DNA of 64,000 bases. It comes from a virus (lineage: Duplodnaviria > Heunggongvirae > Uroviricota > Caudoviricetes). A program made the translations under genes and the position numbers. The notes under the pieces were generated by a model. It did no database searches. It was not told where the DNA came from and saw only the letters and a list, made by a program, of their open reading frames with translations. This document shows positions 1-64,000 of the stretch, one piece after another. The stretch spans positions 109,277 to 173,276 of IMG/VR virus record IMGVR_UViG_3300012286_000299. One strand, written 5' to 3'. Each line of letters starts with the position of its first letter. The first letter of the stretch is position 1.

Positions 1-1
1 T

Positions 2-1111
2 GAATATGGTCGTGTTGATTCTTCAAGTACTAAACTAACTAAATCTATGTCACAATGGGGTTCTATCTACCGTGAAAAAACTAAAAAAGGTTACAAAGAT
101 ATAACTCATTTAGTTACTGAAAAGGTAGAAGATGATTCTACAGATGAAGTAGATGAAGTATTAGCAAAATTAGATGAAGCTAAAGTAAATGCTTTTCTAG
201 ATTTAATGCAAAAGTATACTGATGGGTTAGTTAAAAATACTTATTCGGTTACTTATAAAAGTGTAACAGTTGAGCAAGTTAAAAAAGCACAGGATATCTT
301 AAATGAATTCGATGACATTAATAAAAGCGATGAGAAGGCTGTAAACGAAAAGTTAATCGAGTTATACACTGTTATTCCCCGAAGAATGGGTAAGGTTGGT
401 GATTATTTATTACCAAGATTAGATTTAGATAAAGCCTTAGAAAAAGAACAAGATAACATTGACGCGATGTCTTCTAAAGTTCAAATGTACGAGCAAGAGA
501 AAGAAAACTCTAAACAAAATAAGGATAAAAAAGAGAAACCAAAACAAACAATGTTGGATGTTTTAGGATTATCTAAAATGGTTGAAACTAAATCTAATTC
601 TGATTTAAAGTACTTAATTGATCAAATTGGTGGTAGTAGAAGAGTTGAAGGTATATTTGAATTAGTTAAACCTGAAGAAGATAAATCATTTGATAAGTGG
701 ATGAGTGGGCAGAAAAATGTTCAAACACGAACTTTAATTCATGGAACTAGATGTTCATCAGTATTATCAATTCTTAAACAAGGTTTGAAAATCAGACCTT
801 CAGGTAACTTCCAATTTTCAGGTAAAGTATATGGGAATGGTAATTACTTCTCAGAAGTAGTACAAAAATCCTTAGGTTATACTGGATATGATAATGATAA
901 AATATTATTAGTATACGAAGTACATACAGGTAATCCATTTGTTTATGATGGTTGGTATAGAGGTAATTCATTTACTTTAGATTACAAAAACTTACAACAA
1001 CGTGGATTTGATTCAACTTACGTTAAAGCAGGTAATGGATTATTAAACAGTGAAATTATTGCCTATAAAGAGGAACAATGTAGAATTAAATATATAATTT
1101 GGTTAAAATAA
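2..1111 (+). CDS. PARP-like ADP-ribosyltransferase (catalytic domain at the C-terminus); the 5' end is probably upstream of the window
   Basis: The frame is open from nt 2, with no stop before the first in-window Met at 47. The C-terminus carries the PARP catalytic signature: TLIHGTRCSSVLSILKQGLKIRP (compare PARP1 [23 protein letters not shown]), GKVYGNGNYFSEVVQKS (donor-site Tyr loop) and LLVYEV (catalytic Glu), giving an H-Y-E triad. Confidence 0.75.
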   Translation, partial: EYGRVDSSSTKLTKSMSQWGSIYREKTKKGYKDITHLVTEKVEDDSTDEVDEVLAKLDEAKVNAFLDLMQKYTDGLVKNTYSVTYKSVTVEQVKKAQDILNEFDDINKSDEKAVNEKLIELYTVIPRRMGKVGDYLLPRLDLDKALEKEQDNIDAMSSKVQMYEQEKENSKQNKDKKEKPKQTMLDVLGLSKMVETKSNSDLKYLIDQIGGSRRVEGIFELVKPEEDKSFDKWMSGQKNVQTRTLIHGTRCSSVLSILKQGLKIRPSGNFQFSGKVYGNGNYFSEVVQKSLGYTGYDNDKILLVYEVHTGNPFVYDGWYRGNSFTLDYKNLQQRGFDSTYVKAGNGLLNSEIIAYKEEQCRIKYIIWLK

Positions 1112-1139
1112 TAAGAACTTAATAAAAACTATAAGTAAT

Positions 1140-1712
1140 ATGAAAACAAGTAAGATTAACAAAGTGTTTAAAGTAGCAAAAGGTTTGTGTAAAGCAAATA
1201 ACACAGTAACTACTCTAGAAATTAAAAATGAATTGAGAAAAAAATACTCAAAAAGAAATTGGAGACAAGATGAAATTTCTCAAGTTATGGCTGATTTCTA
1301 TTTAGAGGGTAAATTTGATTACTTAGATAATGGTACATTCAGAGTGTATTCATTAGCAGGCACTAACCCAACATCAGCTCCAGCTACACAATCTACTGTA
1401 GTAAATAAAGTTGCAAAAGTAAAAGCACCAAAAGCTCCATTAACTACACAAAGAATTTCACGTACTAAAGCTTTGGATGTTATTCAAAACTCAAATGGTA
1501 AATTCTTCACAGTAACTTTCATTAAAAAAGATGGTTCACAACGTGTAATGAATGGTCAACATACATCAGATATGGGAGTAAGTCCATTAGGTTATATTTT
1601 AGTAAAAGATATGACAGCGGTACGTAAAAAAGAAACTTCAACTGTTAAAAGTGTAAATTTACAAACTATCGAAAGCATTAAATTAAATAATGTGTTGTTT
1701 AAAGTAGATTAA
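1140..1712 (+). CDS. hypothetical basic, Lys-rich protein
   Basis: 190-aa ORF tightly spaced after the upstream gene and followed by a strong intrinsic terminator. Confidence 0.5.
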   Translation: MKTSKINKVFKVAKGLCKANNTVTTLEIKNELRKKYSKRNWRQDEISQVMADFYLEGKFDYLDNGTFRVYSLAGTNPTSAPATQSTVVNKVAKVKAPKAPLTTQRISRTKALDVIQNSNGKFFTVTFIKKDGSQRVMNGQHTSDMGVSPLGYILVKDMTAVRKKETSTVKSVNLQTIESIKLNNVLFKVD

Positions 1713-1732
1713 ATTTTAAAAATTATTCAAAG

Positions 1733-1759
1733 AGAGCTTGCTTACGCAAGCTCTTTTTC
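1733..1759 (+). terminator. rho-independent terminator
   Basis: Perfect hairpin agagcttgc-ttac-gcaagctct followed by a T5 run, which merges into the tcgtatatttaagtat promoter-like motif. Confidence 0.7.
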
Positions 1760-1790
1760 GTATATTTAAGTATATTAATTTAAAATAAAG
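1757..1790 (+). promoter_or_regulatory. conserved phage promoter-like element (ttcgtatatttaagtatatt...aaaggttATG)
   Basis: First of more than 30 copies of the same motif found about 15-35 nt upstream of ORF starts. Confidence 0.5.
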
Positions 1791-1793
1791 GTT

Positions 1794-2054
1794 ATGAAGT
1801 TTTTAAGATTTCTTTTTGGAGTTCTGATAATGCCTGTAATAGGTTGTTTAGAAATTTTTCTAGCAATAATGTTTCTATGTTGGGCATTTAGTGGATTTGG
1901 GTTAATTATGATAGCTATAGATTATACTGATCATAATCATCATTTTACTTGGGTAGGGTATAGTTTAATGGTTTTAGATGCTATAATATTAATACTGTTT
2001 CTATATGAGCATGTAACAAATGTTTACGAAAAAGTTTATAAAAATCAAAATTAA
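1794..2054 (+). CDS. small hydrophobic membrane protein
   Basis: 86-aa ORF with two or more predicted transmembrane helices (FLRFLFGVLIMPVIGCLEIFLAIMFLCWAF...), immediately downstream of the promoter motif. Confidence 0.5.
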   Translation: MKFLRFLFGVLIMPVIGCLEIFLAIMFLCWAFSGFGLIMIAIDYTDHNHHFTWVGYSLMVLDAIILILFLYEHVTNVYEKVYKNQN

Positions 2055-2059
2055 AAGTT

Positions 2060-2413
2060 ATGTTTAAAAAATTATTCGCTTACAAACCAACAGAGCAAGA
2101 ACAGCAGTTTATAGACATTGTTAAAGATTTATTAAATCATCCTGACACTGTAGTGAGAATGTCTTTTTATTCAAGAAAGTACTTTTTGACTAACGAGAAA
2201 AAGCATTACTATATGATGCTACAATGGCCAAATGTACAAGTAACTAATACTAAGTTTTCATTTTGTAAATCAATGCATCCAAAAGCATATGATATAATTT
2301 TAAAATTAGTACATGATTATATTGAAAAAGATCGTCAAGCGTTAGAAGATCATATTTTTGCAAACGAAAATAAAATGCTTGAACAAGTAAGAACTAAATT
2401 ACAATTAGCATAA
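2060..2413 (+). CDS. hypothetical protein
   Basis: 117-aa ORF; its stop overlaps the start of the next gene. Confidence 0.45.
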   Translation: MFKKLFAYKPTEQEQQFIDIVKDLLNHPDTVVRMSFYSRKYFLTNEKKHYYMMLQWPNVQVTNTKFSFCKSMHPKAYDIILKLVHDYIEKDRQALEDHIFANENKMLEQVRTKLQLA

Positions 2414-2652
2414 TGTATACAAAAAATATTTACATAGAAGGATTTTTAACTCGTAATGGGTTTAAAAAAATGAATGAAAATGATTTTGCTAATATGAAAT
2501 GTGTTGTAAAAGTTTTTCCCAAATATTATGAAATAGTATTTAATGATGATGAATTTGGGGAAATGACAATGTATACTGATAATATTTCAATACCTCAATT
2601 AGTAGGTATTTTAACTTGGCACGGTTTAATTGATAAAGATTACAATAAATAA
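2413..2652 (+). CDS. hypothetical protein
   Basis: 79-aa ORF in an ATAATG overlap chain. Confidence 0.4.
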   Translation: MYTKNIYIEGFLTRNGFKKMNENDFANMKCVVKVFPKYYEIVFNDDEFGEMTMYTDNISIPQLVGILTWHGLIDKDYNK

Positions 2653-2927
2653 TGAGAGTAAAACATAGTAAATTTAAAGATTGTGAATTTGTCGTTAGTG
2701 TTGATACTGATGGTAAAAGTTTTACATTAGTAAAAGATCCTTATCCGGCTTATGATGTTAAACCTGATTACTACATTTATTGGAGAAATATAGGAGAAGA
2801 TATTAGAACAGCAGGAAGAACATTATTACGTACTCCTTCAGGACGTAAAGTATCACAAAGTAGAGCTACTAAAATATTACATAATATGATAGCAGCATCA
2901 AAACAACTAACATTTAGCAAATTATAA
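2652..2927 (+). CDS. hypothetical protein
   Basis: 91-aa ORF in an overlap chain. Confidence 0.4.
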   Translation: MRVKHSKFKDCEFVVSVDTDGKSFTLVKDPYPAYDVKPDYYIYWRNIGEDIRTAGRTLLRTPSGRKVSQSRATKILHNMIAASKQLTFSKL

Positions 2928-3160
2928 TGGCAGCACTATCAGACAACAAATACGATGTATTTAATTGGATTATAAAAGTTTATGATTCATGTGAGAATGT
3001 ATCTCAAATAATAACAACAGAAAAATTAATTCGAAACTTTTATAAAATGTACGACGATTATACTTTGTATGATAAGTTACAGGACTATTATTTCGAAGTA
3101 TCAGAAAGACTACAACAAAAAGTAGATAAAAAGACTAGAAAACAAATACTAAAAGGATAA
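2927..3160 (+). CDS. hypothetical protein
   Basis: 77-aa ORF in an overlap chain. Confidence 0.4.
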   Translation: MAALSDNKYDVFNWIIKVYDSCENVSQIITTEKLIRNFYKMYDDYTLYDKLQDYYFEVSERLQQKVDKKTRKQILKG

Positions 3161-3163
3161 ATT

Positions 3164-3565
3164 ATGACATTTATACAGAAATACGTAGACTTTATCTTAG
3201 ATAACATCATACAGGATAATATAAGAGTTCAGCTTTACAAACCTTTTGAAGATGGTTCAAGAATGATTACAAAGATAGGACCTACAGTACATTGTAAAGT
3301 AAAGATTGAAGTAATTGAAAAGTATACACGATCTGCTAAACTAAAACTGACCTTTGATAAATACGAAATCGAAGAACTATTCTTCATACCTTTCAGCTCA
3401 AGTCCAGAATCAATTGAAGGTAAGACACGAACTAAAATTGAAAAGATCGTAAATCAAACTTTCATTGACGATAACAGAACTGAGGATATAAAGCAGATGT
3501 ACGAACAACAACACAAGTTATTAGGAGAAGCACTATCAAAAATAGTAGGTAAGAAAAAAATATGA
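3164..3565 (+). CDS. hypothetical protein
   Basis: 133-aa ORF. Confidence 0.45.
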   Translation: MTFIQKYVDFILDNIIQDNIRVQLYKPFEDGSRMITKIGPTVHCKVKIEVIEKYTRSAKLKLTFDKYEIEELFFIPFSSSPESIEGKTRTKIEKIVNQTFIDDNRTEDIKQMYEQQHKLLGEALSKIVGKKKI

Positions 3566-3912
3566 AGCTAGATAAACAACTCACAACATTAAATCAAGTT
3601 GCTGGTGCTATGTTTTTAGCCAACTCTAGATTTAAAACACAAGCCCATATATCTTCTCAAATGCTAAATCCTGAATGCAATGTAGATCATGAGGAAAGAG
3701 TTAGATATGAAATAATACAAAATCTATCAAAGCATGCAGTTGATACTTTCTCCAAAGAAATTAAAAAACAACAAGTACATGATGGAGAAGTACATTCACT
3801 TGAATTATTTATATTTCCAACTGAAGCATTAAAACTAGCAGTAGAGTACATTATTTCAGAAATGCCACAATCAGAAATAGACAGAATAAGAACAACACCA
3901 ATTTTTATTTAA
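3562..3912 (+). CDS. hypothetical protein
   Basis: 116-aa ORF with an ATGA start/stop overlap. Confidence 0.45.
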   Translation: MKLDKQLTTLNQVAGAMFLANSRFKTQAHISSQMLNPECNVDHEERVRYEIIQNLSKHAVDTFSKEIKKQQVHDGEVHSLELFIFPTEALKLAVEYIISEMPQSEIDRIRTTPIFI

Positions 3913-4002
3913 GATTAAGTAAAATAAAATGGAAAAAGTTTGCTTATTTAGATTTTTCTTCGTATATTTAAGTATTATAAATTTAAAAAATAAATAAAAA
4001 TT

Positions 4003-4953
4003 ATGAAAAACATACACATAATACCAACTACAAAGTCAAATAAGTTGTATAAAAATCTATTAACAGATAAATTATTTATTTTAGAAAATTCATTTATGGA
4101 TGTTTCTGAATGTAATAGAGAATATCAAAACATCTACATCACTTCTGATGAAGAAATTAAAGAAGGAGATTATGGATTAATAGTAAATGAAGTATTATCA
4201 TATAGTCAAATGCACAAAAAATGGGGTATACCACAAGGTAAAAAAATCATTCTAACAACAGACCAAGACTTAATCAAAGATGGTGTACAACCTATTGATG
4301 ATGAGTTTTTAGAATGGTTTGTTAATAATCCAAGTTGTGAAAGTGTTGAGATTGAAGAATTATGTGGTGGATGTGGCAGTAATGATGGGGACTGTTGGAG
4401 AAGTAAAGAGTGTAATAAAGGGTATTATAAAAATAAATACAAAATAATCATTTCAAAAAAAGAACCTAAACAAGACATAAACACTTGTAAAAACTTTGAT
4501 AGAGAAATTGGTTGTGATTTAGCAGATTGTCTTTGTGAAAAAGAAGAACCTACTCAAGAACTAGCTAAAACAGAAATTGATTGGTCAGGTTTTCCAAAAT
4601 CAACACAAGAACAAGTTGGTTTTACTGAACCAAATATCATTGATGAATGGTTAGATAAAAATGGTAGTCCAGAAATTGCTAAACAAGTTGATGAAGAAGC
4701 AAAAGAGTTATGTGAACAAGAAACACTTGAAGAAGCTTTGGAAAGATTATCTTTAACAGATACTAAAAAATTAAGTATATTTTTAGATGGAATGAGGTAT
4801 CAACAAGAAAGAAGTTATAGTGAGGAAGAAGTTAAAATAATGTACAGAAGTTTATGGACTCCGAAGGATTTTGGGTTTTATAGTTCTTATGAAATGGAAA
4901 GTAATTTTGAAGACGATTTTAATTTATGGTTTGAACAATTTAAAAAGAAATAA
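4003..4953 (+). CDS. hypothetical protein, paralog A, with a Cys-rich insert
   Basis: 316-aa ORF behind the promoter motif at about 3955-3975. Its N-terminal 60 aa and the blocks KKIILTTDQDL, DEFLEWF and EEPTQEL.KTEIDWSG are shared with ORF 5706..6194. It carries an extra CGGCGSNDGDCWRSKEC cluster. Confidence 0.55.
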   Translation: MKNIHIIPTTKSNKLYKNLLTDKLFILENSFMDVSECNREYQNIYITSDEEIKEGDYGLIVNEVLSYSQMHKKWGIPQGKKIILTTDQDLIKDGVQPIDDEFLEWFVNNPSCESVEIEELCGGCGSNDGDCWRSKECNKGYYKNKYKIIISKKEPKQDINTCKNFDREIGCDLADCLCEKEEPTQELAKTEIDWSGFPKSTQEQVGFTEPNIIDEWLDKNGSPEIAKQVDEEAKELCEQETLEEALERLSLTDTKKLSIFLDGMRYQQERSYSEEEVKIMYRSLWTPKDFGFYSSYEMESNFEDDFNLWFEQFKKK

Positions 4954-4954
4954 G

Positions 4955-5191
4955 ATGAAACAAACAGCAGTAGAATATTTAGAAAAAGAATTTAATACGT
5001 ATGGAACATTATTAAATGCTGATTTTATAAACGCAAAAGCAATGGAAAAGCAACAACAAGGCTATAGTGAAAATGAAGTTGAATTAATTGCTAATGAAAT
5101 GGTAAATTGGGCTATTGATAATATTGGTAATCCAAACCCTCAAAGTGGTAAAAAGTTTGATGAAGTTTTGGCTAAATATAAAAACAAATAA
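4955..5191 (+). CDS. hypothetical protein
   Basis: The track ORF 4871..5191 overlaps the upstream gene. The first ATG after the upstream stop (4955, MKQTAVEYLEKEF...) is the more likely start. Confidence 0.4.
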   Translation: MKQTAVEYLEKEFNTYGTLLNADFINAKAMEKQQQGYSENEVELIANEMVNWAIDNIGNPNPQSGKKFDEVLAKYKNK

Positions 5192-5196
5192 AAATT

Positions 5197-5547
5197 ATGA
5201 AAACAGAAATTGCAGAATTAGAAATTAACCAACTAAAATCAGAAGGATTAAATTTTGATTATGAGTTTACACAAAAAAATTATCTTAATTACTTAAACTT
5301 GTGTATTGAAAAAGAAGGTTATGATATAAAAACAATTATATCAAAATTAAAACAAAATGAGAAAATTATTTTTTCACTTAATTTAGGTGATAACTTCAAT
5401 GGTTCAAAAGACCAAAAAAAAGGTAGCATTTATTGGAAACACCCACAATATGGTTTGTGCATTAGAGTTCAGTCAAGTGAAAAAAGTTTACAAGAATGGT
5501 CTTATGAATTAGAAAAAACATTTTCCTTAACTCCTTCTAACATATAA
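5197..5547 (+). CDS. hypothetical protein
   Basis: 116-aa ORF. Confidence 0.45.
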   Translation: MKTEIAELEINQLKSEGLNFDYEFTQKNYLNYLNLCIEKEGYDIKTIISKLKQNEKIIFSLNLGDNFNGSKDQKKGSIYWKHPQYGLCIRVQSSEKSLQEWSYELEKTFSLTPSNI

Positions 5548-5705
5548 AAACAAATAAAATGAATAAACAAAATTTTTTTTTATCCTAAGAAAAATAATTG
5601 GGATATTGGGTGGCCTTGCTCTCCAAGATTTTTTAGTCTTTTAGTTTTAGGTATGACAGTGGTGATTTTAATATTAACTAATAACTTTTAAAAATAAATA
5701 AGATT

Positions 5706-6194
5706 ATGAAAAACATACACATATTATCAACAGATAAACCAAGTAGGTTGTATAGAAATCTATTAACAGACAAATTATTCATTTTAGAAAATTCAGTTAT
5801 GGATGTTTCTGAATGTAATAGAGAATACCAAAACATCTACATCACTAATGATGAAGAAATTAAAGATGGTGATTGGTTTTTAACTCCGATGAATGATTTA
5901 GAATATGCAAATAAGGAATGGATAATTACTATTTCAAAATTTATACCTAAAACTAATTTTAAAAAAATCATCCTAACAACAGACCAAGATTTAGATGGAA
6001 TACAAGCTATTGATTATGAGTTTTTAGAATGGTTTTGTAAAAATAGTAGTTGTGAGTTTGTTGAGGTTCAAAAAGGATTTGCTGATGGAAGTAATTATGG
6101 TTATAACTTTCTTGATTACAAAATAATCATTACAAAAGAAGAACCTACTCAAGAACTTCCTAAAACAGAAATTGATTGGTCAGGACAAAACTAG
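5706..6194 (+). CDS. hypothetical protein, paralog B (shorter copy of 4003..4953)
   Basis: 162 aa. About 70% identical at the N-terminus to 4003..4953 and ending right after the shared TEIDWSG block. It lacks the Cys-rich insert and the C-terminal extension. Confidence 0.5.
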   Translation: MKNIHILSTDKPSRLYRNLLTDKLFILENSVMDVSECNREYQNIYITNDEEIKDGDWFLTPMNDLEYANKEWIITISKFIPKTNFKKIILTTDQDLDGIQAIDYEFLEWFCKNSSCEFVEVQKGFADGSNYGYNFLDYKIIITKEEPTQELPKTEIDWSGQN

Positions 6195-6273
6195 CAGCTG
6201 TACACTTAGGATGTGATCCATCAACAATTACAGCTAATTTAAGAGGAATAACAAAAAAAGGATTCGGTTATAT

Positions 6274-7509
6274 ATGGAAAAGAAAAACAACATAGATTCT
6301 CAGTATATTAAGCTACTAGAGGATATTTTAGAAAATGGTATTAAAAAACAAACAAGAAATGGTGAAACTATTTCAGTATTCGGAAGACAAATACGTCACG
6401 ATATGAAAGACGGTTTTCCGTTGCTTACAACCAAGAAAATGCCGTTCAAAACAATCGTAACAGAACTTCTTTGGTTCTTACGAGGTGATACCAATATTAA
6501 GTATTTGGTTGATAATAATTGTCATATTTGGGATGGTGATGCTTATAAGAATTATATAAATACCGCACCACCTACATTAGATGGGAAGTATTTATCACAA
6601 CCAGAATTTATTCATTGGATAAAAACAGATGATGAGTTTGCTAAGAAGTGGGGTGAGTTAGGTCCAATTTACGGTAAGCAATGGAGAGATATTCCTGTAA
6701 TAAAAGATGGAGATGTAGAAGGTCATAAGATATTAAGTAGTATAGACCAAATCCAAAACCTAATCAACGACCTTAAAACAAATCCAGACTCAAGACGATT
6801 AATGGTTAATGCTTGGAATGTTGGAGAATTAGACCAAATGGTTCTTCCACCTTGTCATTATGGATTTCAAGTTTATACTAGAGAGTTGACTAAACAGGAA
6901 CGTTGGATGGCTTATTGTAATAAATGTAATGAATTAAAAACAGAATCAATTATAGGTTCTACCGATGATAAAGTAATGGAAAGTTATTATCAAGAATATA
7001 ACATACCAACACGAGCAATCTCTTTAATGTGGAATCAACGTTCAGTGGATACATTCTTAGGTTTACCATTTAATATTGCTTCTTATGGATTGTTGTTGGA
7101 AATCATTGCTGAAATCGTTAACATGGTTCCTGACCAATTGATTGGTAATCTTGGTGATACACACTTGTATTCAAATCATATTGAACAAGCAAAAGAACAG
7201 ATTGGAAGAGAGCTTAATGAAGATGAGAGATATGAATTAGTAACCCAGCAAATGAGTAAACTAAGAGCGATCAGAGATGAAGATTACATTAATTACAATA
7301 TTCCAACTAGAACAAGACAACCTTATTCTTTACCTAAAGTAAGAATCAATACTGAATTCTGGAACCCTGGTACAGAAGATGGATGTGGAATGGGACCAGG
7401 AACTTATACAAAAGATATAGGTGCTCTTGTAGAAGGAATGGAAGTAAATGATTTTCAAATTGAGGATTATCAATCACATCCAACAATCAAAGCACCCTTA
7501 TCAAATTAA
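6274..7509 (+). CDS. thymidylate synthase (ThyA) family enzyme with two large insertions (TS, or dUMP hydroxymethylase-type)
   Basis: ThyA motifs are present: LWFLRGDTN, GPIYGKQWR, SRRLMVNAWNVGEL..LPPCH (active-site Cys), QRSVDTFLGLPFNIASY (Asn, hence dUMP-type) and GDTHLYSNHIEQAKEQ, with a ThyA-like C-terminus DFQIEDYQSHPTIKA. It is 411 aa against about 265 aa for ThyA, because of inserts of about 45 aa and about 60 aa. Confidence 0.75.
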   Translation: MEKKNNIDSQYIKLLEDILENGIKKQTRNGETISVFGRQIRHDMKDGFPLLTTKKMPFKTIVTELLWFLRGDTNIKYLVDNNCHIWDGDAYKNYINTAPPTLDGKYLSQPEFIHWIKTDDEFAKKWGELGPIYGKQWRDIPVIKDGDVEGHKILSSIDQIQNLINDLKTNPDSRRLMVNAWNVGELDQMVLPPCHYGFQVYTRELTKQERWMAYCNKCNELKTESIIGSTDDKVMESYYQEYNIPTRAISLMWNQRSVDTFLGLPFNIASYGLLLEIIAEIVNMVPDQLIGNLGDTHLYSNHIEQAKEQIGRELNEDERYELVTQQMSKLRAIRDEDYINYNIPTRTRQPYSLPKVRINTEFWNPGTEDGCGMGPGTYTKDIGALVEGMEVNDFQIEDYQSHPTIKAPLSN

Positions 7510-7513
7510 AAAT

Positions 7514-7735
7514 ATGACACGAACTGAAATACACCCAAACACTTTTATATTTAGTGAAATACATGAATTAGAACCAGTTTCTTTAGAAATGGTGGTTGTG
7601 GATAAACAAGATGTTGTGTTATTTGACCATAAACAAGCAGCAGAACAGTTTTTAAATACTTTCCATGAAAAAGTTTGTGATTATTTTTTAATAGAACTAG
7701 TTGAAATAATTCAACAAACTAGATTAAATAAGTAA
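7514..7735 (+). CDS. hypothetical protein
   Basis: The track ORF 7448..7735 overlaps the thyA-like gene. The ATG at 7514 (MTRTEIHPNT...) follows the upstream stop. Confidence 0.4.
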   Translation: MTRTEIHPNTFIFSEIHELEPVSLEMVVVDKQDVVLFDHKQAAEQFLNTFHEKVCDYFLIELVEIIQQTRLNK

Positions 7736-7740
7736 TTAAT

Positions 7741-8079
7741 ATGAATTTTATAATAGGGTTTTTATTAGGTTTATTGGCACAAGTATTAACTTTTATACAA
7801 TTACAAGGTCAATTCAAGTTTACTTGGATGAGAGAAAATCCATTTTTTGTAGCATTATTAGGATTACCCATTTCTTATTTATTAATTAAATCTGTTAATA
7901 GATTAGTAATACACTTTGATGGTCAATTATGGCCATCAAGGTTAATGGGTTTTTCAATAGGAGCAATAGTTTTTACTTTAATGTCACGTTGGTTATTTAA
8001 TGAACCCTTTACTTTAAAAACTGTTGTTTGTTTAACATTAGCATTTTGCATATTAATGATTCAATTATTTTGGAAATGA
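7741..8079 (+). CDS. small membrane protein
   Basis: 112 aa with three or four hydrophobic helices. Confidence 0.45.
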   Translation: MNFIIGFLLGLLAQVLTFIQLQGQFKFTWMRENPFFVALLGLPISYLLIKSVNRLVIHFDGQLWPSRLMGFSIGAIVFTLMSRWLFNEPFTLKTVVCLTLAFCILMIQLFWK

Positions 8080-8378
8080 AAAATTTAGAAACATGTCACC
8101 ATTGTGGTGAAGAAAAAGAAAACTGTTATCATGGATTTATAGCAATGACTCTTCCAATTCCTGAAGCAGAAGCTAAAAAGGAAAAATGGGGAGGGAAAGA
8201 ATGGTGGAAAAATTTAGAAAGAACAGATCTTACTAAAGAAGAGATGGAAGAGTTAGATGGACTTTGTACGTATGACCAACTACTAAATACAGTTGGAAGA
8301 GGAGTGCAGTGTGATGATTGTGGAAAAAGAGAAGCAGAACTTTATGAAATATATTATCCAAAAAGTTTGGAATCTTAA
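8076..8378 (+). CDS. small zinc-binding protein (two C-x2-C pairs)
   Basis: ATGA overlap with the upstream stop; CHHCGEEKENC...CDDCGKRE. Confidence 0.4.
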   Translation: MKNLETCHHCGEEKENCYHGFIAMTLPIPEAEAKKEKWGGKEWWKNLERTDLTKEEMEELDGLCTYDQLLNTVGRGVQCDDCGKREAELYEIYYPKSLES

Positions 8379-8413
8379 AATAAATTTTGTATATTAAATA
8401 AAAAATAAAAGTT

Positions 8414-8590
8414 ATGTTTGATACAATTTTAAAATGGTGGAACAGAAAGTGGAGTAATTGGGAACTTGATACTCCTGATTGTAAAGTATTTAATGATGAT
8501 TCATCAAAACGGCCTTGGCAGATCTACGATAGATTTAAACGTACATCTAATGATGGGTTAGTAGAGTATAAAAAAGTTATTAAATCATGA
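8414..8590 (+). CDS. hypothetical small protein
   Basis: 58-aa ORF filling a gap, with an aaaagttATG leader. Coordinates approximate to 1 nt. Confidence 0.3.
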   Translation: MFDTILKWWNRKWSNWELDTPDCKVFNDDSSKRPWQIYDRFKRTSNDGLVEYKKVIKS

Positions 8591-8763
8591 GACAAATAAA
8601 CGACCATATGAAAGACGTAGTAGGTATCGAACCCGTACAAAAACCACAACAACCACAACCTTCATTCAATCCTTTAAAATGGAATTGGACAGCAATTATT
8701 ACATGGGCAATAATGGGATTTATTGCTTTCAATATTTTTAAATACTTATTTAGTTTAATATGA
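8587..8763 (+). CDS. hypothetical small membrane protein
   Basis: 58-aa ORF with ATGA coupling and a C-terminal transmembrane helix (WNWTAIITWAIMGFIAFNIFKYLFSLI). Confidence 0.3.
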   Translation: MRQINDHMKDVVGIEPVQKPQQPQPSFNPLKWNWTAIITWAIMGFIAFNIFKYLFSLI

Positions 8764-8924
8764 GATCATTTTACGTTATTGCATTAGCAATTATTTTATT
8801 ACCTATACCTTATTTTACAGGATTACCACAATGGTTAGCTTTAATACCAACTGCTTATTTGGTTTGGATATTTATAACCTCTTCTTGGTATGCTATTAAA
8901 CGTACATTCTTTAACAAAGACTAA
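8760..8924 (+). CDS. hypothetical small membrane protein
   Basis: 54-aa ORF with two hydrophobic helices, ATGA/TAATG coupled to its neighbours. Confidence 0.3.
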   Translation: MRSFYVIALAIILLPIPYFTGLPQWLALIPTAYLVWIFITSSWYAIKRTFFNKD

Positions 8925-9403
8925 TGATCTACACAATACAAAAAGGAAGTCATAGGAGTACCTGGTTACCTAAATTTAATACAAATACAATAATAAACTT
9001 TAAGTTTAAATTTTTATCTGATCCTTCATATATTTTAGGTAATAAATTAGATCAAGAAGACACTAACAAAATATTTGGAATATCAGATTCATGGTATCAT
9101 CGTAGACATTCAGTTAGATTAGGTTGGAGATATGATGACAAATTGCAAAAATCTATACTTTGTGTGTATTACTACAGAGATAGTAAACATTATACTCAAG
9201 ATTTAGGTGAAATGTATCAAGATAAAACATATTATGGTTTTATATCAATGTATAAAGATGAGTACATGATAGCATGTTTAGGAGATGTAATAACAATTCC
9301 AAGAACATCAAAATGGTGGGGTCCTCGATATTTATTGTTCCCATACTTTGGGGGACAACAAGTGGCACCAAAACAATTTAAAATAGAATTAACAAACTGG
9401 TAA
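8924..9403 (+). CDS. hypothetical protein
   Basis: 159-aa ORF immediately upstream of the deazaguanine genes. Confidence 0.45.
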   Translation: MIYTIQKGSHRSTWLPKFNTNTIINFKFKFLSDPSYILGNKLDQEDTNKIFGISDSWYHRRHSVRLGWRYDDKLQKSILCVYYYRDSKHYTQDLGEMYQDKTYYGFISMYKDEYMIACLGDVITIPRTSKWWGPRYLLFPYFGGQQVAPKQFKIELTNW

Positions 9404-9405
9404 AA

Positions 9406-9882
9406 ATGGGAAAATATCAATCAACAAAATTATTCGAGAACTACTCAGTAGCTATCAGACAATGGAAAGCACAACACTCACATTGTCAATTACTTCACGG
9501 ATATGCTTTAGAATTTAAAGTATGGTTTGAATCAATCGAACCTTTAGAAGAAAATCAATTAGACGAAATGAACTGGATCATGGACTATGGTGGGTTTAAA
9601 GAACAACCACAAGGAAACGGTTTAAAAGCATGGATGGACTATATGTGGGATCATACTCTACTAATCGAGAAAGATGATCCGCAATTAGAAACATTCCAAT
9701 ACATGCAAGAATTAGGTTTGTGTCATTTAAGAGTTATGGATAAGATTGGAGCTGAATCAGCTGCTAAACTAGTCTTCGATAAATTCAATGATGTAATGTC
9801 TAAGAATGGAGGAGGTAGAGTAAAAGTAGTAAAAGTAGAGTGCTGGGAAGCTCCTAAGAATTCATCAATTTATGGAGAGTAA
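9406..9882 (+). CDS. queD: 6-carboxy-5,6,7,8-tetrahydropterin synthase-like (QueD/PTPS family)
   Basis: About 158 aa with a C-x4-HGY..E.K motif (HCQLLHGYALEFKVWFE) resembling the PTPS/QueD Cys-x-His-Gly-His zinc site. Context between QueE-like and FolE genes. Confidence 0.5.
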   Translation: MGKYQSTKLFENYSVAIRQWKAQHSHCQLLHGYALEFKVWFESIEPLEENQLDEMNWIMDYGGFKEQPQGNGLKAWMDYMWDHTLLIEKDDPQLETFQYMQELGLCHLRVMDKIGAESAAKLVFDKFNDVMSKNGGGRVKVVKVECWEAPKNSSIYGE

Positions 9883-10747
9883 ATTTCTACAAGAGAATGG
9901 TTTTTTCGATGATAATACAGGAAAAATATCTCTAGCAGATAAATTAGAAGGTAAAACAAAACAGTATATGAAATTAAAAAGAATAGAAGATTACAACAAA
10001 ATACTGCCGATAGTAGAAGTCTATACAGCAGTACAATCAGAAGGAAGTAGAGCAGGATATCCTACAGTAGTAATTCGAACAAGTGGCTGTACTCACCGCT
10101 GCTGGTTCGGTGAAGGAGGTTGGTGTGATAGTCCATACACATCAATTCATCCAGAGAAAGGGAAATATTCATTCCAGAATATAATTGAAGCATACGACAG
10201 AAATCCTCACATCACAGAGATGATGTTAACTGGAGGATCACCAACAATGCATCCAGCATTAGTAAACGAATTAACACATTTTGCACATGAAAGAGGAATT
10301 TTTATTACTATGGAAACAGAGGGATCACATTACTTGGAAACAGACTTTCCGATTAATTTACTTAGCATTAGCCCTAAGTTTTCAAATTCAATTCCAGCAT
10401 TGGGAACCCGCACTCCAGGCGGTGACATCGTTGATGAAAAGATGGTTAAACAGCATAACAAACTTAGATTAAATTATGATGCAATGTCTAAGTCAATTGC
10501 GTATCATTCTGATTATCACCTGAAACCAGTGTGGGATGGAGAGGATGAAGGAGCATTGAAAGAGATTATGGCTTGCATTAAAATTCTAGATATTCCAGAA
10601 GACAAAGTTTGGTTCATGCCAGCAGGAGATTCAAGAGAGGCTTTATTCAAATCATATCCTAAAATGTTTGATTGGGTAAGAGATAATGGATATAGATTGA
10701 CTTGGAGACCACACATCATTGCATTTGAAGATAAAAGAGAAGTATAA
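9872..10747 (+). CDS. queE: radical-SAM 7-carboxy-7-deazaguanine synthase-like (QueE)
   Basis: Cys triad in SGCTHRCWFGEGGWCDSPY (non-canonical spacing, as known for some QueE), a glycine-rich SAM motif MLTGGSPTMHP, and a position adjacent to queD/folE. Confidence 0.6.
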   Translation: MESKFLQENGFFDDNTGKISLADKLEGKTKQYMKLKRIEDYNKILPIVEVYTAVQSEGSRAGYPTVVIRTSGCTHRCWFGEGGWCDSPYTSIHPEKGKYSFQNIIEAYDRNPHITEMMLTGGSPTMHPALVNELTHFAHERGIFITMETEGSHYLETDFPINLLSISPKFSNSIPALGTRTPGGDIVDEKMVKQHNKLRLNYDAMSKSIAYHSDYHLKPVWDGEDEGALKEIMACIKILDIPEDKVWFMPAGDSREALFKSYPKMFDWVRDNGYRLTWRPHIIAFEDKREV

Positions 10748-10803
10748 TATCATTTGGATATTAAAATAGAATTTATTACATTTACCTATTAAAAAAATTA
10801 TAA

Positions 10804-11499
10804 ATGACAGAAAATAGAAAAAAAGTCCACAACGATTTAGAAGTGGTACAAGTGGGATTTGCTAATGGTGTAGCACCTGGATTTCCCCTAAATGAGATTG
10901 AAAAACAAGGTATGATTGAGCAGGCTGCTGAAGCCTATGGTCAGTTTTTAACAGCATTAGGTTGTGATTGGAAAAATGATCCTAATAGTGCTGATACACC
11001 AAGACGTGTAGCTAAAGCCTATGTTAACGATCTATGGAAAGGTAGATATACTCCAATGTCTGAAATTACTTCATTCCCAAGTGATGGTTATGATGGGATT
11101 GTGATTGAAAGAAATATCCCTTTAACATCAATGTGTTCACATCACCACCAAACAATTGGAGGGGTAGTTCATATTGGGTATGTGGTAGGTGAAAATGGTA
11201 GAGTAATTGGTTTATCTAAATTAAACCGAATTGTAGAGCATTTTGGGCGTAGAGGTGCTATTCAAGAACAATTAACCTCTGCTATTCATCAAGCTGTAGA
11301 TAAAATTTGTGAAAATAATAGAGGTGTAATAGTTTCTATTGTTGGTACTCACAATTGCGTTTCTTGTAGAGGTGTTAAGCATCAAGGTGCTTCAATGATT
11401 ACAACTAAAGCATCAGGTGTTTTTATGGAGAATGGAAACTTAGCAAGAGAAGAATTCTTTGATTCAATTAAAATTAATAATGGTAATCATCCAGTATAA
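10804..11499 (+). CDS. folE: GTP cyclohydrolase I
   Basis: SMCSHHHQTIGGVVHIGYV matches the FolE zinc-site/active-site block (SMCEHH...VHIAY) in a 231-aa protein. Confidence 0.8.
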   Translation: MTENRKKVHNDLEVVQVGFANGVAPGFPLNEIEKQGMIEQAAEAYGQFLTALGCDWKNDPNSADTPRRVAKAYVNDLWKGRYTPMSEITSFPSDGYDGIVIERNIPLTSMCSHHHQTIGGVVHIGYVVGENGRVIGLSKLNRIVEHFGRRGAIQEQLTSAIHQAVDKICENNRGVIVSIVGTHNCVSCRGVKHQGASMITTKASGVFMENGNLAREEFFDSIKINNGNHPV

Positions 11500-11903
11500 T
11501 GGCTTTAAGAATTCATAATAAAATTTATTTAGGTTGGGATGATATTAATGATTTAATTGATACATTATGTTCAAAAATTATTACTGATCTTCCTAATATT
11601 GATTCAGTTCATGGTATAAAACGCGGTGGGTTAATTCCTGCCGTGTTGGTATCACATAAATTAGGTTTACCGTGGTCTGACGTGATGTTACCTAATACTT
11701 TAGTAATAGATGATATTTGTGATACTGGAGTTACTTTAAAAAATACAGTTGGAACTTATACGGCTGCTTTACATTATAAACCTCATACTTCTTGTTTTAT
11801 ACCTAATATTTATGCCCACGAACATAAAGGTGATGAATGGATTATCTACCCTTGGGAAAGAAAAGATTCAGAATCTATACAAGATTATTTAAAAACAAAA
11901 TAA
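11499..11903 (+). CDS. phosphoribosyltransferase (type I PRT) domain protein
   Basis: PRPP-binding motif LVIDDICDTGVTLK (compare HGPRT VVDDIVDTGGT) in a 134-aa protein. TAATG-coupled to folE. Confidence 0.5.
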   Translation: MALRIHNKIYLGWDDINDLIDTLCSKIITDLPNIDSVHGIKRGGLIPAVLVSHKLGLPWSDVMLPNTLVIDDICDTGVTLKNTVGTYTAALHYKPHTSCFIPNIYAHEHKGDEWIIYPWERKDSESIQDYLKTK

Positions 11904-11907
11904 AAAC

Positions 11908-12099
11908 ATGGCAAAAACTGAACAAATTCTCCAAATTACAGAAGTTATTTCAAATTTAGGAAAAGATCTTTTATCTGCAAATGAATCTAAAACAAATGCA
12001 TCATCTGAAGATCTACTTTTAATAGAACAAAATATTCAATATCTTGAAACTGTTTTACAAGAACATAAAGATAAACTTCAACAACTTATTTCTGAATAA
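11908..12099 (+). CDS. hypothetical protein (coiled-coil)
   Basis: 63-aa ORF. Confidence 0.35.
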   Translation: MAKTEQILQITEVISNLGKDLLSANESKTNASSEDLLLIEQNIQYLETVLQEHKDKLQQLISE

Positions 12100-12102
12100 T
12101 AA

Positions 12103-12492
12103 ATGACAGAAAATTTTGATCCAAATGCTCCTTCAAGAGGATTAGGTGATACAATTGCTAAATTTACTCATACAACTGGTATAGCTAAAGCTGTAGAAGT
12201 TGTAACGGGTGCTTTAGGAATAGAAGATTGTGGTTGTGGAAGAAGACAAGAATGGGTTAATAATTTAATTCCATATGAGAATCAGCCCAACCATAATGTT
12301 CAATATGATCCTAATAATGCTACAGAAGTAGAAGAAGGGATATATGAGGTAATGTATGAGATCCATGCTACTAAAGAAGGTAATAAATTTGATTACAAAG
12401 TAGGTGAAAAAATTTTGATAAATGAAAATCATTTATTATATTCAAATTGGCCTTATTATATAATGATAGGCGCAGTTAAAAAACAAAATTAA
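12103..12492 (+). CDS. hypothetical protein
   Basis: 129-aa ORF. Confidence 0.45.
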   Translation: MTENFDPNAPSRGLGDTIAKFTHTTGIAKAVEVVTGALGIEDCGCGRRQEWVNNLIPYENQPNHNVQYDPNNATEVEEGIYEVMYEIHATKEGNKFDYKVGEKILINENHLLYSNWPYYIMIGAVKKQN

Positions 12493-12501
12493 ATTAAAGT
12501 T

Positions 12502-13026
12502 ATGATTACAAAACCCAATGTACCTTTTATTGACGAGGTAGAAGAATTTAATGCCGTGATGGGCAAACCAAACAATTATGAACCAATTATTCCCGAAAGA
12601 AAAGAGTGGGAGTTCGTGTACAATTTCATCCTTGAGGAACTTGAAGAATATCGAGAAGCTTGCGAAGCAGGAAACATCGTGGAAGTTTTGGATGCTTTGT
12701 GCGATATTACTTATGTTGCCACTGGGAACGGTGCTATGCTACATGGCCTTAAGGGTAAGGTATGGCCGGCATATCAAGAAGTACAAGCTTCAAATTTATC
12801 GAAAGCTTGCCAAACTGAAGACGAAGCTAAAGCAACTGTCATTCAAAGATCGAGTGAACAAGGTGAAGAATGTCATTACGAAAAAGTTGGAGAATATTTC
12901 ATCGTATATCGAACAAGAGATAGAAAAGTAATGAAAAACGTAAATTACTTCAAACCAAACTTAAAACAATTCTTTACAGATAAAGAAATTCAAAAATCAT
13001 ATTTAATACAAATAACAGGAAATTAA
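12502..13026 (+). CDS. MazG-like nucleoside triphosphate pyrophosphohydrolase (putative)
   Basis: An all-alpha NTP-PPase-like motif: EELEEYREACEAGN..EVLDALCDITYVATG (E-E-x-x-E ... D metal-site pattern). Confidence 0.45.
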   Translation: MITKPNVPFIDEVEEFNAVMGKPNNYEPIIPERKEWEFVYNFILEELEEYREACEAGNIVEVLDALCDITYVATGNGAMLHGLKGKVWPAYQEVQASNLSKACQTEDEAKATVIQRSSEQGEECHYEKVGEYFIVYRTRDRKVMKNVNYFKPNLKQFFTDKEIQKSYLIQITGN

Positions 13027-13041
13027 TTTAAACTAGAAAAC

Positions 13042-13464
13042 ATGACAGCAATACAAGTATTAGGATTAATAGCATTTATAATAGCATTATCAGGTGTATT
13101 AGGGTTCTTATTTCAAGCCGGAAACGACGAAGAAGAAGAAGTTACATTTACTACTCCTGAGTATACTAAAGAAGAACTAGAAAATATTAAAGCTGCTGAA
13201 GCAGAATATAATAAACCTGTAGTAGCCGAAGAACTTGAAGTTACAGAACCTGAATTTGTAGCAAAAGGACTTAGTAGTACACCAGTAGCTCCGGAATTTC
13301 CAAACATAGGAAAGGATCTTACAAAAGTATTCCCACCAGATGCAACTATTAACACAGAAGAAATAGTAGAAACTAAATTGAAAAAGGTAAAAGAACCTAA
13401 ATCAGAGTTTCCAATTGATAAACCAAAGAAAAAAAGAAAATATTATCCTAAAAAAGCAAAATAA
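13042..13464 (+). CDS. membrane-anchored acidic protein
   Basis: N-terminal transmembrane helix, then a low-complexity E/P/K-rich region ending KKKRKYYPKKAK. Confidence 0.4.
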   Translation: MTAIQVLGLIAFIIALSGVLGFLFQAGNDEEEEVTFTTPEYTKEELENIKAAEAEYNKPVVAEELEVTEPEFVAKGLSSTPVAPEFPNIGKDLTKVFPPDATINTEEIVETKLKKVKEPKSEFPIDKPKKKRKYYPKKAK

Positions 13465-13539
13465 TATTAAATAAAGGTTAATTTTACATTATGGACTGAA
13501 TTAATTTAATTATTTTATAATCTGTCCATATTTATATGC

Positions 13540-14085
13540 ATGGATAAAAAAGTATGCAGTAAATGTAAAATTGAAAAAACTTTAGAAGAGTTTTCAATAG
13601 ATTTGTCTACTAAAAGTGGTAGAAAAAGTCAATGTAAAGAATGTAGAAAATTAATTTCTAAAAAGGAATATAAAAGTGATCCTTTATCTCATAATGTTAG
13701 AACTAGTGCTTATTATAAGGATAATAAAGAGTCTACTAGGAAGCAACAACGTGATTATGAAAGAAAACGTTTAAAAGTAGATCCCTTATTTAAATTAGGA
13801 AAATCAATGAGATGTCATTTGTATAGAATATTACAAGGACAAAAATCCATGAGTACTAAAGAATTATTAGGGTATAATGTTGAAGAATTAAAAATTCATA
13901 TTGAATCTCTTTGGGTAGAAGGAATGAATTGGGAAAATTGGGGTAAAGAATGGGAAATTGATCATATTTATCCTCTATCTCAATATTTAAAAGAAGGAGA
14001 AACTAGGCCTAGTATAATTAATAGTCTTAAAAATCTTCAACCTATAAGTAAAATTGAAAATCGAAAAAAATCAAATAAGTTATAA
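13540..14085 (+). CDS. HNH homing-type endonuclease
   Basis: N-terminal Cys4 (CSKCKIEK...CKECRK) and an HNH core EIDHIYPLSQ...NLQPISKIENRKK. Paralogous to 50911..51546. Confidence 0.65.
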   Translation: MDKKVCSKCKIEKTLEEFSIDLSTKSGRKSQCKECRKLISKKEYKSDPLSHNVRTSAYYKDNKESTRKQQRDYERKRLKVDPLFKLGKSMRCHLYRILQGQKSMSTKELLGYNVEELKIHIESLWVEGMNWENWGKEWEIDHIYPLSQYLKEGETRPSIINSLKNLQPISKIENRKKSNKL

Positions 14086-15812
14086 TGTATAAGAATATTG
14101 TTACGAATTCATTAGGGAAAAATAGATATAAGGTCATTTTATACACTGATGATGGAGTTGAAGAACATGAATTTCAAAATTATGCATATGAAGTGTGTAG
14201 CCAAAACCAGGCTACACATTTTGGTCTAAATGGAGAACCTTTAATGAAAACTACTTATTGGGATAAAACCAATCCCTTTATTCATTATCATGATATGCCT
14301 ATTCATCAAAAATTTTTAATTGATAAATATGGTACTAATGATGAACCCTCAACTACACATCAAGAAATATTTTTTGATATTGAGATTGAAATGGGAGGTG
14401 CTCTTACACCTGAGTACATTAGAAAAGCTCCAAAACCTGTTACTTCAATTGCTTGGTGGCATAAACAAGAAGATAAATGGTATATTTTAATTTTAGATAA
14501 AGATAATAAAATTGAAAAAACTACTATAGAGAATAAATATATTATTCCTGTACCTAACGAAAGAGAATTATTAAATAAGTGGTTAAATTATTTGAACAAA
14601 GTTAACCCTGATATCTTAATTGGCTATAATAGTGATTACTTCGATATACCTTACCTATACTATAGAATACTAAATCAATTAGGTGAACGTAGAGCTAATG
14701 CTTTCTCTCCAATAGGTAAAGTTAAAGAACAAAAACATTCAAATGAATCAGGAATGGTTTTTTGGAATGAAGAACAACCTATAAGAATAGAAGGAATGTA
14801 TTCTTTGGATTACATTCGCTTACATAAAAAATATTCGTTTGCAGATGAACCATCTTATAAATTAGATGCTTTAGGAGAAAAGTATTGTAAATTAGGTAAA
14901 ATTGAATATGAAGGTAGTTTAGACAGATTATTTGAAACTGATAAAGAAAAATTCATTGAATATAACTTTCGAGATGTTGAAATCCTAAAAGCACTTGATA
15001 ATAAATTTAATTATATTAGTTTAACTAAAAATCTAGCTCATAAGGGTAAAATCCATTATGATGATGTTTATCAATCATCTAAAATTCATGATGGAGCTAT
15101 TTCAGCATTCTTATTATCAGAAGATATAATTCCTCCTTCACGAGATAGAAACCCAATTAAAAAAGCTAATTACGCTGGTGGTTATTTGTTTTGTCCTAAA
15201 GCAGGGTTATATCGCTATATGTTTGATGAGGATTTAACTTCACTATACCCATCAATTATTATGTCTCTTAACATTGGTAAAGAAACATTAATAGGTAGAA
15301 TTATTGATTTAAATGATAGAAACAATCATTTAGGTTTAAATGATTTAATAAATGATATTGAAGATAGACCTCGTACTATGGAATGGTTTACTAATAAAGA
15401 TAAGTTCAGTAAAATTGATTGGACTTCTTCTAAAGTAGTTAAACTAATTCAACAATATAATTTGGCTATCTCAGCAAATGGTGTTATCTTTCGTACAGAT
15501 AAAGAGTCTGTATTATCAACTATTCTGAATAAGTGGTTTGATGAAAGGGTTTTATACAAAAATAAAATGAAAGCTGCATATAAAGCAGGAGATACAGTAG
15601 GTGGTGAGAAATATCATTTATTGCAATATACAATGAAAATCTTACTTAATTCACTTTATGGTGCTACAGCATTACCTTCATTTAGATATGGGAATGTAAT
15701 TCTATCAGAAGCAATCACTTTAAGTGGACAACGTATTATTCAAGAATCAGCACTTTGTGCTAACAGACATATGAACAAAGTTATTCGTGGTGAAATTAAA
15801 TTAGAGATATAA
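14085..15812 (+). CDS. family-B DNA polymerase, N-terminal fragment (3'-5' exonuclease plus polymerase motifs A and B)
   Basis: Exo I FDIEIEM, Exo II YNSDYFDIPYL, motif A DLTSLYPSIIMSLNIG, motif B KILLNSLYGA. Stop lies 50 aa after motif B. Confidence 0.85.
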   Translation: MYKNIVTNSLGKNRYKVILYTDDGVEEHEFQNYAYEVCSQNQATHFGLNGEPLMKTTYWDKTNPFIHYHDMPIHQKFLIDKYGTNDEPSTTHQEIFFDIEIEMGGALTPEYIRKAPKPVTSIAWWHKQEDKWYILILDKDNKIEKTTIENKYIIPVPNERELLNKWLNYLNKVNPDILIGYNSDYFDIPYLYYRILNQLGERRANAFSPIGKVKEQKHSNESGMVFWNEEQPIRIEGMYSLDYIRLHKKYSFADEPSYKLDALGEKYCKLGKIEYEGSLDRLFETDKEKFIEYNFRDVEILKALDNKFNYISLTKNLAHKGKIHYDDVYQSSKIHDGAISAFLLSEDIIPPSRDRNPIKKANYAGGYLFCPKAGLYRYMFDEDLTSLYPSIIMSLNIGKETLIGRIIDLNDRNNHLGLNDLINDIEDRPRTMEWFTNKDKFSKIDWTSSKVVKLIQQYNLAISANGVIFRTDKESVLSTILNKWFDERVLYKNKMKAAYKAGDTVGGEKYHLLQYTMKILLNSLYGATALPSFRYGNVILSEAITLSGQRIIQESALCANRHMNKVIRGEIKLEI

Positions 15813-16075
15813 TGGCATTAAAAGGACAATCAATTAGAAACGGGGTTACTATTAATATAAATGGTGTTAAAGCCGAAAAACAATTAGTTATTGATTTATC
15901 TGAAAATTGGGATGAATCACAAGAAAGATTCTTTAAGAAAATGCTTAAACAAGGAGGAAAATGTAAAGTTAATGGAAACTCATTTGAAATTATCCTCAAA
16001 GAAAGATCTGATATAGATTCAAAAGGAAATAGACCTATTAATTTACCACCAGTACCAGGAGAAAGAACATTTTAA
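15812..16075 (+). CDS. small ORF inside the polymerase split
   Basis: 87-aa ORF in a different frame, exactly filling the 264-nt insertion between the two polymerase cistrons. Confidence 0.35.
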   Translation: MALKGQSIRNGVTININGVKAEKQLVIDLSENWDESQERFFKKMLKQGGKCKVNGNSFEIILKERSDIDSKGNRPINLPPVPGERTF

Positions 16076-16076
16076 T

Positions 16077-17012
16077 ATGAAACATTTAGAAGATACCCCA
16101 TGGTGGATATGTGATGAAGGTGATTTTAATTTTTGTGCTTATGTTGATACAGATTCTAATTATTTCAATGCTGAGCCATTATTGAAACATTTATATCCTG
16201 ATTTTGATGAAAAAACTGATCAAGAAAAAGATGATTTATTAGAGAAAGTAGCTCTTAAGTACCAAGATATTATAACTGAACACTATGATATACTTGCTAA
16301 AGAAGCCTTTAATATTAGTACACACCGATTAGAAATGAAAACTGAGTGTGTTATTCGTTCTGCTTATTTTAGAGCTACAAGACGTTATGCTCAATGGATT
16401 ACTAAAAAAGAAGGTATAGCAAAAGAGGAATTAGACATTAAAGGATTAGAATTTAAAAAAGCTAATTTCCCTAAATATTTTGGAAAGTTTTATCAAGAAA
16501 TTCTTGAATTAATCATTAAAGGTACTTCACAGAGTATTATAGATAAGAAAATTCATGAATTTAGACAAGAAGCAACCTCAACTGATATAGATTTTACCCT
16601 TATAGGTAACCCAACATCAGTTAAAACATTAAATGAGTATATAGCTTCCCACCCTAAACCAGGTAAAATATTATCTGAAATAAAATCAGGAGCTGGTGCA
16701 TCAGTTAAAGCTTCTATCAAACATAATGATTTATTACGATTTTGGCAATTAGATTCAAAACATAGTCAAATAGTACAAGGTGATAAAGTAAAATGGGTTT
16801 ATTTAAAAAATAACCCTTATAATATAGAAGCTATTGCATTTTTAGAATTTGATATGGCTGATAAAATCAAAGACTTCATTAATGAATATATTGATAGAGG
16901 GAAAAGTTTTGAAACTATATTACAGAAAAAACTACAAGGCTTCTATGATGACCTTGAATGGATGTTACCACCAGCAAATCCACTAATACATAAATTTTTT
17001 ACATTCAACTAA
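16077..17012 (+). CDS. family-B DNA polymerase, C-terminal fragment (motif C plus thumb)
   Basis: Own ATG; motif C CAYVDTDSNYF 22 aa from the start; KKANFPKYF (KxY-like). Confidence 0.8.
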   Translation: MKHLEDTPWWICDEGDFNFCAYVDTDSNYFNAEPLLKHLYPDFDEKTDQEKDDLLEKVALKYQDIITEHYDILAKEAFNISTHRLEMKTECVIRSAYFRATRRYAQWITKKEGIAKEELDIKGLEFKKANFPKYFGKFYQEILELIIKGTSQSIIDKKIHEFRQEATSTDIDFTLIGNPTSVKTLNEYIASHPKPGKILSEIKSGAGASVKASIKHNDLLRFWQLDSKHSQIVQGDKVKWVYLKNNPYNIEAIAFLEFDMADKIKDFINEYIDRGKSFETILQKKLQGFYDDLEWMLPPANPLIHKFFTFN

Positions 17013-17734
17013 TGGATAAAACAATATTAACACAAATAATTGAAAGCTTTTACTTAAATGGATTAACATCTCAAGTTAAATTTAAGGTAAAAAACAACGA
17101 AGCTCACATTAAATTTGCAGTCGACAATAAGGATTGCATAGGAGAAGTTATTGCGCCTATAACTTTAGAAGATTGCGAGATTGGTATTTTTAATACTAGT
17201 CAATTACTTAAATTAATTAATATAACTAATGATTTTATTGATTTAAAATTAGAAAAAAATGGTATTCACTTTTTAAAACTTCATATTAGTGATAACCAAT
17301 TTGATTTATCATATAATTTAAGTGATTTAGGGTTAATTCAAGATCCTGGTGTAGTTCCTAATTTACCTCCTCATGATTTAGAATTTGATATTAATTTTGA
17401 TTTTACTCAAAAATATATTAAAGCACATAACGCATTAGATAAACCACCTCGTTTTGAAATAGGTGTATCTAAAGATTTTAAAAATGATGAAGTTATAAAT
17501 TTCATGATTGGTGAAAAATCATCTTATTCAAATAAAGCAAATTTTGCAGAATCTGGGAAAATTATAAATAAAATAAAACCTATAGCATTTAGTGCTAATA
17601 ACTTTAGAGAAGTAATATCTGTAAATAAAAATGCAGTAGGTAAGGTATGTGTTTATAAAGATGGGTTGTTAAAAATTAATCTAGAAGAAGCAGGAGTAAA
17701 ATCAGAATATTTTCTTGTAGCTTTACATGAGTAG
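17012..17734 (+). CDS. putative sliding clamp / polymerase accessory protein
   Basis: 240 aa, translationally coupled (TAATG) to the polymerase, similar in size to gp45-type clamps. No diagnostic motif. Confidence 0.3.
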   Translation: MDKTILTQIIESFYLNGLTSQVKFKVKNNEAHIKFAVDNKDCIGEVIAPITLEDCEIGIFNTSQLLKLINITNDFIDLKLEKNGIHFLKLHISDNQFDLSYNLSDLGLIQDPGVVPNLPPHDLEFDINFDFTQKYIKAHNALDKPPRFEIGVSKDFKNDEVINFMIGEKSSYSNKANFAESGKIINKIKPIAFSANNFREVISVNKNAVGKVCVYKDGLLKINLEEAGVKSEYFLVALHE

Positions 17735-17806
17735 TAATATTTATGACAAATGACCTAAGGGCAATTAATAACGAGTAGCAAAAGCACTCACAAAACGTAA
17801 ATCAAT

Positions 17807-18214
17807 ATGAGTACAAAATTTAATGAATTTGACATTCTATTCCACAATTTCTTTTACCCAACAAGTGGATTCGGTTCAGCAGCAACCACAAAACAACCTC
17901 ACCCTTTAAATATCTTTTATGACGATAACGGACTTCACTTTGAAGTAGCGTGTACTGGTCTTACTAAAGATGAGGTAAATGTAGATATCGAGGATGATAT
18001 CTTAAAAATTAGTTATAATAAAGCAGAAGAAGAAAAAGAACTTCATCCTGGAACAATCGTAAGAGGATTGTCTAAAAAATCTTTTAATTTAGGTTATAAA
18101 ATTTCAGCTAAATATGATTTGTCATTAGCACTAGCAAAACTAGAAAATGGTTTGCTAGAAATTTCTATACCTGTAGCTGAAAAAGCAAAACCAAAATCAA
18201 TAAAAATAAAATAA
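17807..18214 (+). CDS. small heat-shock protein (Hsp20/alpha-crystallin family)
   Basis: Alpha-crystallin domain pattern: DDNGLHFEVACTGLTKDEVNVDIEDDILKIS...ENGLLEISIP. Confidence 0.65.
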   Translation: MSTKFNEFDILFHNFFYPTSGFGSAATTKQPHPLNIFYDDNGLHFEVACTGLTKDEVNVDIEDDILKISYNKAEEEKELHPGTIVRGLSKKSFNLGYKISAKYDLSLALAKLENGLLEISIPVAEKAKPKSIKIK

Positions 18215-18299
18215 AAATCTAAGCCCTTAGGTTAAGTTTTATTTGGAGATTCAAGAAAAATTTATTATATTATATAATAAAAATTTAATTATAAAAGTT

Positions 18300-18602
18300 A
18301 TGGCAAATCCTCAATTCAAAGGTAGACAAAAAGGATCTATCAAAAAAACATCAACAATTTCCGATCCATCATTGGGTAATTTTAAAATTATCGTAGATGA
18401 TGAAAGTTATAATCTAGTTTTAACTGACCCTGAAACTGGAAAGGAAAAAATTATTGGTTATTATACTAGATTAACTAATGCTTTAAAGTATGTAGTTAGA
18501 ACCCAAACAGTTGAGAAAAAACCAACTTATACTATTAAAGAATATATCCAAGAATTAGAAACAGTTTTAAACAATTTAAACAATTTAATTAACAATGAGT
18601 AA
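18300..18602 (+). CDS. hypothetical protein
   Basis: The track ORF 18243 starts inside the upstream hairpin and leader. The ATG at about 18300 (MANPQFKG...) follows an AT-rich leader. Confidence 0.4.
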   Translation: MANPQFKGRQKGSIKKTSTISDPSLGNFKIIVDDESYNLVLTDPETGKEKIIGYYTRLTNALKYVVRTQTVEKKPTYTIKEYIQELETVLNNLNNLINNE

Positions 18603-18888
18603 ATTAGAATCAAGAGGTGGTAGTATCATCTTAAAACAACTTGAAGAAAATGAAATGAAAGTTGGTAACATCATTATCCCTGATAATGGTCATGAAAAAT
18701 CACTTGTAGCTGAAATTATAGCAGTATCAGATGTATTTAATTGGCATAGAGGAGAATTTGTACCATCAGATCTAAAAATAGGTCAAAAAGTAGTAATCCC
18801 ACCAATGGGAGCACAAAAATTAACATTAGATAATGTAGATTATTTAATCATTTCACAAGAACAAATCCCAGCAATAATAGTAGATTAA
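18595..18888 (+). CDS. groS: co-chaperonin GroES (Cpn10)
   Basis: 97 aa with the GroES fold pattern: GGSIILKQ..EMKVGNIIIPD...EIIAVSD...GQKVVIPPMGAQKL..DNVDYLIISQEQIPAII. Directly upstream of groEL. Confidence 0.75.
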   Translation: MSKLESRGGSIILKQLEENEMKVGNIIIPDNGHEKSLVAEIIAVSDVFNWHRGEFVPSDLKIGQKVVIPPMGAQKLTLDNVDYLIISQEQIPAIIVD

Positions 18889-18890
18889 TT

Positions 18891-20531
18891 ATGACAGAAA
18901 CAGTATTTGGACCCGAATTAAAATCAAAACTATTAGAAGGAGTTAGAAAACTCAATAATAGTGTATCATCTACCCTAGGACCAGCAGGTAGAACAGTATT
19001 AATTAAAGGTGAGTATGGTCAATTAACCGTAACTAAAGACGGTGTATCCGTAGCTAAGGCTTTTAAAGAATTAGAAGATCCAGTAGAATCTACAGGTGCA
19101 GAATTAGTACAAAAAGTATCAGTTAAATCCGCAAATGAAGTTGGAGATGGAACAACTACAGGTACTTTATTAACCTATGCTCTTTTAGAAGAAGGTTTAA
19201 AACATGTTAATGCAGGACAAAATGCAGTAGAAATTAAAAAAGGTATTGATGCTGCTGTAGAAGAAATTAAATCCTCACTTAACAATTTAACAGAAGATAT
19301 TTCTGATAACCAACAAATTAAAGAAGTTGCTACTATTTCAGGTAATAACGATGAAGAAATTGGTAATTTAATTGCTACTGCTTTAGAAAAAGTAGGCAGA
19401 GATGGAGTAGTTGCTATTGAAGAGTCTAAATCAGGCGAAACTTCACTTGAAGTTGTAGAAGGTATGCAGTTTGATAGAGGTTACAAATCACCTTATTTTG
19501 TAACTGATAATAATACAATGACAGCTGTATTAGATAACCCATATATTTTAATTTATAATGGTAGAATTACTAACCACCAAGAATTAATTCCAGCTTTAAC
19601 TTTAGCTAACACTGAAAAACGTTCATTATTAGTAGTAGCAGAAGATATTGATGGTGAAGCATTAGCAGTAGCTATTGTTAATAAAATGAGAGGTATTGTA
19701 AATGTTGTTGCTGTTAAAGCTCCTGATTTTGGAGATCGTAGAACAATGGCTTTAGAAGATTTAGCTATTATTACAGGTGGTCAAGTTTTATCTAAAGATA
19801 AGGGGCATAAATTAGAAAAAATTGATGTTAATACCTTAAAACAATGTTTAGGTACATCTCGTACTGCTACAATTGGAAAAGAGAAAACTACTATTGTAGA
19901 TGGTAAAGGTGAAGAAGAAGCTATTACAACTAGAGCTCAAGAAATTAAAAAACAAATTGATGACGCTGGTTCACCATTTGAAAAAGAAAAATTACAAGAG
20001 CGTTTAGGTAAGATGATTGGTGGAGTAGCTATTATTAACGTAGGTGGTAATAGTGAATTAGAAATCAAAGAGAAAAAAGATAGAGTAGAAGATGCTTTAT
20101 TCGCTACAAGAGCTGCTTTAGAAGAAGGTATTGTAGTAGGTGGTGGTACTGCTTTATTATATGCTAGAAAATCTATTACATTTGAAGGTGCAAATGATTT
20201 TGTTTTAGGTAAAAAAATAGTTTATAAAGCTGTAACAGCACCCTTCCAGAAAATTTTAACTAATGCCGGACACGATCTTGTAGAAGTACAATATTTAGGT
20301 TCTAAATTAACTGATTCTGAAAAAGGAAGTAATTGGGCAGGTCTTAATTATAAAGATTTATCAACAATGGATTTCAAATCAGCAGGTATTATTGATCCTA
20401 AAAAAGTAACTCGTATTGCATTAGAAAATGCAGCATCAGTTGCAGGTACAATTTTAACAACTGAATCTGTAATCTACGAGAAAAAAGAAGACAATAAAGA
20501 AGAAATCAATCCTATGCAAGGAATGATGTAA
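18891..20531 (+). CDS. groL: chaperonin GroEL (Cpn60)
   Basis: LGPAGRTVLI, AVKAPDFGDRR, GGGTALL and the C-terminal Gly-Met tail PMQGMM, in 546 aa. Confidence 0.9.
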   Translation: MTETVFGPELKSKLLEGVRKLNNSVSSTLGPAGRTVLIKGEYGQLTVTKDGVSVAKAFKELEDPVESTGAELVQKVSVKSANEVGDGTTTGTLLTYALLEEGLKHVNAGQNAVEIKKGIDAAVEEIKSSLNNLTEDISDNQQIKEVATISGNNDEEIGNLIATALEKVGRDGVVAIEESKSGETSLEVVEGMQFDRGYKSPYFVTDNNTMTAVLDNPYILIYNGRITNHQELIPALTLANTEKRSLLVVAEDIDGEALAVAIVNKMRGIVNVVAVKAPDFGDRRTMALEDLAIITGGQVLSKDKGHKLEKIDVNTLKQCLGTSRTATIGKEKTTIVDGKGEEEAITTRAQEIKKQIDDAGSPFEKEKLQERLGKMIGGVAIINVGGNSELEIKEKKDRVEDALFATRAALEEGIVVGGGTALLYARKSITFEGANDFVLGKKIVYKAVTAPFQKILTNAGHDLVEVQYLGSKLTDSEKGSNWAGLNYKDLSTMDFKSAGIIDPKKVTRIALENAASVAGTILTTESVIYEKKEDNKEEINPMQGMM

Positions 20532-20538
20532 TAAATTT

Positions 20539-20560
20539 GGAGTCTCGAAAGAGACTCCAT
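20539..20560 (+). terminator. intrinsic terminator after groEL
   Basis: Hairpin ggagtctc-gaaa-gagactcc followed by an A/T-rich tract. Confidence 0.55.
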
Positions 20561-20573
20561 ATATTAAAAAGTT

Positions 20574-21485
20574 ATGTTCAATAAAAAACACACTATTTGG
20601 GTAGAAAAATACAGACCAGATACTTTAGAAGGGTATATTGGTAATGAATTTTTTGTAGAGAAATTAAATCAATGGGTAGGAGATAATGATATCCCTCATC
20701 TATTACTTACAGGTCCTGCTGGTACAGGAAAAACAACTGCTGCTAAATTAATAGTAAATAATATTAATTGTGATTTTATCTACATTAATTGTTCAGATGA
20801 AAATGGTGTTGATACTATTAGAGATAAAGTAAAATCGTTTGTTTCCGCTGCTAGTTTTAAACCACTTAAAGTGGTTATAATGGATGAAGCAGATTTCTTA
20901 ACACTTAATGCTCAAGCATCTTTAAGAAACGTAATTGAAACTTATAGTTTAAATGCTCGTTTTATATTTACTTGTAATTTTGTAGAAAGAATTATGGAAC
21001 CAATTCAATCTAGAACAAATATATTTGAATTAATGCCTCCTTCTATGCAAGATGTAGCATTCAAATGTGTTGAAATTTTAGATTTAGAAAAAATTACTTA
21101 TACTAGAGCAGATATAGTAAGAATTGTAAAACAAACTTACCCTGATATTAGAAAGTGTTTAAACTTACTCCAAATATCTATTAGAAATGGAGAATTAATT
21201 GAAAGTAGAACTTCATCTAATTTTAAACAAACCTCTGACCAAGTAATAGAATTACTTAAAACTAAAAACGTTAAAAACTTTACTGCTATAAGACAGTTAG
21301 TAATGGATTCTAATGTTAGAGATTACAACGAGTTATATAGAGTATTATTTGAAAGAGCAGATGAATTTAATGAATCTGCTGTTACTACTCTTATAATAGC
21401 TGATTACCAACACAAATCAATTATGGCACCTGATAAAGAAATTACATTTTGTGCCTGTATCGCTAAATTATTAACAACTAAATAA
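20574..21485 (+). CDS. clamp-loader AAA+ ATPase (RFC/gp44-like)
   Basis: Walker A LLLTGPAGTGKTT, Walker B VVIMDEADFLT and sensor IQSRTNIF (an SRC-like SRT). Confidence 0.75.
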   Translation: MFNKKHTIWVEKYRPDTLEGYIGNEFFVEKLNQWVGDNDIPHLLLTGPAGTGKTTAAKLIVNNINCDFIYINCSDENGVDTIRDKVKSFVSAASFKPLKVVIMDEADFLTLNAQASLRNVIETYSLNARFIFTCNFVERIMEPIQSRTNIFELMPPSMQDVAFKCVEILDLEKITYTRADIVRIVKQTYPDIRKCLNLLQISIRNGELIESRTSSNFKQTSDQVIELLKTKNVKNFTAIRQLVMDSNVRDYNELYRVLFERADEFNESAVTTLIIADYQHKSIMAPDKEITFCACIAKLLTTK

Positions 21486-21487
21486 AA

Positions 21488-21736
21488 ATGGAAGGACAAC
21501 AACCACAAATGAGCTTAGATTTAAGCAAAACAACTCCAATTTTAACTGCTGCTGGCGGTAAAATTTGGCATCAAGGATACCTTTTAAGAAAAGTATCTAA
21601 ATTTATAACTGGTACTAATGAAGACAATGTGCTACCAATCCAAGTATTCTATGATCCAGAAACTGGTGAGATTTTAAAAGATGGTTTACCTGATGAGTTT
21701 AAATTCATTTTAGAAGATGGACAAGAAAATCAATAG
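21488..21736 (+). CDS. hypothetical protein (possibly a clamp-loader small subunit)
   Basis: 82-aa ORF immediately after the clamp loader. Confidence 0.35.
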   Translation: MEGQQPQMSLDLSKTTPILTAAGGKIWHQGYLLRKVSKFITGTNEDNVLPIQVFYDPETGEILKDGLPDEFKFILEDGQENQ

Positions 21737-22139
21737 TATATTTGATTGGGTAAAACAAATGTCTTATGATAAAGAATCATGGTCCTCATTTTCGAATGAG
21801 GAGCATGAAATCTTTAGTAATTTTATGGTTAACAAAATAATTTCAATGAATCCTAACTATATTGAGTTAGTAGCTGAAATACAAGAATACCAAATGCCCA
21901 AACAAAAACTATATGAATTTTATTGTAAAACTTTACCTAAACAAAAATTCTTTAACAAATATCAAAAACCCTCTAAACAACAATACCCAAAAGAAGTAAT
22001 AAATTTATTAACACTTTATTATCAAATAAGTACAAGAGAAGTTTTAGATTACTGTAATATCTTAACACAACAAGATATAAAAGATATTTTATTACAATTA
22101 GGTAAAGATGAAAAAGAAATCAAAAAATTACTAAAATGA
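21717..22139 (+). CDS. hypothetical protein
   Basis: 140-aa ORF. Confidence 0.45.
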   Translation: MDKKINSIFDWVKQMSYDKESWSSFSNEEHEIFSNFMVNKIISMNPNYIELVAEIQEYQMPKQKLYEFYCKTLPKQKFFNKYQKPSKQQYPKEVINLLTLYYQISTREVLDYCNILTQQDIKDILLQLGKDEKEIKKLLK

Positions 22140-22420
22140 GTGATTCAATAAAAAAATTTGAAGAAATGAATGATAGAGAAATGCATTTCACCATTGATGA
22201 TGATGAAAATAATATGGTAATACATCCAAATCACTATGGAGGTAAAGATAACCCTTATGAGGCTATCAAAGTTATAGAAGCTTGGGAAGTAGGATTTAAT
22301 TTAGGTAATACACTTAAATATATTTCCAGAGCAGGTAAAAAAGATAATATAATCCAGGATTTAGAAAAAGCTCTATTTTATTTAGATAGAGAAATCCAAA
22401 ATAGAAAAAAACTTGGCTAA
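22136..22420 (+). CDS. hypothetical protein
   Basis: 94-aa ORF, ATGA-coupled. Confidence 0.4.
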   Translation: MSDSIKKFEEMNDREMHFTIDDDENNMVIHPNHYGGKDNPYEAIKVIEAWEVGFNLGNTLKYISRAGKKDNIIQDLEKALFYLDREIQNRKKLG

Positions 22421-23384
22421 ACAAATCCCACCAGTATTAAAGGATCTTAAGAAGGTAATAGTTCCACCCGTCAACTACGAAGTTAATAAGTATATATCGT
22501 ATTCTCAATTAAGTATGTTTTCTAACTGCCCTTTTCAATGGGGTTTGAGATATAGAGATGGCTTTAAAGTATTTGAACCAAGTATACACGCGGTATTTGG
22601 AACAGCATTACACTTAACTCTACAAAACTATTTAACAGTATTGTATGAAGAAAGTGGTGTAGCAGCAGATCATTTAGATATTGAGACAGATTTTAAAAAT
22701 GCTTTAAAAAACGAATACAAACTTACTTTAGAAAAGAATAATAATGTTCATTTTTCTACAGCTGCGGAATTAGCAGAATTTTGTGATGATGGGATTCAAA
22801 TCCTTAATTTCATTAGAGAAAAACGAGCTGCTTACTTTTCTAAAAAAGGTTGGTATTTAGTAGGTTGTGAGTTACCAATTGTTTTGAACCCTATTAAAAC
22901 TCTAGAAAAAGTCTTTATAACAGGTTTTATTGATGTAGTGTTTTACCATGAACCAACTAATACAATTAAGATTCTTGATATAAAGACTTCAACTAGAGGT
23001 TGGGGTGACAAAGAAAAGAAAGATGATGTTAAAGTGACTCAAATACTTCTATACAAAAAGTTCTTTGCAGAACAATATGATTTCCCAATGGATAACATTG
23101 AGGTAGAATTCTTTATTACAAGAAGAAAAGTATATGAAGGTGGAGATTTCCCACAAAAACGAATTCAAGAATTTAAACCTGCTGCAGGTAAAATAAAATT
23201 GAATAAATCTACACAATTATTAGAAGGGTTTTTAAAACAAGTATTTGATTCTGAAGGGAATTACAATATGGCCGAATTAGAGAAAAAACCAAGTAAACGT
23301 AATTGTCATTTTTGTCCTTACAAAAATAATCAAGATTTATGTGATAAAAACGAGGATATTAAAAAAACATTCAAATTTTATTAG
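22413..23384 (+). CDS. PD-(D/E)XK nuclease with a C-terminal Cys cluster (Cas4/RecB-like exonuclease)
   Basis: GFIDVVFYH...ILDIKTS (D...D/E-x-K core) and C-terminal CHFCPYKNNQDLCDKN, typical of Cas4-like Fe-S nucleases. Confidence 0.6.
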   Translation: MAKQIPPVLKDLKKVIVPPVNYEVNKYISYSQLSMFSNCPFQWGLRYRDGFKVFEPSIHAVFGTALHLTLQNYLTVLYEESGVAADHLDIETDFKNALKNEYKLTLEKNNNVHFSTAAELAEFCDDGIQILNFIREKRAAYFSKKGWYLVGCELPIVLNPIKTLEKVFITGFIDVVFYHEPTNTIKILDIKTSTRGWGDKEKKDDVKVTQILLYKKFFAEQYDFPMDNIEVEFFITRRKVYEGGDFPQKRIQEFKPAAGKIKLNKSTQLLEGFLKQVFDSEGNYNMAELEKKPSKRNCHFCPYKNNQDLCDKNEDIKKTFKFY

Positions 23385-23425
23385 AGTACATATATTTATA
23401 TATAATAACAATAAAAATATAAATT

Positions 23426-23614
23426 ATGTCACAAAATCAACAATTAACAAGTGTGAAGGTAGACAAAGATATCTTTGAAGCTTTCAAAATTGAGACTATT
23501 AAAACTAAGTTCTCATTACAAAAATTAGCAGATAGGTGTATGCATCTATACTTAACAGACCCTGAATTTCAAAAAATGGTTCACGATCATATGAATTTGG
23601 AATTAGAAAAATAA
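23426..23614 (+). CDS. hypothetical small protein
   Basis: 62-aa ORF. Confidence 0.35.
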   Translation: MSQNQQLTSVKVDKDIFEAFKIETIKTKFSLQKLADRCMHLYLTDPEFQKMVHDHMNLELEK

Positions 23615-23619
23615 AATTT

Positions 23620-25044
23620 ATGAAAGAAGGTTATATACCAAAAGAACAAAGAAAAAAGATATTATTCATTTGTGATGATATCAGAATGCACTCGGGTGTA
23701 GCTACAATGGCTCGAGAAATAGTTTTAGGAACCTCTCACCATTATAACTGGGTAATAATTGGAGCAGCTATTGATCATCCTGAATCAGGACAAAGATTAG
23801 ACTTATCTGATGCTACTAACAAAGAAACTGGAAATGAGGATACAAATGTAATTATCTATCCTAGTAATGGATATGGAAGTGCTGATTTAATCAGATATAT
23901 GATAAAGAATGAAAAACCTGATGGGTTAATGTTCTTTACGGATCCAAGATATTATGACTGGTTATTTGCTATCGAAAATGAAGTAAGAAAACAAATACCA
24001 ATGATTTACTTAAACATTTGGGATGATTTACCTGCTCCACTTTATAATAGAGCATTCTATGAATCATGTGATGCTTTATTAGCTATCTCAAAACAAACCA
24101 AAAACATTAATGAAATGGTTTTAGGTAAAAAAGCAGATGGTAAAGTTATCTCTTATGTACCTCATGGTATTAATGAAAAAATGTTTTATCCTATAGAAGA
24201 TAAAACACAGTTACAAGAAACTAAGAAAAAATTATTTGGAGATAAAGAATTTGATTTTGTATTATTCTTTAATTCACGTAATATTAGGAGAAAATGTACT
24301 AGTGATTTATTAGCAGCTCATAAAATGTTTTTAGATTCTTTACCTAAAGAAAAAGCTGATAAAATTGCCTTAGTATTACATACACAAGTTGTAGATAATA
24401 ATGGTACTGATTTAGATGCTGTTAGAACTTTATTATTTGGTAAGAAATCAAACATATTCTTTTCAGATCAAAGAATTGATACTGCTGAGTTAAATAGAAT
24501 TTATAATATATCTGATGCTGTAGTATTACCTTCTTCAAATGAAGGATGGGGATTAGCAATAACTGAAGCTATGATGGCTGGTAAAATGATAATCGCTAAT
24601 GTAACTGGAGGTATGCAAGATCAAATGCGTTTTGAGGATGAAAATGGTAAATGGATTGAATTAACACCTGAATTTCCTTCTAATCATTTTGGTACTTATA
24701 AAAAATGTGGTAAGTGGGCTGTACCTGTATTCCCTAATAACATGTCATTAGTAGGTTCACCTATAACTCCTTATATTTGGGATGATAGATTAGATTTTAG
24801 AGACTTAGCAAATGCTATTAATCAGGTTTATGAATTATCTCCTGAAGAAAGAGTAGAAAATGGTAAAGCAGCTAGAGAATGGGTAACTTCTGATGAATCT
24901 GGTATGAGTGCTAGAATGATGTGCAATAATGTAATTAAAGATATTGATTTAACTTTAGAAACATTTAAACCTAAAAAATCATTTGATCTACTTTTAGTAG
25001 AAGATTTGGAACCTCTAGAATTAGTTCATAAATTAACGTATTAA
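23620..25044 (+). CDS. glycosyltransferase, GT-B fold (GT4-like)
   Basis: E-x7-E motif region LPSSNEGWGLAITEAMMAGKMII; 474 aa. Confidence 0.7.
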   Translation: MKEGYIPKEQRKKILFICDDIRMHSGVATMAREIVLGTSHHYNWVIIGAAIDHPESGQRLDLSDATNKETGNEDTNVIIYPSNGYGSADLIRYMIKNEKPDGLMFFTDPRYYDWLFAIENEVRKQIPMIYLNIWDDLPAPLYNRAFYESCDALLAISKQTKNINEMVLGKKADGKVISYVPHGINEKMFYPIEDKTQLQETKKKLFGDKEFDFVLFFNSRNIRRKCTSDLLAAHKMFLDSLPKEKADKIALVLHTQVVDNNGTDLDAVRTLLFGKKSNIFFSDQRIDTAELNRIYNISDAVVLPSSNEGWGLAITEAMMAGKMIIANVTGGMQDQMRFEDENGKWIELTPEFPSNHFGTYKKCGKWAVPVFPNNMSLVGSPITPYIWDDRLDFRDLANAINQVYELSPEERVENGKAAREWVTSDESGMSARMMCNNVIKDIDLTLETFKPKKSFDLLLVEDLEPLELVHKLTY

Positions 25045-25102
25045 TTAGATAAGATAAGTTTTCCATTGGGTACATATATTTATTATCATAAATACGTACC
25101 TA

Positions 25103-25774
25103 ATGGATTATCAAAGAATTTACAACCAATTAATAGAAAAAGCTCAAAGTAGAACCTTAGAAGGTTATATTGAAAAACATCATATTATCCCTAAATGTCT
25201 AGGAGGAAGTAATGATAAAGAAAATTTAGTAGAATTAACAGCAAGAGAACATTTTTTATGTCATATGTTACTTTGTGAGATTTATCCTAAAGAAAATAAA
25301 CTAAAACATGCCTTATTTTTAATGTCTATTGGTAAACAAAGGATTAAAGAAAAACATTATGTTGTTGGTTCTAGAGTTTATGAAAGGCTTAAAACTGAAT
25401 ATTCTCAATTTTTAACAGGTAAAAAACAATCACAAGAAACTAAAGATAAAAAGAGTAAAGCTATGTTAGGAATTTGGGAAGATAAAACCCAAGAAGAAAA
25501 ATCTAAGATAGGACAAAAAAGATGGGACACTAGAATCAAAAATGGGACTACTAATATTAAAAGTATTAATAGAAGTAAATCATTAAAGGGTAGAGAAATT
25601 ACATGGGACCGAGGAGTTAATAAAATCATTATTCAATATGATAAACAAAATAACTTTATTAAAGAATGGTCTAGTATATCAGAAGCTCAAAGGCAAATAG
25701 GAGGGGATATTAAAGGTGCTTTAGCAGGGAGGCAAAAAACTGCTGCAGGTTTTATTTGGAAATACAAAAACTAG
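25103..25774 (+). CDS. HNH homing-type endonuclease
   Basis: EKHHIIPKCLGGSNDKENLVELTAREHFLCH (HNH core) plus a C-terminal IENR/NUMOD-like region. Sits between two glycosyltransferase genes. Confidence 0.6.
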   Translation: MDYQRIYNQLIEKAQSRTLEGYIEKHHIIPKCLGGSNDKENLVELTAREHFLCHMLLCEIYPKENKLKHALFLMSIGKQRIKEKHYVVGSRVYERLKTEYSQFLTGKKQSQETKDKKSKAMLGIWEDKTQEEKSKIGQKRWDTRIKNGTTNIKSINRSKSLKGREITWDRGVNKIIIQYDKQNNFIKEWSSISEAQRQIGGDIKGALAGRQKTAAGFIWKYKN

Positions 25775-25797
25775 TTATTATATTAAAATAAAAAAAA

Positions 25798-27105
25798 ATG
25801 AAAAATACATTTGTGATATCATGTCCCATAGATTGTTATGCAGGGTATGGAGCACGTTCACGTGATTTAGTTAAAGCGTTAATTAATTTAGATAAATACG
25901 ATGTTAAAATAATGCCTCAACGTTGGGGAAATACACCTTGGAGTTTTATTGAAGATCATCAAGAAGAATGGGGATTTTTACAACCACATATTTTAACAGG
26001 TCAGTTAACTCAACAACCTGATATTTGGGCTCAAATAACAGTACCTAATGAATTTCAAGCTATTGGAAAATATAATATTGGAATAACAGCGGGTATCGAA
26101 ACTACTATTTGTGCTCCTCAATGGATTGAGGGTATGAATAGAATGAGTTTAAATTTAGTTTCATCAGAACATGCTAAAAAAGTATTTCAAGATTCTAAAT
26201 TTCAAAAACATGATGAAAGGACTAAACAAGTTGTTGGTGTAATAGAATTAACATCTCCTATTGAAGTATTATTTGAAGGAGTAGATATTGTTAAATACTT
26301 TGCATCTACATTAACTCCTACTTCCGAAATAAAGCAAGCCTTAGATAATGTAAAAGAAGAGTTTGCATTTTTATTTGTGGGTCATTGGCTTCAAGGTGAT
26401 TGGGGTCAAGATAGAAAAGATGTAGGAGGGTTAGTTAGAGTATTCTTAGAAGCCTTTAAAAATAAATCTAAAAAACCTGCTCTTATATTAAAAACAATGT
26501 CAGGTCCAACTAGTATTATAGATAGAGATAATATCTTGAAAAAAATAGACGTTATAAGACAATCTATGCCTACTAAAAACTTACCTAATATTTACTTATT
26601 TCATGGTGAAATATCAGACGATGAAATGAATCAATTATATAACCATTCTAAAGTAAAAGCAATGGTTAGTTTTACTAAAGGAGAAGGATTTGGTAGACCT
26701 TTACTTGAATTTACTCAAACTAAAAAACCAGTTATTGCTTCAAATTGGAGTGGACAATTGGATTTCTTAAACCCTGAATTTACTTCATTAATACCTGGTA
26801 CTTTAACTAATATTCATCCATCTGCTCAAGTTAAGGATATGTTAATTGATGGTTCACAGTGGTTTACAGTAGATTATGGATTTGCTGGTGGTATATTAAG
26901 AGATTATTTTGAAAATTATAAAAAATATCAAGATAATGGTAAACGTTTAGCACATTATTGTAAAACTAATTTCTCATTTGAGAAAATGCAAGAAAAATTA
27001 GATACTATATTAACTGCTAATATACCTGAGTTTCCAAAGCAAGTGCAATTGAAATTACCTCAATTAAAAAAGGTTGAGTTACCTAAATTAAAAAAAGTAG
27101 AATAA
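25798..27105 (+). CDS. glycosyltransferase, GT-B fold (putative)
   Basis: FTKGEGFGRPLLEFTQTKKPVIASNWSGQLDFL resembles the GT4 E-x7-E donor-binding block; 435 aa. Confidence 0.5.
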   Translation: MKNTFVISCPIDCYAGYGARSRDLVKALINLDKYDVKIMPQRWGNTPWSFIEDHQEEWGFLQPHILTGQLTQQPDIWAQITVPNEFQAIGKYNIGITAGIETTICAPQWIEGMNRMSLNLVSSEHAKKVFQDSKFQKHDERTKQVVGVIELTSPIEVLFEGVDIVKYFASTLTPTSEIKQALDNVKEEFAFLFVGHWLQGDWGQDRKDVGGLVRVFLEAFKNKSKKPALILKTMSGPTSIIDRDNILKKIDVIRQSMPTKNLPNIYLFHGEISDDEMNQLYNHSKVKAMVSFTKGEGFGRPLLEFTQTKKPVIASNWSGQLDFLNPEFTSLIPGTLTNIHPSAQVKDMLIDGSQWFTVDYGFAGGILRDYFENYKKYQDNGKRLAHYCKTNFSFEKMQEKLDTILTANIPEFPKQVQLKLPQLKKVELPKLKKVE

Positions 27106-27106
27106 A

Positions 27107-27559
27107 ATGAAAGATAAATTATCTATATGCCCACGTTGCGGGAGTGATGCTTGTTATGTCACTCCTGTAAATGAAGTAAAAAACAACTATTTCTGTTTTG
27201 GATGTGGTTTTCAAACAAATGACCTAATGAAAGAAGGTGAATTTGATTTTGAAACATATGAAGAACCATTACCTGAACTATATAAAGATCTTAAAAACAC
27301 TGATTCAGAAAAACGTGTTTGGTATCCAATTACTATTAATATTCAGGATAAAGGAACGGTATTTGCCAATGGAAAAACCAAAGATAATTGGACATGGGCA
27401 GGAGTAAAGGCCGTTGAAGTAAGCGAAGAAGAAAAAGGTAAATTTAAAATACCTGGTACTGAAGATTACTATACTCATAAAACTGATATTAAATCTTTAA
27501 AGAATTATCCACAAGATGATTTTATTGAAGCCCTAGATTATATAGGTTTTTATAATTAA
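27107..27559 (+). CDS. zinc-ribbon protein
   Basis: CPRCGSDACYV...CFGCGF at the N-terminus. Confidence 0.4.
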   Translation: MKDKLSICPRCGSDACYVTPVNEVKNNYFCFGCGFQTNDLMKEGEFDFETYEEPLPELYKDLKNTDSEKRVWYPITINIQDKGTVFANGKTKDNWTWAGVKAVEVSEEEKGKFKIPGTEDYYTHKTDIKSLKNYPQDDFIEALDYIGFYN

Positions 27560-27562
27560 TAT

Positions 27563-28180
27563 ATGAGAATAAGTTATGCAATTCCTGTTTGTAATGAACA
27601 TGAAGAATTAATGAGATTACTAAGCATCCTCATCACCAATAAAAGAGATGAGGATGAAATAGTAGTTCAATGTGATCAGGGTAATACTACACCTGAAGTA
27701 TATAAAGTATTAGACCAATTTTTTGGTAGAATAAGTGTTATAGAATTTCCATTAAAAGGTAATTTTGCGGCTTTTAAAAATAATTTAAAGAAGCATTGTA
27801 CTGGAGAATGGATTTTTCAAATTGATGCTGATGAATACGTAACTATTGAATTTTTACAAAGTTTACATTTAATTTTACAAGATAATCCTACAACAGAAGT
27901 ATTTTTGCTTCCTAGAATTAATACTGTAGAAGGATTAACTCAAGAGCATATTAATAAATGGAGATGGAATGTAAATGAGAAAGGATGGGTTAACTTCCCA
28001 GATTTACAACCTCGTATACTTCAAAATTCACCTAAAATTAATTGGGGTAATAAAGTACATGAAGTACTAATGGGTCATAGTACATGGTCTACTTTACCAT
28101 TAGAAGATGATTATTGTCTGTATCATCCAAAACATATTGAAAGACAAGAACGACAAAATAATTTATACGATTTATTATGA
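27563..28180 (+). CDS. glycosyltransferase family 2-like (putative)
   Basis: N-terminal ISYAIPVCNEHEEL resembles the GT2 ...IPxYNE... start, with EIVVQCDQGNTT at the DxD-like position. Confidence 0.4.
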   Translation: MRISYAIPVCNEHEELMRLLSILITNKRDEDEIVVQCDQGNTTPEVYKVLDQFFGRISVIEFPLKGNFAAFKNNLKKHCTGEWIFQIDADEYVTIEFLQSLHLILQDNPTTEVFLLPRINTVEGLTQEHINKWRWNVNEKGWVNFPDLQPRILQNSPKINWGNKVHEVLMGHSTWSTLPLEDDYCLYHPKHIERQERQNNLYDLL

Positions 28181-29529
28181 TAAAATTTATAATATTTGAT
28201 TTAGATGGTGTTTTAGTAGAAGCCAAAAATATTCATTTTGAAGCTTTAAATGAAGCTTTAGGAAAAAAATATGAAATATCTTGGAATGAACATTTAAGTA
28301 AATATGATGGTTTAAAAACAAATCAAAAACTTGAAATGTTAACTCAAGATAAAGGGTTACCTGTTGCATTATATAAACAAGTTTGGGATGAAAAACAACG
28401 ATTAACTTTACATAAGTTAAAAAACTTACAACCTGATACTCAATTAATGGTTTGTATGGATTCATTAGTACAACAAGGTTATAAATTAGCAGTATGTTCA
28501 AATAGTATACGTAAAACTGTATTAACAGTGTTATCTAAATTAAATATAATTGAAAATTTTGATTTAATATTATCTAATGAAGACGTAAAGAATAGTAAAC
28601 CTCATCCTGAGATTTATTGGAAAGCCATATCACAAATGGGTTTTTTACCTGAGGAAACACTTATTGTTGAGGATTCACCTTATGGTTTACTAGCCGCAAG
28701 CAGGAGTAAAGCTTCTGTAATGAGAGTTGGATCCCCAAAAGATATTTCGTATAATAACATTTATAAATACTTAAACCAAGAAAAAATGAATTTAACACCT
28801 AAATGGAAAGATGACAAATTAAATGTTTTAATTCCTATGGCTGGAGCTGGTTCACGTTTTGAACAAGCAGGTTATACTTTTCCTAAACCTCTAATAGAAG
28901 TAAAAGGTAAACCAATGATCCAAGTTGTAGTTGAAAACTTAAACTTAGAAGCAAATTATATTTATGTAGTACAAAAAGCTCATAGACAAAAATATAACTT
29001 AGATACATTATTAAATCTAATTACACCAGGATGTAAAATTGTAGAGACTGATGGGTTAACTGAAGGAGCAGCATGTACTGCTTTATTAGCTAAAGAATTT
29101 ATAGACAACAATGCTCCATTGTTTTTTGCTAATTCAGATCAATTTGTAGAATGGGACTCAAATGAATTTATGTATAAAATGAATGAAACTAACGCTGATG
29201 GTGGTATTGTTTCATTTACTGCTACTCACCCTAAATGGTCATTTGCTAAAGTTGATGAAAACGGATTAGTAACTAAAGTTGCTGAGAAAAATCCTATTTC
29301 AGATATAGCAACTGTAGGATATTACTACTGGAAACATGGTTCAGATTTTGTTAAATATGCTGAGCAAATGATTGAAAAAAATATAAGAGTAAATAATGAA
29401 TTCTATGTATGTCCTGTATTTAATCAAGCAATTGAAGATTGTAAACAAATCCGAACTTTTAACACTAATGGAATGTGGGGTCTTGGAACACCTGAAGATT
29501 TAAATTATTATTTAGAACATTATGTATAA
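28177..29529 (+). CDS. bifunctional HAD-superfamily hydrolase / sugar- or alcohol-phosphate nucleotidyltransferase
   Basis: N-terminal HAD motifs FIIFDLDGVL (I), SKPHPEIY (III, Lys) and VEDSPYGLLAA (IV). C-terminal nucleotidyltransferase P-loop LIPMAGAGSRF (G-x-G-[ST]-R), compare LicC/RmlA/HddC-type. Confidence 0.6.
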   Translation: MIKFIIFDLDGVLVEAKNIHFEALNEALGKKYEISWNEHLSKYDGLKTNQKLEMLTQDKGLPVALYKQVWDEKQRLTLHKLKNLQPDTQLMVCMDSLVQQGYKLAVCSNSIRKTVLTVLSKLNIIENFDLILSNEDVKNSKPHPEIYWKAISQMGFLPEETLIVEDSPYGLLAASRSKASVMRVGSPKDISYNNIYKYLNQEKMNLTPKWKDDKLNVLIPMAGAGSRFEQAGYTFPKPLIEVKGKPMIQVVVENLNLEANYIYVVQKAHRQKYNLDTLLNLITPGCKIVETDGLTEGAACTALLAKEFIDNNAPLFFANSDQFVEWDSNEFMYKMNETNADGGIVSFTATHPKWSFAKVDENGLVTKVAEKNPISDIATVGYYYWKHGSDFVKYAEQMIEKNIRVNNEFYVCPVFNQAIEDCKQIRTFNTNGMWGLGTPEDLNYYLEHYV

Positions 29530-30322
29530 ATTACATATAGTAATACCTATTGGAGTAAGTTCACCTGGGACTCCAGTACCTGAATTTTTATTAAATGGTA
29601 TAGAAAGTTTAAAAGAACAAACATTAGATGATATTCTAATTACAGTAGCAGCTGACGAAAATATATCAGATGAATGTAAACAAGTATTAAAAGATACAGG
29701 TGTAAATGTTGAATGGTTTCCTGAGTATTCTTATTTTACTAAAGAAGGAATTTGGGGTAAAATATTTAAATGTTGGGAAAATTATGATTCACAATATGTT
29801 TCATTTCTTCATTATGATGATCTTTGGGAAAGTAATAAAGCTTTAAATCAAATTAATTTTATTGAAAAAAACAATTTAGATGGTTGTTGGTCCCAAGTAT
29901 ATCTTATAAATGATAATAATGAAATTACTAGTGGAGATAGTATGCAAATTAGTAAATTATCTGCTAATTCTGTAGGATATTTAATTCCATGGATGTGTCA
30001 TTCTACTATTATAAAAAAAGATACCATATTAAACTGTGGAATATTAGAATATAGAGAAAAATGGAATTGTGATTTTGAATGGTTATATACTGTATTTTTA
30101 CATAAAATTAAAAACCTAATGAAATGTGAGGATGCTATATTTTTATGGAGACAACATGAAAGTCAAGTATCACACGCTCAAGGGATTAATATGAAAGAAG
30201 ATAATAATCATGTTAAAGAACAAAGAGAACTTGTAGGTTATTCGTTTGATGAAACCATGGAAGATTCTCGTTATGTGATGGAAAATATAAATTTAGAGGA
30301 GATTAAAAAACTATACAAATAA
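29522..30322 (+). CDS. hypothetical protein (possible glycosyltransferase)
   Basis: 266 aa with a HIVIPIGVSS...TLDDILITVAADEN N-terminus within the glycosylation island. Confidence 0.3.
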   Translation: MYKLHIVIPIGVSSPGTPVPEFLLNGIESLKEQTLDDILITVAADENISDECKQVLKDTGVNVEWFPEYSYFTKEGIWGKIFKCWENYDSQYVSFLHYDDLWESNKALNQINFIEKNNLDGCWSQVYLINDNNEITSGDSMQISKLSANSVGYLIPWMCHSTIIKKDTILNCGILEYREKWNCDFEWLYTVFLHKIKNLMKCEDAIFLWRQHESQVSHAQGINMKEDNNHVKEQRELVGYSFDETMEDSRYVMENINLEEIKKLYK

Positions 30323-30324
30323 AA

Positions 30325-31011
30325 ATGGAAAATTTAAATCAATATGTAAATATGCTTAATGAAGCATACAAAATGGGAACAAATAACCACCCAGAACACA
30401 ATTCAAATCCTAATTATTGGGGCTTACTTTTAAATAGTATTAAATCAAATCCTGAAAACTGGGATGGGAAAAAAGCACTTGATTTTGGGTGTGGTAAAGG
30501 AAGAAATGTAACTAATATGTTATCTTTAGCTAATTTTGAAAGAGTAGATGGTATAGATGTTAGTGAAGATAATGTTAGATACTGTAAAGAAATATACACT
30601 AATCAACCTTCTGACTTTTATAAAAATTCAGGGGAAGATTTATCTGATTTAAATGATAATGAATATGATTTTGTAATGAGTACTATTGTATTCCAACATA
30701 TTTGTGTACATGAATTAAGATATAAATTAAAAGAAGAAATATATAGAGTATTAAAACCTGGAGGAGAATTTTCATTCCAAATGGGATTTGGACCTATAGA
30801 TTGGAGTGGTAATACAAAACAGAGAACTTACTTTGAAAATGGGTATAACGCTGAAAATTCTAATGGAAGTAATGATGTTCGAGTATCAGACCCACAAGAT
30901 TTAGTTAATGATTTAAGTAAAATTGGTTTTAAAGATATTACTTATTCTGTTGAAGAGCCTTGGGAAGATGGAGGTCATCCTAATTGGATTTATGTAAAAT
31001 GTTTTAAATAA
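30325..31011 (+). CDS. SAM-dependent methyltransferase
   Basis: Motif I ALDFGCGKGRNV and post-I acidic RVDGIDVSE, with a Rossmann-fold MTase layout. Confidence 0.65.
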   Translation: MENLNQYVNMLNEAYKMGTNNHPEHNSNPNYWGLLLNSIKSNPENWDGKKALDFGCGKGRNVTNMLSLANFERVDGIDVSEDNVRYCKEIYTNQPSDFYKNSGEDLSDLNDNEYDFVMSTIVFQHICVHELRYKLKEEIYRVLKPGGEFSFQMGFGPIDWSGNTKQRTYFENGYNAENSNGSNDVRVSDPQDLVNDLSKIGFKDITYSVEEPWEDGGHPNWIYVKCFK

Positions 31012-31871
31012 TGAACACTTGTATATTTACAACTCATACCACTTTAAATTTAAAACATGCTGAATACAGTTTGAAGTCCCTATTGGGGCTTCAAAGTGTT
31101 GATGTGATATGGGATAATTTTATAATTTATAATACTCATGATCATGAATTGAGTAACTATGATTTAGTAAATTTAATTAAACAATTTGATGTTAAGAATT
31201 ATATTAAAAACCTTTTAATATTTCCTTATGATTCTGAAATAAATAAAAAAAATTTATTACAAGATATAAGAAATTGGTATGATATAGGATTATCATTAGA
31301 ATTACAAAACACACCAGGTAAAATGTTATGGTTAAAATCAGACTATTGTGTTTCTAATAATTTCAACCAAATATTCTTAGAACATAGTCTTAATAATTGT
31401 ATGTGGTCATTACCTACATTAGGGGCTAAACAAAAAATTAGTTATGACACTATATTAACTAAACTTAATTTACCTGAGTTTACTACATCAGATTTTGAAA
31501 CATATTATAGGGGAGGAGATAATCCTAATAATGAATTATCTAATGAAGAAATATCACCTAATGGAGAAATGGATTATCATCCATCTATAAATTATGTTTC
31601 TCATAATTACGTTCATGATTTTAACTTACATGTTATATCTAATGATACTTTAGAATTAGGTAGAGAATTAGCTTATCATCCTCAAGTATTCGATATGAAT
31701 TCAACATGGGGTGGTCCCCATAATTTATTTTATGGTTTGAAACAAAATGGAGTGTATTTTAGTGGTGAATATAGAGCTTATGGTATCCATATGTTTCATG
31801 AAATAATTTCTGAAAATAGGTTGGAAGACAGAGGAGATGATCGTAAATTACATATAGGAGAAAAATATTAA
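31011..31871 (+). CDS. hypothetical protein
   Basis: 286-aa ORF in the glycosylation island. Confidence 0.45.
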   Translation: MNTCIFTTHTTLNLKHAEYSLKSLLGLQSVDVIWDNFIIYNTHDHELSNYDLVNLIKQFDVKNYIKNLLIFPYDSEINKKNLLQDIRNWYDIGLSLELQNTPGKMLWLKSDYCVSNNFNQIFLEHSLNNCMWSLPTLGAKQKISYDTILTKLNLPEFTTSDFETYYRGGDNPNNELSNEEISPNGEMDYHPSINYVSHNYVHDFNLHVISNDTLELGRELAYHPQVFDMNSTWGGPHNLFYGLKQNGVYFSGEYRAYGIHMFHEIISENRLEDRGDDRKLHIGEKY

Positions 31872-31877
31872 AAAATT

Positions 31878-32312
31878 ATGATACTAATTTCACATAGAGG
31901 GAATACAAACGGGAAGTTTGAATCCTATGAAAATGAACCTAATTACATTGATAAAGCCATATCAGAAGGATATGATGTTGAAATTGATATTTGGTGTATT
32001 GAAGGTCTTTTATTATTAGGACATGATAAACCACAATACGGTATAACACAACATTGGTTAAATGAACGACATGATAAATTATGGATACATTGTAAAAATG
32101 TAGAAGCTGTAGAATGGTTTAACATGATTAAAGGGTTTAATTATTTTTGGCATGAAGAAGATACAGTAACATTGACATCACATGGATTTATTTGGGCTTA
32201 CCCAGGTAAACAACCTATAAAAAATTCAATAGCAGTATTACCTGAAAAATACAATGATAATTTAAATCAATGTATAGGAATATGCTCCGATTATTTAAAA
32301 AATTATAAATAA
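31878..32312 (+). CDS. glycerophosphodiester phosphodiesterase-like (GDPD) small protein
   Basis: ILISHRGN ... YDVEIDIW matches the GDPD HR(G) and E-x-D catalytic blocks, though the protein is only 144 aa. Confidence 0.4.
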   Translation: MILISHRGNTNGKFESYENEPNYIDKAISEGYDVEIDIWCIEGLLLLGHDKPQYGITQHWLNERHDKLWIHCKNVEAVEWFNMIKGFNYFWHEEDTVTLTSHGFIWAYPGKQPIKNSIAVLPEKYNDNLNQCIGICSDYLKNYK

Positions 32313-32908
32313 TGAAAAACAGAGTTATTTTAGGAGGACCTTTAAGAGGAAATATAAATAACTGGAATAAATTACAAGAATTATTCTCATTATTATCAGC
32401 TGAGGTATACGTGTCATCTTATACAAAATGGGAAAATGTTCCTTTTGAATATCATTATACTCAAACAAAACCCTTTTTAGATTTAACATGTTTTTCTCAA
32501 GGACAACATGTTCACAATGCTAGATATAAAGAACAATGGGAATCATTATATACTTGTTATTCTACCTTTTCTCCATCATTTTCAGAAGATGATATAATCT
32601 TTAAATTAAGAAATGATATATGTTTAGAATCTTCATTAAATATATTATTAGAACTCCAAATAAAAGATAATTACATACACGCTCCCAATACTGAATTTCA
32701 TATGAATTGTCCATTTGATGTGAATGTAGTATGTAATGACCAATTTTATATTTCTAAAAAACCAGTAGCTGATAAGATCTTTAATCTTCCTTATAATTTT
32801 GTATTTGATTCTAATAAAGATTTAGGTATAGAAGCTATTTTACGGGATTATATGTCACAACAAAATATCAATTTAGAAACATTTGAATTTAAATACTCCC
32901 GAGTATGA
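32312..32908 (+). CDS. hypothetical protein
   Basis: 198-aa ORF. Confidence 0.45.
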   Translation: MKNRVILGGPLRGNINNWNKLQELFSLLSAEVYVSSYTKWENVPFEYHYTQTKPFLDLTCFSQGQHVHNARYKEQWESLYTCYSTFSPSFSEDDIIFKLRNDICLESSLNILLELQIKDNYIHAPNTEFHMNCPFDVNVVCNDQFYISKKPVADKIFNLPYNFVFDSNKDLGIEAILRDYMSQQNINLETFEFKYSRV

Positions 32909-33618
32909 AGTTAGCAATTTGCATAAGTGGTCAACCTAGAAATTTTGAACAAGGTTATGAAAGTTTAAAAACTTATTTTTTAGACAAATATGATTGTGAT
33001 ATTTACTTTCATACTTGGAAAATTGATAGTTTTGAATCAACTAATTTTGGTTTTGGTAATCATCAATATAGTTTTGATAGAAATGATTATTATAGTTTAA
33101 ACTTTTTATATCAACCCAAAAATCACATTTTAGAAAATCCTATTATATTTGATAGTAGTGGTTATAAATGTCCAATTTGGAGACAACCACTAAATAATAC
33201 ATTAAGTATGTTTTATTCTATTTATAGATCTTTTCAATTAATTGAAGGGAATTATGATTATATTATAAGAACTAGATTTGATGTAAATTACTCTAAATTT
33301 AATTTGGAGTTTCCAGAAAAAGGTATTATATTACCAGAATGGAATACTGATATTAGAGTTAAATCTAGGGGTTATTATGATGTATTTGCTTTGGGTAAAC
33401 CCGAAGATATGAAAATATATTCACAAGTATTTTCAAATATTATATCTTATGTAACTAATGATGAAGATTTTCTTAACTTCTTAACAGGAGGTTGGCCTGG
33501 ACAAGACTCACCATTAAGAAATGAGTATTTATTAAAATGGCATTTATTAAAAAATAATATAAAAGTAAAAGAATTACCTACATTAGAAATAAAAGCTGAT
33601 GTTGGTTTAATAAGATAA
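32905..33618 (+). CDS. hypothetical protein
   Basis: 237-aa ORF. Confidence 0.45.
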   Translation: MKLAICISGQPRNFEQGYESLKTYFLDKYDCDIYFHTWKIDSFESTNFGFGNHQYSFDRNDYYSLNFLYQPKNHILENPIIFDSSGYKCPIWRQPLNNTLSMFYSIYRSFQLIEGNYDYIIRTRFDVNYSKFNLEFPEKGIILPEWNTDIRVKSRGYYDVFALGKPEDMKIYSQVFSNIISYVTNDEDFLNFLTGGWPGQDSPLRNEYLLKWHLLKNNIKVKELPTLEIKADVGLIR

Positions 33619-33619
33619 T

Positions 33620-34534
33620 ATGAAAGGAGTCATAACTATATTTGCATTACCCCAAGAATTAGAAGATTTATCTTTAACATTATATAACCTAAAAAGAAAT
33701 TCAGTTTATTTAGACCCACAAGACAAATATTCAGTAGACATAACATTATGTTTATCAGATGAATTAACAGATTGGAACAGTTCTATATTACCTAAAGATT
33801 ATATTGAACAACGAACTATTGAATTATGTAAAAAGTTTTTAGATTGGTGTGAATATGATTTAAATATTGAAAAAGGAGATAATATATTAGGATGTGTTTC
33901 TCAAAGACGATATAGTTTAAATAAACATCAAGATGCTGATTTTTTTATTTGGTTAGATTGTGATTTTATATTTAAAGATTCAACATTATCCTATATGGCT
34001 ACTGCATATCAAAATATAAAAGATATAGGAACTAATAATTTTATTCTAACCCCTCAATTTGTAAGACAATGGGACACTTCATGGGATGTATTAGTTAATG
34101 AAAAATTTATAAATCACCCTATATGTTACCACGAATCAGCAGATGTTTATATTGATACCCTTCCACAAAATGATGAAATACAAGTTAAACAAATCAATAA
34201 CATTAAATTTGCAGGTGGGTGGTTCACATTAATAACAGGTAAATTATTACAAGAAATAACTATCCCTGAATCTTTAGGCCATTATGGTTTAGAAGATAAT
34301 TTTGTTATTGAGTGTTCTAAAATACTACAACATAAAGGTGTAAATATATCTCAATTTATATTAGACGGACTTGTTATAGGTGAAAGTTATACTCATAGAC
34401 CAAATCAAACTATTAAAAATTTTATTACAAGTAAAAATAGAAAACAAGAATTTACTCAAATAGCACAAGATAATTTTCCAATTGAATTAAATAAATTTTA
34501 TGAAAGAAGTAACAGTAGTATTAACAGCCTGTAA
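33620..34534 (+). CDS. hypothetical protein
   Basis: 304-aa ORF. Confidence 0.45.
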   Translation: MKGVITIFALPQELEDLSLTLYNLKRNSVYLDPQDKYSVDITLCLSDELTDWNSSILPKDYIEQRTIELCKKFLDWCEYDLNIEKGDNILGCVSQRRYSLNKHQDADFFIWLDCDFIFKDSTLSYMATAYQNIKDIGTNNFILTPQFVRQWDTSWDVLVNEKFINHPICYHESADVYIDTLPQNDEIQVKQINNIKFAGGWFTLITGKLLQEITIPESLGHYGLEDNFVIECSKILQHKGVNISQFILDGLVIGESYTHRPNQTIKNFITSKNRKQEFTQIAQDNFPIELNKFYERSNSSINSL

Positions 34535-35189
34535 TAGGGCAGATTTATTAGAACGAACTTTAGATAGTTTTTTCGAAATGAACACTTATCCTCTTAAACG
34601 TTTTATTATCATTGATGATGGGATGAATTTTGGATGTAATGATTTTGTTAAAGATAAATATGATTTTCCTATTGAATTAATTTATAATGATCCTAAATTA
34701 TATCAAATTAAATCTATTGATTATGCCTATTCTTTAGTTGATACTGAATATATATTTCATATGGAAGAGGATTGGTTATTTCTTAAATCAGGTTTTATTG
34801 AAGATTCAATAGAAATATTAGAACAAGATCCTAACATAGTTCAAGTATGGTTAAGAGGTTTAGATGATAAAACTTTAAATCACCCTTATTCTCCTGATTT
34901 ATATTCTAGTGGTGATAAAAAATTAGTAATGAATTTACCTAATGGAGTATGGGGTGGAATTAGTTTTAACCCGGGATTAAATAGATTAAGTGATTGGAAA
35001 TCATTTGCTAATGGTTATGATGGATGTACTAGATTAACTCCTCCAGAAAACAGTGGTGGTGTAACACTTGAATGTGATATATCATATGAAAACATTCAAC
35101 GAGGTAAAATCACTATGAGATTTGTAGAATCATACATAGAACATATAGGATGGGATAGACATATAATACACGGAATAAATGGAGAATAA
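34500..35189 (+). CDS. glycosyltransferase family 2-like
   Basis: VTVVLTACNRADLLERTLDSF ... FIIIDDGMN (GT-A DxD region). Confidence 0.5.
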   Translation: MKEVTVVLTACNRADLLERTLDSFFEMNTYPLKRFIIIDDGMNFGCNDFVKDKYDFPIELIYNDPKLYQIKSIDYAYSLVDTEYIFHMEEDWLFLKSGFIEDSIEILEQDPNIVQVWLRGLDDKTLNHPYSPDLYSSGDKKLVMNLPNGVWGGISFNPGLNRLSDWKSFANGYDGCTRLTPPENSGGVTLECDISYENIQRGKITMRFVESYIEHIGWDRHIIHGINGE

Positions 35190-36384
35190 ATTTAATATAA
35201 GCAATATATCAGTTGTTGTACCAAGTTACAATAATTTAGAATACCTTAAATCTTTATATAAATCAGTTAGACAAGTTTCATCTGAAATTGAATTAATAAT
35301 GTTTAGTGATGGTTCAACTGATGGGACTAAAGAATGGTTAGAACAATTAAATGATTCTAATTCAATAATAAAATGTTATAATGAAAGAAAGGGACATACC
35401 TTATTATATGATGAAGGATTTTTATTAGCAACTAAAGAAATCATAGGTATATTACATGCTGATATGATTGTAAATAAGAATTTCTTTAATTCTATTATAA
35501 AACATATTGCTACTAATAATATAGTTTGTGGAACGTGTATAGAACCACCTTTACACCCACCTGGAGGAGAAAAACATATATTAGATCTTGGAATGTATCC
35601 TAATGAATTCAATGAGGATAAATTTAATAGTTTTTGTAATGATAAAGATGTAAATCAAATATCCGAAGGTATATTTGCTCCTTGGTTTTTACTTAAAGAT
35701 GATTATATATCAAAAATAGGTAAACATGATATTATATATGCTCCTTATGGATACGAAGATAGTGATCTATTTACTAGAATGGCTTTAGCTAATTTTAATT
35801 TTATACAAAGTAGAGATGCTTTTGTATATCATTTTACTCAAAGAGGTCATAAATGGACTAAAGGAGTAGGGATAGAAAATAATGATTATCAGTATCAAAT
35901 GGGTAAAACTCGAAAAGAATATATTAGAAAGTTTGGGAGTGATCCTAAATTTGATTTTAATCATAAACCTACCCCTTCACCTAAATATAATATTGCTTAT
36001 GTAGTTAAACATGCAAACATGCAAATAGTAGAAGTATTAGAACCTTGGTGTGATAGACTTTATATTGAAGACAGTATGCAAGTGATTACAGATTCTTATA
36101 GAGAAAAAGAACAACTAAATACCAAGTTTGATTTATCAAAAAGAGTTCTTACATTGGAGTATAATGATCCAAAAGGAGAGAATGACATCGTAGTAGAATT
36201 TGATGCAAAACAATTTACAAATGCCGATTTTGCTTTCTTACAAAGACTTCCTGAGATTATAAAAGATAATGGAGATATAGGTGAATTTGAATTTGATATA
36301 TTTAAAATAACTATCAATTCAATGACTGAATACCAAAATGATTTAATTTATTTTGATAAAAATAATATTTATATTAAAACATAA
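35179..36384 (+). CDS. glycosyltransferase family 2
   Basis: ISVVVPSYNNLEYL ... MFSDGSTDGT, the canonical GT2 N-terminus and DxD block. Confidence 0.6.
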   Translation: MENKFNISNISVVVPSYNNLEYLKSLYKSVRQVSSEIELIMFSDGSTDGTKEWLEQLNDSNSIIKCYNERKGHTLLYDEGFLLATKEIIGILHADMIVNKNFFNSIIKHIATNNIVCGTCIEPPLHPPGGEKHILDLGMYPNEFNEDKFNSFCNDKDVNQISEGIFAPWFLLKDDYISKIGKHDIIYAPYGYEDSDLFTRMALANFNFIQSRDAFVYHFTQRGHKWTKGVGIENNDYQYQMGKTRKEYIRKFGSDPKFDFNHKPTPSPKYNIAYVVKHANMQIVEVLEPWCDRLYIEDSMQVITDSYREKEQLNTKFDLSKRVLTLEYNDPKGENDIVVEFDAKQFTNADFAFLQRLPEIIKDNGDIGEFEFDIFKITINSMTEYQNDLIYFDKNNIYIKT

Positions 36385-36387
36385 ATT

Positions 36388-36834
36388 ATGGAATTTAAAT
36401 TACGAGATTTTTTCTTAAATGAAGAACTTCTTAGAGAAGAAGGTGAACTAAATTATGAAGCCACTTTAGGAGGTGAAAAATTTAGAGTGGTAGTTGATGT
36501 AAATAAAAACCCAACTAAAAAAGGTATCAAGGTTAAATTTTTCCCTGTTAATGAACAAGGAATGGTCCTTAGTAACTTAACACCTGAAGAAATAGATACA
36601 TTACAAAATAGTATTGCAACTGCAGTAACATCAAAATTTACTGATTATGGTTTAGAATTTGATAGAGATACAGATGCCCCTGATAGACAAGCAGCTAATT
36701 TCCAAATCCCATTAGATTCAGTATTTGCTTTTATTAGAGATACAATATTAGGAGGAGGCGAAGAATCAAGTATGGAAACACAACCTACTGAAGTTCCAAA
36801 TGAAATAGGTTATGATGAAGAAGAAAACGCCTAA
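36388..36834 (+). CDS. hypothetical acidic protein
   Basis: 148-aa ORF. Confidence 0.45.
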   Translation: MEFKLRDFFLNEELLREEGELNYEATLGGEKFRVVVDVNKNPTKKGIKVKFFPVNEQGMVLSNLTPEEIDTLQNSIATAVTSKFTDYGLEFDRDTDAPDRQAANFQIPLDSVFAFIRDTILGGGEESSMETQPTEVPNEIGYDEEENA

Positions 36835-37135
36835 TTTAATTTTAACAAGCTATAGTTTAAGAGGGGTACTAGATACCCTTTTTAATACTGAAATTCAAAA
36901 TGTTTTATATAATGAAACTTTTGAAAGTATTAAAACTGCTTTACAAACTAAAAAACGAGAATGTGTTGTATGTAACATTGGGCAATTAGAAACAACTATA
37001 ACACTTTCTAAATCCAATTGGGAACCTGCTTTAAAATCAATATTAGACTTTTATGTTAAAATAGAAGATTATGATAAATGTTCTCAAATTAACAAATTAA
37101 TACAAGAATTAAATGGAGAAGGAAGTAAAAAGTAA
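36812..37135 (+). CDS. hypothetical protein
   Basis: 107-aa ORF with a 23-nt overlap. Confidence 0.4.
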   Translation: MMKKKTPNLILTSYSLRGVLDTLFNTEIQNVLYNETFESIKTALQTKKRECVVCNIGQLETTITLSKSNWEPALKSILDFYVKIEDYDKCSQINKLIQELNGEGSKK

Positions 37136-37532
37136 TCTTGAAGAGGGATTTAATAAACTTTTCAACACTACAGTTAATATTAAGAGACAAAAAAAGGATA
37201 AAGAATTAAGAAAAAAAACATTATTCATATCTCTTATTAAACAATATGAAGATGTTATATCTAATTCATTTAAATTATTTGAAGGTTTTGGAATTGATTT
37301 AAAAGATTATGAAGATAATTATCATCAAATCATAGATAAAGTGCTCTTACTAAGTTGGGGTGCTGATGTATATGAAATAATTAATTATTATTTATATGAT
37401 CGTTTCGCTATGGATGGATTACCTAATTGCATTATAGAAGAAGTAGAAGGTGTAGAACAAGAGGTATTTTTAAGTAACCCTGAAGAATTGTATAACTACT
37501 TAGTAAATATAAATCCGAATTTTTTAAAATAA
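37113..37532 (+). CDS. hypothetical protein
   Basis: 139-aa ORF. Confidence 0.4.
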   Translation: MEKEVKSNLEEGFNKLFNTTVNIKRQKKDKELRKKTLFISLIKQYEDVISNSFKLFEGFGIDLKDYEDNYHQIIDKVLLLSWGADVYEIINYYLYDRFAMDGLPNCIIEEVEGVEQEVFLSNPEELYNYLVNINPNFLK

Positions 37533-37535
37533 GTT

Positions 37536-38192
37536 ATGGGAACTAGAGGTAAAGCCCCTAAAATTTACTCTAAGGAAGATTTGTTACGTTCAATGAAGGT
37601 TACTAAGAGTATCAGAGCAGCTGCTCGATACTTAAACTGTTCATATCAACATATTAAACCTTATTTTAAATCATATCGAGTTGATGACAACGATCCCAAC
37701 TCGCCTACATTATTTGATGTTCATAAAAATCAATTAGGTAAAGGTATTCCTAAATTCCTAAAACATCATGGTAAAGACCCGGATTTACAGAAAATACTAA
37801 CAGGAGAGTTATACACTGAATCATTTAGTATAGACAAATTCAAACGTCGTTTAATTCAGGAAGCTATATTAGCTGAAGAATGTGTTTGTTGTGGATTTAA
37901 AGAACAACGTGTATCAGATTATAGAGTACCCTTATTAATTAATTTTAAAAATGGGAATAAACGAGATTGGAAACGAGAAAATTTAGAATTTCTTTGTTAT
38001 AACTGTTACTTCTTAACAATTGGAGATGTGTTTACTAAAAAACAAACACAGGATATTGAAGATTATAATGAGGGGTATAAAGCAAATCAGGTAACTTGGG
38101 AATTAGATGAATATGCTGAAGAGCATTTCCGTTCACTAGGGTTAATTGATACTCCAAATGAAGAAGATGACTTTGTTTCTTATAATAGATAA
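37536..38192 (+). CDS. putative HNH-like / zinc-finger nuclease or DNA-binding protein
   Basis: C-terminal CVCCGF...NFKNGNKRDW...LCYNCY (C-x2-C ... N ... C-x2-C, an HNH-like scaffold lacking the canonical His). Possible N-terminal HTH. Confidence 0.3.
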   Translation: MGTRGKAPKIYSKEDLLRSMKVTKSIRAAARYLNCSYQHIKPYFKSYRVDDNDPNSPTLFDVHKNQLGKGIPKFLKHHGKDPDLQKILTGELYTESFSIDKFKRRLIQEAILAEECVCCGFKEQRVSDYRVPLLINFKNGNKRDWKRENLEFLCYNCYFLTIGDVFTKKQTQDIEDYNEGYKANQVTWELDEYAEEHFRSLGLIDTPNEEDDFVSYNR

Positions 38193-38210
38193 GTTTGGAA
38201 ATTTAAAATT

Positions 38211-38235
38211 TTCTTCGTATATTATAAGGTAAATC
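38211..38235 (+). promoter_or_regulatory. conserved promoter-like element
   Basis: ttcttcgtatattataaggtaaat, 10 nt upstream of the ATG at 38243. Confidence 0.45.
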
Positions 38236-38242
38236 AAAAATT

Positions 38243-38608
38243 ATGAAAGTAGAAAATAGAGGTAGACAAGCCATAAATGATACTGTTATAAAACAATATA
38301 CTCAAGTATTTAAAGACCACAAAGGTGAAATAACTACTTGGGAATGGGACAAAAACATTCACGCAAATGGTCCTATTAGTGTTACTATTAAAGATCCCTT
38401 CTGGAGTGTTTTTGATAAAAAAGAAAAACAATTAGCTGATCTCTTAGATAGATACGAACCCAAAGGTAACGAGCGCAAACCACGTATTACAAAAGCTGAT
38501 AAAGAATTAATGGAGCAACTAGAATCCGAAATAAATGAAATCTGGTATGACTCATTCCCTGAAGATAGACCCAAAACTAGAAAACCAAGAACACCTAAAA
38601 ACAAATAA
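38243..38608 (+). CDS. hypothetical basic protein
   Basis: 121-aa ORF. Confidence 0.45.
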   Translation: MKVENRGRQAINDTVIKQYTQVFKDHKGEITTWEWDKNIHANGPISVTIKDPFWSVFDKKEKQLADLLDRYEPKGNERKPRITKADKELMEQLESEINEIWYDSFPEDRPKTRKPRTPKNK

Positions 38609-38920
38609 ATGAAAGCCAAAAAAATGACCTTAAGGGATTTAGATGAACTAATTGATTTCTCTGAAAATGAACCTGATCAAATTCATAATCAGACCTACAA
38701 AATGTTAAACCAAGAATGGAATAAGAATAAAAAATTCTCCATAGTTGACTTGTTTGTAGTTGAATTAACTGATGATGATGAAATGGAAGAGGTTATTTTA
38801 ACAGTTCAAGAACATGAATGGGAACGAGCCTTAGAATTAGGATTAGAACATTTTGAATCAGTTGAAAATTATGAAATGTGTGCTAAAGTTAAAAAATTAT
38901 TAGAAACAATTACTTTATAA
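38609..38920 (+). CDS. hypothetical acidic protein
   Basis: 103-aa ORF. Confidence 0.45.
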   Translation: MKAKKMTLRDLDELIDFSENEPDQIHNQTYKMLNQEWNKNKKFSIVDLFVVELTDDDEMEEVILTVQEHEWERALELGLEHFESVENYEMCAKVKKLLETITL

Positions 38921-38952
38921 TATTTATATCATATAATTTAAACTAATATAAA

Positions 38953-39429
38953 ATGAATAACGACTTTAACTTAAAACAATTCCTTACTGAAGGAAAATTA
39001 TTGAAAGAAAGTAAAGAAACTTTTAATACTCCTGAAGATTTAGCTGATTTTCTTAATCAGCATAAAGAAGAATTCTTTAATGAATTTAATACAGATGTTA
39101 TAATGTATGTAGTAGATGCCTTTGGGCCATTTGACGTTGATGGTGAAAATATAGATAACGAATGGGTTGAGGATCACTGGGATCATGAAAATATTAAAAA
39201 TTTTATTAAAAAATATTGGATGAAACCTGAAATGAAATTTGAAGTTGTAGATTTAGATACAGCAGAGGGTAATTTTCCTATAGTAAGTATATCTTGGCCC
39301 GGGTCCGATACTGATGTAGATATGTCAGGATATACATGGTTCCAAAATACTCCTGATACTGATACATCTTTTGGAGGTGATAAAACTGTAAACTTTTTAG
39401 GTAGAAAATTTTGGTATGATTATAATTAA
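38953..39429 (+). CDS. hypothetical protein
   Basis: 158-aa ORF. Confidence 0.45.
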   Translation: MNNDFNLKQFLTEGKLLKESKETFNTPEDLADFLNQHKEEFFNEFNTDVIMYVVDAFGPFDVDGENIDNEWVEDHWDHENIKNFIKKYWMKPEMKFEVVDLDTAEGNFPIVSISWPGSDTDVDMSGYTWFQNTPDTDTSFGGDKTVNFLGRKFWYDYN

Positions 39430-39453
39430 ACTAAAATTTACATATAAAAATTT

Positions 39454-39470
39454 GGCTCCCTAAGGGAGCC
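39454..39470 (+). terminator. intrinsic terminator hairpin fused to a promoter-like motif
   Basis: ggctccc-taa-gggagcc followed by tttgtatatt. Confidence 0.5.
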
Positions 39471-39507
39471 TTTGTATATTTAACATTATAAATTTAAAAC
39501 AATAAAA

Positions 39508-39711
39508 ATGAGTTATTTCCAAGTAAACGTGTCTATTATAGACACAAATGACAAAGGTAAACAAACTAAAGTTACCGAACAATACCTAGTTGACGCTGTA
39601 AGTGTAACTGATGCCGAAGTAAAAGTTACTAAAATGTACGAAGACGAAGGTGGAAGCGTTGATTTCCAAGTTAAAAGTGTTAAGGAAACTAAGATCTTAC
39701 AGGTAATTTAA
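39508..39711 (+). CDS. hypothetical protein
   Basis: 67-aa ORF. Confidence 0.4.
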   Translation: MSYFQVNVSIIDTNDKGKQTKVTEQYLVDAVSVTDAEVKVTKMYEDEGGSVDFQVKSVKETKILQVI

Positions 39712-39747
39712 TACCCGTCCCTATTTATATCCCTCCATATATACGCC

Positions 39748-39951
39748 ATGAAACACCTATTTAAACACAACGACAAACTCTATGTTATCATACGCGATAT
39801 GGCTATGCACAATTTTGAAAACAAAAATGGTAGCATTAACATGGAGGTACTCAAAGCATGGAGGGATCATATGGGGTGCGATCACGTTTTAAGACACAAC
39901 GACCGTTATTTATTAGTACAAACAATACAAGACGCAATAATAGAAGAATAG
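39748..39951 (+). CDS. hypothetical protein
   Basis: 67-aa ORF. Confidence 0.4.
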   Translation: MKHLFKHNDKLYVIIRDMAMHNFENKNGSINMEVLKAWRDHMGCDHVLRHNDRYLLVQTIQDAIIEE

Positions 39952-39952
39952 T

Positions 39953-40157
39953 TATGGCAAGTGAATTTATAAATCACATGAAGGGTAAATACCCGGAATT
40001 AGATATAGACACGATTGTTAAATTAGTTAACCAAAATGTTAACAGTATTCAAACTCATACTAAAAATCCTAACAAACAAATATCTGTTCCATTAGGATGT
40101 GACATGAATAAAAATTTGATAATCAAAACTATTTCAGAATATTTAAAAAAAGATTAA
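39953..40157 (+). CDS. hypothetical protein
   Basis: The track ORF 39858..40157 overlaps the upstream gene. The ATG at 39953 (MASEFINHMKG...) follows the upstream stop. Confidence 0.35.
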
Positions 40158-40158
40158 A

Positions 40159-40410
40159 ATGAAAACAGTAATTAAATACGGAGCAGCATGGTGCGGGCCT
40201 TGTAAGGTTTATGCCCCTAAATTTGCTCAAGCACAAAGTGAAATTTCAGGAGTTAATTTCCAATCAGTAGATGTTGATTCGGGTGATCCAAGAATTGTTG
40301 AACATGGAATTAGAAACGTTCCTACTACAGTGGTAATTGATGAGAATGGAAGCGTTCGTAAACAAACAGGTGTTATGAGTGTAGACCAATTAAGAGCGTT
40401 CATAGGGTAA
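40159..40410 (+). CDS. thioredoxin
   Basis: WCGPCK active site in an 83-aa thioredoxin-fold protein. Confidence 0.8.
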   Translation: MKTVIKYGAAWCGPCKVYAPKFAQAQSEISGVNFQSVDVDSGDPRIVEHGIRNVPTTVVIDENGSVRKQTGVMSVDQLRAFIG

Positions 40411-40434
40411 TATTTATTACCATACACTAAACTT

Positions 40435-41658
40435 ATGGCTCAATTAAAAGATATATTACCTCAAATACCTAAAGATGAATTAGCGATTTTAAAATCATTA
40501 AATCAGGAATTAGGAAAAGAATTAACAGAAGCAACTGCTAAAGAAACTGCTCAAGCTGTTAAAACAATAATTAAAGGATGGAAAGGTTGGTCACAGGCCA
40601 TGTTAGCAGCAATGCTATTAACACCAAATATATCTAATGCCTTAGAGACATACGCACCTGATACTTTAGATGCAATTAAAACTGAAATATCAGGAGAAAA
40701 ATCAAGTGAAATTAAAGGTAACCCAACTGCTGTTAAAACAGTAGACTTCTCACAAACCTTTTCTTCAGGGCAATCAGAAATTGTTAATAAACAAGTTATA
40801 CTTGAGAAAGTTAATGATTTGAAAAAATGGATAAGTGAAAATAAAACTAAACCATTTAAAATTGTAATCACAGCTAGCGAATCAAGAGTACCAAATCAAG
40901 CAGGATTTGAAGAAGGTGAATTGGCTCAAGCAAGAGGTGAAGCAATTAAAGCCGTAGTTGACAATTTAGGAGCACAAGATGTTGAAATCAAATCATTAGT
41001 AGGTGGACCTGCTTGGGATGGTAAAAACAAAGATGATGTTAAATATACTAAACACCAATACATTAAAGTTAGTATAGTAATTGATACAGAAAGTATCTGT
41101 ACTATGAATAGTATTGATGATACAGGTAAACAAGGTAATTCAACCAACAACTTTAGAACATATGATGAGTATCTAAGTGGAGATGGTAATATAACACTTC
41201 ATACAGGAACAATACCTGATAGAATGATTGTATTGGATGAAAATGATAATATCACACACGATACAGGATATGTAGCAACTGATGAGACTAATGCTCAAAG
41301 TGGGTATCAAGAATGGAATTACGTTCCAATTTATGTTTTAAAATTAACTAAATTGAAATCTAATCAAACTGTAATGGGATCAAATGTAGAAACCATTAAA
41401 GTAACATCTTATGAAGATTTAGTTAACAAAATGTTAAAACCAGGAGCTAAACAAGCTAAAAGTGATACTGTAGATAAAGCATTAGAAGAGTTAAAATCAA
41501 TGGTTGAAAGTGGGGTTAAAGAATTTGTTATTTATAAAGTAGGAACAGGTGATTTAAAAGTCGAGTTCATGAATAATAAAGGAGATACTAAAGTGCAAAT
41601 ATTCTCACCCGTTGGTAAAACAGGGTTCAGTTTAAAAGGACAATGTACTAGAATATAA
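40435..41658 (+). CDS. hypothetical protein
   Basis: 407-aa ORF. Confidence 0.5.
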   Translation: MAQLKDILPQIPKDELAILKSLNQELGKELTEATAKETAQAVKTIIKGWKGWSQAMLAAMLLTPNISNALETYAPDTLDAIKTEISGEKSSEIKGNPTAVKTVDFSQTFSSGQSEIVNKQVILEKVNDLKKWISENKTKPFKIVITASESRVPNQAGFEEGELAQARGEAIKAVVDNLGAQDVEIKSLVGGPAWDGKNKDDVKYTKHQYIKVSIVIDTESICTMNSIDDTGKQGNSTNNFRTYDEYLSGDGNITLHTGTIPDRMIVLDENDNITHDTGYVATDETNAQSGYQEWNYVPIYVLKLTKLKSNQTVMGSNVETIKVTSYEDLVNKMLKPGAKQAKSDTVDKALEELKSMVESGVKEFVIYKVGTGDLKVEFMNNKGDTKVQIFSPVGKTGFSLKGQCTRI

Positions 41659-41662
41659 AAAG

Positions 41663-41700
41663 AGGCTTGTTAATTCAAGCCTTTCTTCGTATATTATATC
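41663..41700 (+). promoter_or_regulatory. terminator hairpin (aggcttg-ttaatt-caagcct) fused to promoter-like ttcttcgtatattatatc
   Basis: Hairpin immediately after the stop at 41658, with the motif 19 nt upstream of the ATG at 41719. Confidence 0.5.
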
Positions 41701-41718
41701 AAATTAAAATAATAAGTT

Positions 41719-42327
41719 ATGGAAGTTAAAATCTACAGAGAGCCTGAAAATGAAGCTCTAATATTGGATGAAGAACAATTAGCAGAATATCATGAATTAA
41801 CTGCTGAGTTGGGTCTTCAAGTTGTTGATCAGCAAGAACAAAAAGTACCAAACGTTTATACATTTCTAAACTCTGCTATGACTAAACAATTACATGCTAT
41901 ATGTCCTAGACATTTAAAAGTGGAAGAGTATAAAAAATCTACTATACCTGTAGAGGTATTGAAAGTGTTAAAGTTTGCTAAAGAACAAAACATGTATGAA
42001 GGTTATGAAATTTGGTATAATGATGTTGAACCAGATCCACTGTTAATTGGATGGAATTATTCAAATGATAGAGCTAGAGAAAACAATTATGATTGGCAAA
42101 AAGATAGATTCTTAATGGCTCGTTGGGGTGATTGCGCTATGGAATTACCTGAATTACTACAAGTAGGATTTGATAAGTTAAAACAAGAATTAATTGATAA
42201 AGCTAAACAAGCCATATCAACTTGCAAATCAGTAATAGAAGACCCTGACATGTATGTTAGAAAAGTGTTGAGTGATCAATCTGCTAACATCGATTTAACT
42301 ACTACTTCATCAAACACAATTTATTAA
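41719..42327 (+). CDS. hypothetical protein
   Basis: 202-aa ORF. Confidence 0.45.
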   Translation: MEVKIYREPENEALILDEEQLAEYHELTAELGLQVVDQQEQKVPNVYTFLNSAMTKQLHAICPRHLKVEEYKKSTIPVEVLKVLKFAKEQNMYEGYEIWYNDVEPDPLLIGWNYSNDRARENNYDWQKDRFLMARWGDCAMELPELLQVGFDKLKQELIDKAKQAISTCKSVIEDPDMYVRKVLSDQSANIDLTTTSSNTIY

Positions 42328-42328
42328 T

Positions 42329-42925
42329 ATGAAATTCAAATCACAACAAGCTTTTAATTATCACGAATTAAAAGGGTTATATCCTTACATTAAAGGTACA
42401 AAAGGTTTTATAGCAGGAGGATGCTTCAAAGACATATTTGCAGGTAACAAAGCTAGAGACATTGATGTTTTCTTTGAAAATGAAAGCGACTATAAAAAGG
42501 CTGTAAAACTTTATAAAACCAAAAATAATTTTAAGAAAATATACTCAAACGACAACTGTACAGGGTATAGAGATCTTAAAAACAATGTTGGAGTTGAATT
42601 AGTTAAATCAATATTTGGAACACCTGAAGCGGTGTTGGAGCAATTCGATTTTACTATTGTAAAAGCAGCTTACTATAACCCACCTACAGACGAGCAAGAA
42701 ATTCAATTCATATTTCACCCTGACTTTTTTGAGCATTTGCTTCTTAAAAGATTAGTTTTAGATGATGCTATACCTAGAGCTGTAGCAACACTTAACAGAA
42801 GTTGGAAATATGCTGCTTATGGATTTGGGTTGTGTAGAGAAAGTAAAGTTAAATTATCAAATGAGATTATCAACAAAGGAGTTGTTGATGACATTAATGG
42901 AGATTTATATTTTGGATATGACTAA
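42329..42925 (+). CDS. hypothetical protein
   Basis: 198-aa ORF. Confidence 0.45.
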   Translation: MKFKSQQAFNYHELKGLYPYIKGTKGFIAGGCFKDIFAGNKARDIDVFFENESDYKKAVKLYKTKNNFKKIYSNDNCTGYRDLKNNVGVELVKSIFGTPEAVLEQFDFTIVKAAYYNPPTDEQEIQFIFHPDFFEHLLLKRLVLDDAIPRAVATLNRSWKYAAYGFGLCRESKVKLSNEIINKGVVDDINGDLYFGYD

Positions 42926-42938
42926 TAAAATATATAGA

Positions 42939-43403
42939 ATGTATGGGTTAGTTCCATACAATATTAGCCCAATTCAGCAAGCTATTCAATATGGACATGC
43001 AGTTGTTGAGTATTTGAACAGTTATTTTAATGAACCTGACTGTACTGAGTGGAGATTGAATGATAAAACATTTATTATCTTAAATGGGGGTACAACTAAC
43101 AAATCATATTCAGAGTTTGGTACATTAAATAAACATCAACAGACGTTAAAATTTGCTGGAGTACGTAATGCTAGTTTTTTTGAACCTGATTTAGGAAATC
43201 AATTAACAGCAGTTGTCTTCTTGGTTGATGAAAGAGTTTATGATAAAAAGATGTGGCCTGATTATAATGGGTTATGTTACATGGATGGAACACCTGATGA
43301 AACAGAGTATTATACTTGGAAAATGCAATTTGCTGAAACTGAAGAAGAAGTAAACCAAATATTATTTTTAAGAGATTTCTTAAAACAATTTAGATTGGCT
43401 TAA
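42939..43403 (+). CDS. hypothetical protein
   Basis: The track ORF starts inside the upstream gene. In-frame ATGs at 42918 and 42939 are the likely starts. Confidence 0.4.
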   Translation: MYGLVPYNISPIQQAIQYGHAVVEYLNSYFNEPDCTEWRLNDKTFIILNGGTTNKSYSEFGTLNKHQQTLKFAGVRNASFFEPDLGNQLTAVVFLVDERVYDKKMWPDYNGLCYMDGTPDETEYYTWKMQFAETEEEVNQILFLRDFLKQFRLA

Positions 43404-43442
43404 CTAAAAATTCTTCGTATATTAAATCAAAATTAAAAGGTT

Positions 43443-44180
43443 ATGCCAAAATTATTTAAAGTAGGAGGATGTGTTAGAGATAGGTTGCTAGGAGTAAAGA
43501 CAAAAGATATTGACTTTGTATTTGTTCTAGATGATCTAAACAAAACAGTTGAAGAAGGATTTCAAGAGATGAAATCTTGGATGGAGAATGAAGGATTTAC
43601 AATATTCCTATCAGTCCCTGAAATGTACACAATCAGAGCTAAATTCCCACCTGACCATAAATTCGCTAAATTAGATGCTGACTTTGTAATGGCTCGTAAA
43701 GAAACTGGTTATGAAGAAGGAACAAGACGTCCTGTTTTAGAATTAGGAACTCTTGAAGATGATTTGGTTCGTAGAGACTTCACAGTTAATGCTATGGCTG
43801 AGGATGAGGATGGAAACATTATTGATATGTTCAATGGATTAGAAGATTTAGATTTTATGTTACTTCGTACTCCATTAGATCCAAAAGATACATTCATGGA
43901 TGATCCTTTGAGAATCTTACGTGCATTGAGATTTGTAATTACAAAAGGATTTACAATGTACGTAGATGTTTGGGAAGCAATACAACAACCACACATCCTA
44001 GCCAAACTAACTCAAACTGTAAGCAGTGAGAGAATAAGAGAAGAGGTATTAAAGATGATGGCTGTAGATACTCCAAGAACAATTCGATTGTTAATAGATA
44101 TTGATAATGAAGTGCCAGGATTTTTAGAAGTAGTATTCAAAGAAGGATTGTGGTTAAAACCAACATTTGAAAAAATATAG
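43443..44180 (+). CDS. tRNA nucleotidyltransferase / poly(A) polymerase family head-domain protein (minimal CCA-adding-type enzyme)
   Basis: N-terminal VGGCVRDRLLGVKTKDIDFVFV matches the class II nucleotidyltransferase GGxVRDxLLG...DxD signature. 245 aa, so the head/neck region only. Confidence 0.65.
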   Translation: MPKLFKVGGCVRDRLLGVKTKDIDFVFVLDDLNKTVEEGFQEMKSWMENEGFTIFLSVPEMYTIRAKFPPDHKFAKLDADFVMARKETGYEEGTRRPVLELGTLEDDLVRRDFTVNAMAEDEDGNIIDMFNGLEDLDFMLLRTPLDPKDTFMDDPLRILRALRFVITKGFTMYVDVWEAIQQPHILAKLTQTVSSERIREEVLKMMAVDTPRTIRLLIDIDNEVPGFLEVVFKEGLWLKPTFEKI

Positions 44181-44182
44181 TT

Positions 44183-44404
44183 ATGGAGAATTTTAGATTA
44201 CAAGCACTAGAAAGACGTGCTGAGGAACTAGTATTGGAATTAAGGGAACAAGGATTAATCAATCCAGATTTTGAATTGATCGGAGCAATAATATTTAATA
44301 AGTATAAGGGCTCTGAAGATAGGTTTAATGACCTTATTGGTAATATTGTAGAATTGAGAAAAGAAGCAGAAGACTTCCTTAAAAAACTAAAAGATGATAA
44401 ATAA
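44183..44404 (+). CDS. hypothetical coiled-coil protein
   Basis: 73-aa ORF. Confidence 0.4.
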   Translation: MENFRLQALERRAEELVLELREQGLINPDFELIGAIIFNKYKGSEDRFNDLIGNIVELRKEAEDFLKKLKDDK

Positions 44405-44996
44405 TATAGAACAAATAAAAGGATTGCTTCATTTTGAAGCACCAGGTGATTTTTATATGTTATACGTTTTTAAACGTAAGAAAGATCAGCCTGAAGGTGA
44501 AAGAGATAATCATCAATCAGTACGAACAATTAAGACATACTGTATTGAAAGTATCGATCACTTGGAAAGACGTTATGATGAGATCATACAACTGTGTGAA
44601 ATGTTTAAAGCAAGAGCTTATATTCACGTACAGAAACAGAACCATGCAGATGTATCATTGGAAATGATGATGGCACTTGCTCAACGTATTAAGAACGGAC
44701 AGCCAAATCAAAAAGGTTTATTCGATTCTGTTGTAGGTCAAATCAAGACTCAAGAAAAGAGATGGATTGTTGACATTGATACAAAAGATTTTGACTATGT
44801 GAAGAATGTACATGACTTTATCAATACTTTACAACCTGCAGGGCATAAAACTGAAGCTATTGTACCTACTAAGAATGGTTGTCATTTAATTACTTGTAAG
44901 TTTAATGTAATGGAATTTGCAAAACAATTCCCGGATGTTGATATACAGAAAAAGAATCCAACTTTATTATACTATCCTGATAGTTTGGATTTTTAA
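44394..44996 (+). CDS. hypothetical protein
   Basis: 200-aa ORF. Confidence 0.45.
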   Translation: MINNIEQIKGLLHFEAPGDFYMLYVFKRKKDQPEGERDNHQSVRTIKTYCIESIDHLERRYDEIIQLCEMFKARAYIHVQKQNHADVSLEMMMALAQRIKNGQPNQKGLFDSVVGQIKTQEKRWIVDIDTKDFDYVKNVHDFINTLQPAGHKTEAIVPTKNGCHLITCKFNVMEFAKQFPDVDIQKKNPTLLYYPDSLDF

Positions 44997-45037
44997 ATTA
45001 AACTTCGTATATTTAATCAAATAAAAAGATAAAGGTT

Positions 45038-45490
45038 ATGAAATTAAAAGAAAAGTTATTTGCTGACTTCATCACAGCAATGAAAGCTAAAGATGAAGTA
45101 GCTAAATCTGCCTTAAGTAGTGTTAAAGCCAAAATTATTGAAGCTGAAAAAGCAGCTGGTAATTGGGAACCTACAGATAGTGAAGTGTTAAAGATTATAA
45201 TCAAAGCTATTAAACAACGTGAAGAATCACAAGCTATATTTTTTAGTTCAGGCAGGATTCAACTTTCAATAGACGAAGCCAATGAAGCATCTGTACTGAG
45301 AAATTATTTACCCCAACAAATGACTGAAGTTGAAATTGAAAATGCAATACGCACAATTTCATCTGATATAATTGGTGTTGTTAATAATATGCAGGCCCTG
45401 AAAGGTAAAGTTATTGGTGAATTCAATAAACAATATAATGGGCAAGCTGATATAAATTTGGTAAAGCAAATTGTAGAGCGTATATTATGA
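45038..45490 (+). CDS. GatB/YqeY-domain protein
   Basis: AMKAKDEVAKSALSSVKAKI...SDSEVLKIIIKAIKQREES...GR...NYLPQQMTEVEIENAI matches the YqeY (COG1610) pattern. Confidence 0.6.
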   Translation: MKLKEKLFADFITAMKAKDEVAKSALSSVKAKIIEAEKAAGNWEPTDSEVLKIIIKAIKQREESQAIFFSSGRIQLSIDEANEASVLRNYLPQQMTEVEIENAIRTISSDIIGVVNNMQALKGKVIGEFNKQYNGQADINLVKQIVERIL

Positions 45491-45666
45491 AAACAGTTTT
45501 AAGATTAATAAGTCGTGAGGGTAGTGACTTCATTGAAGTCCCAAACCCTTATAATATGACTCCAAGAAAAGACGATAATTTCGTTTGGAAAGAAAAATGT
45601 TATGTAGTTGATTGGGTTGAGTTTGATTTTGACACAAACACACTTTATATAATTTCAGTAAAATAA
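45487..45666 (+). CDS. hypothetical small protein
   Basis: 59-aa ORF, ATGA-coupled, filling the gap before the ligase. Coordinates approximate to 1 nt. Confidence 0.3.
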   Translation: MKTVLRLISREGSDFIEVPNPYNMTPRKDDNFVWKEKCYVVDWVEFDFDTNTLYIISVK

Positions 45667-45668
45667 TT

Positions 45669-46790
45669 ATGACAAAATTTCCAGCGTTGTATAAACGTTC
45701 AAACAGTAAAGACCACATTAATGAGTGGCAAATCGAAGTTGATGGTTGTATGTTTAGAACTACAACTGGGTTTGTAGGTATGAAAATGTTTACAGGCGAT
45801 TGGACAGTATGTTCTCCTAAAAATATTGGGAAGAAAAACGGAACCACTGCAGAACAACAAGCATTAGCTGAAGCTCAAGCGCTATGGCAAAAACGTAAAG
45901 ATTTAGGTTATTGGGAGGACGTTAATGACTGTGATAAGAAAGTATTCTTCCAACCTATGTTGGCACAAGACTATGATAAACGTAAAGGTAAAATCAAATA
46001 CCCTATCTTATCACAACCTAAATTAGATGGTGTTAGATGTGTCATTAAATCAGACGGAATGTGGTCTCGTAATGGTAAAGAAATTATATCTGCACCACAT
46101 ATATTTGAGAATCTAAAGCATATCTTCGAGAGTCAACCTGACCTAGTGTTAGACGGTGAGTTATATACTTCAGATAGGAGCGTTGATTTTAACACAATTA
46201 TTTCATGTGTTAGAAAGACAAAACCAACACAAGATGATTTAGATATGTCACAACAATACATAGAGTATTGGATGTATGATATAGTAAATGATAAGGATCA
46301 AGGTTATGAAGAGCGATATGAAGATTTAATTGACTTGATGTTGAATTACAAATTAGATACTTTATTGTTTCATGTAGTAGCTACTTATGAACTGCCTGAT
46401 GAAAAACACGTTATTGACCAGTTAAGTCATTACCTTGAACAAGGTTTTGAAGGGCAAATACTACGTGAATGTAATTCGTTTTATGAAAATAAACGCTCAA
46501 ATGGTTTATTAAAGCATAAAATATTTCATGATGAAGAATTTAAAATTCTAGCTATCAATGAAGGTGTAGGTAAATTTGCTAATAAAGCTGCTACAATGTC
46601 GTTTCAAACATCAATTGGTGTTAAATTTGATGCTACTATTAATGGTACTATGGCTTATTTAGAAGAAATTTGGGCTAATAAAGACAATTTAATAGGTAAG
46701 TTAGCAACTGTTAAGTATTTTGAAGAAACTACTGATGGTTCACTACGTTTTCCTAAAGTAATTAATATTGATAGAGCTAGTTATGAATAA
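45669..46790 (+). CDS. ATP-dependent DNA ligase
   Basis: Motif I SQPKLDGVRC (KxDGxR adenylation lysine); 373 aa. Confidence 0.75.
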   Translation: MTKFPALYKRSNSKDHINEWQIEVDGCMFRTTTGFVGMKMFTGDWTVCSPKNIGKKNGTTAEQQALAEAQALWQKRKDLGYWEDVNDCDKKVFFQPMLAQDYDKRKGKIKYPILSQPKLDGVRCVIKSDGMWSRNGKEIISAPHIFENLKHIFESQPDLVLDGELYTSDRSVDFNTIISCVRKTKPTQDDLDMSQQYIEYWMYDIVNDKDQGYEERYEDLIDLMLNYKLDTLLFHVVATYELPDEKHVIDQLSHYLEQGFEGQILRECNSFYENKRSNGLLKHKIFHDEEFKILAINEGVGKFANKAATMSFQTSIGVKFDATINGTMAYLEEIWANKDNLIGKLATVKYFEETTDGSLRFPKVINIDRASYE

Positions 46791-47163
46791 GTTTATATTA
46801 ACAATATTATTAATGAGCAGTATGTTGTGTACTGCTCAGTTTTTTAACAGTGATTTAGATAGAAGATATTTTTATCATTGGGAATCAGTTAATCCACAAC
46901 AGAATGATATGGAAATTATTATTCATAGAGAAAGTGGTAAAGCTAGGGTAACTGAAATTAAATTTGAGAAAGAAGGTAAATTAGGACAAGCTGTTGTTTA
47001 TACTACAGTTTATGTTTGTAAAAATAGAAAAGGTAAAATGGTAGTTGAAACTATTGATCCATCTACATTACAAATCATAGATAGTGAGTATATTCTCACT
47101 AAGGATAAAAAGTTATTGAGAATAACACAAAACGATACTATTACATTTCAAAGGCGATATTAA
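46768..47163 (+). CDS. hypothetical secreted protein
   Basis: N-terminal signal-like segment ILTILLMSSMLCTAQ. Confidence 0.45.
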   Translation: MIELVMNKFILTILLMSSMLCTAQFFNSDLDRRYFYHWESVNPQQNDMEIIIHRESGKARVTEIKFEKEGKLGQAVVYTTVYVCKNRKGKMVVETIDPSTLQIIDSEYILTKDKKLLRITQNDTITFQRRY

Positions 47164-47433
47164 ATGGAAAAAACAGGTAATACTGAGAAACTCAAATACA
47201 CATTTGAAACTGCAGCTAATTTAGAAGTGTTTATGCCTAATTTAAACGATTGGTATAGAGTTACAGCAAGAGAATTTCGCTCATTTAATGGAAAAAGACG
47301 TATAAACAACGTTGAGTATAATGGTGATATATACTTGTATGGAACCAATAAATTAATCGATTTAAACACAGAGATTCAAGGGAAAATAGCAGGTTATAGT
47401 TGGGTTTCTAAAAGAAGAGCAGGAGAGGATTAG
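47164..47433 (+). CDS. hypothetical protein
   Basis: 89-aa ORF. Confidence 0.4.
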   Translation: MEKTGNTEKLKYTFETAANLEVFMPNLNDWYRVTAREFRSFNGKRRINNVEYNGDIYLYGTNKLIDLNTEIQGKIAGYSWVSKRRAGED

Positions 47434-47484
47434 AATTATTAAAACTTTCTTCGTATATTTAAGTATAATTTTAAAAATAAAATA

Positions 47485-47679
47485 ATGTTAGAAAAAATTG
47501 GAACAGTTATTGGATTATTAGTTGTAGTAGCAGTATTATTGGCTTGGCCAGTCCAGTTACTATGGAATGGTTGTTTAGTTGGAGCAGTTGATGGAGTACA
47601 TCCAATTGGCTTTTGGCAAGCAATGGGGTTAAATTTCTTGTTTGGTATGTTATTTAAATCATCTAGTTCAAGTAAGTAA
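47485..47679 (+). CDS. small membrane protein
   Basis: 64 aa with two hydrophobic helices; promoter motif upstream. Confidence 0.4.
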   Translation: MLEKIGTVIGLLVVVAVLLAWPVQLLWNGCLVGAVDGVHPIGFWQAMGLNFLFGMLFKSSSSSK

Positions 47680-47897
47680 TGAGTGGTAAAATAACAAAAA
47701 TTCAGGAAAAAGTACCTCAAGAGACTACACTACCTGATGGAACATATACCGGAACGTGGGGTGGATACACCATTGACGTTAGGTACAAGGACAAGTCTTA
47801 TGAACTTACTACTGAAGAAGGAGTAAGAGGAATGGGATTCAAAGTAGTAGTTCATATTGTGGACGGAGTAGCAACATTCACATCAACAAATAATTAA
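47679..47897 (+). CDS. hypothetical protein
   Basis: 72-aa ORF. Confidence 0.4.
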   Translation: MSGKITKIQEKVPQETTLPDGTYTGTWGGYTIDVRYKDKSYELTTEEGVRGMGFKVVVHIVDGVATFTSTNN

Positions 47898-47899
47898 TT

Positions 47900-48133
47900 A
47901 TGAAGATATCAACAGGATGGAAAATAATATTATATGCTTTTGCAGTAATATTACTAATACAGGGTTTGGATTTATCATATTATTTGATGAATCAAAAAGA
48001 TAGTTACTTAGCTAACTTAGGGATAATAGCCTTAGTAGCAAATATTGCAGCTATAGGATATTGTTTAGTGCAAATAGTAACAAATGCTTTACAACACATT
48101 AAAGAACAAATTAAAAAAGAAGAACAGCCATGA
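47900..48133 (+). CDS. small membrane protein
   Basis: 77 aa with two transmembrane helices. Confidence 0.4.
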   Translation: MKISTGWKIILYAFAVILLIQGLDLSYYLMNQKDSYLANLGIIALVANIAAIGYCLVQIVTNALQHIKEQIKKEEQP

Positions 48134-48501
48134 TTATATTATTTTTATTAGTAATAGCTTTAGTTATAGGAATTATAATAGAGTGTATAAACATGGCTGA
48201 ACATGGAACACCCGCTAAAGATTCTGACATTTTAGAGATGTTAGAGAATTGTGAATCAAGTTATGAAGTAGAAAAAAAATGGAATGACAAATTCAAACTA
48301 AAAGCATCATATAGAACATTAGCACCTACTATACATCAAACACAGTATAGTGTTATATTTCCATATTATATAAGTGATGTAGGTGTTATTCCTATCTGGT
48401 ATAAGTCAGCAGGTAGAATTAGAAAAATATTTGAGGAAAAGATCTCTGCCTCAAAATATGATGTAACAAAGAGAGATAAATTAGGTTTAAATAAAAAATA
48501 A
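48130..48501 (+). CDS. hypothetical protein with an N-terminal transmembrane helix
   Basis: 123-aa ORF. Confidence 0.4.
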   Translation: MIILFLLVIALVIGIIIECINMAEHGTPAKDSDILEMLENCESSYEVEKKWNDKFKLKASYRTLAPTIHQTQYSVIFPYYISDVGVIPIWYKSAGRIRKIFEEKISASKYDVTKRDKLGLNKK

Positions 48502-48504
48502 GTT

Positions 48505-48861
48505 ATGATGATATTATTAATAATATTAGGAGTTATATGGATTGCTGGTACAATAGCATCATTTAGTAGTTTTAAATACTATAAATCAACTTACCAAAAA
48601 TTAGTAAATGGTAATGTTGTGTTTAATTATAAATCAAGTGGGTTATATTGGTTTTGTGAACCTTCAAATAAAGATAAATATATAGATGATGTTGTATTTT
48701 TTACACATCTTGATGGGACTATAAGTGATATAAAAGTAGGAGATGGAGAATATATACATGGGGGTGTATTATCATATATGAGCCCTTATTCACTTTACTG
48801 GTTGTTCAAGTATAAAAATTGGTTTAAAGAAAATAAAGCTAAATTTGATTCTATAAAATAA
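48505..48861 (+). CDS. hypothetical protein with an N-terminal transmembrane helix
   Basis: 118-aa ORF. Confidence 0.4.
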   Translation: MMILLIILGVIWIAGTIASFSSFKYYKSTYQKLVNGNVVFNYKSSGLYWFCEPSNKDKYIDDVVFFTHLDGTISDIKVGDGEYIHGGVLSYMSPYSLYWLFKYKNWFKENKAKFDSIK

Positions 48862-48901
48862 TTTTCGTATATTTAATTATAATTTTAAACAAATAAAGTT
48901 T

Positions 48902-49156
48902 ATGACAACGTACAAACACATTCGTACAGGTAGAGTAATTACCGAATCAGATTACAGAAGATTAAGTTCATACGAACAAAGAGACTATTCATACAATGGA
49001 AGCTCTTCATCAACATCAGACAGTTCAGGAGATTTTTTAACATCAGCAGCTATTGGTTATGCAACTGATAATGCTTTGTTAGGAGGTGCACTTGGAGGAG
49101 ATATGCTTGGAGGTATTGTAGGTGATCTTTTAGATGGTGACGGAGGATTATTCTAA
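48902..49156 (+). CDS. hypothetical Gly/Ser-rich protein
   Basis: 84-aa ORF. Confidence 0.4.
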   Translation: MTTYKHIRTGRVITESDYRRLSSYEQRDYSYNGSSSSTSDSSGDFLTSAAIGYATDNALLGGALGGDMLGGIVGDLLDGDGGLF

Positions 49157-49443
49157 TGAAAAAAGTACTATTAGCATTACTGTTAGTTATAAGTATAGCT
49201 AGCTGTAATAAGGCTGAAGAAGCAAAAGATACAGGTAATACACAACAAGAACAAGTAGCTTGGGATTTAGACACAACTACATATGATGCTGTTGACGTAG
49301 ATGAAACTTCAGAAGATGAAGTATCTAATGGTCCCACAGAATGGATTTGGGACGGTAGTCAATTCGATACATTATATGTTGGAGCTACTTTAAGAATCTC
49401 AAACATTGATGGAGATAAAGTTTATTTAGTTATGTCAAAATAA
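49156..49443 (+). CDS. putative lipoprotein
   Basis: Signal peptide with a lipobox-like LVISIASC. Confidence 0.45.
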   Translation: MKKVLLALLLVISIASCNKAEEAKDTGNTQQEQVAWDLDTTTYDAVDVDETSEDEVSNGPTEWIWDGSQFDTLYVGATLRISNIDGDKVYLVMSK

Positions 49444-49567
49444 ATTTGATTATATAAATTTTTCTTCGTATATTAAATCATTAGAAATTTAAAAATTAAG
49501 GTTGATACTACCTTTGCAAAAATAGTATTAGATAAATAAAAACAAGTTATAAATTAAAAACAAAAAA

Positions 49568-50407
49568 ATGAAGAAAATTTTAGGTATTTTAGGAGCGATT
49601 GTATTAATTTTCGCAATGTTTAGTTCATGTGATGTGGTAAATGCCGGTCACGTAGGGGTTAAGGTTGATATGTTTGGTTCCGGTAAAGGAGTACAGAATG
49701 TAACAGCATGTACAGGATGGGTATTTTACAACCCAATCACAACAAAGGTATATGAGTTCCCAACTTATATCCAGCATAAAGAGTATAAGAAAACAGAAGA
49801 TGGAGATAATTCATTTACTGTAAATACTAAAGACGGGTCTGAGTTTAGAGTGTCACCTATACTAAATTATTCAGTTAATCCTGATAAAGCACCTTCAATC
49901 TTTGCTAAATATAGACGTACATTACCTGAATTAGAGGAAGGATTTTTAAAGACTGCTATTTATGATGCATTTAGATTAGCAACAAATAAATATTCAGCTG
50001 AAGAATTAATATCTAATCGAGCTAAATTTGAAGTTGAAGTACGTAAATTATTAGAAGCACAAATTGTTAAAGAAGGATTTATTGTTAATCAATTTACATC
50101 TAATTTAGAATATCCAACATCATTTAAGAATGCTATTAATGCTAAGAATAATGCAGTACAAGCTGCTTTAACAGCTGAGAATCAAGTTAAAACAGCTGAA
50201 GCACAAGCTAAAATTAAAGTAGCACAAGCAGCTGGTAACGCTGAAGCATTACTTACAAATGCACGAGCTGAAGCTGAATCTAATAAATTAAGATTATCAA
50301 CATTGACTCCAATGCTATTACAACAACAATGGATTGAAAAGTGGGATGGTGCATTACCAACTACACAGTTAGCATCAGGTGCTAATACAATGTATGGTTT
50401 GAAGTAA
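49568..50407 (+). CDS. SPFH/band-7 (prohibitin-like) domain lipoprotein
   Basis: Lipobox AMFSSC; an SPFH-like core; C-terminal coiled-coil AEAQAKIKVAQAAGNAEALLTNARAEAE. Confidence 0.5.
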   Translation: MKKILGILGAIVLIFAMFSSCDVVNAGHVGVKVDMFGSGKGVQNVTACTGWVFYNPITTKVYEFPTYIQHKEYKKTEDGDNSFTVNTKDGSEFRVSPILNYSVNPDKAPSIFAKYRRTLPELEEGFLKTAIYDAFRLATNKYSAEELISNRAKFEVEVRKLLEAQIVKEGFIVNQFTSNLEYPTSFKNAINAKNNAVQAALTAENQVKTAEAQAKIKVAQAAGNAEALLTNARAEAESNKLRLSTLTPMLLQQQWIEKWDGALPTTQLASGANTMYGLK

Positions 50408-50424
50408 TAAAAATACTCAAAGAG

Positions 50425-50460
50425 GGGCTTGTTAATACAAGCCTTTCTTTGTATATTAAA
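50425..50460 (+). promoter_or_regulatory. terminator hairpin (ggcttgt-taat-acaagcc) fused to a promoter-like motif
   Basis: Same architecture as at 41663. Confidence 0.5.
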
Positions 50461-50473
50461 TCAAATAAAATAT

Positions 50474-50656
50474 ATGCCTCAAAAATATTATCAAGTACTG
50501 TTAAAAACAGGAAAAACACACCCATCACTTTATATTAATCTTCAAACAGCAATTAAAAAAGTAGGAGTAGAAAATATAAAAGAAATCAAAGAAATTAGAG
50601 CAGAATTAGTTAATGCCAAGTACAACGAAATAGTAGGAACAATCAATATAGAATAG
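50474..50656 (+). CDS. hypothetical small protein
   Basis: The track start at 50429 lies within the terminator. The ATG at 50474 (MPQKYYQ...) is downstream of the motif. Confidence 0.35.
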   Translation: MPQKYYQVLLKTGKTHPSLYINLQTAIKKVGVENIKEIKEIRAELVNAKYNEIVGTINIE

Positions 50657-50910
50657 TATGTCTAAAAACTCAGCAAAATCAAATTACGAACAATTAATGG
50701 CATGGTTACCAACATTGAATGCACCAAAATTAAAAGTAGAACAATCTTCTACTAAGTTTTCAAAATCTACATATTACAAAGAAAAAGGTGTAAAGTAATA
50801 TAAAATATTAATATTTATAGGTATAGTGTCGGACCTATAATATAAAATATTAATTTAAAGCTTATGGTGAGTAGAGAGTCCGACCTCGAAAACCTAAGCT
50901 TTTATTTTTT

Positions 50911-51546
50911 ATGGAAACCAAGGAATGTAAAGTTTGTAAAAATGAAAAAACATTAAATAATTTTAGTAAAAATCAAAAATCTATTGATGGGTTACATTAT
51001 AAATGTAAGGAATGTGTTAAAGAATATAATAAACATCATTACCAAAATAATGAGGAATCTATTAAAAATTATCACCAAAAATGGAGAGAAGATAATTTTA
51101 GTTATTTTAAAGATTACTATCAAAATAATGAGGAATACCTTAAAGGTAAAAATAAAGATTGGAGAGAAAATAATAAGGAAATGTTTAAAAATTATCAAAA
51201 AAACTATTCTAAATATAGGTTACAAAATGATCCTGTTTTTAAATTCAAATTTAATGTTAGAAATTTAATCAAGGGGTCTTTTAAAAGAGCTTGTAATGGT
51301 TTATTTCCTAAAACAGCAAAATCTATAGATATATTAGGATGTAATTTTGAATATTTTATTCAACATATACAATCTCAATTTACAGAAGGTATGACTTTAG
51401 AAAATTATGGTAAATGGCATTTAGACCATATTATACCCATATCAAAAGCACAAACCGAGGAAGATATTATAAAATTAAATCATTATACTAATTTTCAACC
51501 CTTATGGGCTATTGATAATTTAAAAAAAGGAAATAAAATTAAATAA
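50911..51546 (+). CDS. HNH homing-type endonuclease
   Basis: Cys4 N-terminus (CKVCKNEK...CKECVKEY) and an HNH core HLDHIIPISKA...NFQPLWAIDNLKKGNK. Paralog of 13540..14085. Confidence 0.65.
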   Translation: METKECKVCKNEKTLNNFSKNQKSIDGLHYKCKECVKEYNKHHYQNNEESIKNYHQKWREDNFSYFKDYYQNNEEYLKGKNKDWRENNKEMFKNYQKNYSKYRLQNDPVFKFKFNVRNLIKGSFKRACNGLFPKTAKSIDILGCNFEYFIQHIQSQFTEGMTLENYGKWHLDHIIPISKAQTEEDIIKLNHYTNFQPLWAIDNLKKGNKIK

Positions 51547-51553
51547 ACAACTA

Positions 51554-51730
51554 ATGACTGAAAGAAAACAAATTATTCAGCAAGTAAAAGAGTTAGGTAT
51601 CAAAACTGATAAACCTGCTCATATGTGCACTACATCTTATCTTAAAGGGTTATTACCTAAAGAAGAAGTTAAACAAGAAGAAGTTAAAATTGGGTTTTTT
51701 AAGAAGGTTTTAAGAGGATTAGGCTTTTAA
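51554..51730 (+). CDS. small protein with a Rho-N/SAP-like N-terminal domain
   Basis: 58-aa ORF. MTERKQIIQQVKELGIKTDKPAHMCTTSYLKGLL parallels the N-terminus of the 59038 gene (MNRIEIIAEVKKLGLTTEKPAHQCKTDYLQQVL). Confidence 0.35.
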   Translation: MTERKQIIQQVKELGIKTDKPAHMCTTSYLKGLLPKEEVKQEEVKIGFFKKVLRGLGF

Positions 51731-51765
51731 AGCCTTTCTTCGTATATTAAAGCATTATTAATTTA
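51721..51765 (+). promoter_or_regulatory. terminator hairpin (aggcttt-taa-agcct) fused to promoter-like ttcttcgtatattaaagcattattaa
   Basis: Motif 17 nt upstream of the ATG at 51778. Confidence 0.5.
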
Positions 51766-51777
51766 AAAATAAAGGTT

Positions 51778-52575
51778 ATGAGTTTAAAAGCATTATCAAA
51801 AGGGGAATTAGCAGCATTAGCTCCTCAAACATTCAATCATGAAATCGGTTCTAATTTAACTGATAAGTATGTTCATATTCCAACTGATACCATAGTTGAT
51901 GATATGGAAGCGTTAGGTTGGTTTCCGTATGATGTAAAAACAGTTAGAGCAAGAAAGAAAAATGCTCAAACTGCTAAACATTTAATTCAGTTTTTTAACC
52001 CAAATATTGTTATTAATAACGAAGAAGGTGAAGCTGATATGCACCCAACACTATTACTTATCAATTCACATGATGGCTCTACAGCGGTTAGATTTGAAAT
52101 GGGTGTGTTTAGAATGATTTGTGAAAATGGTTTAGTAATCAAATCACAGGATTTCGGTGGATTCAGAATGAGACACATGGGTTATACCTTTGAAGATTTA
52201 CGTCAGTACATTAATCAATTGGTTGAAACACTACCAACTGTAGTTGCTAACCTGAATAAGTTTTCACAAGTATTAATGACACCTGAGCAACAACACGATT
52301 TCGCTGTTAAAGCAGTTGCAGCTCGTTTTGGTGAAGATAAACAATTGTCAGATGAGGCTATTAAAGATTTATTATTAGCAGAACGTAAAGAGGATATTGG
52401 TGATAATGTTTGGGTTGTATTAAATCGTGTTCAAGAAAAATTAACAAGTGGTGGTTTTAGTTACTTGGGTGTTAAAGGTAAACCAAGAAAAGCACGAGCT
52501 GTTAAAAATTTCACACAGGATGTTGAAATGAACTCCAAATTGTGGGAATTAGCTGAAACATATTTAATTAACTAA
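51778..52575 (+). CDS. hypothetical protein
   Basis: 265-aa ORF. Confidence 0.5.
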   Translation: MSLKALSKGELAALAPQTFNHEIGSNLTDKYVHIPTDTIVDDMEALGWFPYDVKTVRARKKNAQTAKHLIQFFNPNIVINNEEGEADMHPTLLLINSHDGSTAVRFEMGVFRMICENGLVIKSQDFGGFRMRHMGYTFEDLRQYINQLVETLPTVVANLNKFSQVLMTPEQQHDFAVKAVAARFGEDKQLSDEAIKDLLLAERKEDIGDNVWVVLNRVQEKLTSGGFSYLGVKGKPRKARAVKNFTQDVEMNSKLWELAETYLIN

Positions 52576-52579
52576 TAAT

Positions 52580-52625
52580 AAAGGGCCTGGAATAGGGCCC
52601 TTTAAATTTTCTTCGTATATTTAAT
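52580..52625 (+). promoter_or_regulatory. terminator hairpin (aaagggcc-tggaatag-ggcccttt) fused to promoter-like ttcttcgtatatttaat
   Basis: GC-rich stem right after the stop, with the motif upstream of the ATG at 52638. Confidence 0.55.
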
Positions 52626-52637
52626 AAAATAAAGGTT

Positions 52638-53075
52638 ATGACAAGAATTAATGCATTCATACCAGTTGAGGATTTATCAAACAAACATTTGATAGCTGAA
52701 CACAGAGAGATAAAACGTATACCTAATCACGTAGCTAAACATTTTAGTAAAATGTCTCTATCAAAAATACCTAAACAATTTACGCTTAATACTGGTCACG
52801 TTACTTTCTTCTTTGATAAAGGGCAATTTACCTATGAAAGGTATAAGCAGCTTTATGAAGAGTGTAAAAAAAGAGGGTTCAATATCACTTATTATGGACA
52901 TGCTTGGGATGTTTATAAAGATAAACCTGATGTTTGGAATAAAGATTTAAACGTAACATCACAAGAAAAAATACGCATACAAACCCTAATTAAAGATAGA
53001 ATTAGGAGTAATGAAAAAATAGCCCTTGAAAAAAAGTTAGCAAAAAAGTTAAGTAAATCTATTTTGGATTTATAA
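52638..53075 (+). CDS. denV: pyrimidine-dimer DNA glycosylase (T4 endonuclease V / DenV family)
   Basis: MTRINAFIPVEDLSNKHLIAEHREIKRIP...GHVTFFFDKGQFTYERYKQLYEECKKRGFNI parallels T4 EndoV (MTRINLTLVSEL..HLMAEYRELPRV...GHVTFFYDK...CLKRGFNI), including the N-terminal Thr2 and the catalytic Glu region. Confidence 0.85.
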   Translation: MTRINAFIPVEDLSNKHLIAEHREIKRIPNHVAKHFSKMSLSKIPKQFTLNTGHVTFFFDKGQFTYERYKQLYEECKKRGFNITYYGHAWDVYKDKPDVWNKDLNVTSQEKIRIQTLIKDRIRSNEKIALEKKLAKKLSKSILDL

Positions 53076-53116
53076 AATAATCTTCGTATATTTAATTATA
53101 ATTAAAAATAAAGGTT

Positions 53117-53350
53117 ATGACATCACAAATGAATGAATACCATACTACTTTAAATAAGGTAGAAGAAATTATCACAATGTTAAGAAGTTTAACTCATAAA
53201 GGTGATTGTGTTGATGGAGAGACAATGCAATACATACTTGAACAGGTAGGTATGCAAGACCAAATGTTAAGACAACTAATGATGTCTATGCCTTATGATG
53301 AGGTTGAGTACATAATGGAAGAAAGAGCAATCTTTGAAAACAATAAGTAA
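53117..53350 (+). CDS. hypothetical protein
   Basis: 77-aa ORF; promoter motif upstream. Confidence 0.4.
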   Translation: MTSQMNEYHTTLNKVEEIITMLRSLTHKGDCVDGETMQYILEQVGMQDQMLRQLMMSMPYDEVEYIMEERAIFENNK

Positions 53351-53625
53351 TGATAGTAGAACTATACACAATAGCATTTCCACATAATGGGGAAATAGTG
53401 TCTGAATTACACACATTCGATTCAGAAGATGAAAGTGATTTATTTGCTGTAATAGAGTATTTGGAAGAAGATGGAATTGATAGAGATGAAATGTCTCAAG
53501 ATGAATTTGAAACTGCTTGTAGAAAATGGTTATTTGAAGATGAAGTAGCATCTTGGGGACAAGCATTTGTTAATTGCATAGTTGTAACTAAAGAACAGTT
53601 AAAAAGAATTAAAAATATACAATAA
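53350..53625 (+). CDS. hypothetical acidic protein
   Basis: 91-aa ORF. Confidence 0.4.
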   Translation: MIVELYTIAFPHNGEIVSELHTFDSEDESDLFAVIEYLEEDGIDRDEMSQDEFETACRKWLFEDEVASWGQAFVNCIVVTKEQLKRIKNIQ

Positions 53626-53628
53626 GCT

Positions 53629-53991
53629 ATGGATAATAATTGGAAACCCGGAGACATTGGTATTTGTATCAATACAGGAAAACTACCTCATCAAAAAAAT
53701 GGTACAAACTTACCACCATTAAGACTTAAGGCAGAATATCTAGTTCAAAATGTTTCAAATTGTGGATGTGGTCTAATAGTGTTAGATGTAGGTTTTGGCT
53801 TAACTGACGGCAAAGGTGTAAATTGTAGTTGTGGAGCAACTACATCACCAGCAACCGGAATTAGATGGATAGCAGCTGAAAGATTAGTTAAGAAACAAAC
53901 TAAAAGTGAAATTGAATCGCAAATTGAAGAAGCAGTTGCTAATGAAAATTATGAGTTAGCTCCGGAATTAACAAAAAAATTAGAACAATAA
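53629..53991 (+). CDS. hypothetical protein
   Basis: 120-aa ORF. Confidence 0.4.
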   Translation: MDNNWKPGDIGICINTGKLPHQKNGTNLPPLRLKAEYLVQNVSNCGCGLIVLDVGFGLTDGKGVNCSCGATTSPATGIRWIAAERLVKKQTKSEIESQIEEAVANENYELAPELTKKLEQ

Positions 53992-53997
53992 AAGGTT

Positions 53998-54396
53998 ATG
54001 AAAAGAGTAATAGTTAAGTACAAAGATAGTGAACAAACACTAATTTATCACATTGTTAGTTTTAAAAACGACAAACGTCAAATTCTAGTTGAGGATGTAA
54101 AAGAATTCTTAGCAAACCCAAGAGTAGAATCATACGAAATCATAGACATGTCAGGGCGATCATCGAATTCTGATGGTGAAGGTAAAGTATACGAATCGAA
54201 GTACGAACGGGAAAATAATAACTTACCTAAAATAATCGCTAATGAGGTAATACAAGTTGCTACATCATTAAAAGGTTGTACTAAGGAAACCATTGATAAA
54301 TGGAACCAACATCTTGATTTTGACTTACATGAAAAGTTAAATGGTGAATACGGTTTTACAGGCGCCAAAAGATTATATAATATCTTTGGATTGTAA
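53998..54396 (+). CDS. hypothetical protein
   Basis: 132-aa ORF. Confidence 0.4.
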   Translation: MKRVIVKYKDSEQTLIYHIVSFKNDKRQILVEDVKEFLANPRVESYEIIDMSGRSSNSDGEGKVYESKYERENNNLPKIIANEVIQVATSLKGCTKETIDKWNQHLDFDLHEKLNGEYGFTGAKRLYNIFGL

Positions 54397-54436
54397 AATA
54401 TAACTTCGTATATTAAAGCATAATTAAAATATAAAT

Positions 54437-54550
54437 TATGAAAGATTTTGCAGATTGCGGGTTTTATTTTGCAATGGGATGTTGTCTCTTTGCTTGTGGT
54501 GTAATGGTGAGTGCACTAATTTTTAGAATGTTTAAAGATTTATTTAGATA
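54437..54550 (+). CDS. hypothetical small membrane peptide
   Basis: About 38 aa (MKDFADCGFYFAMGCCLFACGVMVSALIF...) behind a promoter motif. Coordinates approximate. Confidence 0.25.
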
Positions 54551-54552
54551 AT

Positions 54553-54669
54553 TATGAGTTTAGTAAGTAATTGTTGTGGTGCGTATTCAGAATATGCTGA
54601 GGACATAGACATTTGTCCTGATTGTCTTGAACATTGTGAATTCGAAGATGATGAAGAAGATGAAGATTA
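54553..54669 (+). CDS. hypothetical small Cys-rich acidic peptide
   Basis: About 38 aa, CCGAY...CPDCLEHCEFEDDEEDED. Coordinates approximate. Confidence 0.25.
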
Positions 54670-54729
54670 AATAAATTTGTTTTATTAAAATTTACTTAGT
54701 ATATTAAATCATAATTAAAATAATAAGTT

Positions 54730-54933
54730 ATGTTTAAAACGGAAAAAGCAAGAGATTTATTTAGTCAATTATTGGATGTTAATTGGAAAATTGACAATAA
54801 AGAATATCGTTCACCTGAAGAACGAATTGAATTGAATGCCCAATACCGTAAGTTATATGATGAACTTATGTTAGAGATGGGTACAGAAGAGTTCACCAAA
54901 TTCATGGAAATGGGTCACAAATTGTTTAATTAA
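54730..54933 (+). CDS. hypothetical protein
   Basis: 67-aa ORF; promoter motif upstream. Confidence 0.4.
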   Translation: MFKTEKARDLFSQLLDVNWKIDNKEYRSPEERIELNAQYRKLYDELMLEMGTEEFTKFMEMGHKLFN

Positions 54934-54943
54934 AATAAAGGTT

Positions 54944-55132
54944 ATGATATTACAGGTAATTAACACCAAAAAGGAAAAACACAATCAAATTCGTACAACT
55001 AAGGAAACTTTATTTCAAGACCTTAAAACTCAAGGTTGGGCAGTCCAAGATTGTAAAGTAACAGAACTAAATGAGGCTTTAGTAAACACTGTATATCGTG
55101 GTACTGATGGTAAAAATTCATTAAAACGTTAA
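54944..55132 (+). CDS. hypothetical protein
   Basis: 62-aa ORF. Confidence 0.4.
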   Translation: MILQVINTKKEKHNQIRTTKETLFQDLKTQGWAVQDCKVTELNEALVNTVYRGTDGKNSLKR

Positions 55133-55135
55133 AAT

Positions 55136-55288
55136 ATGGTAGTATTATTAGCACAACTTGTATTAATGGGTATAAATTTATATCTAGCAAAAGTACAAAC
55201 AGAACAGGGTAGAAATCCAGCAATACAATATTTTGTTGCAGGAATGTGTTTTATGGGTGCAATTGATGCACTTATTAAATTACTTTAG
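55136..55288 (+). CDS. hypothetical small membrane protein
   Basis: 50-aa ORF with two hydrophobic segments. Confidence 0.3.
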   Translation: MVVLLAQLVLMGINLYLAKVQTEQGRNPAIQYFVAGMCFMGAIDALIKLL

Positions 55289-55297
55289 TAAGGCAAT

Positions 55298-55367
55298 AGT
55301 CAGGTAGTGTAATGGTAGCACCCGGAGGTCACACTTCTAGAACAGGTTCGAATCCTGTCCTGACTAC
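55298..55367 (+). tRNA. tRNA-like gene 1 (anticodon not confidently assigned; possibly CAC)
   Basis: Perfect 7-bp acceptor stem AGTCAGG/CCTGACT, D-arm GTGT-AATGGTA-GCAC with a GG D-loop, and a canonical T-arm ACAGG-TTCGAAT-CCTGT. The anticodon stem is irregular by hand folding. Confidence 0.5.
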
Positions 55368-55482
55368 AAAGTAATGCCTGGCGAAGTTGTCAAAACCGGG
55401 ATGAAGCAGAATTGTAAATAAAACACGCGAGTGTATAATGACAGATGGGATACACAAAAGTTACAATTAGAATTACTTAAAC

Positions 55483-55582
55483 AGTCAGGTGGCACTGAAG
55501 GTAGAGTGCTCCATAAAATAAGCAATAAGTGGTAATATGGTACCAATACTTATAGCCTTAGGTTCGAATCCTGTCCTGACTA
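55483..55582 (+). tRNA. tRNA-like gene 2, about 100 nt (long variable arm or intervening hairpin)
   Basis: Same acceptor strands AGTCAGG/CCTGACT, D-arm GCAC-TGAAGGTAGA-GTGC, T-arm TTAGG-TTCGAAT-CCTGT, and an internal long hairpin TAAGTGGTA-ATATGG-TACCAATACTTA. Confidence 0.4.
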
Positions 55583-55638
55583 CTATAACAATATAAGTGT
55601 TTCATAACCACTTATTATTTTTAATTATGCCCGTAATT

Positions 55639-55700
55639 AGCCCCGAAAGGGGCTATTACTTTATTTGGAGGGTATAAATTAAATTCGTATATTTATTACA
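55639..55700 (+). promoter_or_regulatory. terminator hairpin (agcccc-gaaa-ggggct) followed by promoter-like gagggtataaattaaattcgtatattt
   Basis: GC-rich stem-loop plus the conserved motif downstream of the tRNA-like genes. Confidence 0.5.
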
Positions 55701-55711
55701 AATAAAATAAA

Positions 55712-55849
55712 ATGAAAGTAGTACAATTCACATTACAGGAAAGATGGGCTGCATCAAAGCACATGGTTCAAAAGAACAAGAAAAAATACAATAGGGAAAA
55801 AGATAAAAGAGAAAATAGGGAGGCTGGTAAGTCTCCTTACTTCATTTAA
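55712..55849 (+). CDS. hypothetical small basic protein
   Basis: About 45-aa ORF behind the motif. Confidence 0.25.
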   Translation: MKVVQFTLQERWAASKHMVQKNKKKYNREKDKRENREAGKSPYFI

Positions 55850-55932
55850 TATATTTATAAGGGTCCTTATTTAGTTTCTTTGAGTGTTTAAAACTAATTC
55901 GTATATTAAAGTATAATTAAAAAATAAAGGTT

Positions 55933-56202
55933 ATGAATAAAATTGAAATAGAAGGTAAAGTTTATGAGCAAATTGAACAAAAATCTTCTAATAATGGGGT
56001 AAGTAAAAAAATGCTAGGAATGTTAGCTATGGCACAAGCTATGTATAACTTATCTTTTGGTGGTTCCAATTATAGCCGACAAAGACCCTCTGTAAATATA
56101 GTTGAAGAGTTCCGACTAATACAACAAAAGAAAAGTAAATTAAATCGTTCTGATAGGGACTGGGTTATATATCAATTTAATAGAAATTTTAAAGAAGTAT
56201 AA
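55933..56202 (+). CDS. hypothetical protein
   Basis: 89-aa ORF with promoter motif 55894-55920 upstream. Confidence 0.45.
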   Translation: MNKIEIEGKVYEQIEQKSSNNGVSKKMLGMLAMAQAMYNLSFGGSNYSRQRPSVNIVEEFRLIQQKKSKLNRSDRDWVIYQFNRNFKEV

Positions 56203-56206
56203 GGTT

Positions 56207-56524
56207 ATGAATTTAGATTTTGACTTAATTAGAAGTGAGGTATTAGTAGCACGTAAGGAAGATAGTCCTAACGATTGCCCTTCCACAAATGTTGAAGAAC
56301 TTTCTGAAAATATAAAATATTTACTTGAAGAGCTTCCTATAATGAATTTATCTAATATTGAAGACCTCGATGAGGATGAATTCAGTTTATTTGATGATTA
56401 CTTTGAGGATGAACAATTCTGGATATTGATTTGGAAAGGCAGAACATTCTTTGTAGATACTCAAGGGTATTCCTATGCAAGATATTGTGGTGAATTAATT
56501 AATTATAATGAAGTTGAGGGTTAA
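56207..56524 (+). CDS. hypothetical acidic protein
   Basis: 105-aa ORF. Confidence 0.45.
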   Translation: MNLDFDLIRSEVLVARKEDSPNDCPSTNVEELSENIKYLLEELPIMNLSNIEDLDEDEFSLFDDYFEDEQFWILIWKGRTFFVDTQGYSYARYCGELINYNEVEG

Positions 56525-56566
56525 AATTAACTTAGTATATTAAAGTATATTAATAATTAAAAAGTT

Positions 56567-56761
56567 ATGGCAAGTAAGATATTAATGTATAATGATGTAA
56601 CCGGGGAAGTAGTAGCTACTACTGCTAGTCTTGAAGGGCATAAGTTTGCAAACTTCATTGAAAAAGGATTTAAACCTATTTGTATAGCTTACCCTGTAAG
56701 TTACTCAGTAGCTGTAGAATCCTATACTGAAGAAAAACATGTAAGGTTAACTAAAAAATAA
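56567..56761 (+). CDS. hypothetical protein
   Basis: 64-aa ORF with promoter motif 56528-56560. Confidence 0.4.
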   Translation: MASKILMYNDVTGEVVATTASLEGHKFANFIEKGFKPICIAYPVSYSVAVESYTEEKHVRLTKK

Positions 56762-56765
56762 GATT

Positions 56766-56927
56766 ATGACACAATTTGAAAAAAATTCTTTATCAATAGC
56801 AAAAGAACTAATTGAATTAAAATTTAAGGTTCAAGTTATTGCAATAGATTTTGAAGATGGTTCGGGAAGAAATTTTATTGTAACTACAAAGGATAATCCT
56901 TTAAAGAAAAGATTTGTTAAATTTTAA
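56766..56927 (+). CDS. hypothetical small protein (MTQFEKN... paralog pair, copy 1)
   Basis: About 53-aa ORF. Its N-terminus MTQFE is shared with the next ORF. Coordinates approximate. Confidence 0.3.
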   Translation: MTQFEKNSLSIAKELIELKFKVQVIAIDFEDGSGRNFIVTTKDNPLKKRFVKF

Positions 56928-56935
56928 ATAAGGTT

Positions 56936-57100
56936 ATGACACAGTTTGAAGAAAACAACCCTAAGGAATTAAAGAAATTTATTTCCGAGTTAGACAATCT
57001 TATAGATGAATTTCACCCTAACATATATCTAATTGATGATGTGTTTAAAGGGGTAGAAATTATAAGAAACGCTATTAAGGAAGTGATTGCTGAGAAATAA
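56936..57100 (+). CDS. hypothetical small protein (MTQFEEN... paralog pair, copy 2)
   Basis: About 54-aa ORF. Coordinates approximate. Confidence 0.3.
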   Translation: MTQFEENNPKELKKFISELDNLIDEFHPNIYLIDDVFKGVEIIRNAIKEVIAEK

Positions 57101-57136
57101 CTTCGTATATTTAAGCATAATTAAAATAATAAAGTT

Positions 57137-57382
57137 ATGGCAAGAGGAGAAGGAACAATTACCTATGATGGTGTAGAAATTGATATTGAATTCCAATATG
57201 AACCTTTAGTAAGAGGTAGAATGTGGATGGACAATGGTGACCCAGGTTACCCTGATGAAGGAGGTGAATTCTATATTGAAAAAGCATTCATTGGAGGGCA
57301 AGATGTAACTGATTTACTTGGTGAAGACAAGCTAGAATCAATAGCTGAAGCCTATCAAGAAAAACATGGTGGGGAATATTAA
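57137..57382 (+). CDS. hypothetical protein
   Basis: 81-aa ORF with promoter motif 57099-57125. Confidence 0.45.
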   Translation: MARGEGTITYDGVEIDIEFQYEPLVRGRMWMDNGDPGYPDEGGEFYIEKAFIGGQDVTDLLGEDKLESIAEAYQEKHGGEY

Positions 57383-57446
57383 TTCCCTGTCGTGTTTATT
57401 ATAAATTTACCTCGTATATTAAAGCATAATTAAAATAAGAAAAGTT

Positions 57447-57842
57447 ATGAGTGCTGAATCAATTAAAATTGCATTTATTAAATTAAATGCTGCTGATAAA
57501 ATTAAAGTAAGGGCTTATATAAAATCCCTTAGTGAATCTTATAAGAAACCACCCTTAAAAGTTAAGGAATATAAAGTTAATACTATAACGGGTGCACTCA
57601 AACATACCCTATCCTCAATGGGGTGTGATATTGAAAATAAATATACATTTTCAGATAATCGTACCATTGGAATCAGTGTTAAAATATGTAACTTAAAACT
57701 TACAAAATCCCAGGAACAAGAAGTGAAATCTAAAATGGAAAACTTGGGGTACACTTACCACAGTATAAAAAGACCTTCACATAATCATGGTTCACCATAT
57801 TATAGAGATACTTTTAAGGGTACAAGATTTCATTTTTCTTAA
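57447..57842 (+). CDS. hypothetical protein
   Basis: 131-aa ORF with promoter motif 57401-57430. Confidence 0.45.
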   Translation: MSAESIKIAFIKLNAADKIKVRAYIKSLSESYKKPPLKVKEYKVNTITGALKHTLSSMGCDIENKYTFSDNRTIGISVKICNLKLTKSQEQEVKSKMENLGYTYHSIKRPSHNHGSPYYRDTFKGTRFHFS

Positions 57843-57859
57843 AATAGTTAAGGTATAGT

Positions 57860-57897
57860 GAGGTATAAATTAACTTCGTATATTAAGGCATAATTAA
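57860..57897 (+). promoter_or_regulatory. extended conserved element gaggtataaattaacttcgtatattaaggcataattaa
   Basis: About 40-nt element recurring with 90% or greater identity at 58224, 58583, 59809, 60680, 61138, 61584, 61902 and 62683. Confidence 0.55.
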
Positions 57898-57913
57898 TTA
57901 AAACATTAATATA

Positions 57914-58222
57914 ATGGATTACGGAAAAAAGTATTTCACTAACAACAATAAATTTGGTGTTGGTAGAGTTGAGACAATGAGGTTAGTTAATCAACCTGAA
58001 ATTTTGAATTTCATAACTCACAATCCTGGAAGAACAGAACTACAAATTATGGAGCAGTTGTATAATTACCCTAATTATGTAGGTATATTTCAGGAAAGTA
58101 ATAAAAAGTATGCTGACCGATTAAGAGCATTACTTCATAGTGGGAAAATATCCCGAGTTAAAGCTAGAACCATAGATGGGCCTCGTTTTATATATTTCTC
58201 AATATATGAGAAAAAGGCATAG
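57914..58222 (+). CDS. hypothetical protein
   Basis: 102-aa ORF. Confidence 0.45.
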   Translation: MDYGKKYFTNNNKFGVGRVETMRLVNQPEILNFITHNPGRTELQIMEQLYNYPNYVGIFQESNKKYADRLRALLHSGKISRVKARTIDGPRFIYFSIYEKKA

Positions 58223-58274
58223 TAAGGTATAAATTAACTTCGTATATTAAGGCATAATTAAAATATTAAATGTT

Positions 58275-58571
58275 ATGAGTAAGTATGTAGAATTAATGAA
58301 TAACCCACCTAAATTAACTATTAAGGAGGGTGCTCGAGAAGTAGTGTTTAAAACCATAGCAAGTATGTGTGATAATGTTCACTACATTACATTCAAGAAA
58401 AATAATGAAGGTGACTTCAAAATGAGCGGTAATGGGTTTTCACTCTCAAACTGGGGAATGAAACATACACCTCAAGAGATTGAGTGGGAAGCAGATGAAA
58501 ACCTATGGGGAGGGGTTATTGCAATGGTTAATTCAGGTTATGAAGTTATTGAATCTGTAGTAAGTAGATAA
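58275..58571 (+). CDS. hypothetical protein
   Basis: 98-aa ORF. Confidence 0.45.
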   Translation: MSKYVELMNNPPKLTIKEGAREVVFKTIASMCDNVHYITFKKNNEGDFKMSGNGFSLSNWGMKHTPQEIEWEADENLWGGVIAMVNSGYEVIESVVSR

Positions 58572-58637
58572 TAAGGCATTTTGAGGTATAAATTAACTTC
58601 GTATATTAAAGTATAATTAAAATAAATAATTAAGGTT

Positions 58638-58952
58638 ATGACAAAAACACAAACAGTAGACTTATTAAAAAGTCAATTGCCAGGATTTTATTCCGCAGAA
58701 CAAGTAATCAATCTAATTGAGAAGATGGAGGACACTCCAAAAATTACTCAGGAACACATTAAAGAAATTGCAAGAAGTATCATGAATGATATTGAAAGCG
58801 AGGCACAAAGAGGTCACATTGTCAGTAATGACGAGGTTGAATTTGACTTAAGACACAGAGAAATTGAAGTGACTGACGTTCCAATTAACTTTGATACCAT
58901 CAGAGAGTGTATTGAAGAAGGTCTATCAAATGCCTTTGAAGAAGAAGAATAA
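58638..58952 (+). CDS. hypothetical acidic protein
   Basis: 104-aa ORF. Confidence 0.45.
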   Translation: MTKTQTVDLLKSQLPGFYSAEQVINLIEKMEDTPKITQEHIKEIARSIMNDIESEAQRGHIVSNDEVEFDLRHREIEVTDVPINFDTIRECIEEGLSNAFEEEE

Positions 58953-59037
58953 ATCAAGGTAGTTGAGGGACAAAAATAAATTCGTATATTTAAAACATAT
59001 TAATAATAAAAAAGTTTAATTTTAAAATTTAAAGGTT

Positions 59038-59499
59038 ATGAACAGAATTGAAATCATTGCAGAAGTAAAAAAATTAGGTTTAACAACAGAAAAACCTGCG
59101 CACCAATGTAAAACTGATTACTTACAACAAGTATTAGATGCACACTATGCAACTAGTGTTGAAGTAAAACAGAAAGGTAGACCTGTGAATGAAAACAGTG
59201 AACGCCAAAAACGACTTGCTGAATTAGAAGCAAAACGTGAAGCAGGTGAACTACGTAAAGGTAGACCAGTAGTGGAAGGTAGTGCTCGTCAAGTGAGATT
59301 ATCACTTAAAGGTACATTGCCATTAGGTAGAAAACCAAATCCTGAAAGCGCTGCTTACAAACGTAAAATGGAATTGGAAGCAAAACGTGCTGCGGGTGAA
59401 CTAAAAAGAGGTAGACCAGCACAAGTAAAAGAAGCAGCTGAACCAGTAGCAGCTCAAGTAGAAGCGCCTGCAGCAGCAGAGCCACAAACTGAAGTATAA
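59038..59499 (+). CDS. DNA-binding protein with three AT-hook motifs and a Rho-N/SAP-like N-terminal domain
   Basis: KGRPVNEN, KGRPVVEG and RGRPAQVK (AT-hook GRP cores flanked by basic residues), with an Ala/Glu-rich tail. The gene has locally elevated GC. Confidence 0.5.
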   Translation: MNRIEIIAEVKKLGLTTEKPAHQCKTDYLQQVLDAHYATSVEVKQKGRPVNENSERQKRLAELEAKREAGELRKGRPVVEGSARQVRLSLKGTLPLGRKPNPESAAYKRKMELEAKRAAGELKRGRPAQVKEAAEPVAAQVEAPAAAEPQTEV

Positions 59500-59568
59500 G
59501 AATTAATTACAGAAAAGGGACATGACGATTAGTTATGTCCCTTACTTTAACCCTTAATCAGTATATAT

Positions 59569-59805
59569 TTGAAAAGACATACAGTAATTAGCAAAAAATA
59601 TGTTGAAACCTACAAAAATTACCCTAAAGCAAAACCCAAACCACAATATATAATTGGGTGTGTTTATTATGGAAGAAACCGCTCAAATCATTTAAAATTA
59701 GGCATACTAACCTTATTTGGTGATAGGGTATCAACTTTAAAAACTAAAGATGGTAAATTGGTTAAAGTTAAAAATAACACTCTAAAAAGCGCTCAAACAG
59801 GGTAG
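59569..59805 (+). CDS. hypothetical basic protein
   Basis: 78-aa ORF, duplicated identically at 60440..60676. Confidence 0.4.
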   Translation: MKRHTVISKKYVETYKNYPKAKPKPQYIIGCVYYGRNRSNHLKLGILTLFGDRVSTLKTKDGKLVKVKNNTLKSAQTG

Positions 59806-60055
59806 TTTGAGGTATAATTTAACTTCGTATATTAAAGTATAATTAATAAATACATTATTATGGTAAAAGTAGTTAAATCAGGCATCACATATTATGAGGT
59901 AAATTTAGGTAGTATATCTCTAATTGCATTTGAACCACAGGAATTAGTTATTAGCAACAGAAAAACCTGCGCACCAATGTAAAACTGATTACTTACAACA
60001 AGTATTAGATGCACACTATGCAACTAGTGTTGAAGTAAAACAGAAAGGTAGACCT

Positions 60056-60370
60056 GTGAATGAAAACAGTGAACGCCAAAAACGACTTGCTGAATTAGAA
60101 GCAAAACGTGAAGCAGGTGAACTACGTAAAGGTAGACCAGTAGTGGAAGGTAGTGCTCGTCAAGTGAGATTATCACTTAAAGGTACATTGCCATTAGGTA
60201 GAAAACCAAATCCTGAAAGCGCTGCTTACAAACGTAAAATGGAATTGGAAGCAAAACGTGCTGCGGGTGAACTAAAAAGAGGTAGACCAGCACAAGTAAA
60301 AGAAGCAGCTGAACCAGTAGCAGCTCAAGTAGAAGCGCCTGCAGCAGCAGAGCCACAAACTGAAGTATAA
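60056..60370 (+). pseudogene. 5'-truncated second copy of the AT-hook gene (lacks the original start and N-terminal domain)
   Basis: Identical to the 3' 417 nt of 59038..59499. The track ORF uses an internal Met. Confidence 0.5.
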
Positions 60371-60439
60371 GAATTAATTACAGAAAAGGGACATGACGAT
60401 TAGTTATGTCCCTTACTTTAACCCTTAATCAGTATATAT

Positions 60440-60676
60440 TTGAAAAGACATACAGTAATTAGCAAAAAATATGTTGAAACCTACAAAAATTACCCTAAAG
60501 CAAAACCCAAACCACAATATATAATTGGGTGTGTTTATTATGGAAGAAACCGCTCAAATCATTTAAAATTAGGCATACTAACCTTATTTGGTGATAGGGT
60601 ATCAACTTTAAAAACTAAAGATGGTAAATTGGTTAAAGTTAAAAATAACACTCTAAAAAGCGCTCAAACAGGGTAG
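60440..60676 (+). CDS. hypothetical basic protein (duplicate copy of 59569..59805)
   Basis: 100% identical to 59569..59805. Confidence 0.4.
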   Translation: MKRHTVISKKYVETYKNYPKAKPKPQYIIGCVYYGRNRSNHLKLGILTLFGDRVSTLKTKDGKLVKVKNNTLKSAQTG

Positions 60677-60864
60677 TTTGAGGTATAATTTAACTTCGTA
60701 TATTAAAGTATAATTAATAAATACATTATTATGGTAAAAGTAGTTAAATCAGGCATCACATATTATGAGGTAAATTTAGGTAGTATATCTCTAATTGCAT
60801 TTGAACCACAGGAATTAGTTATTAGAATGGTAAACATGAATATATCACTAAACTAATAAAGGTT

Positions 60865-61128
60865 ATGACGGAAAAATCAACTCAACAAGCGGCAAACGTT
60901 GCCAAAATAGGATTAATTATTTTATGGGCGGCATTCATGTATTCCCTAACATCATGTGGTTCACAATGTTCAAGAACAAAACGTTATTGGAGAAACCATA
61001 GATGTGTCGAGGTGAAAACCCAAAAATCAATCAACAGGGCAAGAAGATCATTGGATAGAAGAATACAATCAGCACAACAACAGTATGCTATTGTCAACAA
61101 TGAAATCATAATGTTTGAAAATTATTAG
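60865..61128 (+). CDS. hypothetical protein with an N-terminal transmembrane segment
   Basis: 87-aa ORF. Confidence 0.4.
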   Translation: MTEKSTQQAANVAKIGLIILWAAFMYSLTSCGSQCSRTKRYWRNHRCVEVKTQKSINRARRSLDRRIQSAQQQYAIVNNEIIMFENY

Positions 61129-61192
61129 TGGTCGTTTGAGGTATAAATTTACTTCGTATATTTAAGCATATTAATAATTAAAATATAATGTT

Positions 61193-61375
61193 ATGAAATT
61201 TAATGGTTTTGAAAAGTACTTAATTATACAAGGGTTAAATATAGTTAAGGAACAAGCTAAAACTGAAATACGTGAAGCTATAGCCAAAGGTGAAATGCCT
61301 ATTATGACGGAAGATTTCATTGATATAACTGTGAAAGAAGCCCTAGACAAATTAAATAAATTAACTGTAGAATAA
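61193..61375 (+). CDS. hypothetical protein
   Basis: 60-aa ORF with promoter motif 61138-61180. Confidence 0.4.
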   Translation: MKFNGFEKYLIIQGLNIVKEQAKTEIREAIAKGEMPIMTEDFIDITVKEALDKLNKLTVE

Positions 61376-61377
61376 TT

Positions 61378-61563
61378 ATGGTAGCTAAAGTAAGAGAATA
61401 CTTCAGACAAAACTATGGACACGTGTACTTTGATGACATTAGTGATTCATTTATTGAAGAATACATGTCACGTTCCTACGTAGTCTCATTATCATTTGAA
61501 ATGCAAATGGACTGTTTGTATGATGCAGTCATGTCACAATCAATGGTTGATTATGACGAATAA
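61378..61563 (+). CDS. hypothetical protein
   Basis: 61-aa ORF. Confidence 0.4.
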   Translation: MVAKVREYFRQNYGHVYFDDISDSFIEEYMSRSYVVSLSFEMQMDCLYDAVMSQSMVDYDE

Positions 61564-61634
61564 AAAATTAATTATGGTATGTGAGGGTTAAATATAACCT
61601 CGTATATTTAAGTATAATTAATAAATAAAACATC

Positions 61635-61901
61635 ATGACAAAAGAGGAATTTATAGCAGGAACACCGTTCTATGTAGGTAAAAAAAGATACAGAGGTGAA
61701 TCAACACACTATTATGACCCAAAAATAGGTTGTATTTGTAAACAAAATAGATCTTCGGCCGATGAAAGAATTGTACTTGAAGATTATGCTTGCAATATTA
61801 AAAAAGTAGGTAGATTAGGGTTCGAAGGGTTCACTCATGTAATGAATAAACAAGTGAATGTTAAATATAAATTTGAGCATTTGAGTGTATTTGAGGGTTA
61901 A
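61635..61901 (+). CDS. hypothetical protein
   Basis: 88-aa ORF with promoter motif 61584-61620. Confidence 0.45.
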   Translation: MTKEEFIAGTPFYVGKKRYRGESTHYYDPKIGCICKQNRSSADERIVLEDYACNIKKVGRLGFEGFTHVMNKQVNVKYKFEHLSVFEG

Positions 61902-61950
61902 GATTAGCTTCGTATATTAAGGTATAATTAATAATAAAAACATAAAGGTT

Positions 61951-62316
61951 ATGAAAAAAGTTGTAAAAAAAGCATCACAGGTTAAGGTATCTATTACCCA
62001 CAAAACATTAATGGTGAATTTCGAGTTCCCAATTGTAGTAGGACAAGTTAAGATAATTGCTATTGGTCTAGCTCATGTTTATAAGGGTGATGAATCAGGA
62101 CAAATTGAAGCAGATATCGATTTTATGGATTATGGGGAAACAACCTATATGGACATGCCTGTTGAGGGGTATGAGGGTGTGAAAAAGTTAAAGGAAATGC
62201 ACAAAGGATTTGGTATTGACTTAGGTACCCTAATTGATAATGAATTCAATAAGGTTGTAACAGAGGAATTCAAAACCGAATTCCTAAAACAATTCGACGT
62301 TAGAATGTTTGAATAA
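61951..62316 (+). CDS. hypothetical protein
   Basis: 121-aa ORF with promoter motif 61902-61940. Confidence 0.45.
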   Translation: MKKVVKKASQVKVSITHKTLMVNFEFPIVVGQVKIIAIGLAHVYKGDESGQIEADIDFMDYGETTYMDMPVEGYEGVKKLKEMHKGFGIDLGTLIDNEFNKVVTEEFKTEFLKQFDVRMFE

Positions 62317-62323
62317 TAAAAAT

Positions 62324-62376
62324 AAGCCCCGGAATGGGGCTTATAAATTTTACTTCGTATATTTAAGTATAATTAA
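62324..62376 (+). promoter_or_regulatory. terminator hairpin (agcccc-ggaat-ggggct) fused to promoter-like tacttcgtatatttaagtataattaa
   Basis: Same terminator-promoter architecture as elsewhere in the window. Confidence 0.55.
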
Positions 62377-62387
62377 AAATTAAGGTT

Positions 62388-62705
62388 ATGTTAAATACAA
62401 CTTATTTAGGAAGAGAAATCACTAGACGTGATAATGTTAAAGTAGAAGGTACATTCCAATCATTTTATGAGGCATCAAAACGTTTGATGGGGATGGGTTA
62501 TATAATGGGAAGCATGTGTGGAGATGAACCAATAGGGTTTGCCGATGCAGACAAATACGAGTATATTGCCAAATGGAGAAACATTGACCCGAGCGATAGA
62601 GTAAAAGTGGACGGGGTAATGATCAGTAGTGACTGGAGAGAGGGTAGTGTTGAAATAATATGGTTTAAAGAGCCATTAAATAAGGCAGTAGCGGGTATAA
62701 ATTAA
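62388..62705 (+). CDS. hypothetical protein
   Basis: 105-aa ORF. Confidence 0.45.
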   Translation: MLNTTYLGREITRRDNVKVEGTFQSFYEASKRLMGMGYIMGSMCGDEPIGFADADKYEYIAKWRNIDPSDRVKVDGVMISSDWREGSVEIIWFKEPLNKAVAGIN

Positions 62706-62742
62706 CTTCGTATATTGAGGTATAATTAAAAAAGTAAACGTT

Positions 62743-63087
62743 ATGGTAAAAGAAATTACTGCAATAGATAAACTGATTGCTATTGAGGAAATGCTTGTTA
62801 AAATGAGGTATGACACTACAGGAATGAGTGTGAGCCAAGCACTGGAAATAATGAAGGCAACGGTAAAGGCTATTGATAAAGCAAAATTACCCTCAAACAC
62901 GATTTACCCTATGACACGAGACGATTTATACAAAATAATGGATTCAGAAAACTATACGGTGGACGAGATCAAAGATTCAGTGTATATGGGGAACAGAATA
63001 ACCACTATATTGGAGAATGAGGACGTGGAGATAGATGACGAACAGGTAAAGGTGTTGGTGGTAGAGTACCAAAATGCTAGAGCATAG
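62743..63087 (+). CDS. hypothetical protein
   Basis: 114-aa ORF with promoter motif 62683-62719. Confidence 0.45.
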   Translation: MVKEITAIDKLIAIEEMLVKMRYDTTGMSVSQALEIMKATVKAIDKAKLPSNTIYPMTRDDLYKIMDSENYTVDEIKDSVYMGNRITTILENEDVEIDDEQVKVLVVEYQNARA

Positions 63088-63370
63088 TAATGTTAAACCA
63101 TTCCAATATCTAAAGATATCGTAATGTGGAAACTTATTCCTAGTATATTGGGGTAACGGACAAATGTTCCGGCGGTAACGCTTAATAGTATAGTTGTATG
63201 TGGAAATTGGGTTAAATTGGGGTGGATAATAGGGCAGGGTCTCCGCTCCCCTGCCCCGTTATGGAATAACTTTCCTCCCTACCTCCCTTGTATATACAAT
63301 TTTTAATGGAACTAGGTGGAACAAATCAACTTCGTATATTATAGTATATTAATAATTAAACAACTATATT

Positions 63371-63553
63371 ATGATAAAGTTTGAGGTTTACCCAAGTGTT
63401 AGATTACAAGCACACCAATTGTTAATCAATTCGAACCGTTTGAAAAGTGTATTTTATAATACTGGAAATACTTTCCTAATTGACCCCGTTGATTTACCTC
63501 GTTGTAAGGAAATACTTACCAAACGAATGATTAAATTAAAGGTAGTTAATTAA
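63371..63553 (+). CDS. hypothetical protein
   Basis: 60-aa ORF with promoter motif 63327-63359. Confidence 0.4.
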   Translation: MIKFEVYPSVRLQAHQLLINSNRLKSVFYNTGNTFLIDPVDLPRCKEILTKRMIKLKVVN

Positions 63554-63618
63554 GGTAATAGGGGAATAAAAATCCCTTCGTATATTATAGTATAATAAAA
63601 AATATAAAATTAAAGGTT

Positions 63619-63855
63619 ATGAAAGCTAAAGTACAAATTAAATCAGTGTTCGAACAAATTGCAGGTAAAGTATTTACCATGACCAATGTTACCCAAGCCA
63701 AAGAGTATATCACTGAATTTATTACCAGTAAAGGTATTGATGGTACCGACAAACAAACCATCGTTAATAACGTTAATAAATGTACCTCAATTGCACAACT
63801 ACAACGTTACGTGTGTAATTCATTATTAATGTATGAGGGTATGGGTATCAGTTAA
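63619..63855 (+). CDS. hypothetical protein
   Basis: 78-aa ORF with promoter motif 63562-63600. Confidence 0.45.
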   Translation: MKAKVQIKSVFEQIAGKVFTMTNVTQAKEYITEFITSKGIDGTDKQTIVNNVNKCTSIAQLQRYVCNSLLMYEGMGIS

Positions 63856-63885
63856 TACCCCGCTATTACCCACATTCCCACCGCA

Positions 63886-63936
63886 GGGACCCAGGCTTTA
63901 CAGCCCCGGGTCCCTTCTTTGTTTTTCTTTCCCTTT
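63886..63936 (+). terminator. strong GC-rich intrinsic terminator
   Basis: 7-bp GC stem gggaccc...gggtccc with a 15-nt loop, followed by a T-rich tract ttctttgtttttctttccctttt. Confidence 0.6.
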
Positions 63937-64000
63937 TCGTCCGAATTCGGTCCGCATGCGGATCGGCACGGGTTGCCCACGCGGCGTTGCTGTCCATAAA

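Follow-up and report, generated by a model that had tools for sequence, protein, structure and literature searches.

Catalogues of phage-encoded poly(ADP-ribose) polymerases (PARPs) date back to 2005-2014, phage genes have carried this annotation since about 2013, and the enzymes rank among the most frequent ADP-ribosyl transferase (ART) families of viruses (PMC4245714, PMC7824862, PMC9503650). Annotated examples from cultured phages include gp031 of Cellulophaga phage phi4:1 and gp111 of Klebsiella phage vB_KpM_FBKp34. The former and a gene of Cellulophaga phage phi17:2 are described as 'poly (ADP-ribose) polymerase' (PHROG 23333), and the latter, together with ORF414 of Xanthomonas phage XacN1 and the PARP of Aeromonas phage Aeh1, represents a type of about 425 aa composed of WGR, regulatory and catalytic domains (PMC4245714; PMC7824862). 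A search of the literature found no experimental work, including biochemical data, for any phage PARP. In bacteria, the minimal WGR-(helical)-CAT PARPs of Herpetosiphon aurantiacus and Clostridioides difficile CD160, to which the phage protein studied here is likened by description, have been reported to carry out DNA-dependent or highly active PARylation in vitro, which is reversed by PARG (PMC8120803, PMC5966428). Alt, ModA and ModB of phage T4 are likewise phage-encoded NAD+-dependent ADP-ribosyl transferases; unlike the phage PARPs, these three fall in the R-S-E (cholera-toxin-like) clade and lack both a WGR and a helical domain.

The window analysed here is a stretch of 64,000 nucleotides from an IMG/VR virus record (IMGVR_UViG_3300012286_000299). 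On its plus strand, a reading frame already open at nt 2 runs to a TAA at 1109-1111, which a second TAA directly follows; this frame encodes the last 369 of the 399 residues of a PARP. An earlier sequence-only reading had reported this frame as open to nt 2, and the ORF proved to be real and correctly placed. Contig L001, which overlaps the window start and matches it at 4123 of 4123 nt, supplied the missing 30 residues, so that the complete gene spans L001 8773-9972. The complete protein comprises a WGR domain, a probable helical regulatory domain and an ART domain, with the following features (window positions unless L001 is named):

L001 8773-8862, upstream of the window: first 30 PARP codons
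2-1111, plus strand: PARP gene, codons 31-399 and stop (ORF, Pfam, PHROG, L001 overlap)
2-115, plus strand: C-terminal half of the WGR domain, full-length aa 31-68 (Pfam WGR, conservation, model)
116-154, plus strand: acidic linker, full-length aa 69-81 (low confidence, pLDDT below 50)
164-571, plus strand: helical regulatory (HD-like) domain, about aa 85-220 (PDB alignments, model helices)
572-1108, plus strand: ART (PARP catalytic) domain, about aa 221-399 (Pfam PF00644, Foldseek)
740-742, plus strand: codon (CAT) of His277, H-Y-E triad (alignment, conservation)
845-847, plus strand: codon (TAC) of Tyr312, H-Y-E triad, in GNYFSE aligned to PARP1 GIYFAD (alignment, conservation)
917-919, plus strand: Glu336 in VYEV, aligned to PARP1 LLGEVALG; not the catalytic position
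1052-1054, plus strand: codon (GAA) of Glu381, equivalent of the catalytic Glu, in LLNSEIIAY aligned to PARP1 LLYNEYIVY

Several kinds of search agreed on the identity of the protein. The window fragment matched Pfam PF00644 (PARP) with 61.1 bits (cut-off 26.7; E 1.3e-16), close to the 59-68 bits of full-length relatives, and PHROG 23333 with an E value of 1.7e-66 over profile positions 34-383 of 383. Against the PDB, phmmer returned only PARP1, PARP2, PARP3 and PARP12 chains, and a profile search (hmmsearch) returned PARP chains only, PARP1 scoring 62 bits. The structure of the full-length protein, predicted with its upstream residues as the sequence-only reading had proposed, was modelled by AF2 with a pLDDT of 83 and a pTM of 0.78. 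In Foldseek, the model came closest to WGR-HD-CAT chains from structures of PARP2 and PARP1 bound to DNA breaks (6x0l_P, E 4.9e-18; 4dqy_C, TM 0.69), and the best 50 PDB matches listed were all PARP1, PARP2, PARP3 or PARP4. R-S-E (Alt/ModA/ModB-type) families gave no match in the Pfam, PHROG or PDB searches. Thus, the window start encodes a PARP1-3-type ADP-ribosyl transferase; the claim of a bona fide, eukaryotic-type PARP domain rather than an Alt/Mod enzyme is borne out, every match being an H-Y-E PARP and none of these profile searches placing the domain outside the PARPs.

The phage protein shares its domain order and fold with human PARP2 and PARP1 (6x0l, 4dqy, 7s6h; E about 5e-18, TM at most 0.69), as well as the H-Y-E triad and the Lys-Ser...Tyr NAD+ site. 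It differs from them in its low sequence identity (18-21%), in having no zinc fingers, BRCT domain or N-terminal tail, and in the compact form of its WGR domain, whose Trp is replaced by Tyr; ahead of the catalytic-Glu strand it is about 20 residues shorter, and Asn occupies the position of PARP1 Tyr986. Among cultured phages, the best match was phi4:1 gp031, of the same family and length class (36.6% identity over 100% of the window fragment), whereas the FBKp34, XacN1 and Aeh1 PARPs were 27-32% identical (tblastn) over the catalytic part only.

The N-terminal domain is recognisable at the limit of profile detection. The Pfam WGR profile (PF05406; cut-off 22) scored 21.9 bits with the window's protein, which is borderline, and 26.5 bits with a relative (P0003). 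The eponymous motif occurs in a Y-G-R version (EYGRVD), with a KKGY helix in the same half-domain; G33 and R34 are invariant and Y32, which replaces the Trp, is at least 90% conserved. In the model, the domain forms strands at residues 4-45 and a helix at 46-58. The HMMER alignment of this region to PARP1 looks register-shifted, and for this reason no residue-level claims are made about DNA-contact residues. The earlier expectation of a WGR-like N-terminal part is supported by the Pfam match in the full-length protein and its relatives and by the WGR-containing structural matches; the idea that this regulatory part lies upstream holds for 30 residues, since the window contains the C-terminal half of the WGR domain and all of the helical domain. 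The Pfam PARP_reg profile (PF02877) gave no match at E<=1. Nevertheless, the phmmer and hmmsearch alignments to PARP1 begin within the HD (YTVIPRRMG versus PARP1 YTLIPHDFG), and the model contains a helical bundle at aa 90-202 (helices 90-110, 120-132, 141-154 and 172-202). Many bacterial PARPs similarly have no regulatory domain detectable with Pfam (PMC5966428).

Within the catalytic domain, LIHGTRCSSVLSILKQGLKIRPSG aligns to a 24-letter stretch of PARP1 and GNGNYFSEVVQKSLGY aligns to GKGIYFADMVSKSANY. Both of these blocks had been pointed out in the sequence-only reading, which also took the Glu of the VYEV context to be catalytic. This last assignment was mistaken, because that residue aligns to PARP1 LLGEVALG and the true equivalent is the Glu of LLNSEIIAY. 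The H277-G278, Y312, K319-S320, Y323 and E381 positions align to the HG, Y, KS, Y and E positions of PARP1, and His277 corresponds to H862 in human numbering. For Glu381, PARP1 aligns locally and weakly, at the common C-terminus, with backing from PARP4, which aligned across this position as a single stretch (240-394). Among 86 homologues of 55-99% identity, H277, G278, T279, Y312, K319, S320, Y323 and E381 were invariant or nearly so; His277, Tyr312 and Glu381 were invariant in 86/86, versus near-invariance for Glu336. The triad is therefore complete in the alignment, with His-Gly and the catalytic Glu present, and by these alignments the active-site residues are intact. The H-Y-E triad is necessary and not sufficient for PAR synthesis, PARP3 and PARP4 being mono-transferases. 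Between the donor site and the strand with the catalytic Glu, the protein has about 20 residues fewer than PARP1, and an invariant Asn aligns with PARP1 Tyr986; chain elongation may therefore be impaired.

The shortened acceptor region and the Asn would also fit a mono-transferase, and are among the arguments for a modifier of nucleic-acid ends. According to this explanation, which we consider unlikely, the PARP would ADP-ribosylate terminal phosphates of DNA or RNA, thereby capping phage genome ends or nicks against host exonucleases or blocking host repair, and a macrodomain would take the cap off before ligation. PARP1-3 and TRPT1 can ADP-ribosylate terminal phosphates in vitro, and TARG1/DarG-type macrodomains, which occur near the gene in some phages (see below), reverse nucleic-acid ADP-ribosylation. 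Neighbours with end-healing or sealing functions (DNA ligase, RNA ligases, metallophosphoesterase, HAD_SAK_2 and cREC, and the CCA-adding enzyme of phi4:1) point the same way. However, DNA or RNA and protein substrates are indistinguishable from sequence, and a strictly conserved protein partner suggests an interaction at the protein level.

This partner is encoded directly downstream of the PARP gene, and hairpin plus promoter-like cassettes bracket exactly these two genes:

1140-1712, plus strand: partner gene, 190 aa, starting 28 nt after the PARP stop
1714-1788, plus strand: terminator/promoter-like cassette closing the PARP and partner unit, made up of a hairpin (1729-1758) and then the motif TTTCGTATATTTAAGTAT (1756-1773)
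L001 8704-8778, outside the window: twin hairpin/promoter-like cassette just before the PARP start codon

In the partner, aa 1-72 form a winged helix and aa 102-189 a small beta-barrel, with a basic Pro/Ala/Lys linker between the two. The gene directly follows the PARP gene in 23/25 non-redundant loci, including phi4:1, where gp030 lies 17 nt after the PARP; such synteny counts are drawn from related phages and do not represent independent events. PARP and the winged-helix/beta-barrel protein are thus a conserved two-gene unit. The partner was compared with the wHTH-WYL regulators BrxR, CapW and DriD, in which a WYL barrel (Sm/SH3-like) that binds ligands comes after an N-terminal winged helix. 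The partner's barrel is only weakly WYL_2-like (12/42 members match Pfam WYL_2, all below threshold), and other Pfam matches were likewise sub-threshold, to wHTH profiles; no match was obtained in NCBIfam, and a PDB profile search gave only matches with E >1. Near the distant PARPs of XacN1, FBKp34, CM1, LR756500 and two further loci (L029, L004), no partner homologue was found at E<=10, nor does one adjoin the Aeh1 gene. The partner, a DNA-binding-like protein, would be the prime candidate for a target, cofactor or reader of the PARP. A sigma-70 promoter scan was uninformative because it gave fewer matches than shuffled sequences.

The family is large. The searches yielded 795 PARP homologues, many on contigs of 100-170 kb, and 24 IMG/VR loci, versus a single MAG contig among 185,579 species genomes, and the protein therefore belongs to a sizeable phage-restricted clade. 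The rarity implied by the sequence-only reading was overstated, as PHROG 23333, cultured phages and comparative-genomics papers already contain phage PARPs. One homologue was binned to an Absconditabacterales MAG, and an alternative genetic code was considered on this account; it was rejected, since stops were TAA 80, TAG 10 and TGA 6 and TGA readthrough adds almost no coding sequence. It might also be supposed that the gene was acquired horizontally and is decaying, or that it is a contaminant of eukaryotic or bacterial origin; the only hint of this is a distant relative (L029) with its PARP split into two ORFs. The window's ORF is intact, its catalytic residues are invariant across the 86 homologues, it is embedded among phage genes, and its base composition and promoter motif match the surroundings. 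Together with the 795 homologues and the 25-locus synteny, this effectively refutes such an origin.

The genome is that of a large phage that looks virulent and carries split PolB, GroEL, ligase, exonuclease and ThyA genes, all genes lying on one strand. The first 6 kb of the window had no near-identical DNA match among 50,697 phage records, indicating a phage without a close cultured relative. Its PolB is T4-like and at most 34% identical to that of any cultured phage, and the backbone differs from that of phi4:1. Of the earlier description as a lytic Bacteroidetes-type phage, the gene set supports the virulent part; a Bacteroidetes-type host is consistent with the evidence and unproven, the host phylum of phi4:1 agreeing with the window's depleted Shine-Dalgarno motifs and A-rich leaders, and the low PolB identity weighing on the other side.

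The neighbourhood of the gene varies among these phages. An ATP-dependent DNA ligase gene lies within a few kb of the PARP gene in 11/25 loci, in at least three different arrangements, and a macrodomain gene lies upstream in 4/25 (L001, L003, L007 and L008), the macro protein matching Poa1p, TARG1, DarG and SCO6735. Bacterial PARP genes pair with PARG, whereas the phage clade pairs with the wHTH and barrel protein and, in some lineages, has a TARG1/DarG-like macrodomain. In the window's genome, Namat-like, NADAR, macro and PRPS-like genes lie immediately upstream of the PARP gene and include a NARP1-like cluster for rebuilding NAD+:

L001 7073-8710: Namat-like gene, 327 bits to SpbetaL1 Namat (9w5x)
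L001 4322-5218: PRPS-like (Adps candidate) gene, TIGR01251 116 bits, PDB 4twb 69 bits
L001 5205-5747: macrodomain gene
L001 5734-6207: NADAR gene

The Namat-like protein scored only 144 bits with bacterial NAMPT and 123 with human NAMPT, and has F and F, both aromatic, at the F392 and Y396 positions of the Namat selectivity-clamp helix (PMC12774641). NARP1, NADAR and Nuc_deoxyribosyltransferase-like genes were examined as conserved partners of the PARP and rejected, because they adjoin it in the window's genome only. The PARP gene of phi4:1 has genes for a CCA-adding enzyme and a DNA ligase as its neighbours, with no NARP1/NADAR/macro cluster.

The position next to this cluster raises the possibility that the PARP belongs to a counter-defence island, in which a metabolic or decoy-like enzyme would disturb NAD+-based host immunity through NAD+ use or ADP-ribose species, leaving macromolecules unmodified. 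We regard this as very improbable: the cluster is not conserved with the PARP, the NARP1, NADAR and Nuc_deoxyribosyltransferase-like genes being absent from beside it even in an 86%-identical relative (L003), a hairpin/promoter cassette of its own sets the PARP unit apart from the cluster, and an NAD+-consuming enzyme would oppose NARP1. The adjoining counter-defence genes (NARP1-like, NADAR, macro) would also fit a function in host takeover, as Iyer et al. have proposed for jumbo-phage PARPs (PMC7824862). The enzyme would then, like T4 Alt, ModA and ModB, ADP-ribosylate host proteins early in infection (RNA polymerase, translation factors or defence proteins), with the WGR domain serving only as a tether to DNA and no sensing of breaks. 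Consistent with early action, the promoter-like motif preceding the PARP is one that is dense in a small-ORF, early-looking region at 47-64 kb. On the other hand, the complete WGR and autoinhibitory helical arrangement is conserved, and to our knowledge this arrangement goes with break-dependent activation in all characterised PARPs; moreover, DNA ligase is a recurrent neighbour, and head-packaging fusions or contexts as in Alt-like ARTs are absent. A host-takeover role appears rather unlikely on balance.

The best explanation, to which we give an about even chance, is that a catalytically competent, DNA-dependent PARP1-3-type enzyme forms a reversible ADP-ribosylation module activated by nucleic-acid breaks in a large uncultured virulent phage. 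In the infected cell, the WGR domain would bind phage or host nucleic acid at nicks or ends, which would release the block imposed by the helical domain on NAD+ binding, and the activated PARP would ADP-ribosylate itself and nearby proteins, the partner being a prime candidate. The mark would be removed by the TARG1/DarG-like macrodomain and, in the window's genome, also by the NADAR protein, where the released ADP-ribose and nicotinamide could be returned to NAD+ by the adjacent NARP1-like Adps/Namat pair. Because an ATP-dependent DNA ligase recurrently adjoins the PARP, the signal is suggested to serve the repair or processing of breaks in phage DNA. A precedent is found in the bacterial WGR-(HD)-CAT PARPs, which depend on DNA and synthesise PAR in vitro (PMC8120803, PMC5966428).

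Several observations count against the break-activated module: PARP_reg is undetected and the WGR domain borderline with its Tyr for Trp, the acceptor-side segment is shortened and Asn replaces Tyr986, the synteny counts come from related phages, the partner's barrel resembles WYL_2 weakly, the ligase gene lies 44.5 kb from the PARP gene in the window's genome, NARP1 and NADAR genes are beside the PARP in one genome only, and the distant phage PARPs (XacN1, FBKp34, CM1, LR756500) have no partner.

A phage PARP is not a new kind of gene; what is new is the conserved partner unit and the linkage to a ligase and a macrodomain. The unit with its DNA-binding-like partner is also present in the cultivable phage phi4:1 (gp031/gp030), which provides a handle on it, as does the recurrent linkage of the PARP to DNA ligase and a TARG1/DarG-like eraser. 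Moreover, one genome places an NAD+ consumer beside a NARP1-like pathway that uses exactly the turnover products of ADP-ribosylation. If no breaks are signalled, the protein would simply add one more ordinary member to a family already annotated. A module that does signal DNA breaks would be relevant to the ways in which phages withstand nuclease-based immunity and to the origin of PARP-dependent repair in eukaryotes. More speculatively, and with a low probability in our judgement, PARP, partner, DNA ligase and macrodomain might constitute a self-contained phage module for DNA-break signalling and repair, in which a nick in phage DNA would be sensed by the WGR domain and the partner ADP-ribosylated, or the partner would instead steer the PARP in an HPF1-like or histone-like role; ligation and then erasure of the mark would follow, with NARP1 recycling NAD+ in the window's genome. 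Such a module would be a counterpart, in viruses of prokaryotes, to the PARP1/2 - XRCC1 - ligase III pathway of eukaryotes, which might even have evolved from it.

On the + strand, the frame open from nt 2 codes for 369 residues before its stop, TAA at 1109-1111, and within them the PARP catalytic domain (PF00644) was detected by Pfam with 61.1 bits (E 1.3e-16; gathering score 26.7). The match to PHROG 23333 (E 1.7e-66) covers positions 34-383 of a profile of 383, implying that only about 30 residues are missing. By searching all PDB sequences with phmmer, exclusively chains of PARP1, PARP2, PARP3 and PARP12 were retrieved, and the alignment starts within the PARP1 helical regulatory domain and extends through the NAD+ site. 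Thus, the PARP gene that the sequence-only reading had claimed at the window start is real, correctly placed and far above chance. A 13.9-kb public contig (L001), located via the gene downstream of PARP, is identical to the window over the whole overlap (4123/4123 nt), which places window nt 1 at L001 nt 8862. The full-length protein obtained from this contig has 399 aa and starts with MGQYCKLVMVTEANNNKFYIMEEKNGLIHI, followed by the window's EYGRVD; the window edge removes 30 residues only.

At the N-terminus of the full-length protein, WGR (PF05406) was scored by Pfam at 21.9 bits, slightly below the cut-off of 22, and at 26.5 bits in a relative with 86% identity. Most of the regulatory or WGR-like part predicted to lie upstream is thus inside the window, and only 30 residues are outside. 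No PARP_reg (Pfam) match was obtained in the window fragment; many bacterial PARPs likewise have no such match, yet show a helical domain in models (PMC5966428). An AlphaFold2 model with an 86-sequence alignment as input (pLDDT 83, pTM 0.78) consists of four parts:

aa 3-58, WGR domain, beta-rich
aa 69-81, acidic linker, disordered
aa 90-202, helical bundle
fourth part, ART (catalytic) domain

Foldseek placed PARP2 and PARP1 chains with the WGR-HD-CAT layout, in complex with DNA double-strand breaks, at the top of its PDB matches (6x0l_P, E 4.9e-18; 4dqy_C, TM 0.69), ahead of catalytic fragments (PARP1, PARP2, PARP3 and PARP4).

Across 86 aligned homologues of full length (identity 55-99%), H277-G278-T279, Y312, K319-S320, Y323 and E381 are invariant or nearly so; their aligned counterparts in PARP1 are HGS, Tyr, Lys-Ser, Tyr and the catalytic Glu. 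The Glu of 'VYEV' (nt 917-919), previously taken as the catalytic residue, was misjudged and aligns with PARP1 'LLGEVALG'. The equivalent of the catalytic residue is instead the Glu of 'LLNSEIIAY' (nt 1052-1054), which is aligned to PARP1 'LLYNEYIVY' at the common C-terminus in a local alignment that is weak alone; the assignment of E381 is further supported by its invariance, by a profile alignment to PARP4 that crosses the site in one stretch (profile 240-394) and by the predicted strand pattern. Compared with PARP1, the phage protein lacks about 20 residues between donor site and Glu strand, and the position of PARP1 Tyr986, a residue that affects polymer elongation and branching, is occupied by an invariant Asn; the product may therefore be either poly- or mono-ADP-ribose.

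Phage PARPs are less rare than had been implied, as they have already been annotated and discussed in papers. Fifteen phage records were found by tblastn, including Cellulophaga phages phi4:1 and phi17:2 (36.6% identity over the full length), whose gene has been labelled 'poly (ADP-ribose) polymerase' ever since release. For Klebsiella phage FBKp34, the annotation of gp111 lists a WGR, a regulatory and a catalytic domain, and XacN1 ORF414 is annotated similarly. PARPs were listed for Aeh1 and phi4:1 by Perina et al. in 2014 (PMC4245714), and phage PARPs/PARTs were ranked with the commonest ART families of viruses by Iyer et al. in 2021 and 2022, who proposed that they modify host proteins (PMC7824862, PMC9503650). 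No experimental study of any phage PARP was found in the literature. The metagenomic family is large: at E<=1e-3 it reaches 795 proteins, of which many are encoded on contigs of 100-170 kb, and it has 24 loci in IMG/VR; among 185,579 cellular species genomes, only one MAG contig was found. The family is a phage clade, and the window protein, an intact PARP with a predicted WGR-HD-ART architecture, is a new, divergent member of it, the earlier finding being correct in substance with one residue mis-assigned.

The PARP is paired with a DNA-binding-like protein, encoded at nt 1140-1712 (+; 190 aa) and starting 28 nt past PARP. Its homologue lies directly 3' of PARP in 23 of the 25 non-redundant loci (phi4:1 gp030 being one), while the remaining neighbourhood is variable in neighbour clustering; no partner was found next to more distant phage PARPs. 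Between its two conserved domains runs a basic Pro/Ala/Lys linker that varies among members and in some of them carries AT-hooks. The whole chain matched the wHTH-WYL regulators BrxR, CapW and DriD in Foldseek (E about 5e-4). No Pfam or NCBIfam family was assigned; because WYL_2 matches (12/42 members) are all below threshold and each half matches PHROGs of unknown function, it is safest to call this a 'DNA-binding-like two-domain protein'. In a more distant relative (IMGVR_UViG_638276288_000001; 43% identity), PARP is split into adjacent ORFs (10001-10705 and 10712-11257) with no partner gene after them, which may represent a pseudogene, frameshift or sequencing error.

PARP and its partner are exactly flanked by two of the five L001 copies of an approximately 75-nt element, a GC-rich hairpin followed by TTTTTCGTATATTTAAGTAT:

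L001 207-281, copy
L001 4243-4317, copy
L001 8704-8778, copy flanking the pair
L001 10575-10649 (window 1714-1788), copy flanking the pair
L001 12777-12851, copy

The intergenic motif CTTCGTATATT[TA]AAGTAT, often with a GC-rich hairpin ahead of it, has 20 copies in the window where 0.66 would be expected, always on the + strand (for example at 1756-1773, 3958-3975, 47449-47466 and 62353-62370), and is concentrated between 47 and 64 kb, where ORFs are small. These elements probably act as terminator/promoter cassettes that belong to a single temporal class, in which case PARP and partner would form a two-gene unit of their own within this class of promoters. ARAGORN reported one tRNA-like gene (55298-55367), with an ambiguous two-base anticodon '(ca)', in this motif-rich region.

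Other genes also recur around PARP. In 11 of 25 loci, PARP has an ATP-dependent DNA ligase gene within a few kb; one synteny group has it immediately upstream, whereas phi4:1 and the L017 locus have it on the downstream side. The ligase gene of the window is separated from PARP by 44.5 kb. In four of the 25 loci, those of the window's lineage (L001, L003, L007 and L008), a macrodomain gene (relatives: Poa1p, TARG1, DarG and SCO6735) is found just upstream. With metallophosphoesterase, RNA ligases, cREC, HAD_SAK_2 and CCA-adding enzyme also nearby, the neighbourhood theme is nucleic-acid end processing and ADP-ribose removal. DNA or RNA end capping by the phage PARP is one alternative to the repair role considered below.

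Upstream of the window start, a cluster of NAD+/ADP-ribose genes (L001 3533-8710), seen in this genome only, encodes in order:

metallophosphoesterase
PRPS-like protein
macrodomain protein (TARG1/DarG-like)
NADAR
unknown 131-aa protein
Nuc_deoxyribosyltransferase-like protein
545-aa NAPRTase-family protein, its gene ending 63 nt ahead of PARP

The 545-aa protein scored 327 bits against SpbetaL1 Namat structures versus 123-144 bits against NAMPTs, and is aromatic at each of the two Namat clamp-helix positions (PMC12774641). Judged by sequence, this Namat-like protein and the PRPS-like candidate Adps likely form a NARP1 counter-defence pathway; the substrates of such a pathway, ADP-ribose and nicotinamide, are also the products that PARP together with a hydrolase would yield. 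A metabolic counter-defence role of PARP is another alternative. The cluster is absent beside the 86%-identical PARP of L003, so its linkage to PARP is not conserved, and it may be an anti-defence island abutting PARP by chance. A few kb further upstream, genes for cREC (cyclic-phosphate-processing receiver; L001 1766-2176) and HAD_SAK_2 (RNA-repair 'Swiss army knife' HAD; L001 2444-3031) hint at a phage toolkit for RNA repair or ADPr-derivative processing (PMC7824862).

The surrounding genome has 29.7% GC, the standard genetic code and all sizeable window ORFs on the + strand, with genes for glycosyltransferases, an exonuclease, the ATP-dependent DNA ligase and the following:

14085-15812 and 16077-17012 (+), T4-like family B DNA polymerase in two ORFs (575 and 311 aa), matching the N- and C-terminal parts, respectively, of a single PHROG profile and separated by an 87-codon ORF (15811-16074)
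18891-20531 (+), phage-encoded GroEL-type chaperonin (PHROG 5725, E 2.6e-142)
6274-7509 (+), ThyA, unusually long at 411 aa (339 aa in L003), suggesting insertions
4003-4953 and 5706-6194 (+), paralogues whose first residues, about 50, are almost the same (MKNIHI...LYxNLLTDKLFILENSxMDVSECNREYQNIYIT), divergent beyond

PolB shares no more than 34% identity with that of any cultured phage, and the first 6 kb of the window gave no near DNA match among 50,697 phage records. Shine-Dalgarno-like motifs are depleted (8 of 95 gene starts in the whole window versus 16% background) and leaders are A-rich (about 60% A at -15 to -5); together with phi4:1 as the best cultured PARP match, these features fit, rather than establish, a Bacteroidota host.

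A mechanism can be proposed in steps of decreasing confidence. The phage PARP would be an active ADP-ribosyl transferase; by analogy with PARP1-3 and HaPARP, nucleic-acid breaks might switch it on via WGR and HD; it could then modify itself and/or its partner, with reversal by the phage macrodomain; and the modification might serve phage DNA repair or processing jointly with the ligase. Takeover of host proteins, as proposed by the Aravind group, is a further alternative. Worth pursuing are the conserved partner gene, the linkage with ligase and macrodomain, and the adjacency of the NARP1-like cluster.

Follow-up and report, generated by a model that had tools for sequence, protein, structure and literature searches.

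A signal of 17–40 nt that precedes about 36 genes in the window (the whole 64,000-nt stretch of DNA analysed) is most likely the early promoter of a large phage. The source is a large myophage, T4-like in parts, of the Flavobacterium phage immuto family, and it most probably infects a member of the Flavobacteriia; immuto, the nearest cultured relative (160-kb genome), infects Flavobacterium. The reading favoured here, and considered fairly probable, is that the copies are early-class promoters of an immuto-family phage, often fused to a terminator and read by the host primary sigma. From the DNA sequence, we infer the host sigma-A holoenzyme as the reader, the exact start site and the early timing.

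The element is supported as a strand-specific, strictly intergenic expression signal with promoter-like behaviour. In a scan of the window, TTCGTATATTNAAGTATAATTAA has 22 matches with up to three mismatches, all on the + strand, while shuffles are expected to give 0.03; a PWM scan returns 29 strong matches on the + strand and a single, weak one on the − strand. None of the 29 strong matches overlaps a CDS (0 nt), in a window that is 91% coding. The 23-mer lies 10–21 nt from the next ATG in most copies, the distance from the predicted start to the ATG is tight (mostly 17–26 nt), and the motif is followed by a conserved AAA(G/A)GTT-ATG start-codon context. An initial annotation had placed the motif upstream of more than 30 genes. 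A real copy occurs at all 33 coordinates that it listed, with offsets of 0–15 nt because counting sometimes began in an upstream extension, and about 36 sites are tallied here, 29 of them strong by PWM (Table). That extension, described for the copies at 57.8–62.8 kb, is likewise real (GAGGTATAAATTAAC). Additional weak or core-only copies occur at 8386, 20556 and 39471, and bare sites near 10753, 18243 and 25755; the sites before replication and sugar genes retain only TTTGG-N19-20-TAyATTwA (weaker promoters).

Table. Promoter motif copies and associated hairpins, in order along the window.
Positions	Strand	Feature	Next ATG	Remarks
1729..1758	+	terminator hairpin (−17.8 kcal/mol)		5' arm contains −33 TTG; 3' arm reaches TTCG
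1757..1779	+	full promoter core	1794	first T of TTCG = offset 0; TTG −35..−33
3959..3981	+	full promoter core	4003	
8386..8408	+	weak variant (TTTGTATATTAAAT)	8414	
10753..10785	+	bare −33/−7 variant TTTGG-N19-TACATTTA		before FolE; no TTCG, no AAGTAT
18243..18275	+	bare −33/−7 variant TTTGG-N19-20-TATATTAT		just 5' of ORFs preceding GroEL
20540..20578	+	core-only: TTTGG, spacer hairpin 20540–20557, TATATTAA	20574	clamp-loader gene
25755..25786	+	bare −33/−7 variant TTTGG-N19-TATATTAA		glycosyltransferase gene at 25798 next
38214..38236	+	weak variant	38243	TTTGG −36..−32; initially listed as 38211
39454..39493	+	hairpin 39454–39470 (−13.9 kcal/mol), weak variant TTTGTATATTTAAC	39508	
41661..41708	+	hairpin 41661–41684 (−12.2 kcal/mol), full core 41686	41719	
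43414..43436	+	full core	43443	CCA/poly(A)-polymerase-like gene next
45004..45026	+	full core	45038	
47450..47472	+	full core		left edge of 2.95-kb block missing from relatives L132, L051
48864..48886	+	full core	48902	
49465..49487	+	full core		next long ORF (SPFH/Band 7) from 49568
50420..50470	+	hairpin 50420–50449 (−17.7 kcal/mol), core 50448		right edge of 2.95-kb indel
51703..51761	+	hairpin 51703–51737 (−15.1 kcal/mol), full core 51739	51778	DUF932 gene
52579..52634	+	terminator hairpin 52579–52604, weak core 52612		endonuclease V-like gene next
53083..53105	+	full core	53117	
54405..54427	+	full core	54438	short ORF
54696..54718	+	full core, TTAG variant	54730	
55638..55706	+	terminator hairpin 55638–55655, second predicted stem 55657–55674, weak core 55684	55712	
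55898..55920	+	full core	55933	
56532..56554	+	full core, TTAG variant	56567	
57102..57124	+	full core	57137	
57366..57433	+	hairpin 57366–57393, core 57411, CTCG variant	57447	
57860..57897	+	core 57875, lineage-specific upstream extension GAGGTATAAATTAAC		
58224..58261	+	core 58239, upstream extension		
58580..58620	+	core 58598, upstream extension		
58981..59003	+	weak variant	59038	initially listed as 58980
59789..59846	+	hairpin 59789–59813, core 59824		within 871-bp tandem duplication
60660..60717	+	hairpin 60660–60684, core 60695		duplicate copy
61135..61175	+	core 61153, upstream extension		
61599..61621	+	core, CTCG variant	61635	
61909..61931	+	core	61951	
62322..62376	+	terminator hairpin 62322–62344 (−15 kcal/mol), full core 62354	62388	
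62707..62729	+	core	62743	
63331..63353	+	core	63371	
63560..63599	+	short hairpin 63560–63578 overlapping core 63577	63619	

Comparison with relatives (immuto and more than 150 IMG/VR loci) defines the conserved element as T-T/A-G-G, N15–16, TTCG-TATATT(T/A)A-(A/G)G. With TATATTwA taken as −12..−5, TTG falls at −35..−33, and the functional core consists of T-T/A-G-G (−35..−32), a 15–16 nt spacer, TTCG (−16..−13), TATATT(T/A)A (−12..−5) and (A/G)G (−4, −3). The layout is that of a primary-sigma promoter and fits both the Bacteroidota −33 TTTG/−7 TAnnTTTG and the sigma-70 −35/−10 types. The primary sigma of Bacteroidota, sigma-ABfr, uses a −33 TTTG and a −7 TAnnTTTG element (Bayley 2000; Baez 2019, PMC6847099; Guérin 2021, PMC9723704; Ryan 2020, PMC7366714), with T−12, A−11, T−8, T−7, T−6 and G−5 near-invariant and transcription starting 4–5 nt past the −7 box (PMC6847099, PMC9723704). 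The motif separates G−33 from T−12 by exactly 20 nt, as does the published sigma-ABfr consensus (PMC6847099, PMC9723704), and it shares with sigma-ABfr promoters T−12, A−11, T−8, T−7, the TTG at −35..−33 and short A-rich leaders lacking a Shine-Dalgarno sequence. T−6 occurs in roughly half the copies of the window and in the majority of relatives. At 55.9–63.6 kb, the copies have the TTG displaced by 1–2 nt or absent. TATATT(T/A)A matches TAnnTTTG at 7/8 positions if the variable base is T and at 6/8 if it is A, and agrees with sigma-70 TATAAT at 5/6.

Three features depart from the host consensus: G−5 is replaced by A, TTCG is invariant at −16..−13, and −3 is G. A conserved G−32 is a further difference from sigma-ABfr promoters. 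Virtually all copies carry A at −5, where mapped Flavobacterium promoters have a near-invariant G (PMC6847099). TTCG and G−3, invariant here, are without a described role in sigma-ABfr promoters. Together, these features may represent a phage-specific twist on a host promoter. The initial annotation, which anchored on a TATAAT block, was for that reason only partly right. The block is not conserved in relatives, which keep TATATT(T/A)A instead; its position reads GGTATCAATAATT in immuto and GTATTAT, GTATAAG, GTATAGA or CGGGGTAAATAAGG in the IMG/VR relatives. A −35 element, described as missing, is found in the T-T/A-G-G conserved 20 nt upstream of the box (G at −33). Contrary to the stated absence of a Bacteroidetes −7 box, TATATT(T/A)A matches that box at 6–7 of 8 positions. 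Against a reading by the host sigma, canonical TAnnTTTG is not enriched in the intergenic DNA of the window (6/46, several being the motif's own −33 TTTG).

In the proposed mechanism, the host primary sigma (sigma-ABfr in Bacteroidota) would recognise the motif, and transcription would start 4–5 nt past the box, inside GTAT. From the predicted start, the leader would run for about 17–26 nt, be rich in A and end in AAA(G/A)GTT-ATG. Conservation declines near this site, with information falling toward background after about −3/+1.

The signal is widespread among relatives. Immuto repeats GTTGc-N16-TTCnTATATTTAGGTAT, with CAATAATT after it, about 30 times. Among 80 IMG/VR loci selected solely for a DUF932 homologue (aa identity 42–85%), the gene strand carries 268 instances of the 8-mer CGTATATT and the opposite strand 26. 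In the flanks, which were left unconstrained, T−35, G−33, G−32, TT at −16/−15, T/A at −6/−5 and G−3 stand out. Immuto also carries a −33-less form (ttcgTATATTTAtaataa) before structural genes.

Hairpins of −8 kcal/mol or stronger lie upstream of 12/36 sites, both copies of the 871-bp duplication counted, and the stem ends within about 8 nt of TTCG at 8 sites, in agreement with the 'about 8' abutting hairpins first described. The 3' ends of 42/62 hairpins in relatives fall at offsets −1..+1 from TTCG, and a scan for terminator-like sites at 44–64 kb finds 21 where 7.2 are expected. At these eight sites, where the stem stops only a few nt short of TTCG, the terminator takes its tail from the T-rich core; the suggested overlap of terminator T-tract and motif is borne out in roughly a third of copies, where the T-tail of the upstream hairpin is the T-rich core of the promoter. 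The preceding unit would accordingly end, in about a third of copies, at an intrinsic-terminator hairpin sited in the −33/spacer segment, and the T-rich TTCGTATATTT, shared by promoter core and terminator tail, would form a compact terminator-promoter insulator.

The motif was first interpreted as a phage-specific promoter class, in which recognition would fall not to the unmodified host holoenzyme but to a phage RNA polymerase or to a sigma or appropriation factor of the phage. Such a class would be middle-type, comparable to the T4 MotA/AsiA, SPO1 gp28 or T4 gp55 promoters, and is favoured by the systematic deviation from the host consensus (A −5, invariant TTCG, G−3). Its distribution points the same way: the 23-mer abounds in viral contigs, with at least 119 stretches, and is near chance in 596 Gb of bacterial genomes (8 matches to a pattern that over-specified the non-conserved 3' part, a result that bears on the 23-mer, not on the 17-nt core), and in a BLAST of a 44-nt window consensus including the motif against 50,697 cultured phage records only immuto is a clear match. 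Most ORFs of the window are without known function; thus, an unrecognised factor could be present. This interpretation is nonetheless unlikely, as T-T/A-G-G sits exactly at −35..−32 and the box at −12..−5 is placed as in primary-sigma promoters. A phage RNA polymerase or sigma, which the initial annotation had suggested looking for, was not detected in the window and is not annotated in the immuto genome, and T4 gp55 gave no phmmer match. The motif also precedes small ORFs of the hyperplastic region, which are transcribed first in T4-like phages and therefore need the unmodified host enzyme. Finally, Leeuwenhoekiella, one of the Flavobacteriaceae, has a copy in an integrated element that is unrelated; there, a perfect 23-mer with hairpin and ATG lies in a provirus-like region.

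It is quite improbable that the invariant flanks (TTCG, (A/G)GTAT) form an operator at which a phage or host DNA-binding protein switches the whole early regulon on or off at once, atop an ordinary host promoter. The 17 contiguous positions kept in relatives at about 45% protein identity exceed the usual sigma specification, GTAT repeats directly with a 10-bp period in both the window and immuto, and the weaker promoters of the replication and sugar genes are without exactly these flanks, all of which would suit an operator. However, −16..+1 coincides with the region of sequence-specific RNA polymerase contacts, which in E. coli comprise the extended −10, the discriminator and the core recognition element; thus, an additional protein need not be invoked. 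The analysis turned up no candidate regulator, and the second GTAT moves 1–4 nt relative to the box in GC-richer relatives, which is ill-suited to a rigid operator of two half-sites.

An RNA-level element (a processing site, ribosome-loading leader or stability element in polycistronic early transcripts) would explain the strand specificity, the strictly intergenic placement, the fixed start-codon distance and the conserved AAA(G/A)GTT-ATG context, but is highly improbable. The motif is bipartite, with a spacer from TTGG to the box that is fixed in length and variable in sequence, the signature of DNA recognition; the terminator hairpin immediately upstream of many copies means that read-through RNA would often be without the motif; no Rfam match and no consistent structure involving the core were seen; and conservation stops before the leader starts. 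A last reading, in which the repeats only record recent duplication or serve recombination and have no role in expression, is close to negligible. In its favour, the 871-bp perfect tandem duplication carries one copy, and few instances in relatives (14/913) have the extension seen in the copies at 57.8–62.8 kb. Against it, the flanks of most copies are unrelated, and hundreds of contigs keep the core unchanged although their proteins are down to 42–45% identity; the core is always on the gene strand, at a fixed start-codon distance.

The proposed promoters have counterparts in T4. The early promoters of T4 form a sigma-70 'super-consensus' that exceeds the host consensus in length and uniformity. 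As is proposed for the motif, they are many copies of a host-sigma promoter that drive small early genes in a phage without an encoded RNA polymerase; they differ in sigma type and sequence, and the early timing of the motif is a proposal. T4 late promoters (TATAAATA) use gp55/gp33/gp45. They share an AT-rich 8-mer at about −10, comparable to the −33-less ttcgTATATTTAtaataa of immuto; by contrast, the motif has a conserved −33 element and no gp55 homologue was detected.

Among known systems, the motif most resembles the PeSL (promoter-early stem-loop) cassettes of T4-type phages. In each of these, an early host-type promoter follows a stem-loop terminator and leads into the translation start of the small ORF behind it (Arbiol et al. 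2010, PMC2839356; Comeau et al. 2014, PMC4122927). This composite organisation is shared, as are the dozens of near-identical copies in gene orientation within a region of small variable ORFs, the borders that copies form with indels and replacements between related phages, and a promoter consensus that differs by phage group. The PeSL promoter is TTGACA/TATAAT-like, whereas here it is TTGG/TATATTTA with TTCG; the PeSL hairpin lies upstream of the −35, whereas here it overlaps the −33 element and spacer, and is found in only about a third of copies. The motif also differs in its AAA(G/A)GTT-ATG context without Shine-Dalgarno sequence, and in belonging to an immuto-like lineage with Bacteroidota as probable host phylum, while PeSLs are of Straboviridae. 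Its proposed role in recombination is deduced from a few junctions.

Relatives differ through cassette indels and the gain, loss and reordering of cassette-bounded genes. The 2.95-kb indel (47.4–50.4 kb) has its junction inside the motif, with L132 jumping from the 47.4-kb flank to the 50.4-kb flank within it, while L134 and L022 have the same cassettes in changed order. In a synteny-breakpoint test, which is weak, 34% of junction ends are near the motif vs 24% of gene starts. The copies at 57.8–62.8 kb, given the rarity of their extension in relatives, probably spread recently. The same cassette of roughly 40–60 nt flanks most small early genes and would thus provide short homology for recombination, which may use the motif.

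The repeat that precedes about 36 genes of the window probably constitutes a set of early promoter cassettes that are read by the primary sigma factor of the host and are of the promoter-early stem-loop (PeSL) type, in a flavobacterial phage resembling vB_FspM_immuto (immuto). The 23-mer TTCGTATATTNAAGTATAATTAA is found in 22 copies (≤3 mismatches), all on the + strand, where dinucleotide shuffles lead one to expect 0.03, and a position-weight scan yields 29 copies on the + strand and 1 weak match on the − strand. All 29 strong copies lie outside coding sequence, though 91% of the window is coding and all of its genes are on the + strand. Equal frequency inside genes, the outcome that the initial annotation had named as refuting its promoter reading, is clearly not seen. 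All 33 positions listed in that annotation coincide with a copy, and six weak, core-only or bare copies are added here (see table). Of the 36 sites, 31 fall in 41–64 kb, where the intervening ORFs are mostly of 50–150 aa and without known function.

The copies differ in how much of the motif they carry. The 17-nt core is TTCGTATATTTARGTAT, and the bipartite form can also be written TTGG-N16-TTCGTATATT. Promoters before the replication and sugar genes retain only TTTGG-N19-20-TAyATTwA (in the bare version, TTTGG-N19-TATATTAA), which speaks for the bipartite core as the essential part and for TTCG and AAGTAT as extras typical of the small-ORF, presumably early, class. The distance from a copy to the next ATG is nearly constant, and genes that directly follow the motif have a common start context, AAA(G/A)GTT-ATG, which is also seen in immuto and in the IMG/VR relatives. 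GTT precedes the ATG in 22/32 motif-following genes compared to 13/91 other genes of the window. This context is unlike a Shine-Dalgarno sequence and unlike the A−3 'Kozak-like' context reported for Flavobacterium.

The window has a GC content of ~29% and is part of a large phage. Its gene content includes: (i) a family B DNA polymerase (PolB) in two ORFs, a T4-type clamp loader, GroEL, Hsp20 and a long ThyA-like gene, (ii) the 7-deazaguanine genes FolE, QueD and QueE and a block of glycosyltransferase and sugar genes, (iii) DNA ligase, a CCA/poly(A)-polymerase-like protein, DUF932, SPFH and endonucleases V and VII, and (iv) a long run of small ORFs without known function. No close DNA relative is found among 50,697 phage records, and a search for the rest of the contig through identical copies of its proteins yields, at most, contigs of <2 kb. 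The nearest cultured relative by protein similarity and gene order is immuto (160 kb, host Flavobacterium sp. LMO8), with amino acid identities of 53% for GroEL, 41% for DUF932, 87% for QueE and 57% for ThyA. At the syntenic polymerase position, immuto has a family A polymerase, consistent with the polymerase swapping published for this phage group (PMC11348598). The Pfam match of the ThyA-like protein spans more residues than model positions and indicates an insertion of ~80 aa that is also present in the immuto protein; instead of being a plain ThyA, the product may modify pyrimidines.

Features of the window and of related records discussed in the text (positions as numbered in each record)
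Record	Position	Feature	Remark
Window	47–1111	ADP-ribosyltransferase	354 aa; PARP-type catalytic domain
Window	6274–7509	Thymidylate-synthase-like protein	411 aa; Pfam match of 328 residues to 247 positions of a 266-position model
Window	8386; 20556; 39471	Motif copies, weak or core-only	Added to the initial annotation
Window	~10753; 18243; 25755	Motif copies, bare variants	Added to the initial annotation
Window	9406–13026	7-deazaguanine precursor pathway	Syntenic with immuto
Window	9406–9882	QueD	
Window	9872–10747	QueE	
Window	10804–11499	FolE	
Window	11499–11903	PRTase	
Window	12502–13026	MazG-like	
Window	13540–14085; 25103–25774; 37536–38192; 50799–51549	HNH/endonuclease VII-type genes	
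Window	14085–15812; 16077–17012	Family B DNA polymerase, split	87-aa ORF between; HNH endonuclease gene just upstream
Window	17807–20531	Chaperone cluster	
Window	17807–18214	Hsp20	
Window	18595–18888	97-aa ORF	Occupies the GroES position of immuto
Window	18891–20531	GroEL	
Window	~23391; 25073	Sites similar to the second motif of immuto	
Window	1794; 43443; 51778; 53117; 55933	Start context AAA(G/A)GTT-ATG	Examples
Window	47,496–50,444	2.95-kb block between motif copies 47450 and 50448	Missing from relatives L132 and L051
Window	50911–51546	HNH/endonuclease gene	Missing from close relatives L132 and L051
Window	55298–55367	tRNA gene	Rfam 44.8 bits; in a 423-nt gap between small ORFs; no anticodon assigned by ARAGORN
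Window	59038–59499	ORF	150-nt internal repeats
Window	59080–59950 + 59951–60821	Perfect 871-bp tandem duplication	Holds one promoter copy and most of ORF 59038–59499
immuto	90659; 125519; 128570; 130566; 149758	Second promoter-like motif	Examples before structural (late) genes
L120	3213–3235 (−)	Perfect TTCGTATATTTAAGTATAATTAA	Leeuwenhoekiella marinoflava DSM 3653, NZ_FQUN01000007

The geometry of the element matches that of a Bacteroidota primary-sigma promoter, in which a −33 TTTG is followed by a −7 box, TAnnTTTG at −12 to −5, and the start lies 4–5 nt past the box (PMC6847099, PMC9723704, PMC7366714). When the box TATATT(T/A)A of the motif is set at −12 to −5, the conserved G-G falls at −33/−32, a T at −35 and TTCG at −16 to −13, such that the spacing from G−33 to T−12 is exactly 20 nt. 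Within the −7 box of the Bacteroidota primary sigma (sigma-ABfr), T−12, A−11, T−8, T−7, T−6 and G−5 are near-invariant (PMC6847099, PMC9723704); the phage box agrees with TAnnTTTG at 7/8 positions with T as the variable base and at 6/8 with A. T(T/A)G stands exactly at −35 to −33 in 19/36 sites of the window, including nearly all sites in 1.7–55.7 kb. The box TATATTWA is strongly enriched, with 38/54 of the + strand copies intergenic and only 24 copies on the − strand. The same coordinates also suit sigma-70 as TTG-N17-TATAtT; sigma-70 consensus sites are not enriched (97 found, 106 expected). Transcription would begin in GTAT, 4–6 nt past TATATTTA, by the host sigma-A holoenzyme, and the predicted leader of ~17–26 nt is within the range reported for flavobacteria. 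The initial annotation had described a promoter-like terminator-promoter unit, which stands, and had argued for a phage-specific class from the lack of a −35 and of a Bacteroidetes −7 box, which does not: both statements stem from anchoring the motif on the wrong block.

Relatives of the phage conserve the same element. An exact-pattern scan of IMG/VR recovers the 23-mer in at least 119 stretches, many of them multi-copy. Among the matches listed (127 loci: 119 viral and 8 bacterial), 82 share proteins with the window, all of them viral, and the other 37 viral loci have the same architecture. The small-ORF region of immuto has ~30 copies of GTTGc-N16-TTC(G/A/T)TATATTTAGGTAT followed by CAATAATTAAAAC. 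In a motif-independent sample of 80 loci picked by a DUF932 homologue alone (42–85% amino acid identity), the relaxed core has 92 copies on the gene strand compared to 3 on the opposite strand, and the 8-mer CGTATATT has 268 compared to 26. Of 61 distinct sequences upstream of the DUF932 orthologues, nearly all carry the element, whose conserved part is T-T/A-G-G, a spacer of 15–16 nt and TTCG-TATATT(T/A)A-(A/C/G)G. In the flanks, information content peaks at G−33 and G−32, and it drops toward background right after the G 3' of the box, at the predicted start. GC-richer relatives (L139–L211) share a further conserved block, AGTAATGC(A/G)C(A/G)GG, before the DUF932 orthologues. This block lies on the 5' side of the hairpin/−33 region, ~40–55 nt ahead of TTCG, and could represent a regulator site, an UP-like element or the tail of the preceding gene.

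Predicted terminators are joined to a subset of the copies. Terminator-like sites are enriched in 44–64 kb (21 found, 7.2 expected), and a hairpin of ≤ −8 kcal/mol lies upstream of 12/36 sites; most copies are without a hairpin. In 8 sites of the window the 3' arm of the stem stops within ~8 nt of TTCG, in keeping with the compact unit, and the about 8 abutting hairpins, of the initial annotation. The relatives have such a hairpin in 35% of cases compared to 18% of shuffles, with 42/62 stems ending at offsets −1 to +1 relative to TTCG. The 5' arm of the stem usually encloses the −33 TTG, with TTCGTATATTT serving as the T-rich tail. A second promoter-like motif of immuto, (ttcg)TATATTTAtaataa, is without the −33 TTG and often directly follows a terminator hairpin; it precedes structural genes, and may represent the late promoters of the family.

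Among described systems, the PeSL of T4-type phages comes closest. This composite terminator/promoter/translation-start cassette is found between small ORFs in hyperplastic regions and has been linked to modular shuffling, and its promoter consensus varies among phage groups (PMC4122927, PMC2839356). Like PeSL, the element of the window joins a stem-loop terminator to a promoter at the hairpin-bearing sites, and many of its copies lie in gene orientation between small ORFs, each with the start context of the following ORF behind it. For the location of PeSL copies at indel or rearrangement junctions, there are clear examples in the relatives L132, L051, L134 and L022, and a weak global test. 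Unlike PeSL, which has sigma-70-type −35/−10 boxes, the element has a Bacteroidota-like promoter grammar, carries its hairpin inside the −33/spacer segment and is without a Shine-Dalgarno sequence (no SD-like spacing is seen); it also belongs to another phage lineage and, probably, host phylum. In the literature on immuto and flavobacterial phage promoters, no prior description of the motif was found.

The relatives share genes with the window in varying combinations. When L132 and L051 are aligned to the window, the jump across the missing 2.95-kb block, from the 47.4-kb flank to the 50.4-kb flank, occurs inside the motif. In L134 and L022 the ligase, DUF932 and several small genes are reordered, in blocks whose ends are at motif copies. 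A global breakpoint test is crude and noisy, with 34% of junction ends at motifs compared to 24% of gene starts, and is weak because most gene boundaries of the region carry the motif anyway. The copies of 57.8–62.8 kb have an upstream extension, GAGGTATAAATTAAC, which is rare in relatives (14/913 instances); its rarity points to recent local copying of one cassette within the lineage as more likely than a second, T4-late-like promoter or an extra functional box. The 871-bp tandem duplication is not attributed to the motif, as its junctions are inside coding sequence and away from motif copies, and it could be a genuine recent event or an assembly artefact. The HNH/endonuclease gene that is missing from L132 and L051 behaves as expected for a mobile homing-endonuclease insertion.

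An alternative to the host-sigma cassettes, and the one favored by the initial annotation, is a phage-specific promoter class that is read by a phage-encoded factor or polymerase, not by the unmodified host holoenzyme. This alternative is unlikely, and is kept alive by several misfits with a plain host promoter. At position −5, practically every copy of the window, immuto and the IMG/VR relatives has A, whereas G−5 is near-invariant in Flavobacterium promoters (PMC6847099). Intergenic DNA of the window shows no enrichment of the canonical TAnnTTTG (6/46), the invariant TTCG and G−3 are undescribed in sigma-ABfr promoters, and the TTG is off by 1–2 nt or absent in the copies of 55.9–63.6 kb. 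The 23-mer is also at chance level in bacterial genomes (8 matches in 596 Gb), a figure obtained with a pattern that over-specified the variable 3' part beyond the 17-nt core. Against a phage factor, no recognisable sigma factor or RNA polymerase, which the initial annotation had proposed to look for elsewhere in the genome, emerges when 57 window ORFs are compared to Pfam or PHROG (70 queries, with 13 ORFs run against both); the annotation of immuto includes neither, and phmmer detects no homologue of T4 gp55.

A perfect copy of the motif in an unrelated provirus-like element of the probable host family, in Leeuwenhoekiella marinoflava, likewise speaks against a phage-specific factor. The region around this copy (locus L120; L066 is identical) is labelled provirus by IMG/VR, and the copy has a hairpin on its 5' side and an ATG 20 nt further on. 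Downstream are a 132-aa ORF, a RadC-like ORF and a methylase-like ORF (named by eye), none of which resembles the window proteins. The copy suggests that the motif may also work in other mobile elements of Flavobacteriaceae and, like the Flavobacterium host of immuto, points to a probable host of the window phage in the Bacteroidota. In T4, the ADP-ribosyltransferases Alt and ModA modify the host RNA polymerase and favour early promoters. By analogy, the ADP-ribosyltransferase of the window is a candidate host-takeover enzyme.

A further possibility, which is quite improbable, is that the promoter is adapted to hypermodified DNA, with the loss of G−5 and the invariant G at −33/−32, −13 and −3 forming a 7-deazaguanine-DNA dialect. 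In immuto virion DNA every G is replaced by 7-(formylamino)methyl-7-deazaguanine (fdPreQ1) (PMC10516641); thus, early transcription would start on DNA without ordinary G. The window encodes the precursor pathway. DpdA, QueC, QueF and DpdN are absent within the window, where the position syntenic to DpdA is occupied by a 140-aa ORF without known function and an HNH gene. Recognition of modified bases as the basis of the G pattern is speculation; if true, the dialect could let the polymerase, native or phage-modified, distinguish phage DNA from host DNA.

The remaining candidates are set aside. A sigma-70 promoter centred on TATAAT, the block on which the initial annotation had based its reading, fails as the block is not conserved (TATCAA in immuto; TATTAT, TATAAG, TATAGA, TAAATA or a shifted GTAAATAAGG in other relatives) and the sequence 17 nt upstream is A-rich with no TTG; an ECF-sigma promoter (−35 AAC and −10 CGT, 16–17 nt apart) has its CGT (TTCGTA) and no conserved AAC, with a conserved TTGG 18 nt and GGAA-like bases 20 nt upstream of the CGT; and no Rfam covariance model matches at the motif, the tRNA being the sole match of the window.

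The proposed host primary-sigma cassettes provide a precise and testable promoter model for a widespread, almost wholly uncultured family of large flavobacterial phages; the model covers ~36 sites in the window and hundreds more in relatives. With the 17-nt core as a marker, early genes can be annotated and family members spotted in metagenomes. The combination of A−5 with TTCG and G−3 points either to unrecognised determinants of promoter strength in Bacteroidota, which would be useful for expression tools, or to an interplay of promoter recognition with complete 7-deazaguanine modification of the template. The cassettes would also extend the PeSL idea, of regulatory cassettes that double as recombination points for small accessory genes, to another phage lineage and to a host phylum with a different promoter grammar.

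Follow-up and report, generated by a model that had tools for sequence, protein, structure and literature searches.

Does an overlong phage homologue of thymidylate synthase (TS) still make dTMP, and what does its additional sequence represent? These questions are raised by the open reading frame at positions 6274-7509 of the window, the whole 64-kb stretch of DNA analysed here. The initial annotation had described a ThyA-family enzyme with large insertions, and this description stands. It had also suggested a dUMP hydroxymethylase feeding a hypermodified-thymidine pathway, a suggestion which the TS residues, the equivalog score and the lack of 5-hmU genes in the window speak against. The ORF is a real gene and a member of the ThyA family. 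Comparison of sequences and structural models leads us to favor, with a probability of about 0.82, a classical dTMP-forming ThyA (EC 2.1.1.45) that is predicted to be functional and whose extra length would include non-catalytic, apparently exchanged cassettes. The TS identity is ordinary in itself; the new part is the set of homologous, variable and apparently swappable cassettes, and we found no description of these ThyA inserts in the literature searched. The source is probably an immuto-like phage of roughly 173 kb, with Flavobacterium or another member of the Bacteroidota as its probable host. The features discussed below are as follows.

6274-7509, + strand: thyA ORF, thymidylate synthase (ORF list; ATG start; 411 aa and stop codon)
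6538-6636, + strand: small-domain region of the L. casei/E. faecalis type (aa 89-121), which aligns with the corresponding domain in 3uwl and 4dq1
6844-6891, + strand: codons 191-206, the LPPCH strand with Cys194/His195 and the 5' flank of cassette 1 (synonymous-site conservation)
6880-7014, + strand: cassette 1 (aa 203-247), RELTKQER-helix-loop-helix-YNIPTR (alignment with E. coli ThyA)
7012-7086, + strand: QRSVD and FNIASY blocks (Gln255, Arg256, Ser257, Asp259, Asn267) and the 3' flank of cassette 1
7207-7314, + strand: cassette 2 (36 aa, aa 312-347), RELNEDER-helix-loop-helix-YNIPTRT
7357-7428, + strand: variable C-terminal insert (aa ~362-385, about 21 aa; occupancy track)
7477-7506, + strand: conserved TS C-terminal tail HPTIKAPLSN, aligning to HPGIKAPVAI of E. 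coli ThyA

Identity and predicted fold

The gene product matches Pfam PF00303 (E=9.6e-87, 290.9 bits against a cut-off of 24.3) and the TIGR03284 equivalog model (302.4 bits against 108.35), and a PHROG match likewise places it as a thymidylate synthase. Cut-offs of the narrower PRK01827 sub-models are not reached, in part by a small margin, which we attribute to the inserts. All sequence matches in the PDB are thymidylate synthases (best E=7e-68), and identity to E. coli ThyA (264 aa; reference sequence verified against the PDB) is 51% over aligned columns. An AF2 model of the 411-aa protein (pLDDT 86, pTM 0.88) has as its top Foldseek match 3uwl, the Enterococcus faecalis TS (E=4e-31, target-normalised TM 0.91). 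Together with the L. casei and S. aureus (4dq1) enzymes, this TS resembles the phage protein in fold (TM 0.91), catalytic residues and C-terminal tail, and has a small-domain insertion after IWD that is partly common to both. However, at 315-321 aa against 411 aa, these bacterial enzymes carry no cassette at the β-hairpin turn or after helix K.

Catalytic residues and proposed chemistry

The ThyA blocks noted in the initial annotation, including the Cys of PPCH and the Asn of FNIASY, are all present in a protein that passes the family thresholds. PPCH occupies aa 192-195 (Cys194), QRSVD aa 255-259 and FNIASY aa 266-271 (Asn267), and the C-terminus reads HPTIKAPLSN. Across 83 family members, Arg28, Glu64, Trp86, Tyr133, Arg174, Arg175, Cys194, His195, Gln255, Arg256, Ser257, Asp259, Asn267, His297, Tyr299 and the last three residues are invariant, and the invariant positions of the tail are His402, Ile405, Leu409, Ser410 and Asn411. 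The Cys146-His147 pair of E. coli corresponds to Cys194-His195, and the phosphate-binding arginines Arg21, Arg166, Arg126' and Arg127' to Arg28, Arg256, Arg174 and Arg175. For dUMP specificity and proton or hydride transfer, E. coli Asn177, Glu58, Tyr94, Gln165, Asp169, His207, Tyr209 and Trp80 are matched by Asn267, Glu64, Tyr133, Gln255, Asp259, His297, Tyr299 and Trp86. The position of E. coli Trp83 is taken by Asp89; human TS has Asn there.

From this conservation and from established TS enzymology, a reaction course can be proposed. Cys194 would attack C6 of dUMP, the phosphate of which would be held by Arg28, Arg256 and Arg174'/Arg175' of the partner subunit, while Asn267 would select uracil and Glu64, Tyr133 and His195 would serve as proton relays. 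Trp86 and the C-terminal tail would close over methylene-tetrahydrofolate, leading to hydride transfer and the release of dTMP and dihydrofolate. No DHFR was found in the 64-kb window; hence, the recycling of folate would fall to the host or to a gene beyond the window. The genome is 71% A+T in composition, and its dTTP would come via the phage ThyA.

The suggested hydroxymethylation of dUMP

A different chemistry would follow if the protein were a dUMP hydroxymethylase, with 5-hmdU entering DNA and the glycosyltransferase island downstream subsequently hypermodifying or glycosylating it. Retention of the Asn177 equivalent would make dUMP the substrate, both the protein and SPO1 gp29 (383 aa) exceed canonical TS in length, and seven glycosyltransferases and a nucleotide-sugar gene are clustered at 23.6-36.4 kb of the window. 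The alignment proposed in the initial annotation, with E. coli ThyA, T4 gp42 (sequence verified against 1b49) and SPO1 gp29, nevertheless favors TS: the TS features are kept, and the 51% identity to ThyA compares with 22-25% to the two hydroxymethylases (22% to gp29; BLASTP E=0.002). Both of these experimentally proven hydroxymethylases belong to the TS superfamily and share with the phage protein the nucleophilic Cys, the phosphate arginines of the DSRR type and the RS.D block, but neither has the TS C-terminal tail or an equivalent of His147 or Gln165. Gp29, with PCN and YNRS motifs, keeps Asn at position 177 and has no Trp80 equivalent, whereas gp42, with MCT and NMRS, has Asp (Asp179). The TS hydride-transfer features (His after Cys, Gln165, Trp80 and the closing tail) number four of four in the phage protein, which also passes the TS equivalog cut-off, and none of four in gp29. 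The cytosine-specifying Asp of gp42 is replaced by the family-invariant Asn267 at the E. coli Asn177 position, which speaks against a dCMP hydroxymethylase of the gp42 type. As a general observation, a handful of substitutions may be enough to alter TS chemistry.

Gene context, as far as the window shows it, points the same way. The companion genes of dUMP hydroxymethylases encode dTTP/dTMP-degrading enzymes, dCMP deaminase and 5-hmdUMP kinase, with 5-HMUDK and aGPT-Pplase for hypermodification (PMC8989533). Scanning the window ORFs, which cover 64 kb of the ~173-kb genome and include many that match no family, gave no Pfam or PHROG match to a dTTP/dTMP-degrading enzyme, dCMP deaminase, 5-hmdUMP kinase, 5-HMUDK, aGPT-Pplase or TET/JBP. 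The link once drawn to the glycosylation island also weakens on inspection. The island lies 16 kb from thyA, past replication genes, and its genes are of generic GT1/GT2, HAD-nucleotidyltransferase and methyltransferase types with homologues in phage immuto and cyanomyophages; immuto encodes a homologue, 48.5% identical, of at least one glycosyltransferase of the island.

Flavobacterium phage immuto_2-6A is the nearest cultured relative; the two ThyA proteins share 57% identity from end to end. LC-UV-MS/MS of its virion DNA revealed canonical dT, dA and dC, with only dG replaced, by fdPreQ1 (PMC10516641). The initial annotation had named canonical dT in virion DNA as the observation that would count against hydroxymethylation, and it is essentially what this relative, as distinct from the present phage, contains. 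Since the TS residues are kept, immuto has canonical dT and no thymidine-hypermodification gene was detected in the window, a dUMP hydroxymethylase is not supported; on residues, family scores, gene context and what has been published on the DNA of the relative, we reject it as very unlikely. The gene should be annotated as a normal dTMP-forming TS and should not be read as a sign that thymidine is hypermodified.

The experimentally known DNA modification in the immuto-like lineage is that of guanine, to 7-deazaguanine derivatives. In the window, QueD, QueE, FolE and a MazG-like gene adjoin thyA as they do in immuto, giving matching neighborhoods of 7-deazaguanine genes; homologues of DpdA, QueC, DpdN and the thymidylate kinase, for comparison with immuto, were not found in the 64 kb. 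A DenV-like pyrimidine-dimer glycosylase is also encoded in the window.

Layout of the additional sequence

The initial annotation put the protein at about 150 aa longer than canonical ThyA, in good agreement with the 147 aa by which it exceeds the E. coli enzyme. The two inserts make up only about 100 of these residues, the others falling in a small domain of ~33 aa (aa 89-121), a loop of ~9 aa (aa 143-151) and seven N-terminal residues. All of the added length falls outside the catalytic blocks. The small-domain loop is variable in the family consensus and constitutes hypervariable region V1.

Cassette 1 (42-45 aa) accounts for the insert of about 45 aa that had been placed before the QRS.D block. 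It sits between the β-strand that follows the catalytic Cys and that block, where it takes the place of the β-hairpin turn ADG (residues 155-157) of E. coli ThyA, and its AF2 helices span residues 207-221 and 232-241 (pLDDT 75-94). The CNKCN pair that had been pointed out within it is indeed present, but its two Cys are not conserved in relatives and hence do not mark a metal site; a zinc or CxxC site was set aside on this basis. Cassette 2 follows helix K and precedes the REP.PLP segment, has AF2 helices at 316-326 and 335-340 (pLDDT 87-92) and is missing from relatives P0010 and P0017. Extra sequence does occur before the conserved C-terminus, as claimed, but the supposed single insert of about 60 aa is two pieces, the 36-aa cassette 2 and the C-terminal insert of about 21 aa, separated by the conserved TS segment RQPYSLPKVRINTEFW. 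The C-terminal insert is poorly conserved, with low occupancy in relatives and a pLDDT of 61-66. In the proposed architecture, each cassette would be bounded by RELS/TxxER and (N)IPTR, its base closed by a β-bridge. From this topology, we infer that the cassettes are surface decorations outside catalysis.

Homology, diversity and apparent exchange of the cassettes

The two inserts are homologous to one another (hhalign probability 97.9%, E=4.4e-13), with a shared pattern, RELSxxER...NIPTR, that encloses a helix-loop-helix with a hypervariable middle. Pairs of site-1 and site-2 cassettes reach 77% identity, with E down to 1e-25. The 352 cassettes form 195 clusters and many types are present at both sites. 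No protein combines two cassettes of one type. The cassette at site 2 shows presence/absence polymorphism among relatives. The inserts were initially thought to be lineage-specific; they are carried by hundreds of phage and metagenomic ThyA, including those of Goslar, RisingSun and MA9V-3, and almost only by phage ThyA. Outside thyA, the pattern was not found in the window or in six related loci scanned with their flanks, and searches for cassette-like modules at other ThyA positions returned spurious matches only.

The middles of the cassettes change far faster than the enzyme core. Unrelated cassettes occupy 47 of 60 allele pairs whose flanking core is at least 88% identical. Alleles L085 and L106, for example, are 87-100% identical in nucleotide sequence along most of their length but unrelated in the V1 loop and in cassette 2. 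The thyA alleles are mosaic, with sharp and local replacements. Immuto_2-6A ThyA resembles our protein in having five variable regions and both cassette sites, but both of its cassettes are of different sequence types. Cassettes appear to be exchanged between alleles and between sites by recombination, to judge from these comparisons, and the swaps would proceed via recombination in the conserved flanks. The cassettes are translated and under moderate purifying selection within types; codon differences within types comprise 744 synonymous and 1016 non-synonymous changes.

Synonymous conservation around cassette 1

Identity at synonymous sites peaks on both sides of cassette 1. At four-fold third positions it is 0.85 at codons 191-206 and 0.82 at codons 247-265 (the 3' side), against 0.53 at codons 1-90 and 0.53-0.62 across the N-terminal part, codons 266-311 and the C-terminus. 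Codons 194-204 have a top-codon fraction of 0.91-1.00, and the conserved triplets include the non-preferred GAG for Glu204. RNA pairing between the flanks of cassette 1 was not detected, duplex energies being no different from those of shuffles (mean z = -0.21, 68 genes). For this reason, an 18-nt inverted match between 6913-6930 and 7283-7300, in which 17 of 18 positions pair, is taken as chance in A+T-rich DNA.

What the cassettes may be

It is tempting to speculate that the cassettes may provide docking surfaces for partner proteins. As interaction modules or docking arms, whether for a T4-like dNTP complex or for nucleic acid, they would owe their diversity to co-evolution with partners or to escape from host factors. 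We regard this as possible, though less likely than not. The cassettes fold confidently in the model (pLDDT about 90), are under purifying selection within types, have been kept in hundreds of phage lineages from Goslar to MA9V-3 and never pair with their own type in one protein. T4 Td offers a precedent: compared with E. coli TS, this phage enzyme has insertions on its surface, which have been proposed as complex-forming sites in the assembly of the dNTP-synthesising complex. The Td insertions lie elsewhere, in the small-domain region and near the C-terminus, and are not known to be mutually homologous or hypervariable. Extreme turnover (195 clusters among 352 cassettes) and the polymorphism at site 2, however, fit a dispensable element at least as well. 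The cassettes could, with some doubt, be selfish or neutral in-frame passengers of two surface turns, spread by recombination or co-conversion near a hotspot that is possibly targeted by a homing endonuclease. Such events around a hotspot would explain the homogenised DNA flanking site 1, and the synonymous peaks on both sides of cassette 1, the sharply mosaic alleles and the cassette types common to both sites are in keeping with it, as is a group-I-type interruption with a GIY-YIG endonuclease in RisingSun thyA, nine codons downstream of cassette 1. Against passengers stand the protein-level purifying selection and the confinement of the motif to thyA; moreover, an interrupted thyA occurs in none of the 90 closest loci searched for introns or endonuclease genes, and no endonuclease gene flanks thyA in the window.

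Rather unlikely, in our estimate, is the combined proposition that the protein carries two swappable hypervariable modules and variable loops, that the flanks of site 1 act as a recombination anchor and that the diversity is adaptive and not neutral turnover. Adaptive turnover could, for example, let phage TS evade recognition or inhibition by a factor of the host or of a competitor, or could reflect specificity for partner proteins, and would imply an unrecognised conflict or interaction centered on an enzyme of nucleotide metabolism. Neutral turnover, conversely, would provide a natural case of surface turns in an essential enzyme tolerating modular inserts, of use in enzyme engineering.

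That the inserts are missing from the mature enzyme, as introns, inteins or translational bypass segments, is extremely unlikely. Genes of the thyA/td family are classic homes of introns and both inserts have conserved boundaries, but the frame is open through both in 120 of the 120 closest relatives, despite a G+C content of 29%. Furthermore, the cassettes carry a helix N-cap motif, their helices are modelled with confidence and they show a signal of selection at the protein level, their sequences lack intein splice-junction residues (N-terminal Cys/Ser, C-terminal His-Asn), and an intron or bypass is further disfavored by the absence of significant RNA pairing between the flanks. On the open frame, helices, selection and flank pairing, we rejected this origin. 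A diversity-generating retroelement (DGR) would call for a reverse transcriptase nearby and a template repeat that matches the variable region at about 90% identity. It was likewise rejected: blastn detected neither cassette a second time in the window, and Pfam scans of the ORFs there found no reverse transcriptase. A multi-copy selfish in-frame element was dismissed, the cassette pattern being confined to thyA in the window and six related loci. Rickettsia palindromic elements, which are selfish, ~100-150 nt long, translated in frame and tolerated on protein surfaces, are of this kind. They enter several unrelated genes, whereas the ThyA cassettes are confined to one gene family, have no extra copies in the window and gave no sign of palindromes or RNA pairing.

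Site-1 cassettes in other phages

The TS of Erwinia phage RisingSun, Escherichia phage Goslar and Chryseobacterium phage MA9V-3 have at site 1 a cassette bounded as in the present protein (TRELS/THELT...ER...NVPTRA), in a core that resembles E. coli ThyA, but have no cassette at site 2. RisingSun thyA differs further in being split by the intron-like insert with its GIY-YIG endonuclease. Goslar and RisingSun are jumbo phages. In RisingSun thyA, a possible third cassette site was also sighted by eye.

Identity and extra length of the ThyA protein

The protein encoded by the thyA ORF is a ThyA family member with a complete catalytic set. It matches Pfam PF00303 (E=9.6e-87), PHROG 160 'thymidylate synthase' and 120 thymidylate synthase (TS) sequences of the PDB, the best of which is that of E. 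faecalis (3uwl, E=7e-68). When aligned with E. coli ThyA, the sequence of which was verified against the PDB, the ORF protein proved to be 147 residues longer, and the additional length is distributed as follows.

Extra and divergent regions of the ThyA protein
6274..7509, + strand: thyA ORF, ATG start, 411 aa
N-terminus: 7 extra residues
aa 89-121: small-domain region of the L. casei/E. faecalis type, ~33 aa
aa 143-151: loop extension, ~9 aa
aa 203-247: insert 1 (cassette 1, at site 1), 42-45 aa, in place of the beta-hairpin turn that follows the catalytic strand
aa 312-347: insert 2 (cassette 2, at site 2), 36 aa, after helix K
aa ~362-385: poorly conserved stretch, ~21 residues

The initial annotation of a ThyA with large inserts is thus correct in substance; its '60-aa' insert, however, is two pieces with a conserved TS segment between them, and the two inserts contribute no more than two thirds of the additional residues. 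The CNKCN pair noted in insert 1 is not a conserved feature, as its Cys residues vary among relatives. The + strand carries every gene of the window, with a G+C content of 26-36%. A 95-aa ORF without a family match (7448-7735) overlaps the final 62 nt of thyA in a different frame; its true start may be a downstream ATG immediately past the thyA stop codon.

Thymidylate synthase or hydroxymethylase

It had been proposed that the enzyme might hydroxymethylate dUMP and so feed thymidine hypermodification. As references we used SPO1 gp29, an experimentally established dUMP hydroxymethylase, and T4 gp42, in a sequence identical to PDB 1b49. In a joint alignment the identity of the ORF protein is 51% with E. 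coli ThyA, 22% with gp29 and 25% with gp42, and BLASTP matches it to gp29 only at E=0.002. Both references lack the His that follows the catalytic Cys (PCN in gp29, MCT in gp42), Gln165 (YNRS and NMRS, respectively) and the whole TS C-terminal tail, all of which the ORF protein retains. It also has the equivalents of Trp80, missing from gp29, and of Asn177, replaced by Asp in gp42. Furthermore, its score against the TIGR03284 thymidylate-synthase equivalog (302 bits) exceeds the curated cut-off of 108.

Across an alignment of 83 family members, Arg28, Glu64, Trp86, Tyr133, Arg174, Arg175, Cys194, His195, Arg256, Ser257, Asp259, Asn267, His297, Tyr299 and the terminal Leu-Ser-Asn are invariant, and the remainder of the tail (HPTIKAP) is nearly so. 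The AlphaFold model built from this alignment (pLDDT 86, pTM 0.88) superimposes on solved structures of TS (target-normalised TM-score 0.91).

Among cultured phages, the closest relatives are the vB_FspM_immuto phages of Flavobacterium (160 kb), whose ThyA shares 57% full-length identity with the ORF protein and contains both inserts. LC-UV-MS/MS of virion DNA from the isolate immuto_2-6A showed canonical dA, dC and dT peaks, with fdPreQ1 in place of all dG (PMC10516641). Hence, an orthologous two-insert ThyA coexists with ordinary thymidine, and canonical dT, the outcome named in advance as refuting the proposal, is what the nearest cultured relative displays. The dUMP hydroxymethylase reading is very unlikely in view of this dT, the TS-specific residues and tail, the equivalog score and the low identity to gp29; every testable feature of membership came out against it. 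The enzyme would instead form dTMP by the classical route, with Cys194 adding to dUMP, tetrahydrofolate donating the hydride and the C-terminal tail closing over the site. As an enzyme it adds a new member to a family that is very well known, and its relatives in culture are already annotated as thymidylate synthase. In the TS of Escherichia phage Goslar (locus L166, 195-1214), which also contains GTPFNIASY, the usual LYQRS.D reads LLARSQD, with Ala for Gln165.

DNA modification genes and the glycosylation island

In immuto, thyA lies among 7-deazaguanine genes (QueC, QueD, QueE, FolE, DpdA, QueF and a formyltransferase). The window possesses an adjoining cluster of 7-deazaguanine precursor genes (9406-13023), 45-88% identical to their immuto counterparts.

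Window homologues of immuto genes
9406-9879, +: QueD
9872-10744, +: QueE
10804-11496, +: FolE
11499-11900, +: phosphoribosyltransferase
12502-13023, +: MazG-like pyrophosphohydrolase

The window yielded no homologue of DpdA, QueC, DpdN or thymidylate kinase; either these genes lie elsewhere, or the guanine modification of this phage's DNA may be other than fdPreQ1, the one seen in immuto. No family match to the 5-hmU and hypermodification pathway genes listed in PMC8989533 was found within the 64-kb window, nor was a T4-type DNA glucosyltransferase or DHFR.

The glycosylation island (23620-36381), which the deazaguanine genes and a replication module set apart from thyA, had been considered a possible partner of the enzyme. 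Seven glycosyltransferases (two GT1, five GT2) are encoded there alongside a HAD-nucleotidyltransferase fusion, a SAM methyltransferase and several ORFs without a family match.

Genes of the glycosylation island
Starts 23620 and 25798, +: GT1
Starts 27563, 29522, 34500 and 35179, +: GT2
28177-29526, +: HAD phosphatase-nucleotidyltransferase fusion, 60% identical to cyanomyophage proteins
30325-31008, +: SAM methyltransferase

One island GT2 has a 48.5% identical immuto homologue that adjoins a sugar epimerase. Neither the window context nor the homologues in immuto and cyanomyophages tie the island to thymidine.

The inserts are homologous and exchangeable cassettes

Enzyme function is ordinary; it is the modular evolution of the inserts that is unexpected, and easily testable. 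The two inserts are homologous to each other: they share their ends, starting with REL(S/T)xxER and finishing with (N)IPTR, and profile-profile comparison of their alignments gave a probability of 97.9% (E=4.4e-13). Each is predicted by AlphaFold to form a helix-loop-helix (helices 207-221 and 232-241 in cassette 1, 316-326 and 335-340 in cassette 2; pLDDT mostly 87-94) arising from a beta-hairpin or beta-bridge that closes the base of the module. The cassettes would be surface modules without a part in catalysis. They are translated: the reading frame is open through them in all relatives although G+C is 29%, and the 1016 non-synonymous and 744 synonymous codon differences within cassette types fall below the ~3:1 neutral expectation, which marks them as coding. 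An 18-nt inverted match (17/18) between cassette 1 DNA (6913-6930, YCNKCN) and cassette 2 DNA (7283-7300, DYINYNI) is without structural signal and probably due to chance in A+T-rich DNA.

The middles of the cassettes are hypervariable. At a threshold of 50% identity, the 352 cassettes of 270 proteins form 195 clusters; the enzyme core of these proteins is 60-70% identical. Cassettes are also exchanged, both among alleles and between sites. Types found at site 1 of one protein recur at site 2 of another, where the match reaches 77% identity along the whole cassette (E-values down to 1e-25); the two cassettes of one protein are never of the same type (at most 48% identity). Both sites are occupied in 160 proteins, site 1 only in 28 and site 2 only in none. 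In 47 of 60 allele pairs with at least 88% identical flanking core, an unrelated cassette is present at one or both sites. Two near-identical alleles, L085 and L106, share 87-100% DNA identity over most of the gene, with clear breaks at the small-domain loop and cassette 2, where unrelated sequence has been swapped in; other pairs are half-gene mosaics.

DNA either side of cassette 1 shows unusually strong synonymous-site conservation. Four-fold third-position identity is 0.85 in its 5' flank (codons 191-206) and 0.82 in its 3' flank (codons 247-265), with 0.53 in codons 1-90 and 0.56 in codons 266-311; the conserved flank codons include the non-preferred GAG (Glu204) and ATC (Ile249). We infer that cassettes are exchanged by homologous recombination in the conserved flanks. 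A DGR origin of the variability, a multi-copy selfish element, an RNA stem linking the cassette 1 flanks and introns in thyA of close relatives were each tested and lacked support.

The cassettes may be docks for partner proteins, targets in conflicts or neutral passengers. Among known features, the surface inserts of T4 TS come closest to them, together with in-frame selfish elements (for instance the Rickettsia palindromic elements), and each of these differs from the cassettes in defining respects. We found no description of the cassette architecture in the searched literature, as far as which shows it represents an undescribed TS variant.

Distribution of cassettes

Relatives are encoded on at least 593 IMG/VR viral contigs and likewise in huge-phage assemblies. 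Of the best 80 loci in a set of 185,579 species-representative genomes, a plain short hairpin is present in 75 and a cassette in five, these five lying on MAG or single-cell contigs. Two cassette-bearing contigs, L009 and L017, are catalogued as Prochlorococcus (a single-cell genome) and Methanobacterium (a MAG), respectively; they probably represent phage DNA that was picked up during single-cell assembly or wrongly binned.

Three further cultured phages, Erwinia phage RisingSun, Escherichia phage Goslar and Chryseobacterium phage MA9V-3, possess a cassette at site 1 that is bounded in the same way. In RisingSun it sits on an E. coli-like TS core, and thyA (locus L165, 295-2520) is split after the YQR codons, nine codons downstream of the cassette, by a ~1 kb interruption containing a GIY-YIG homing endonuclease gene. 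The end of the RisingSun small-domain insertion (...DTLGVPRS) resembles the cassette end motif, and this insertion may be a third cassette site.

Other genes of the window

Family B DNA polymerase is split between two ORFs (14085-15809 and 16077-17009), preceded by a His-Me finger/endonuclease VII-like ORF (13540-14082) that may be a homing endonuclease. A second ORF of this kind, HNH-like (25103-25771), lies between the two GT1 genes.

Further genes, all on the + strand
17807-18211, +: phage-encoded Hsp20
18891-20528, +: phage-encoded GroEL/Cpn60-family chaperonin
43443-44177, +: CCA-adding/poly(A) polymerase-family enzyme
45038-45487, +: YqeY
45669-46787, +: ATP-dependent DNA ligase
49568-50404, +: SPFH/Band 7 protein
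51778-52572, +: DUF932
52638-53072, +: DenV-like pyrimidine-dimer DNA glycosylase

A 354-aa ORF (47-1108) contains a PARP-type ADP-ribosyltransferase catalytic domain (E=1e-16); on the syntenic contig L004 the same gene adjoins NAD-salvage genes (NAPRTase, NADAR).
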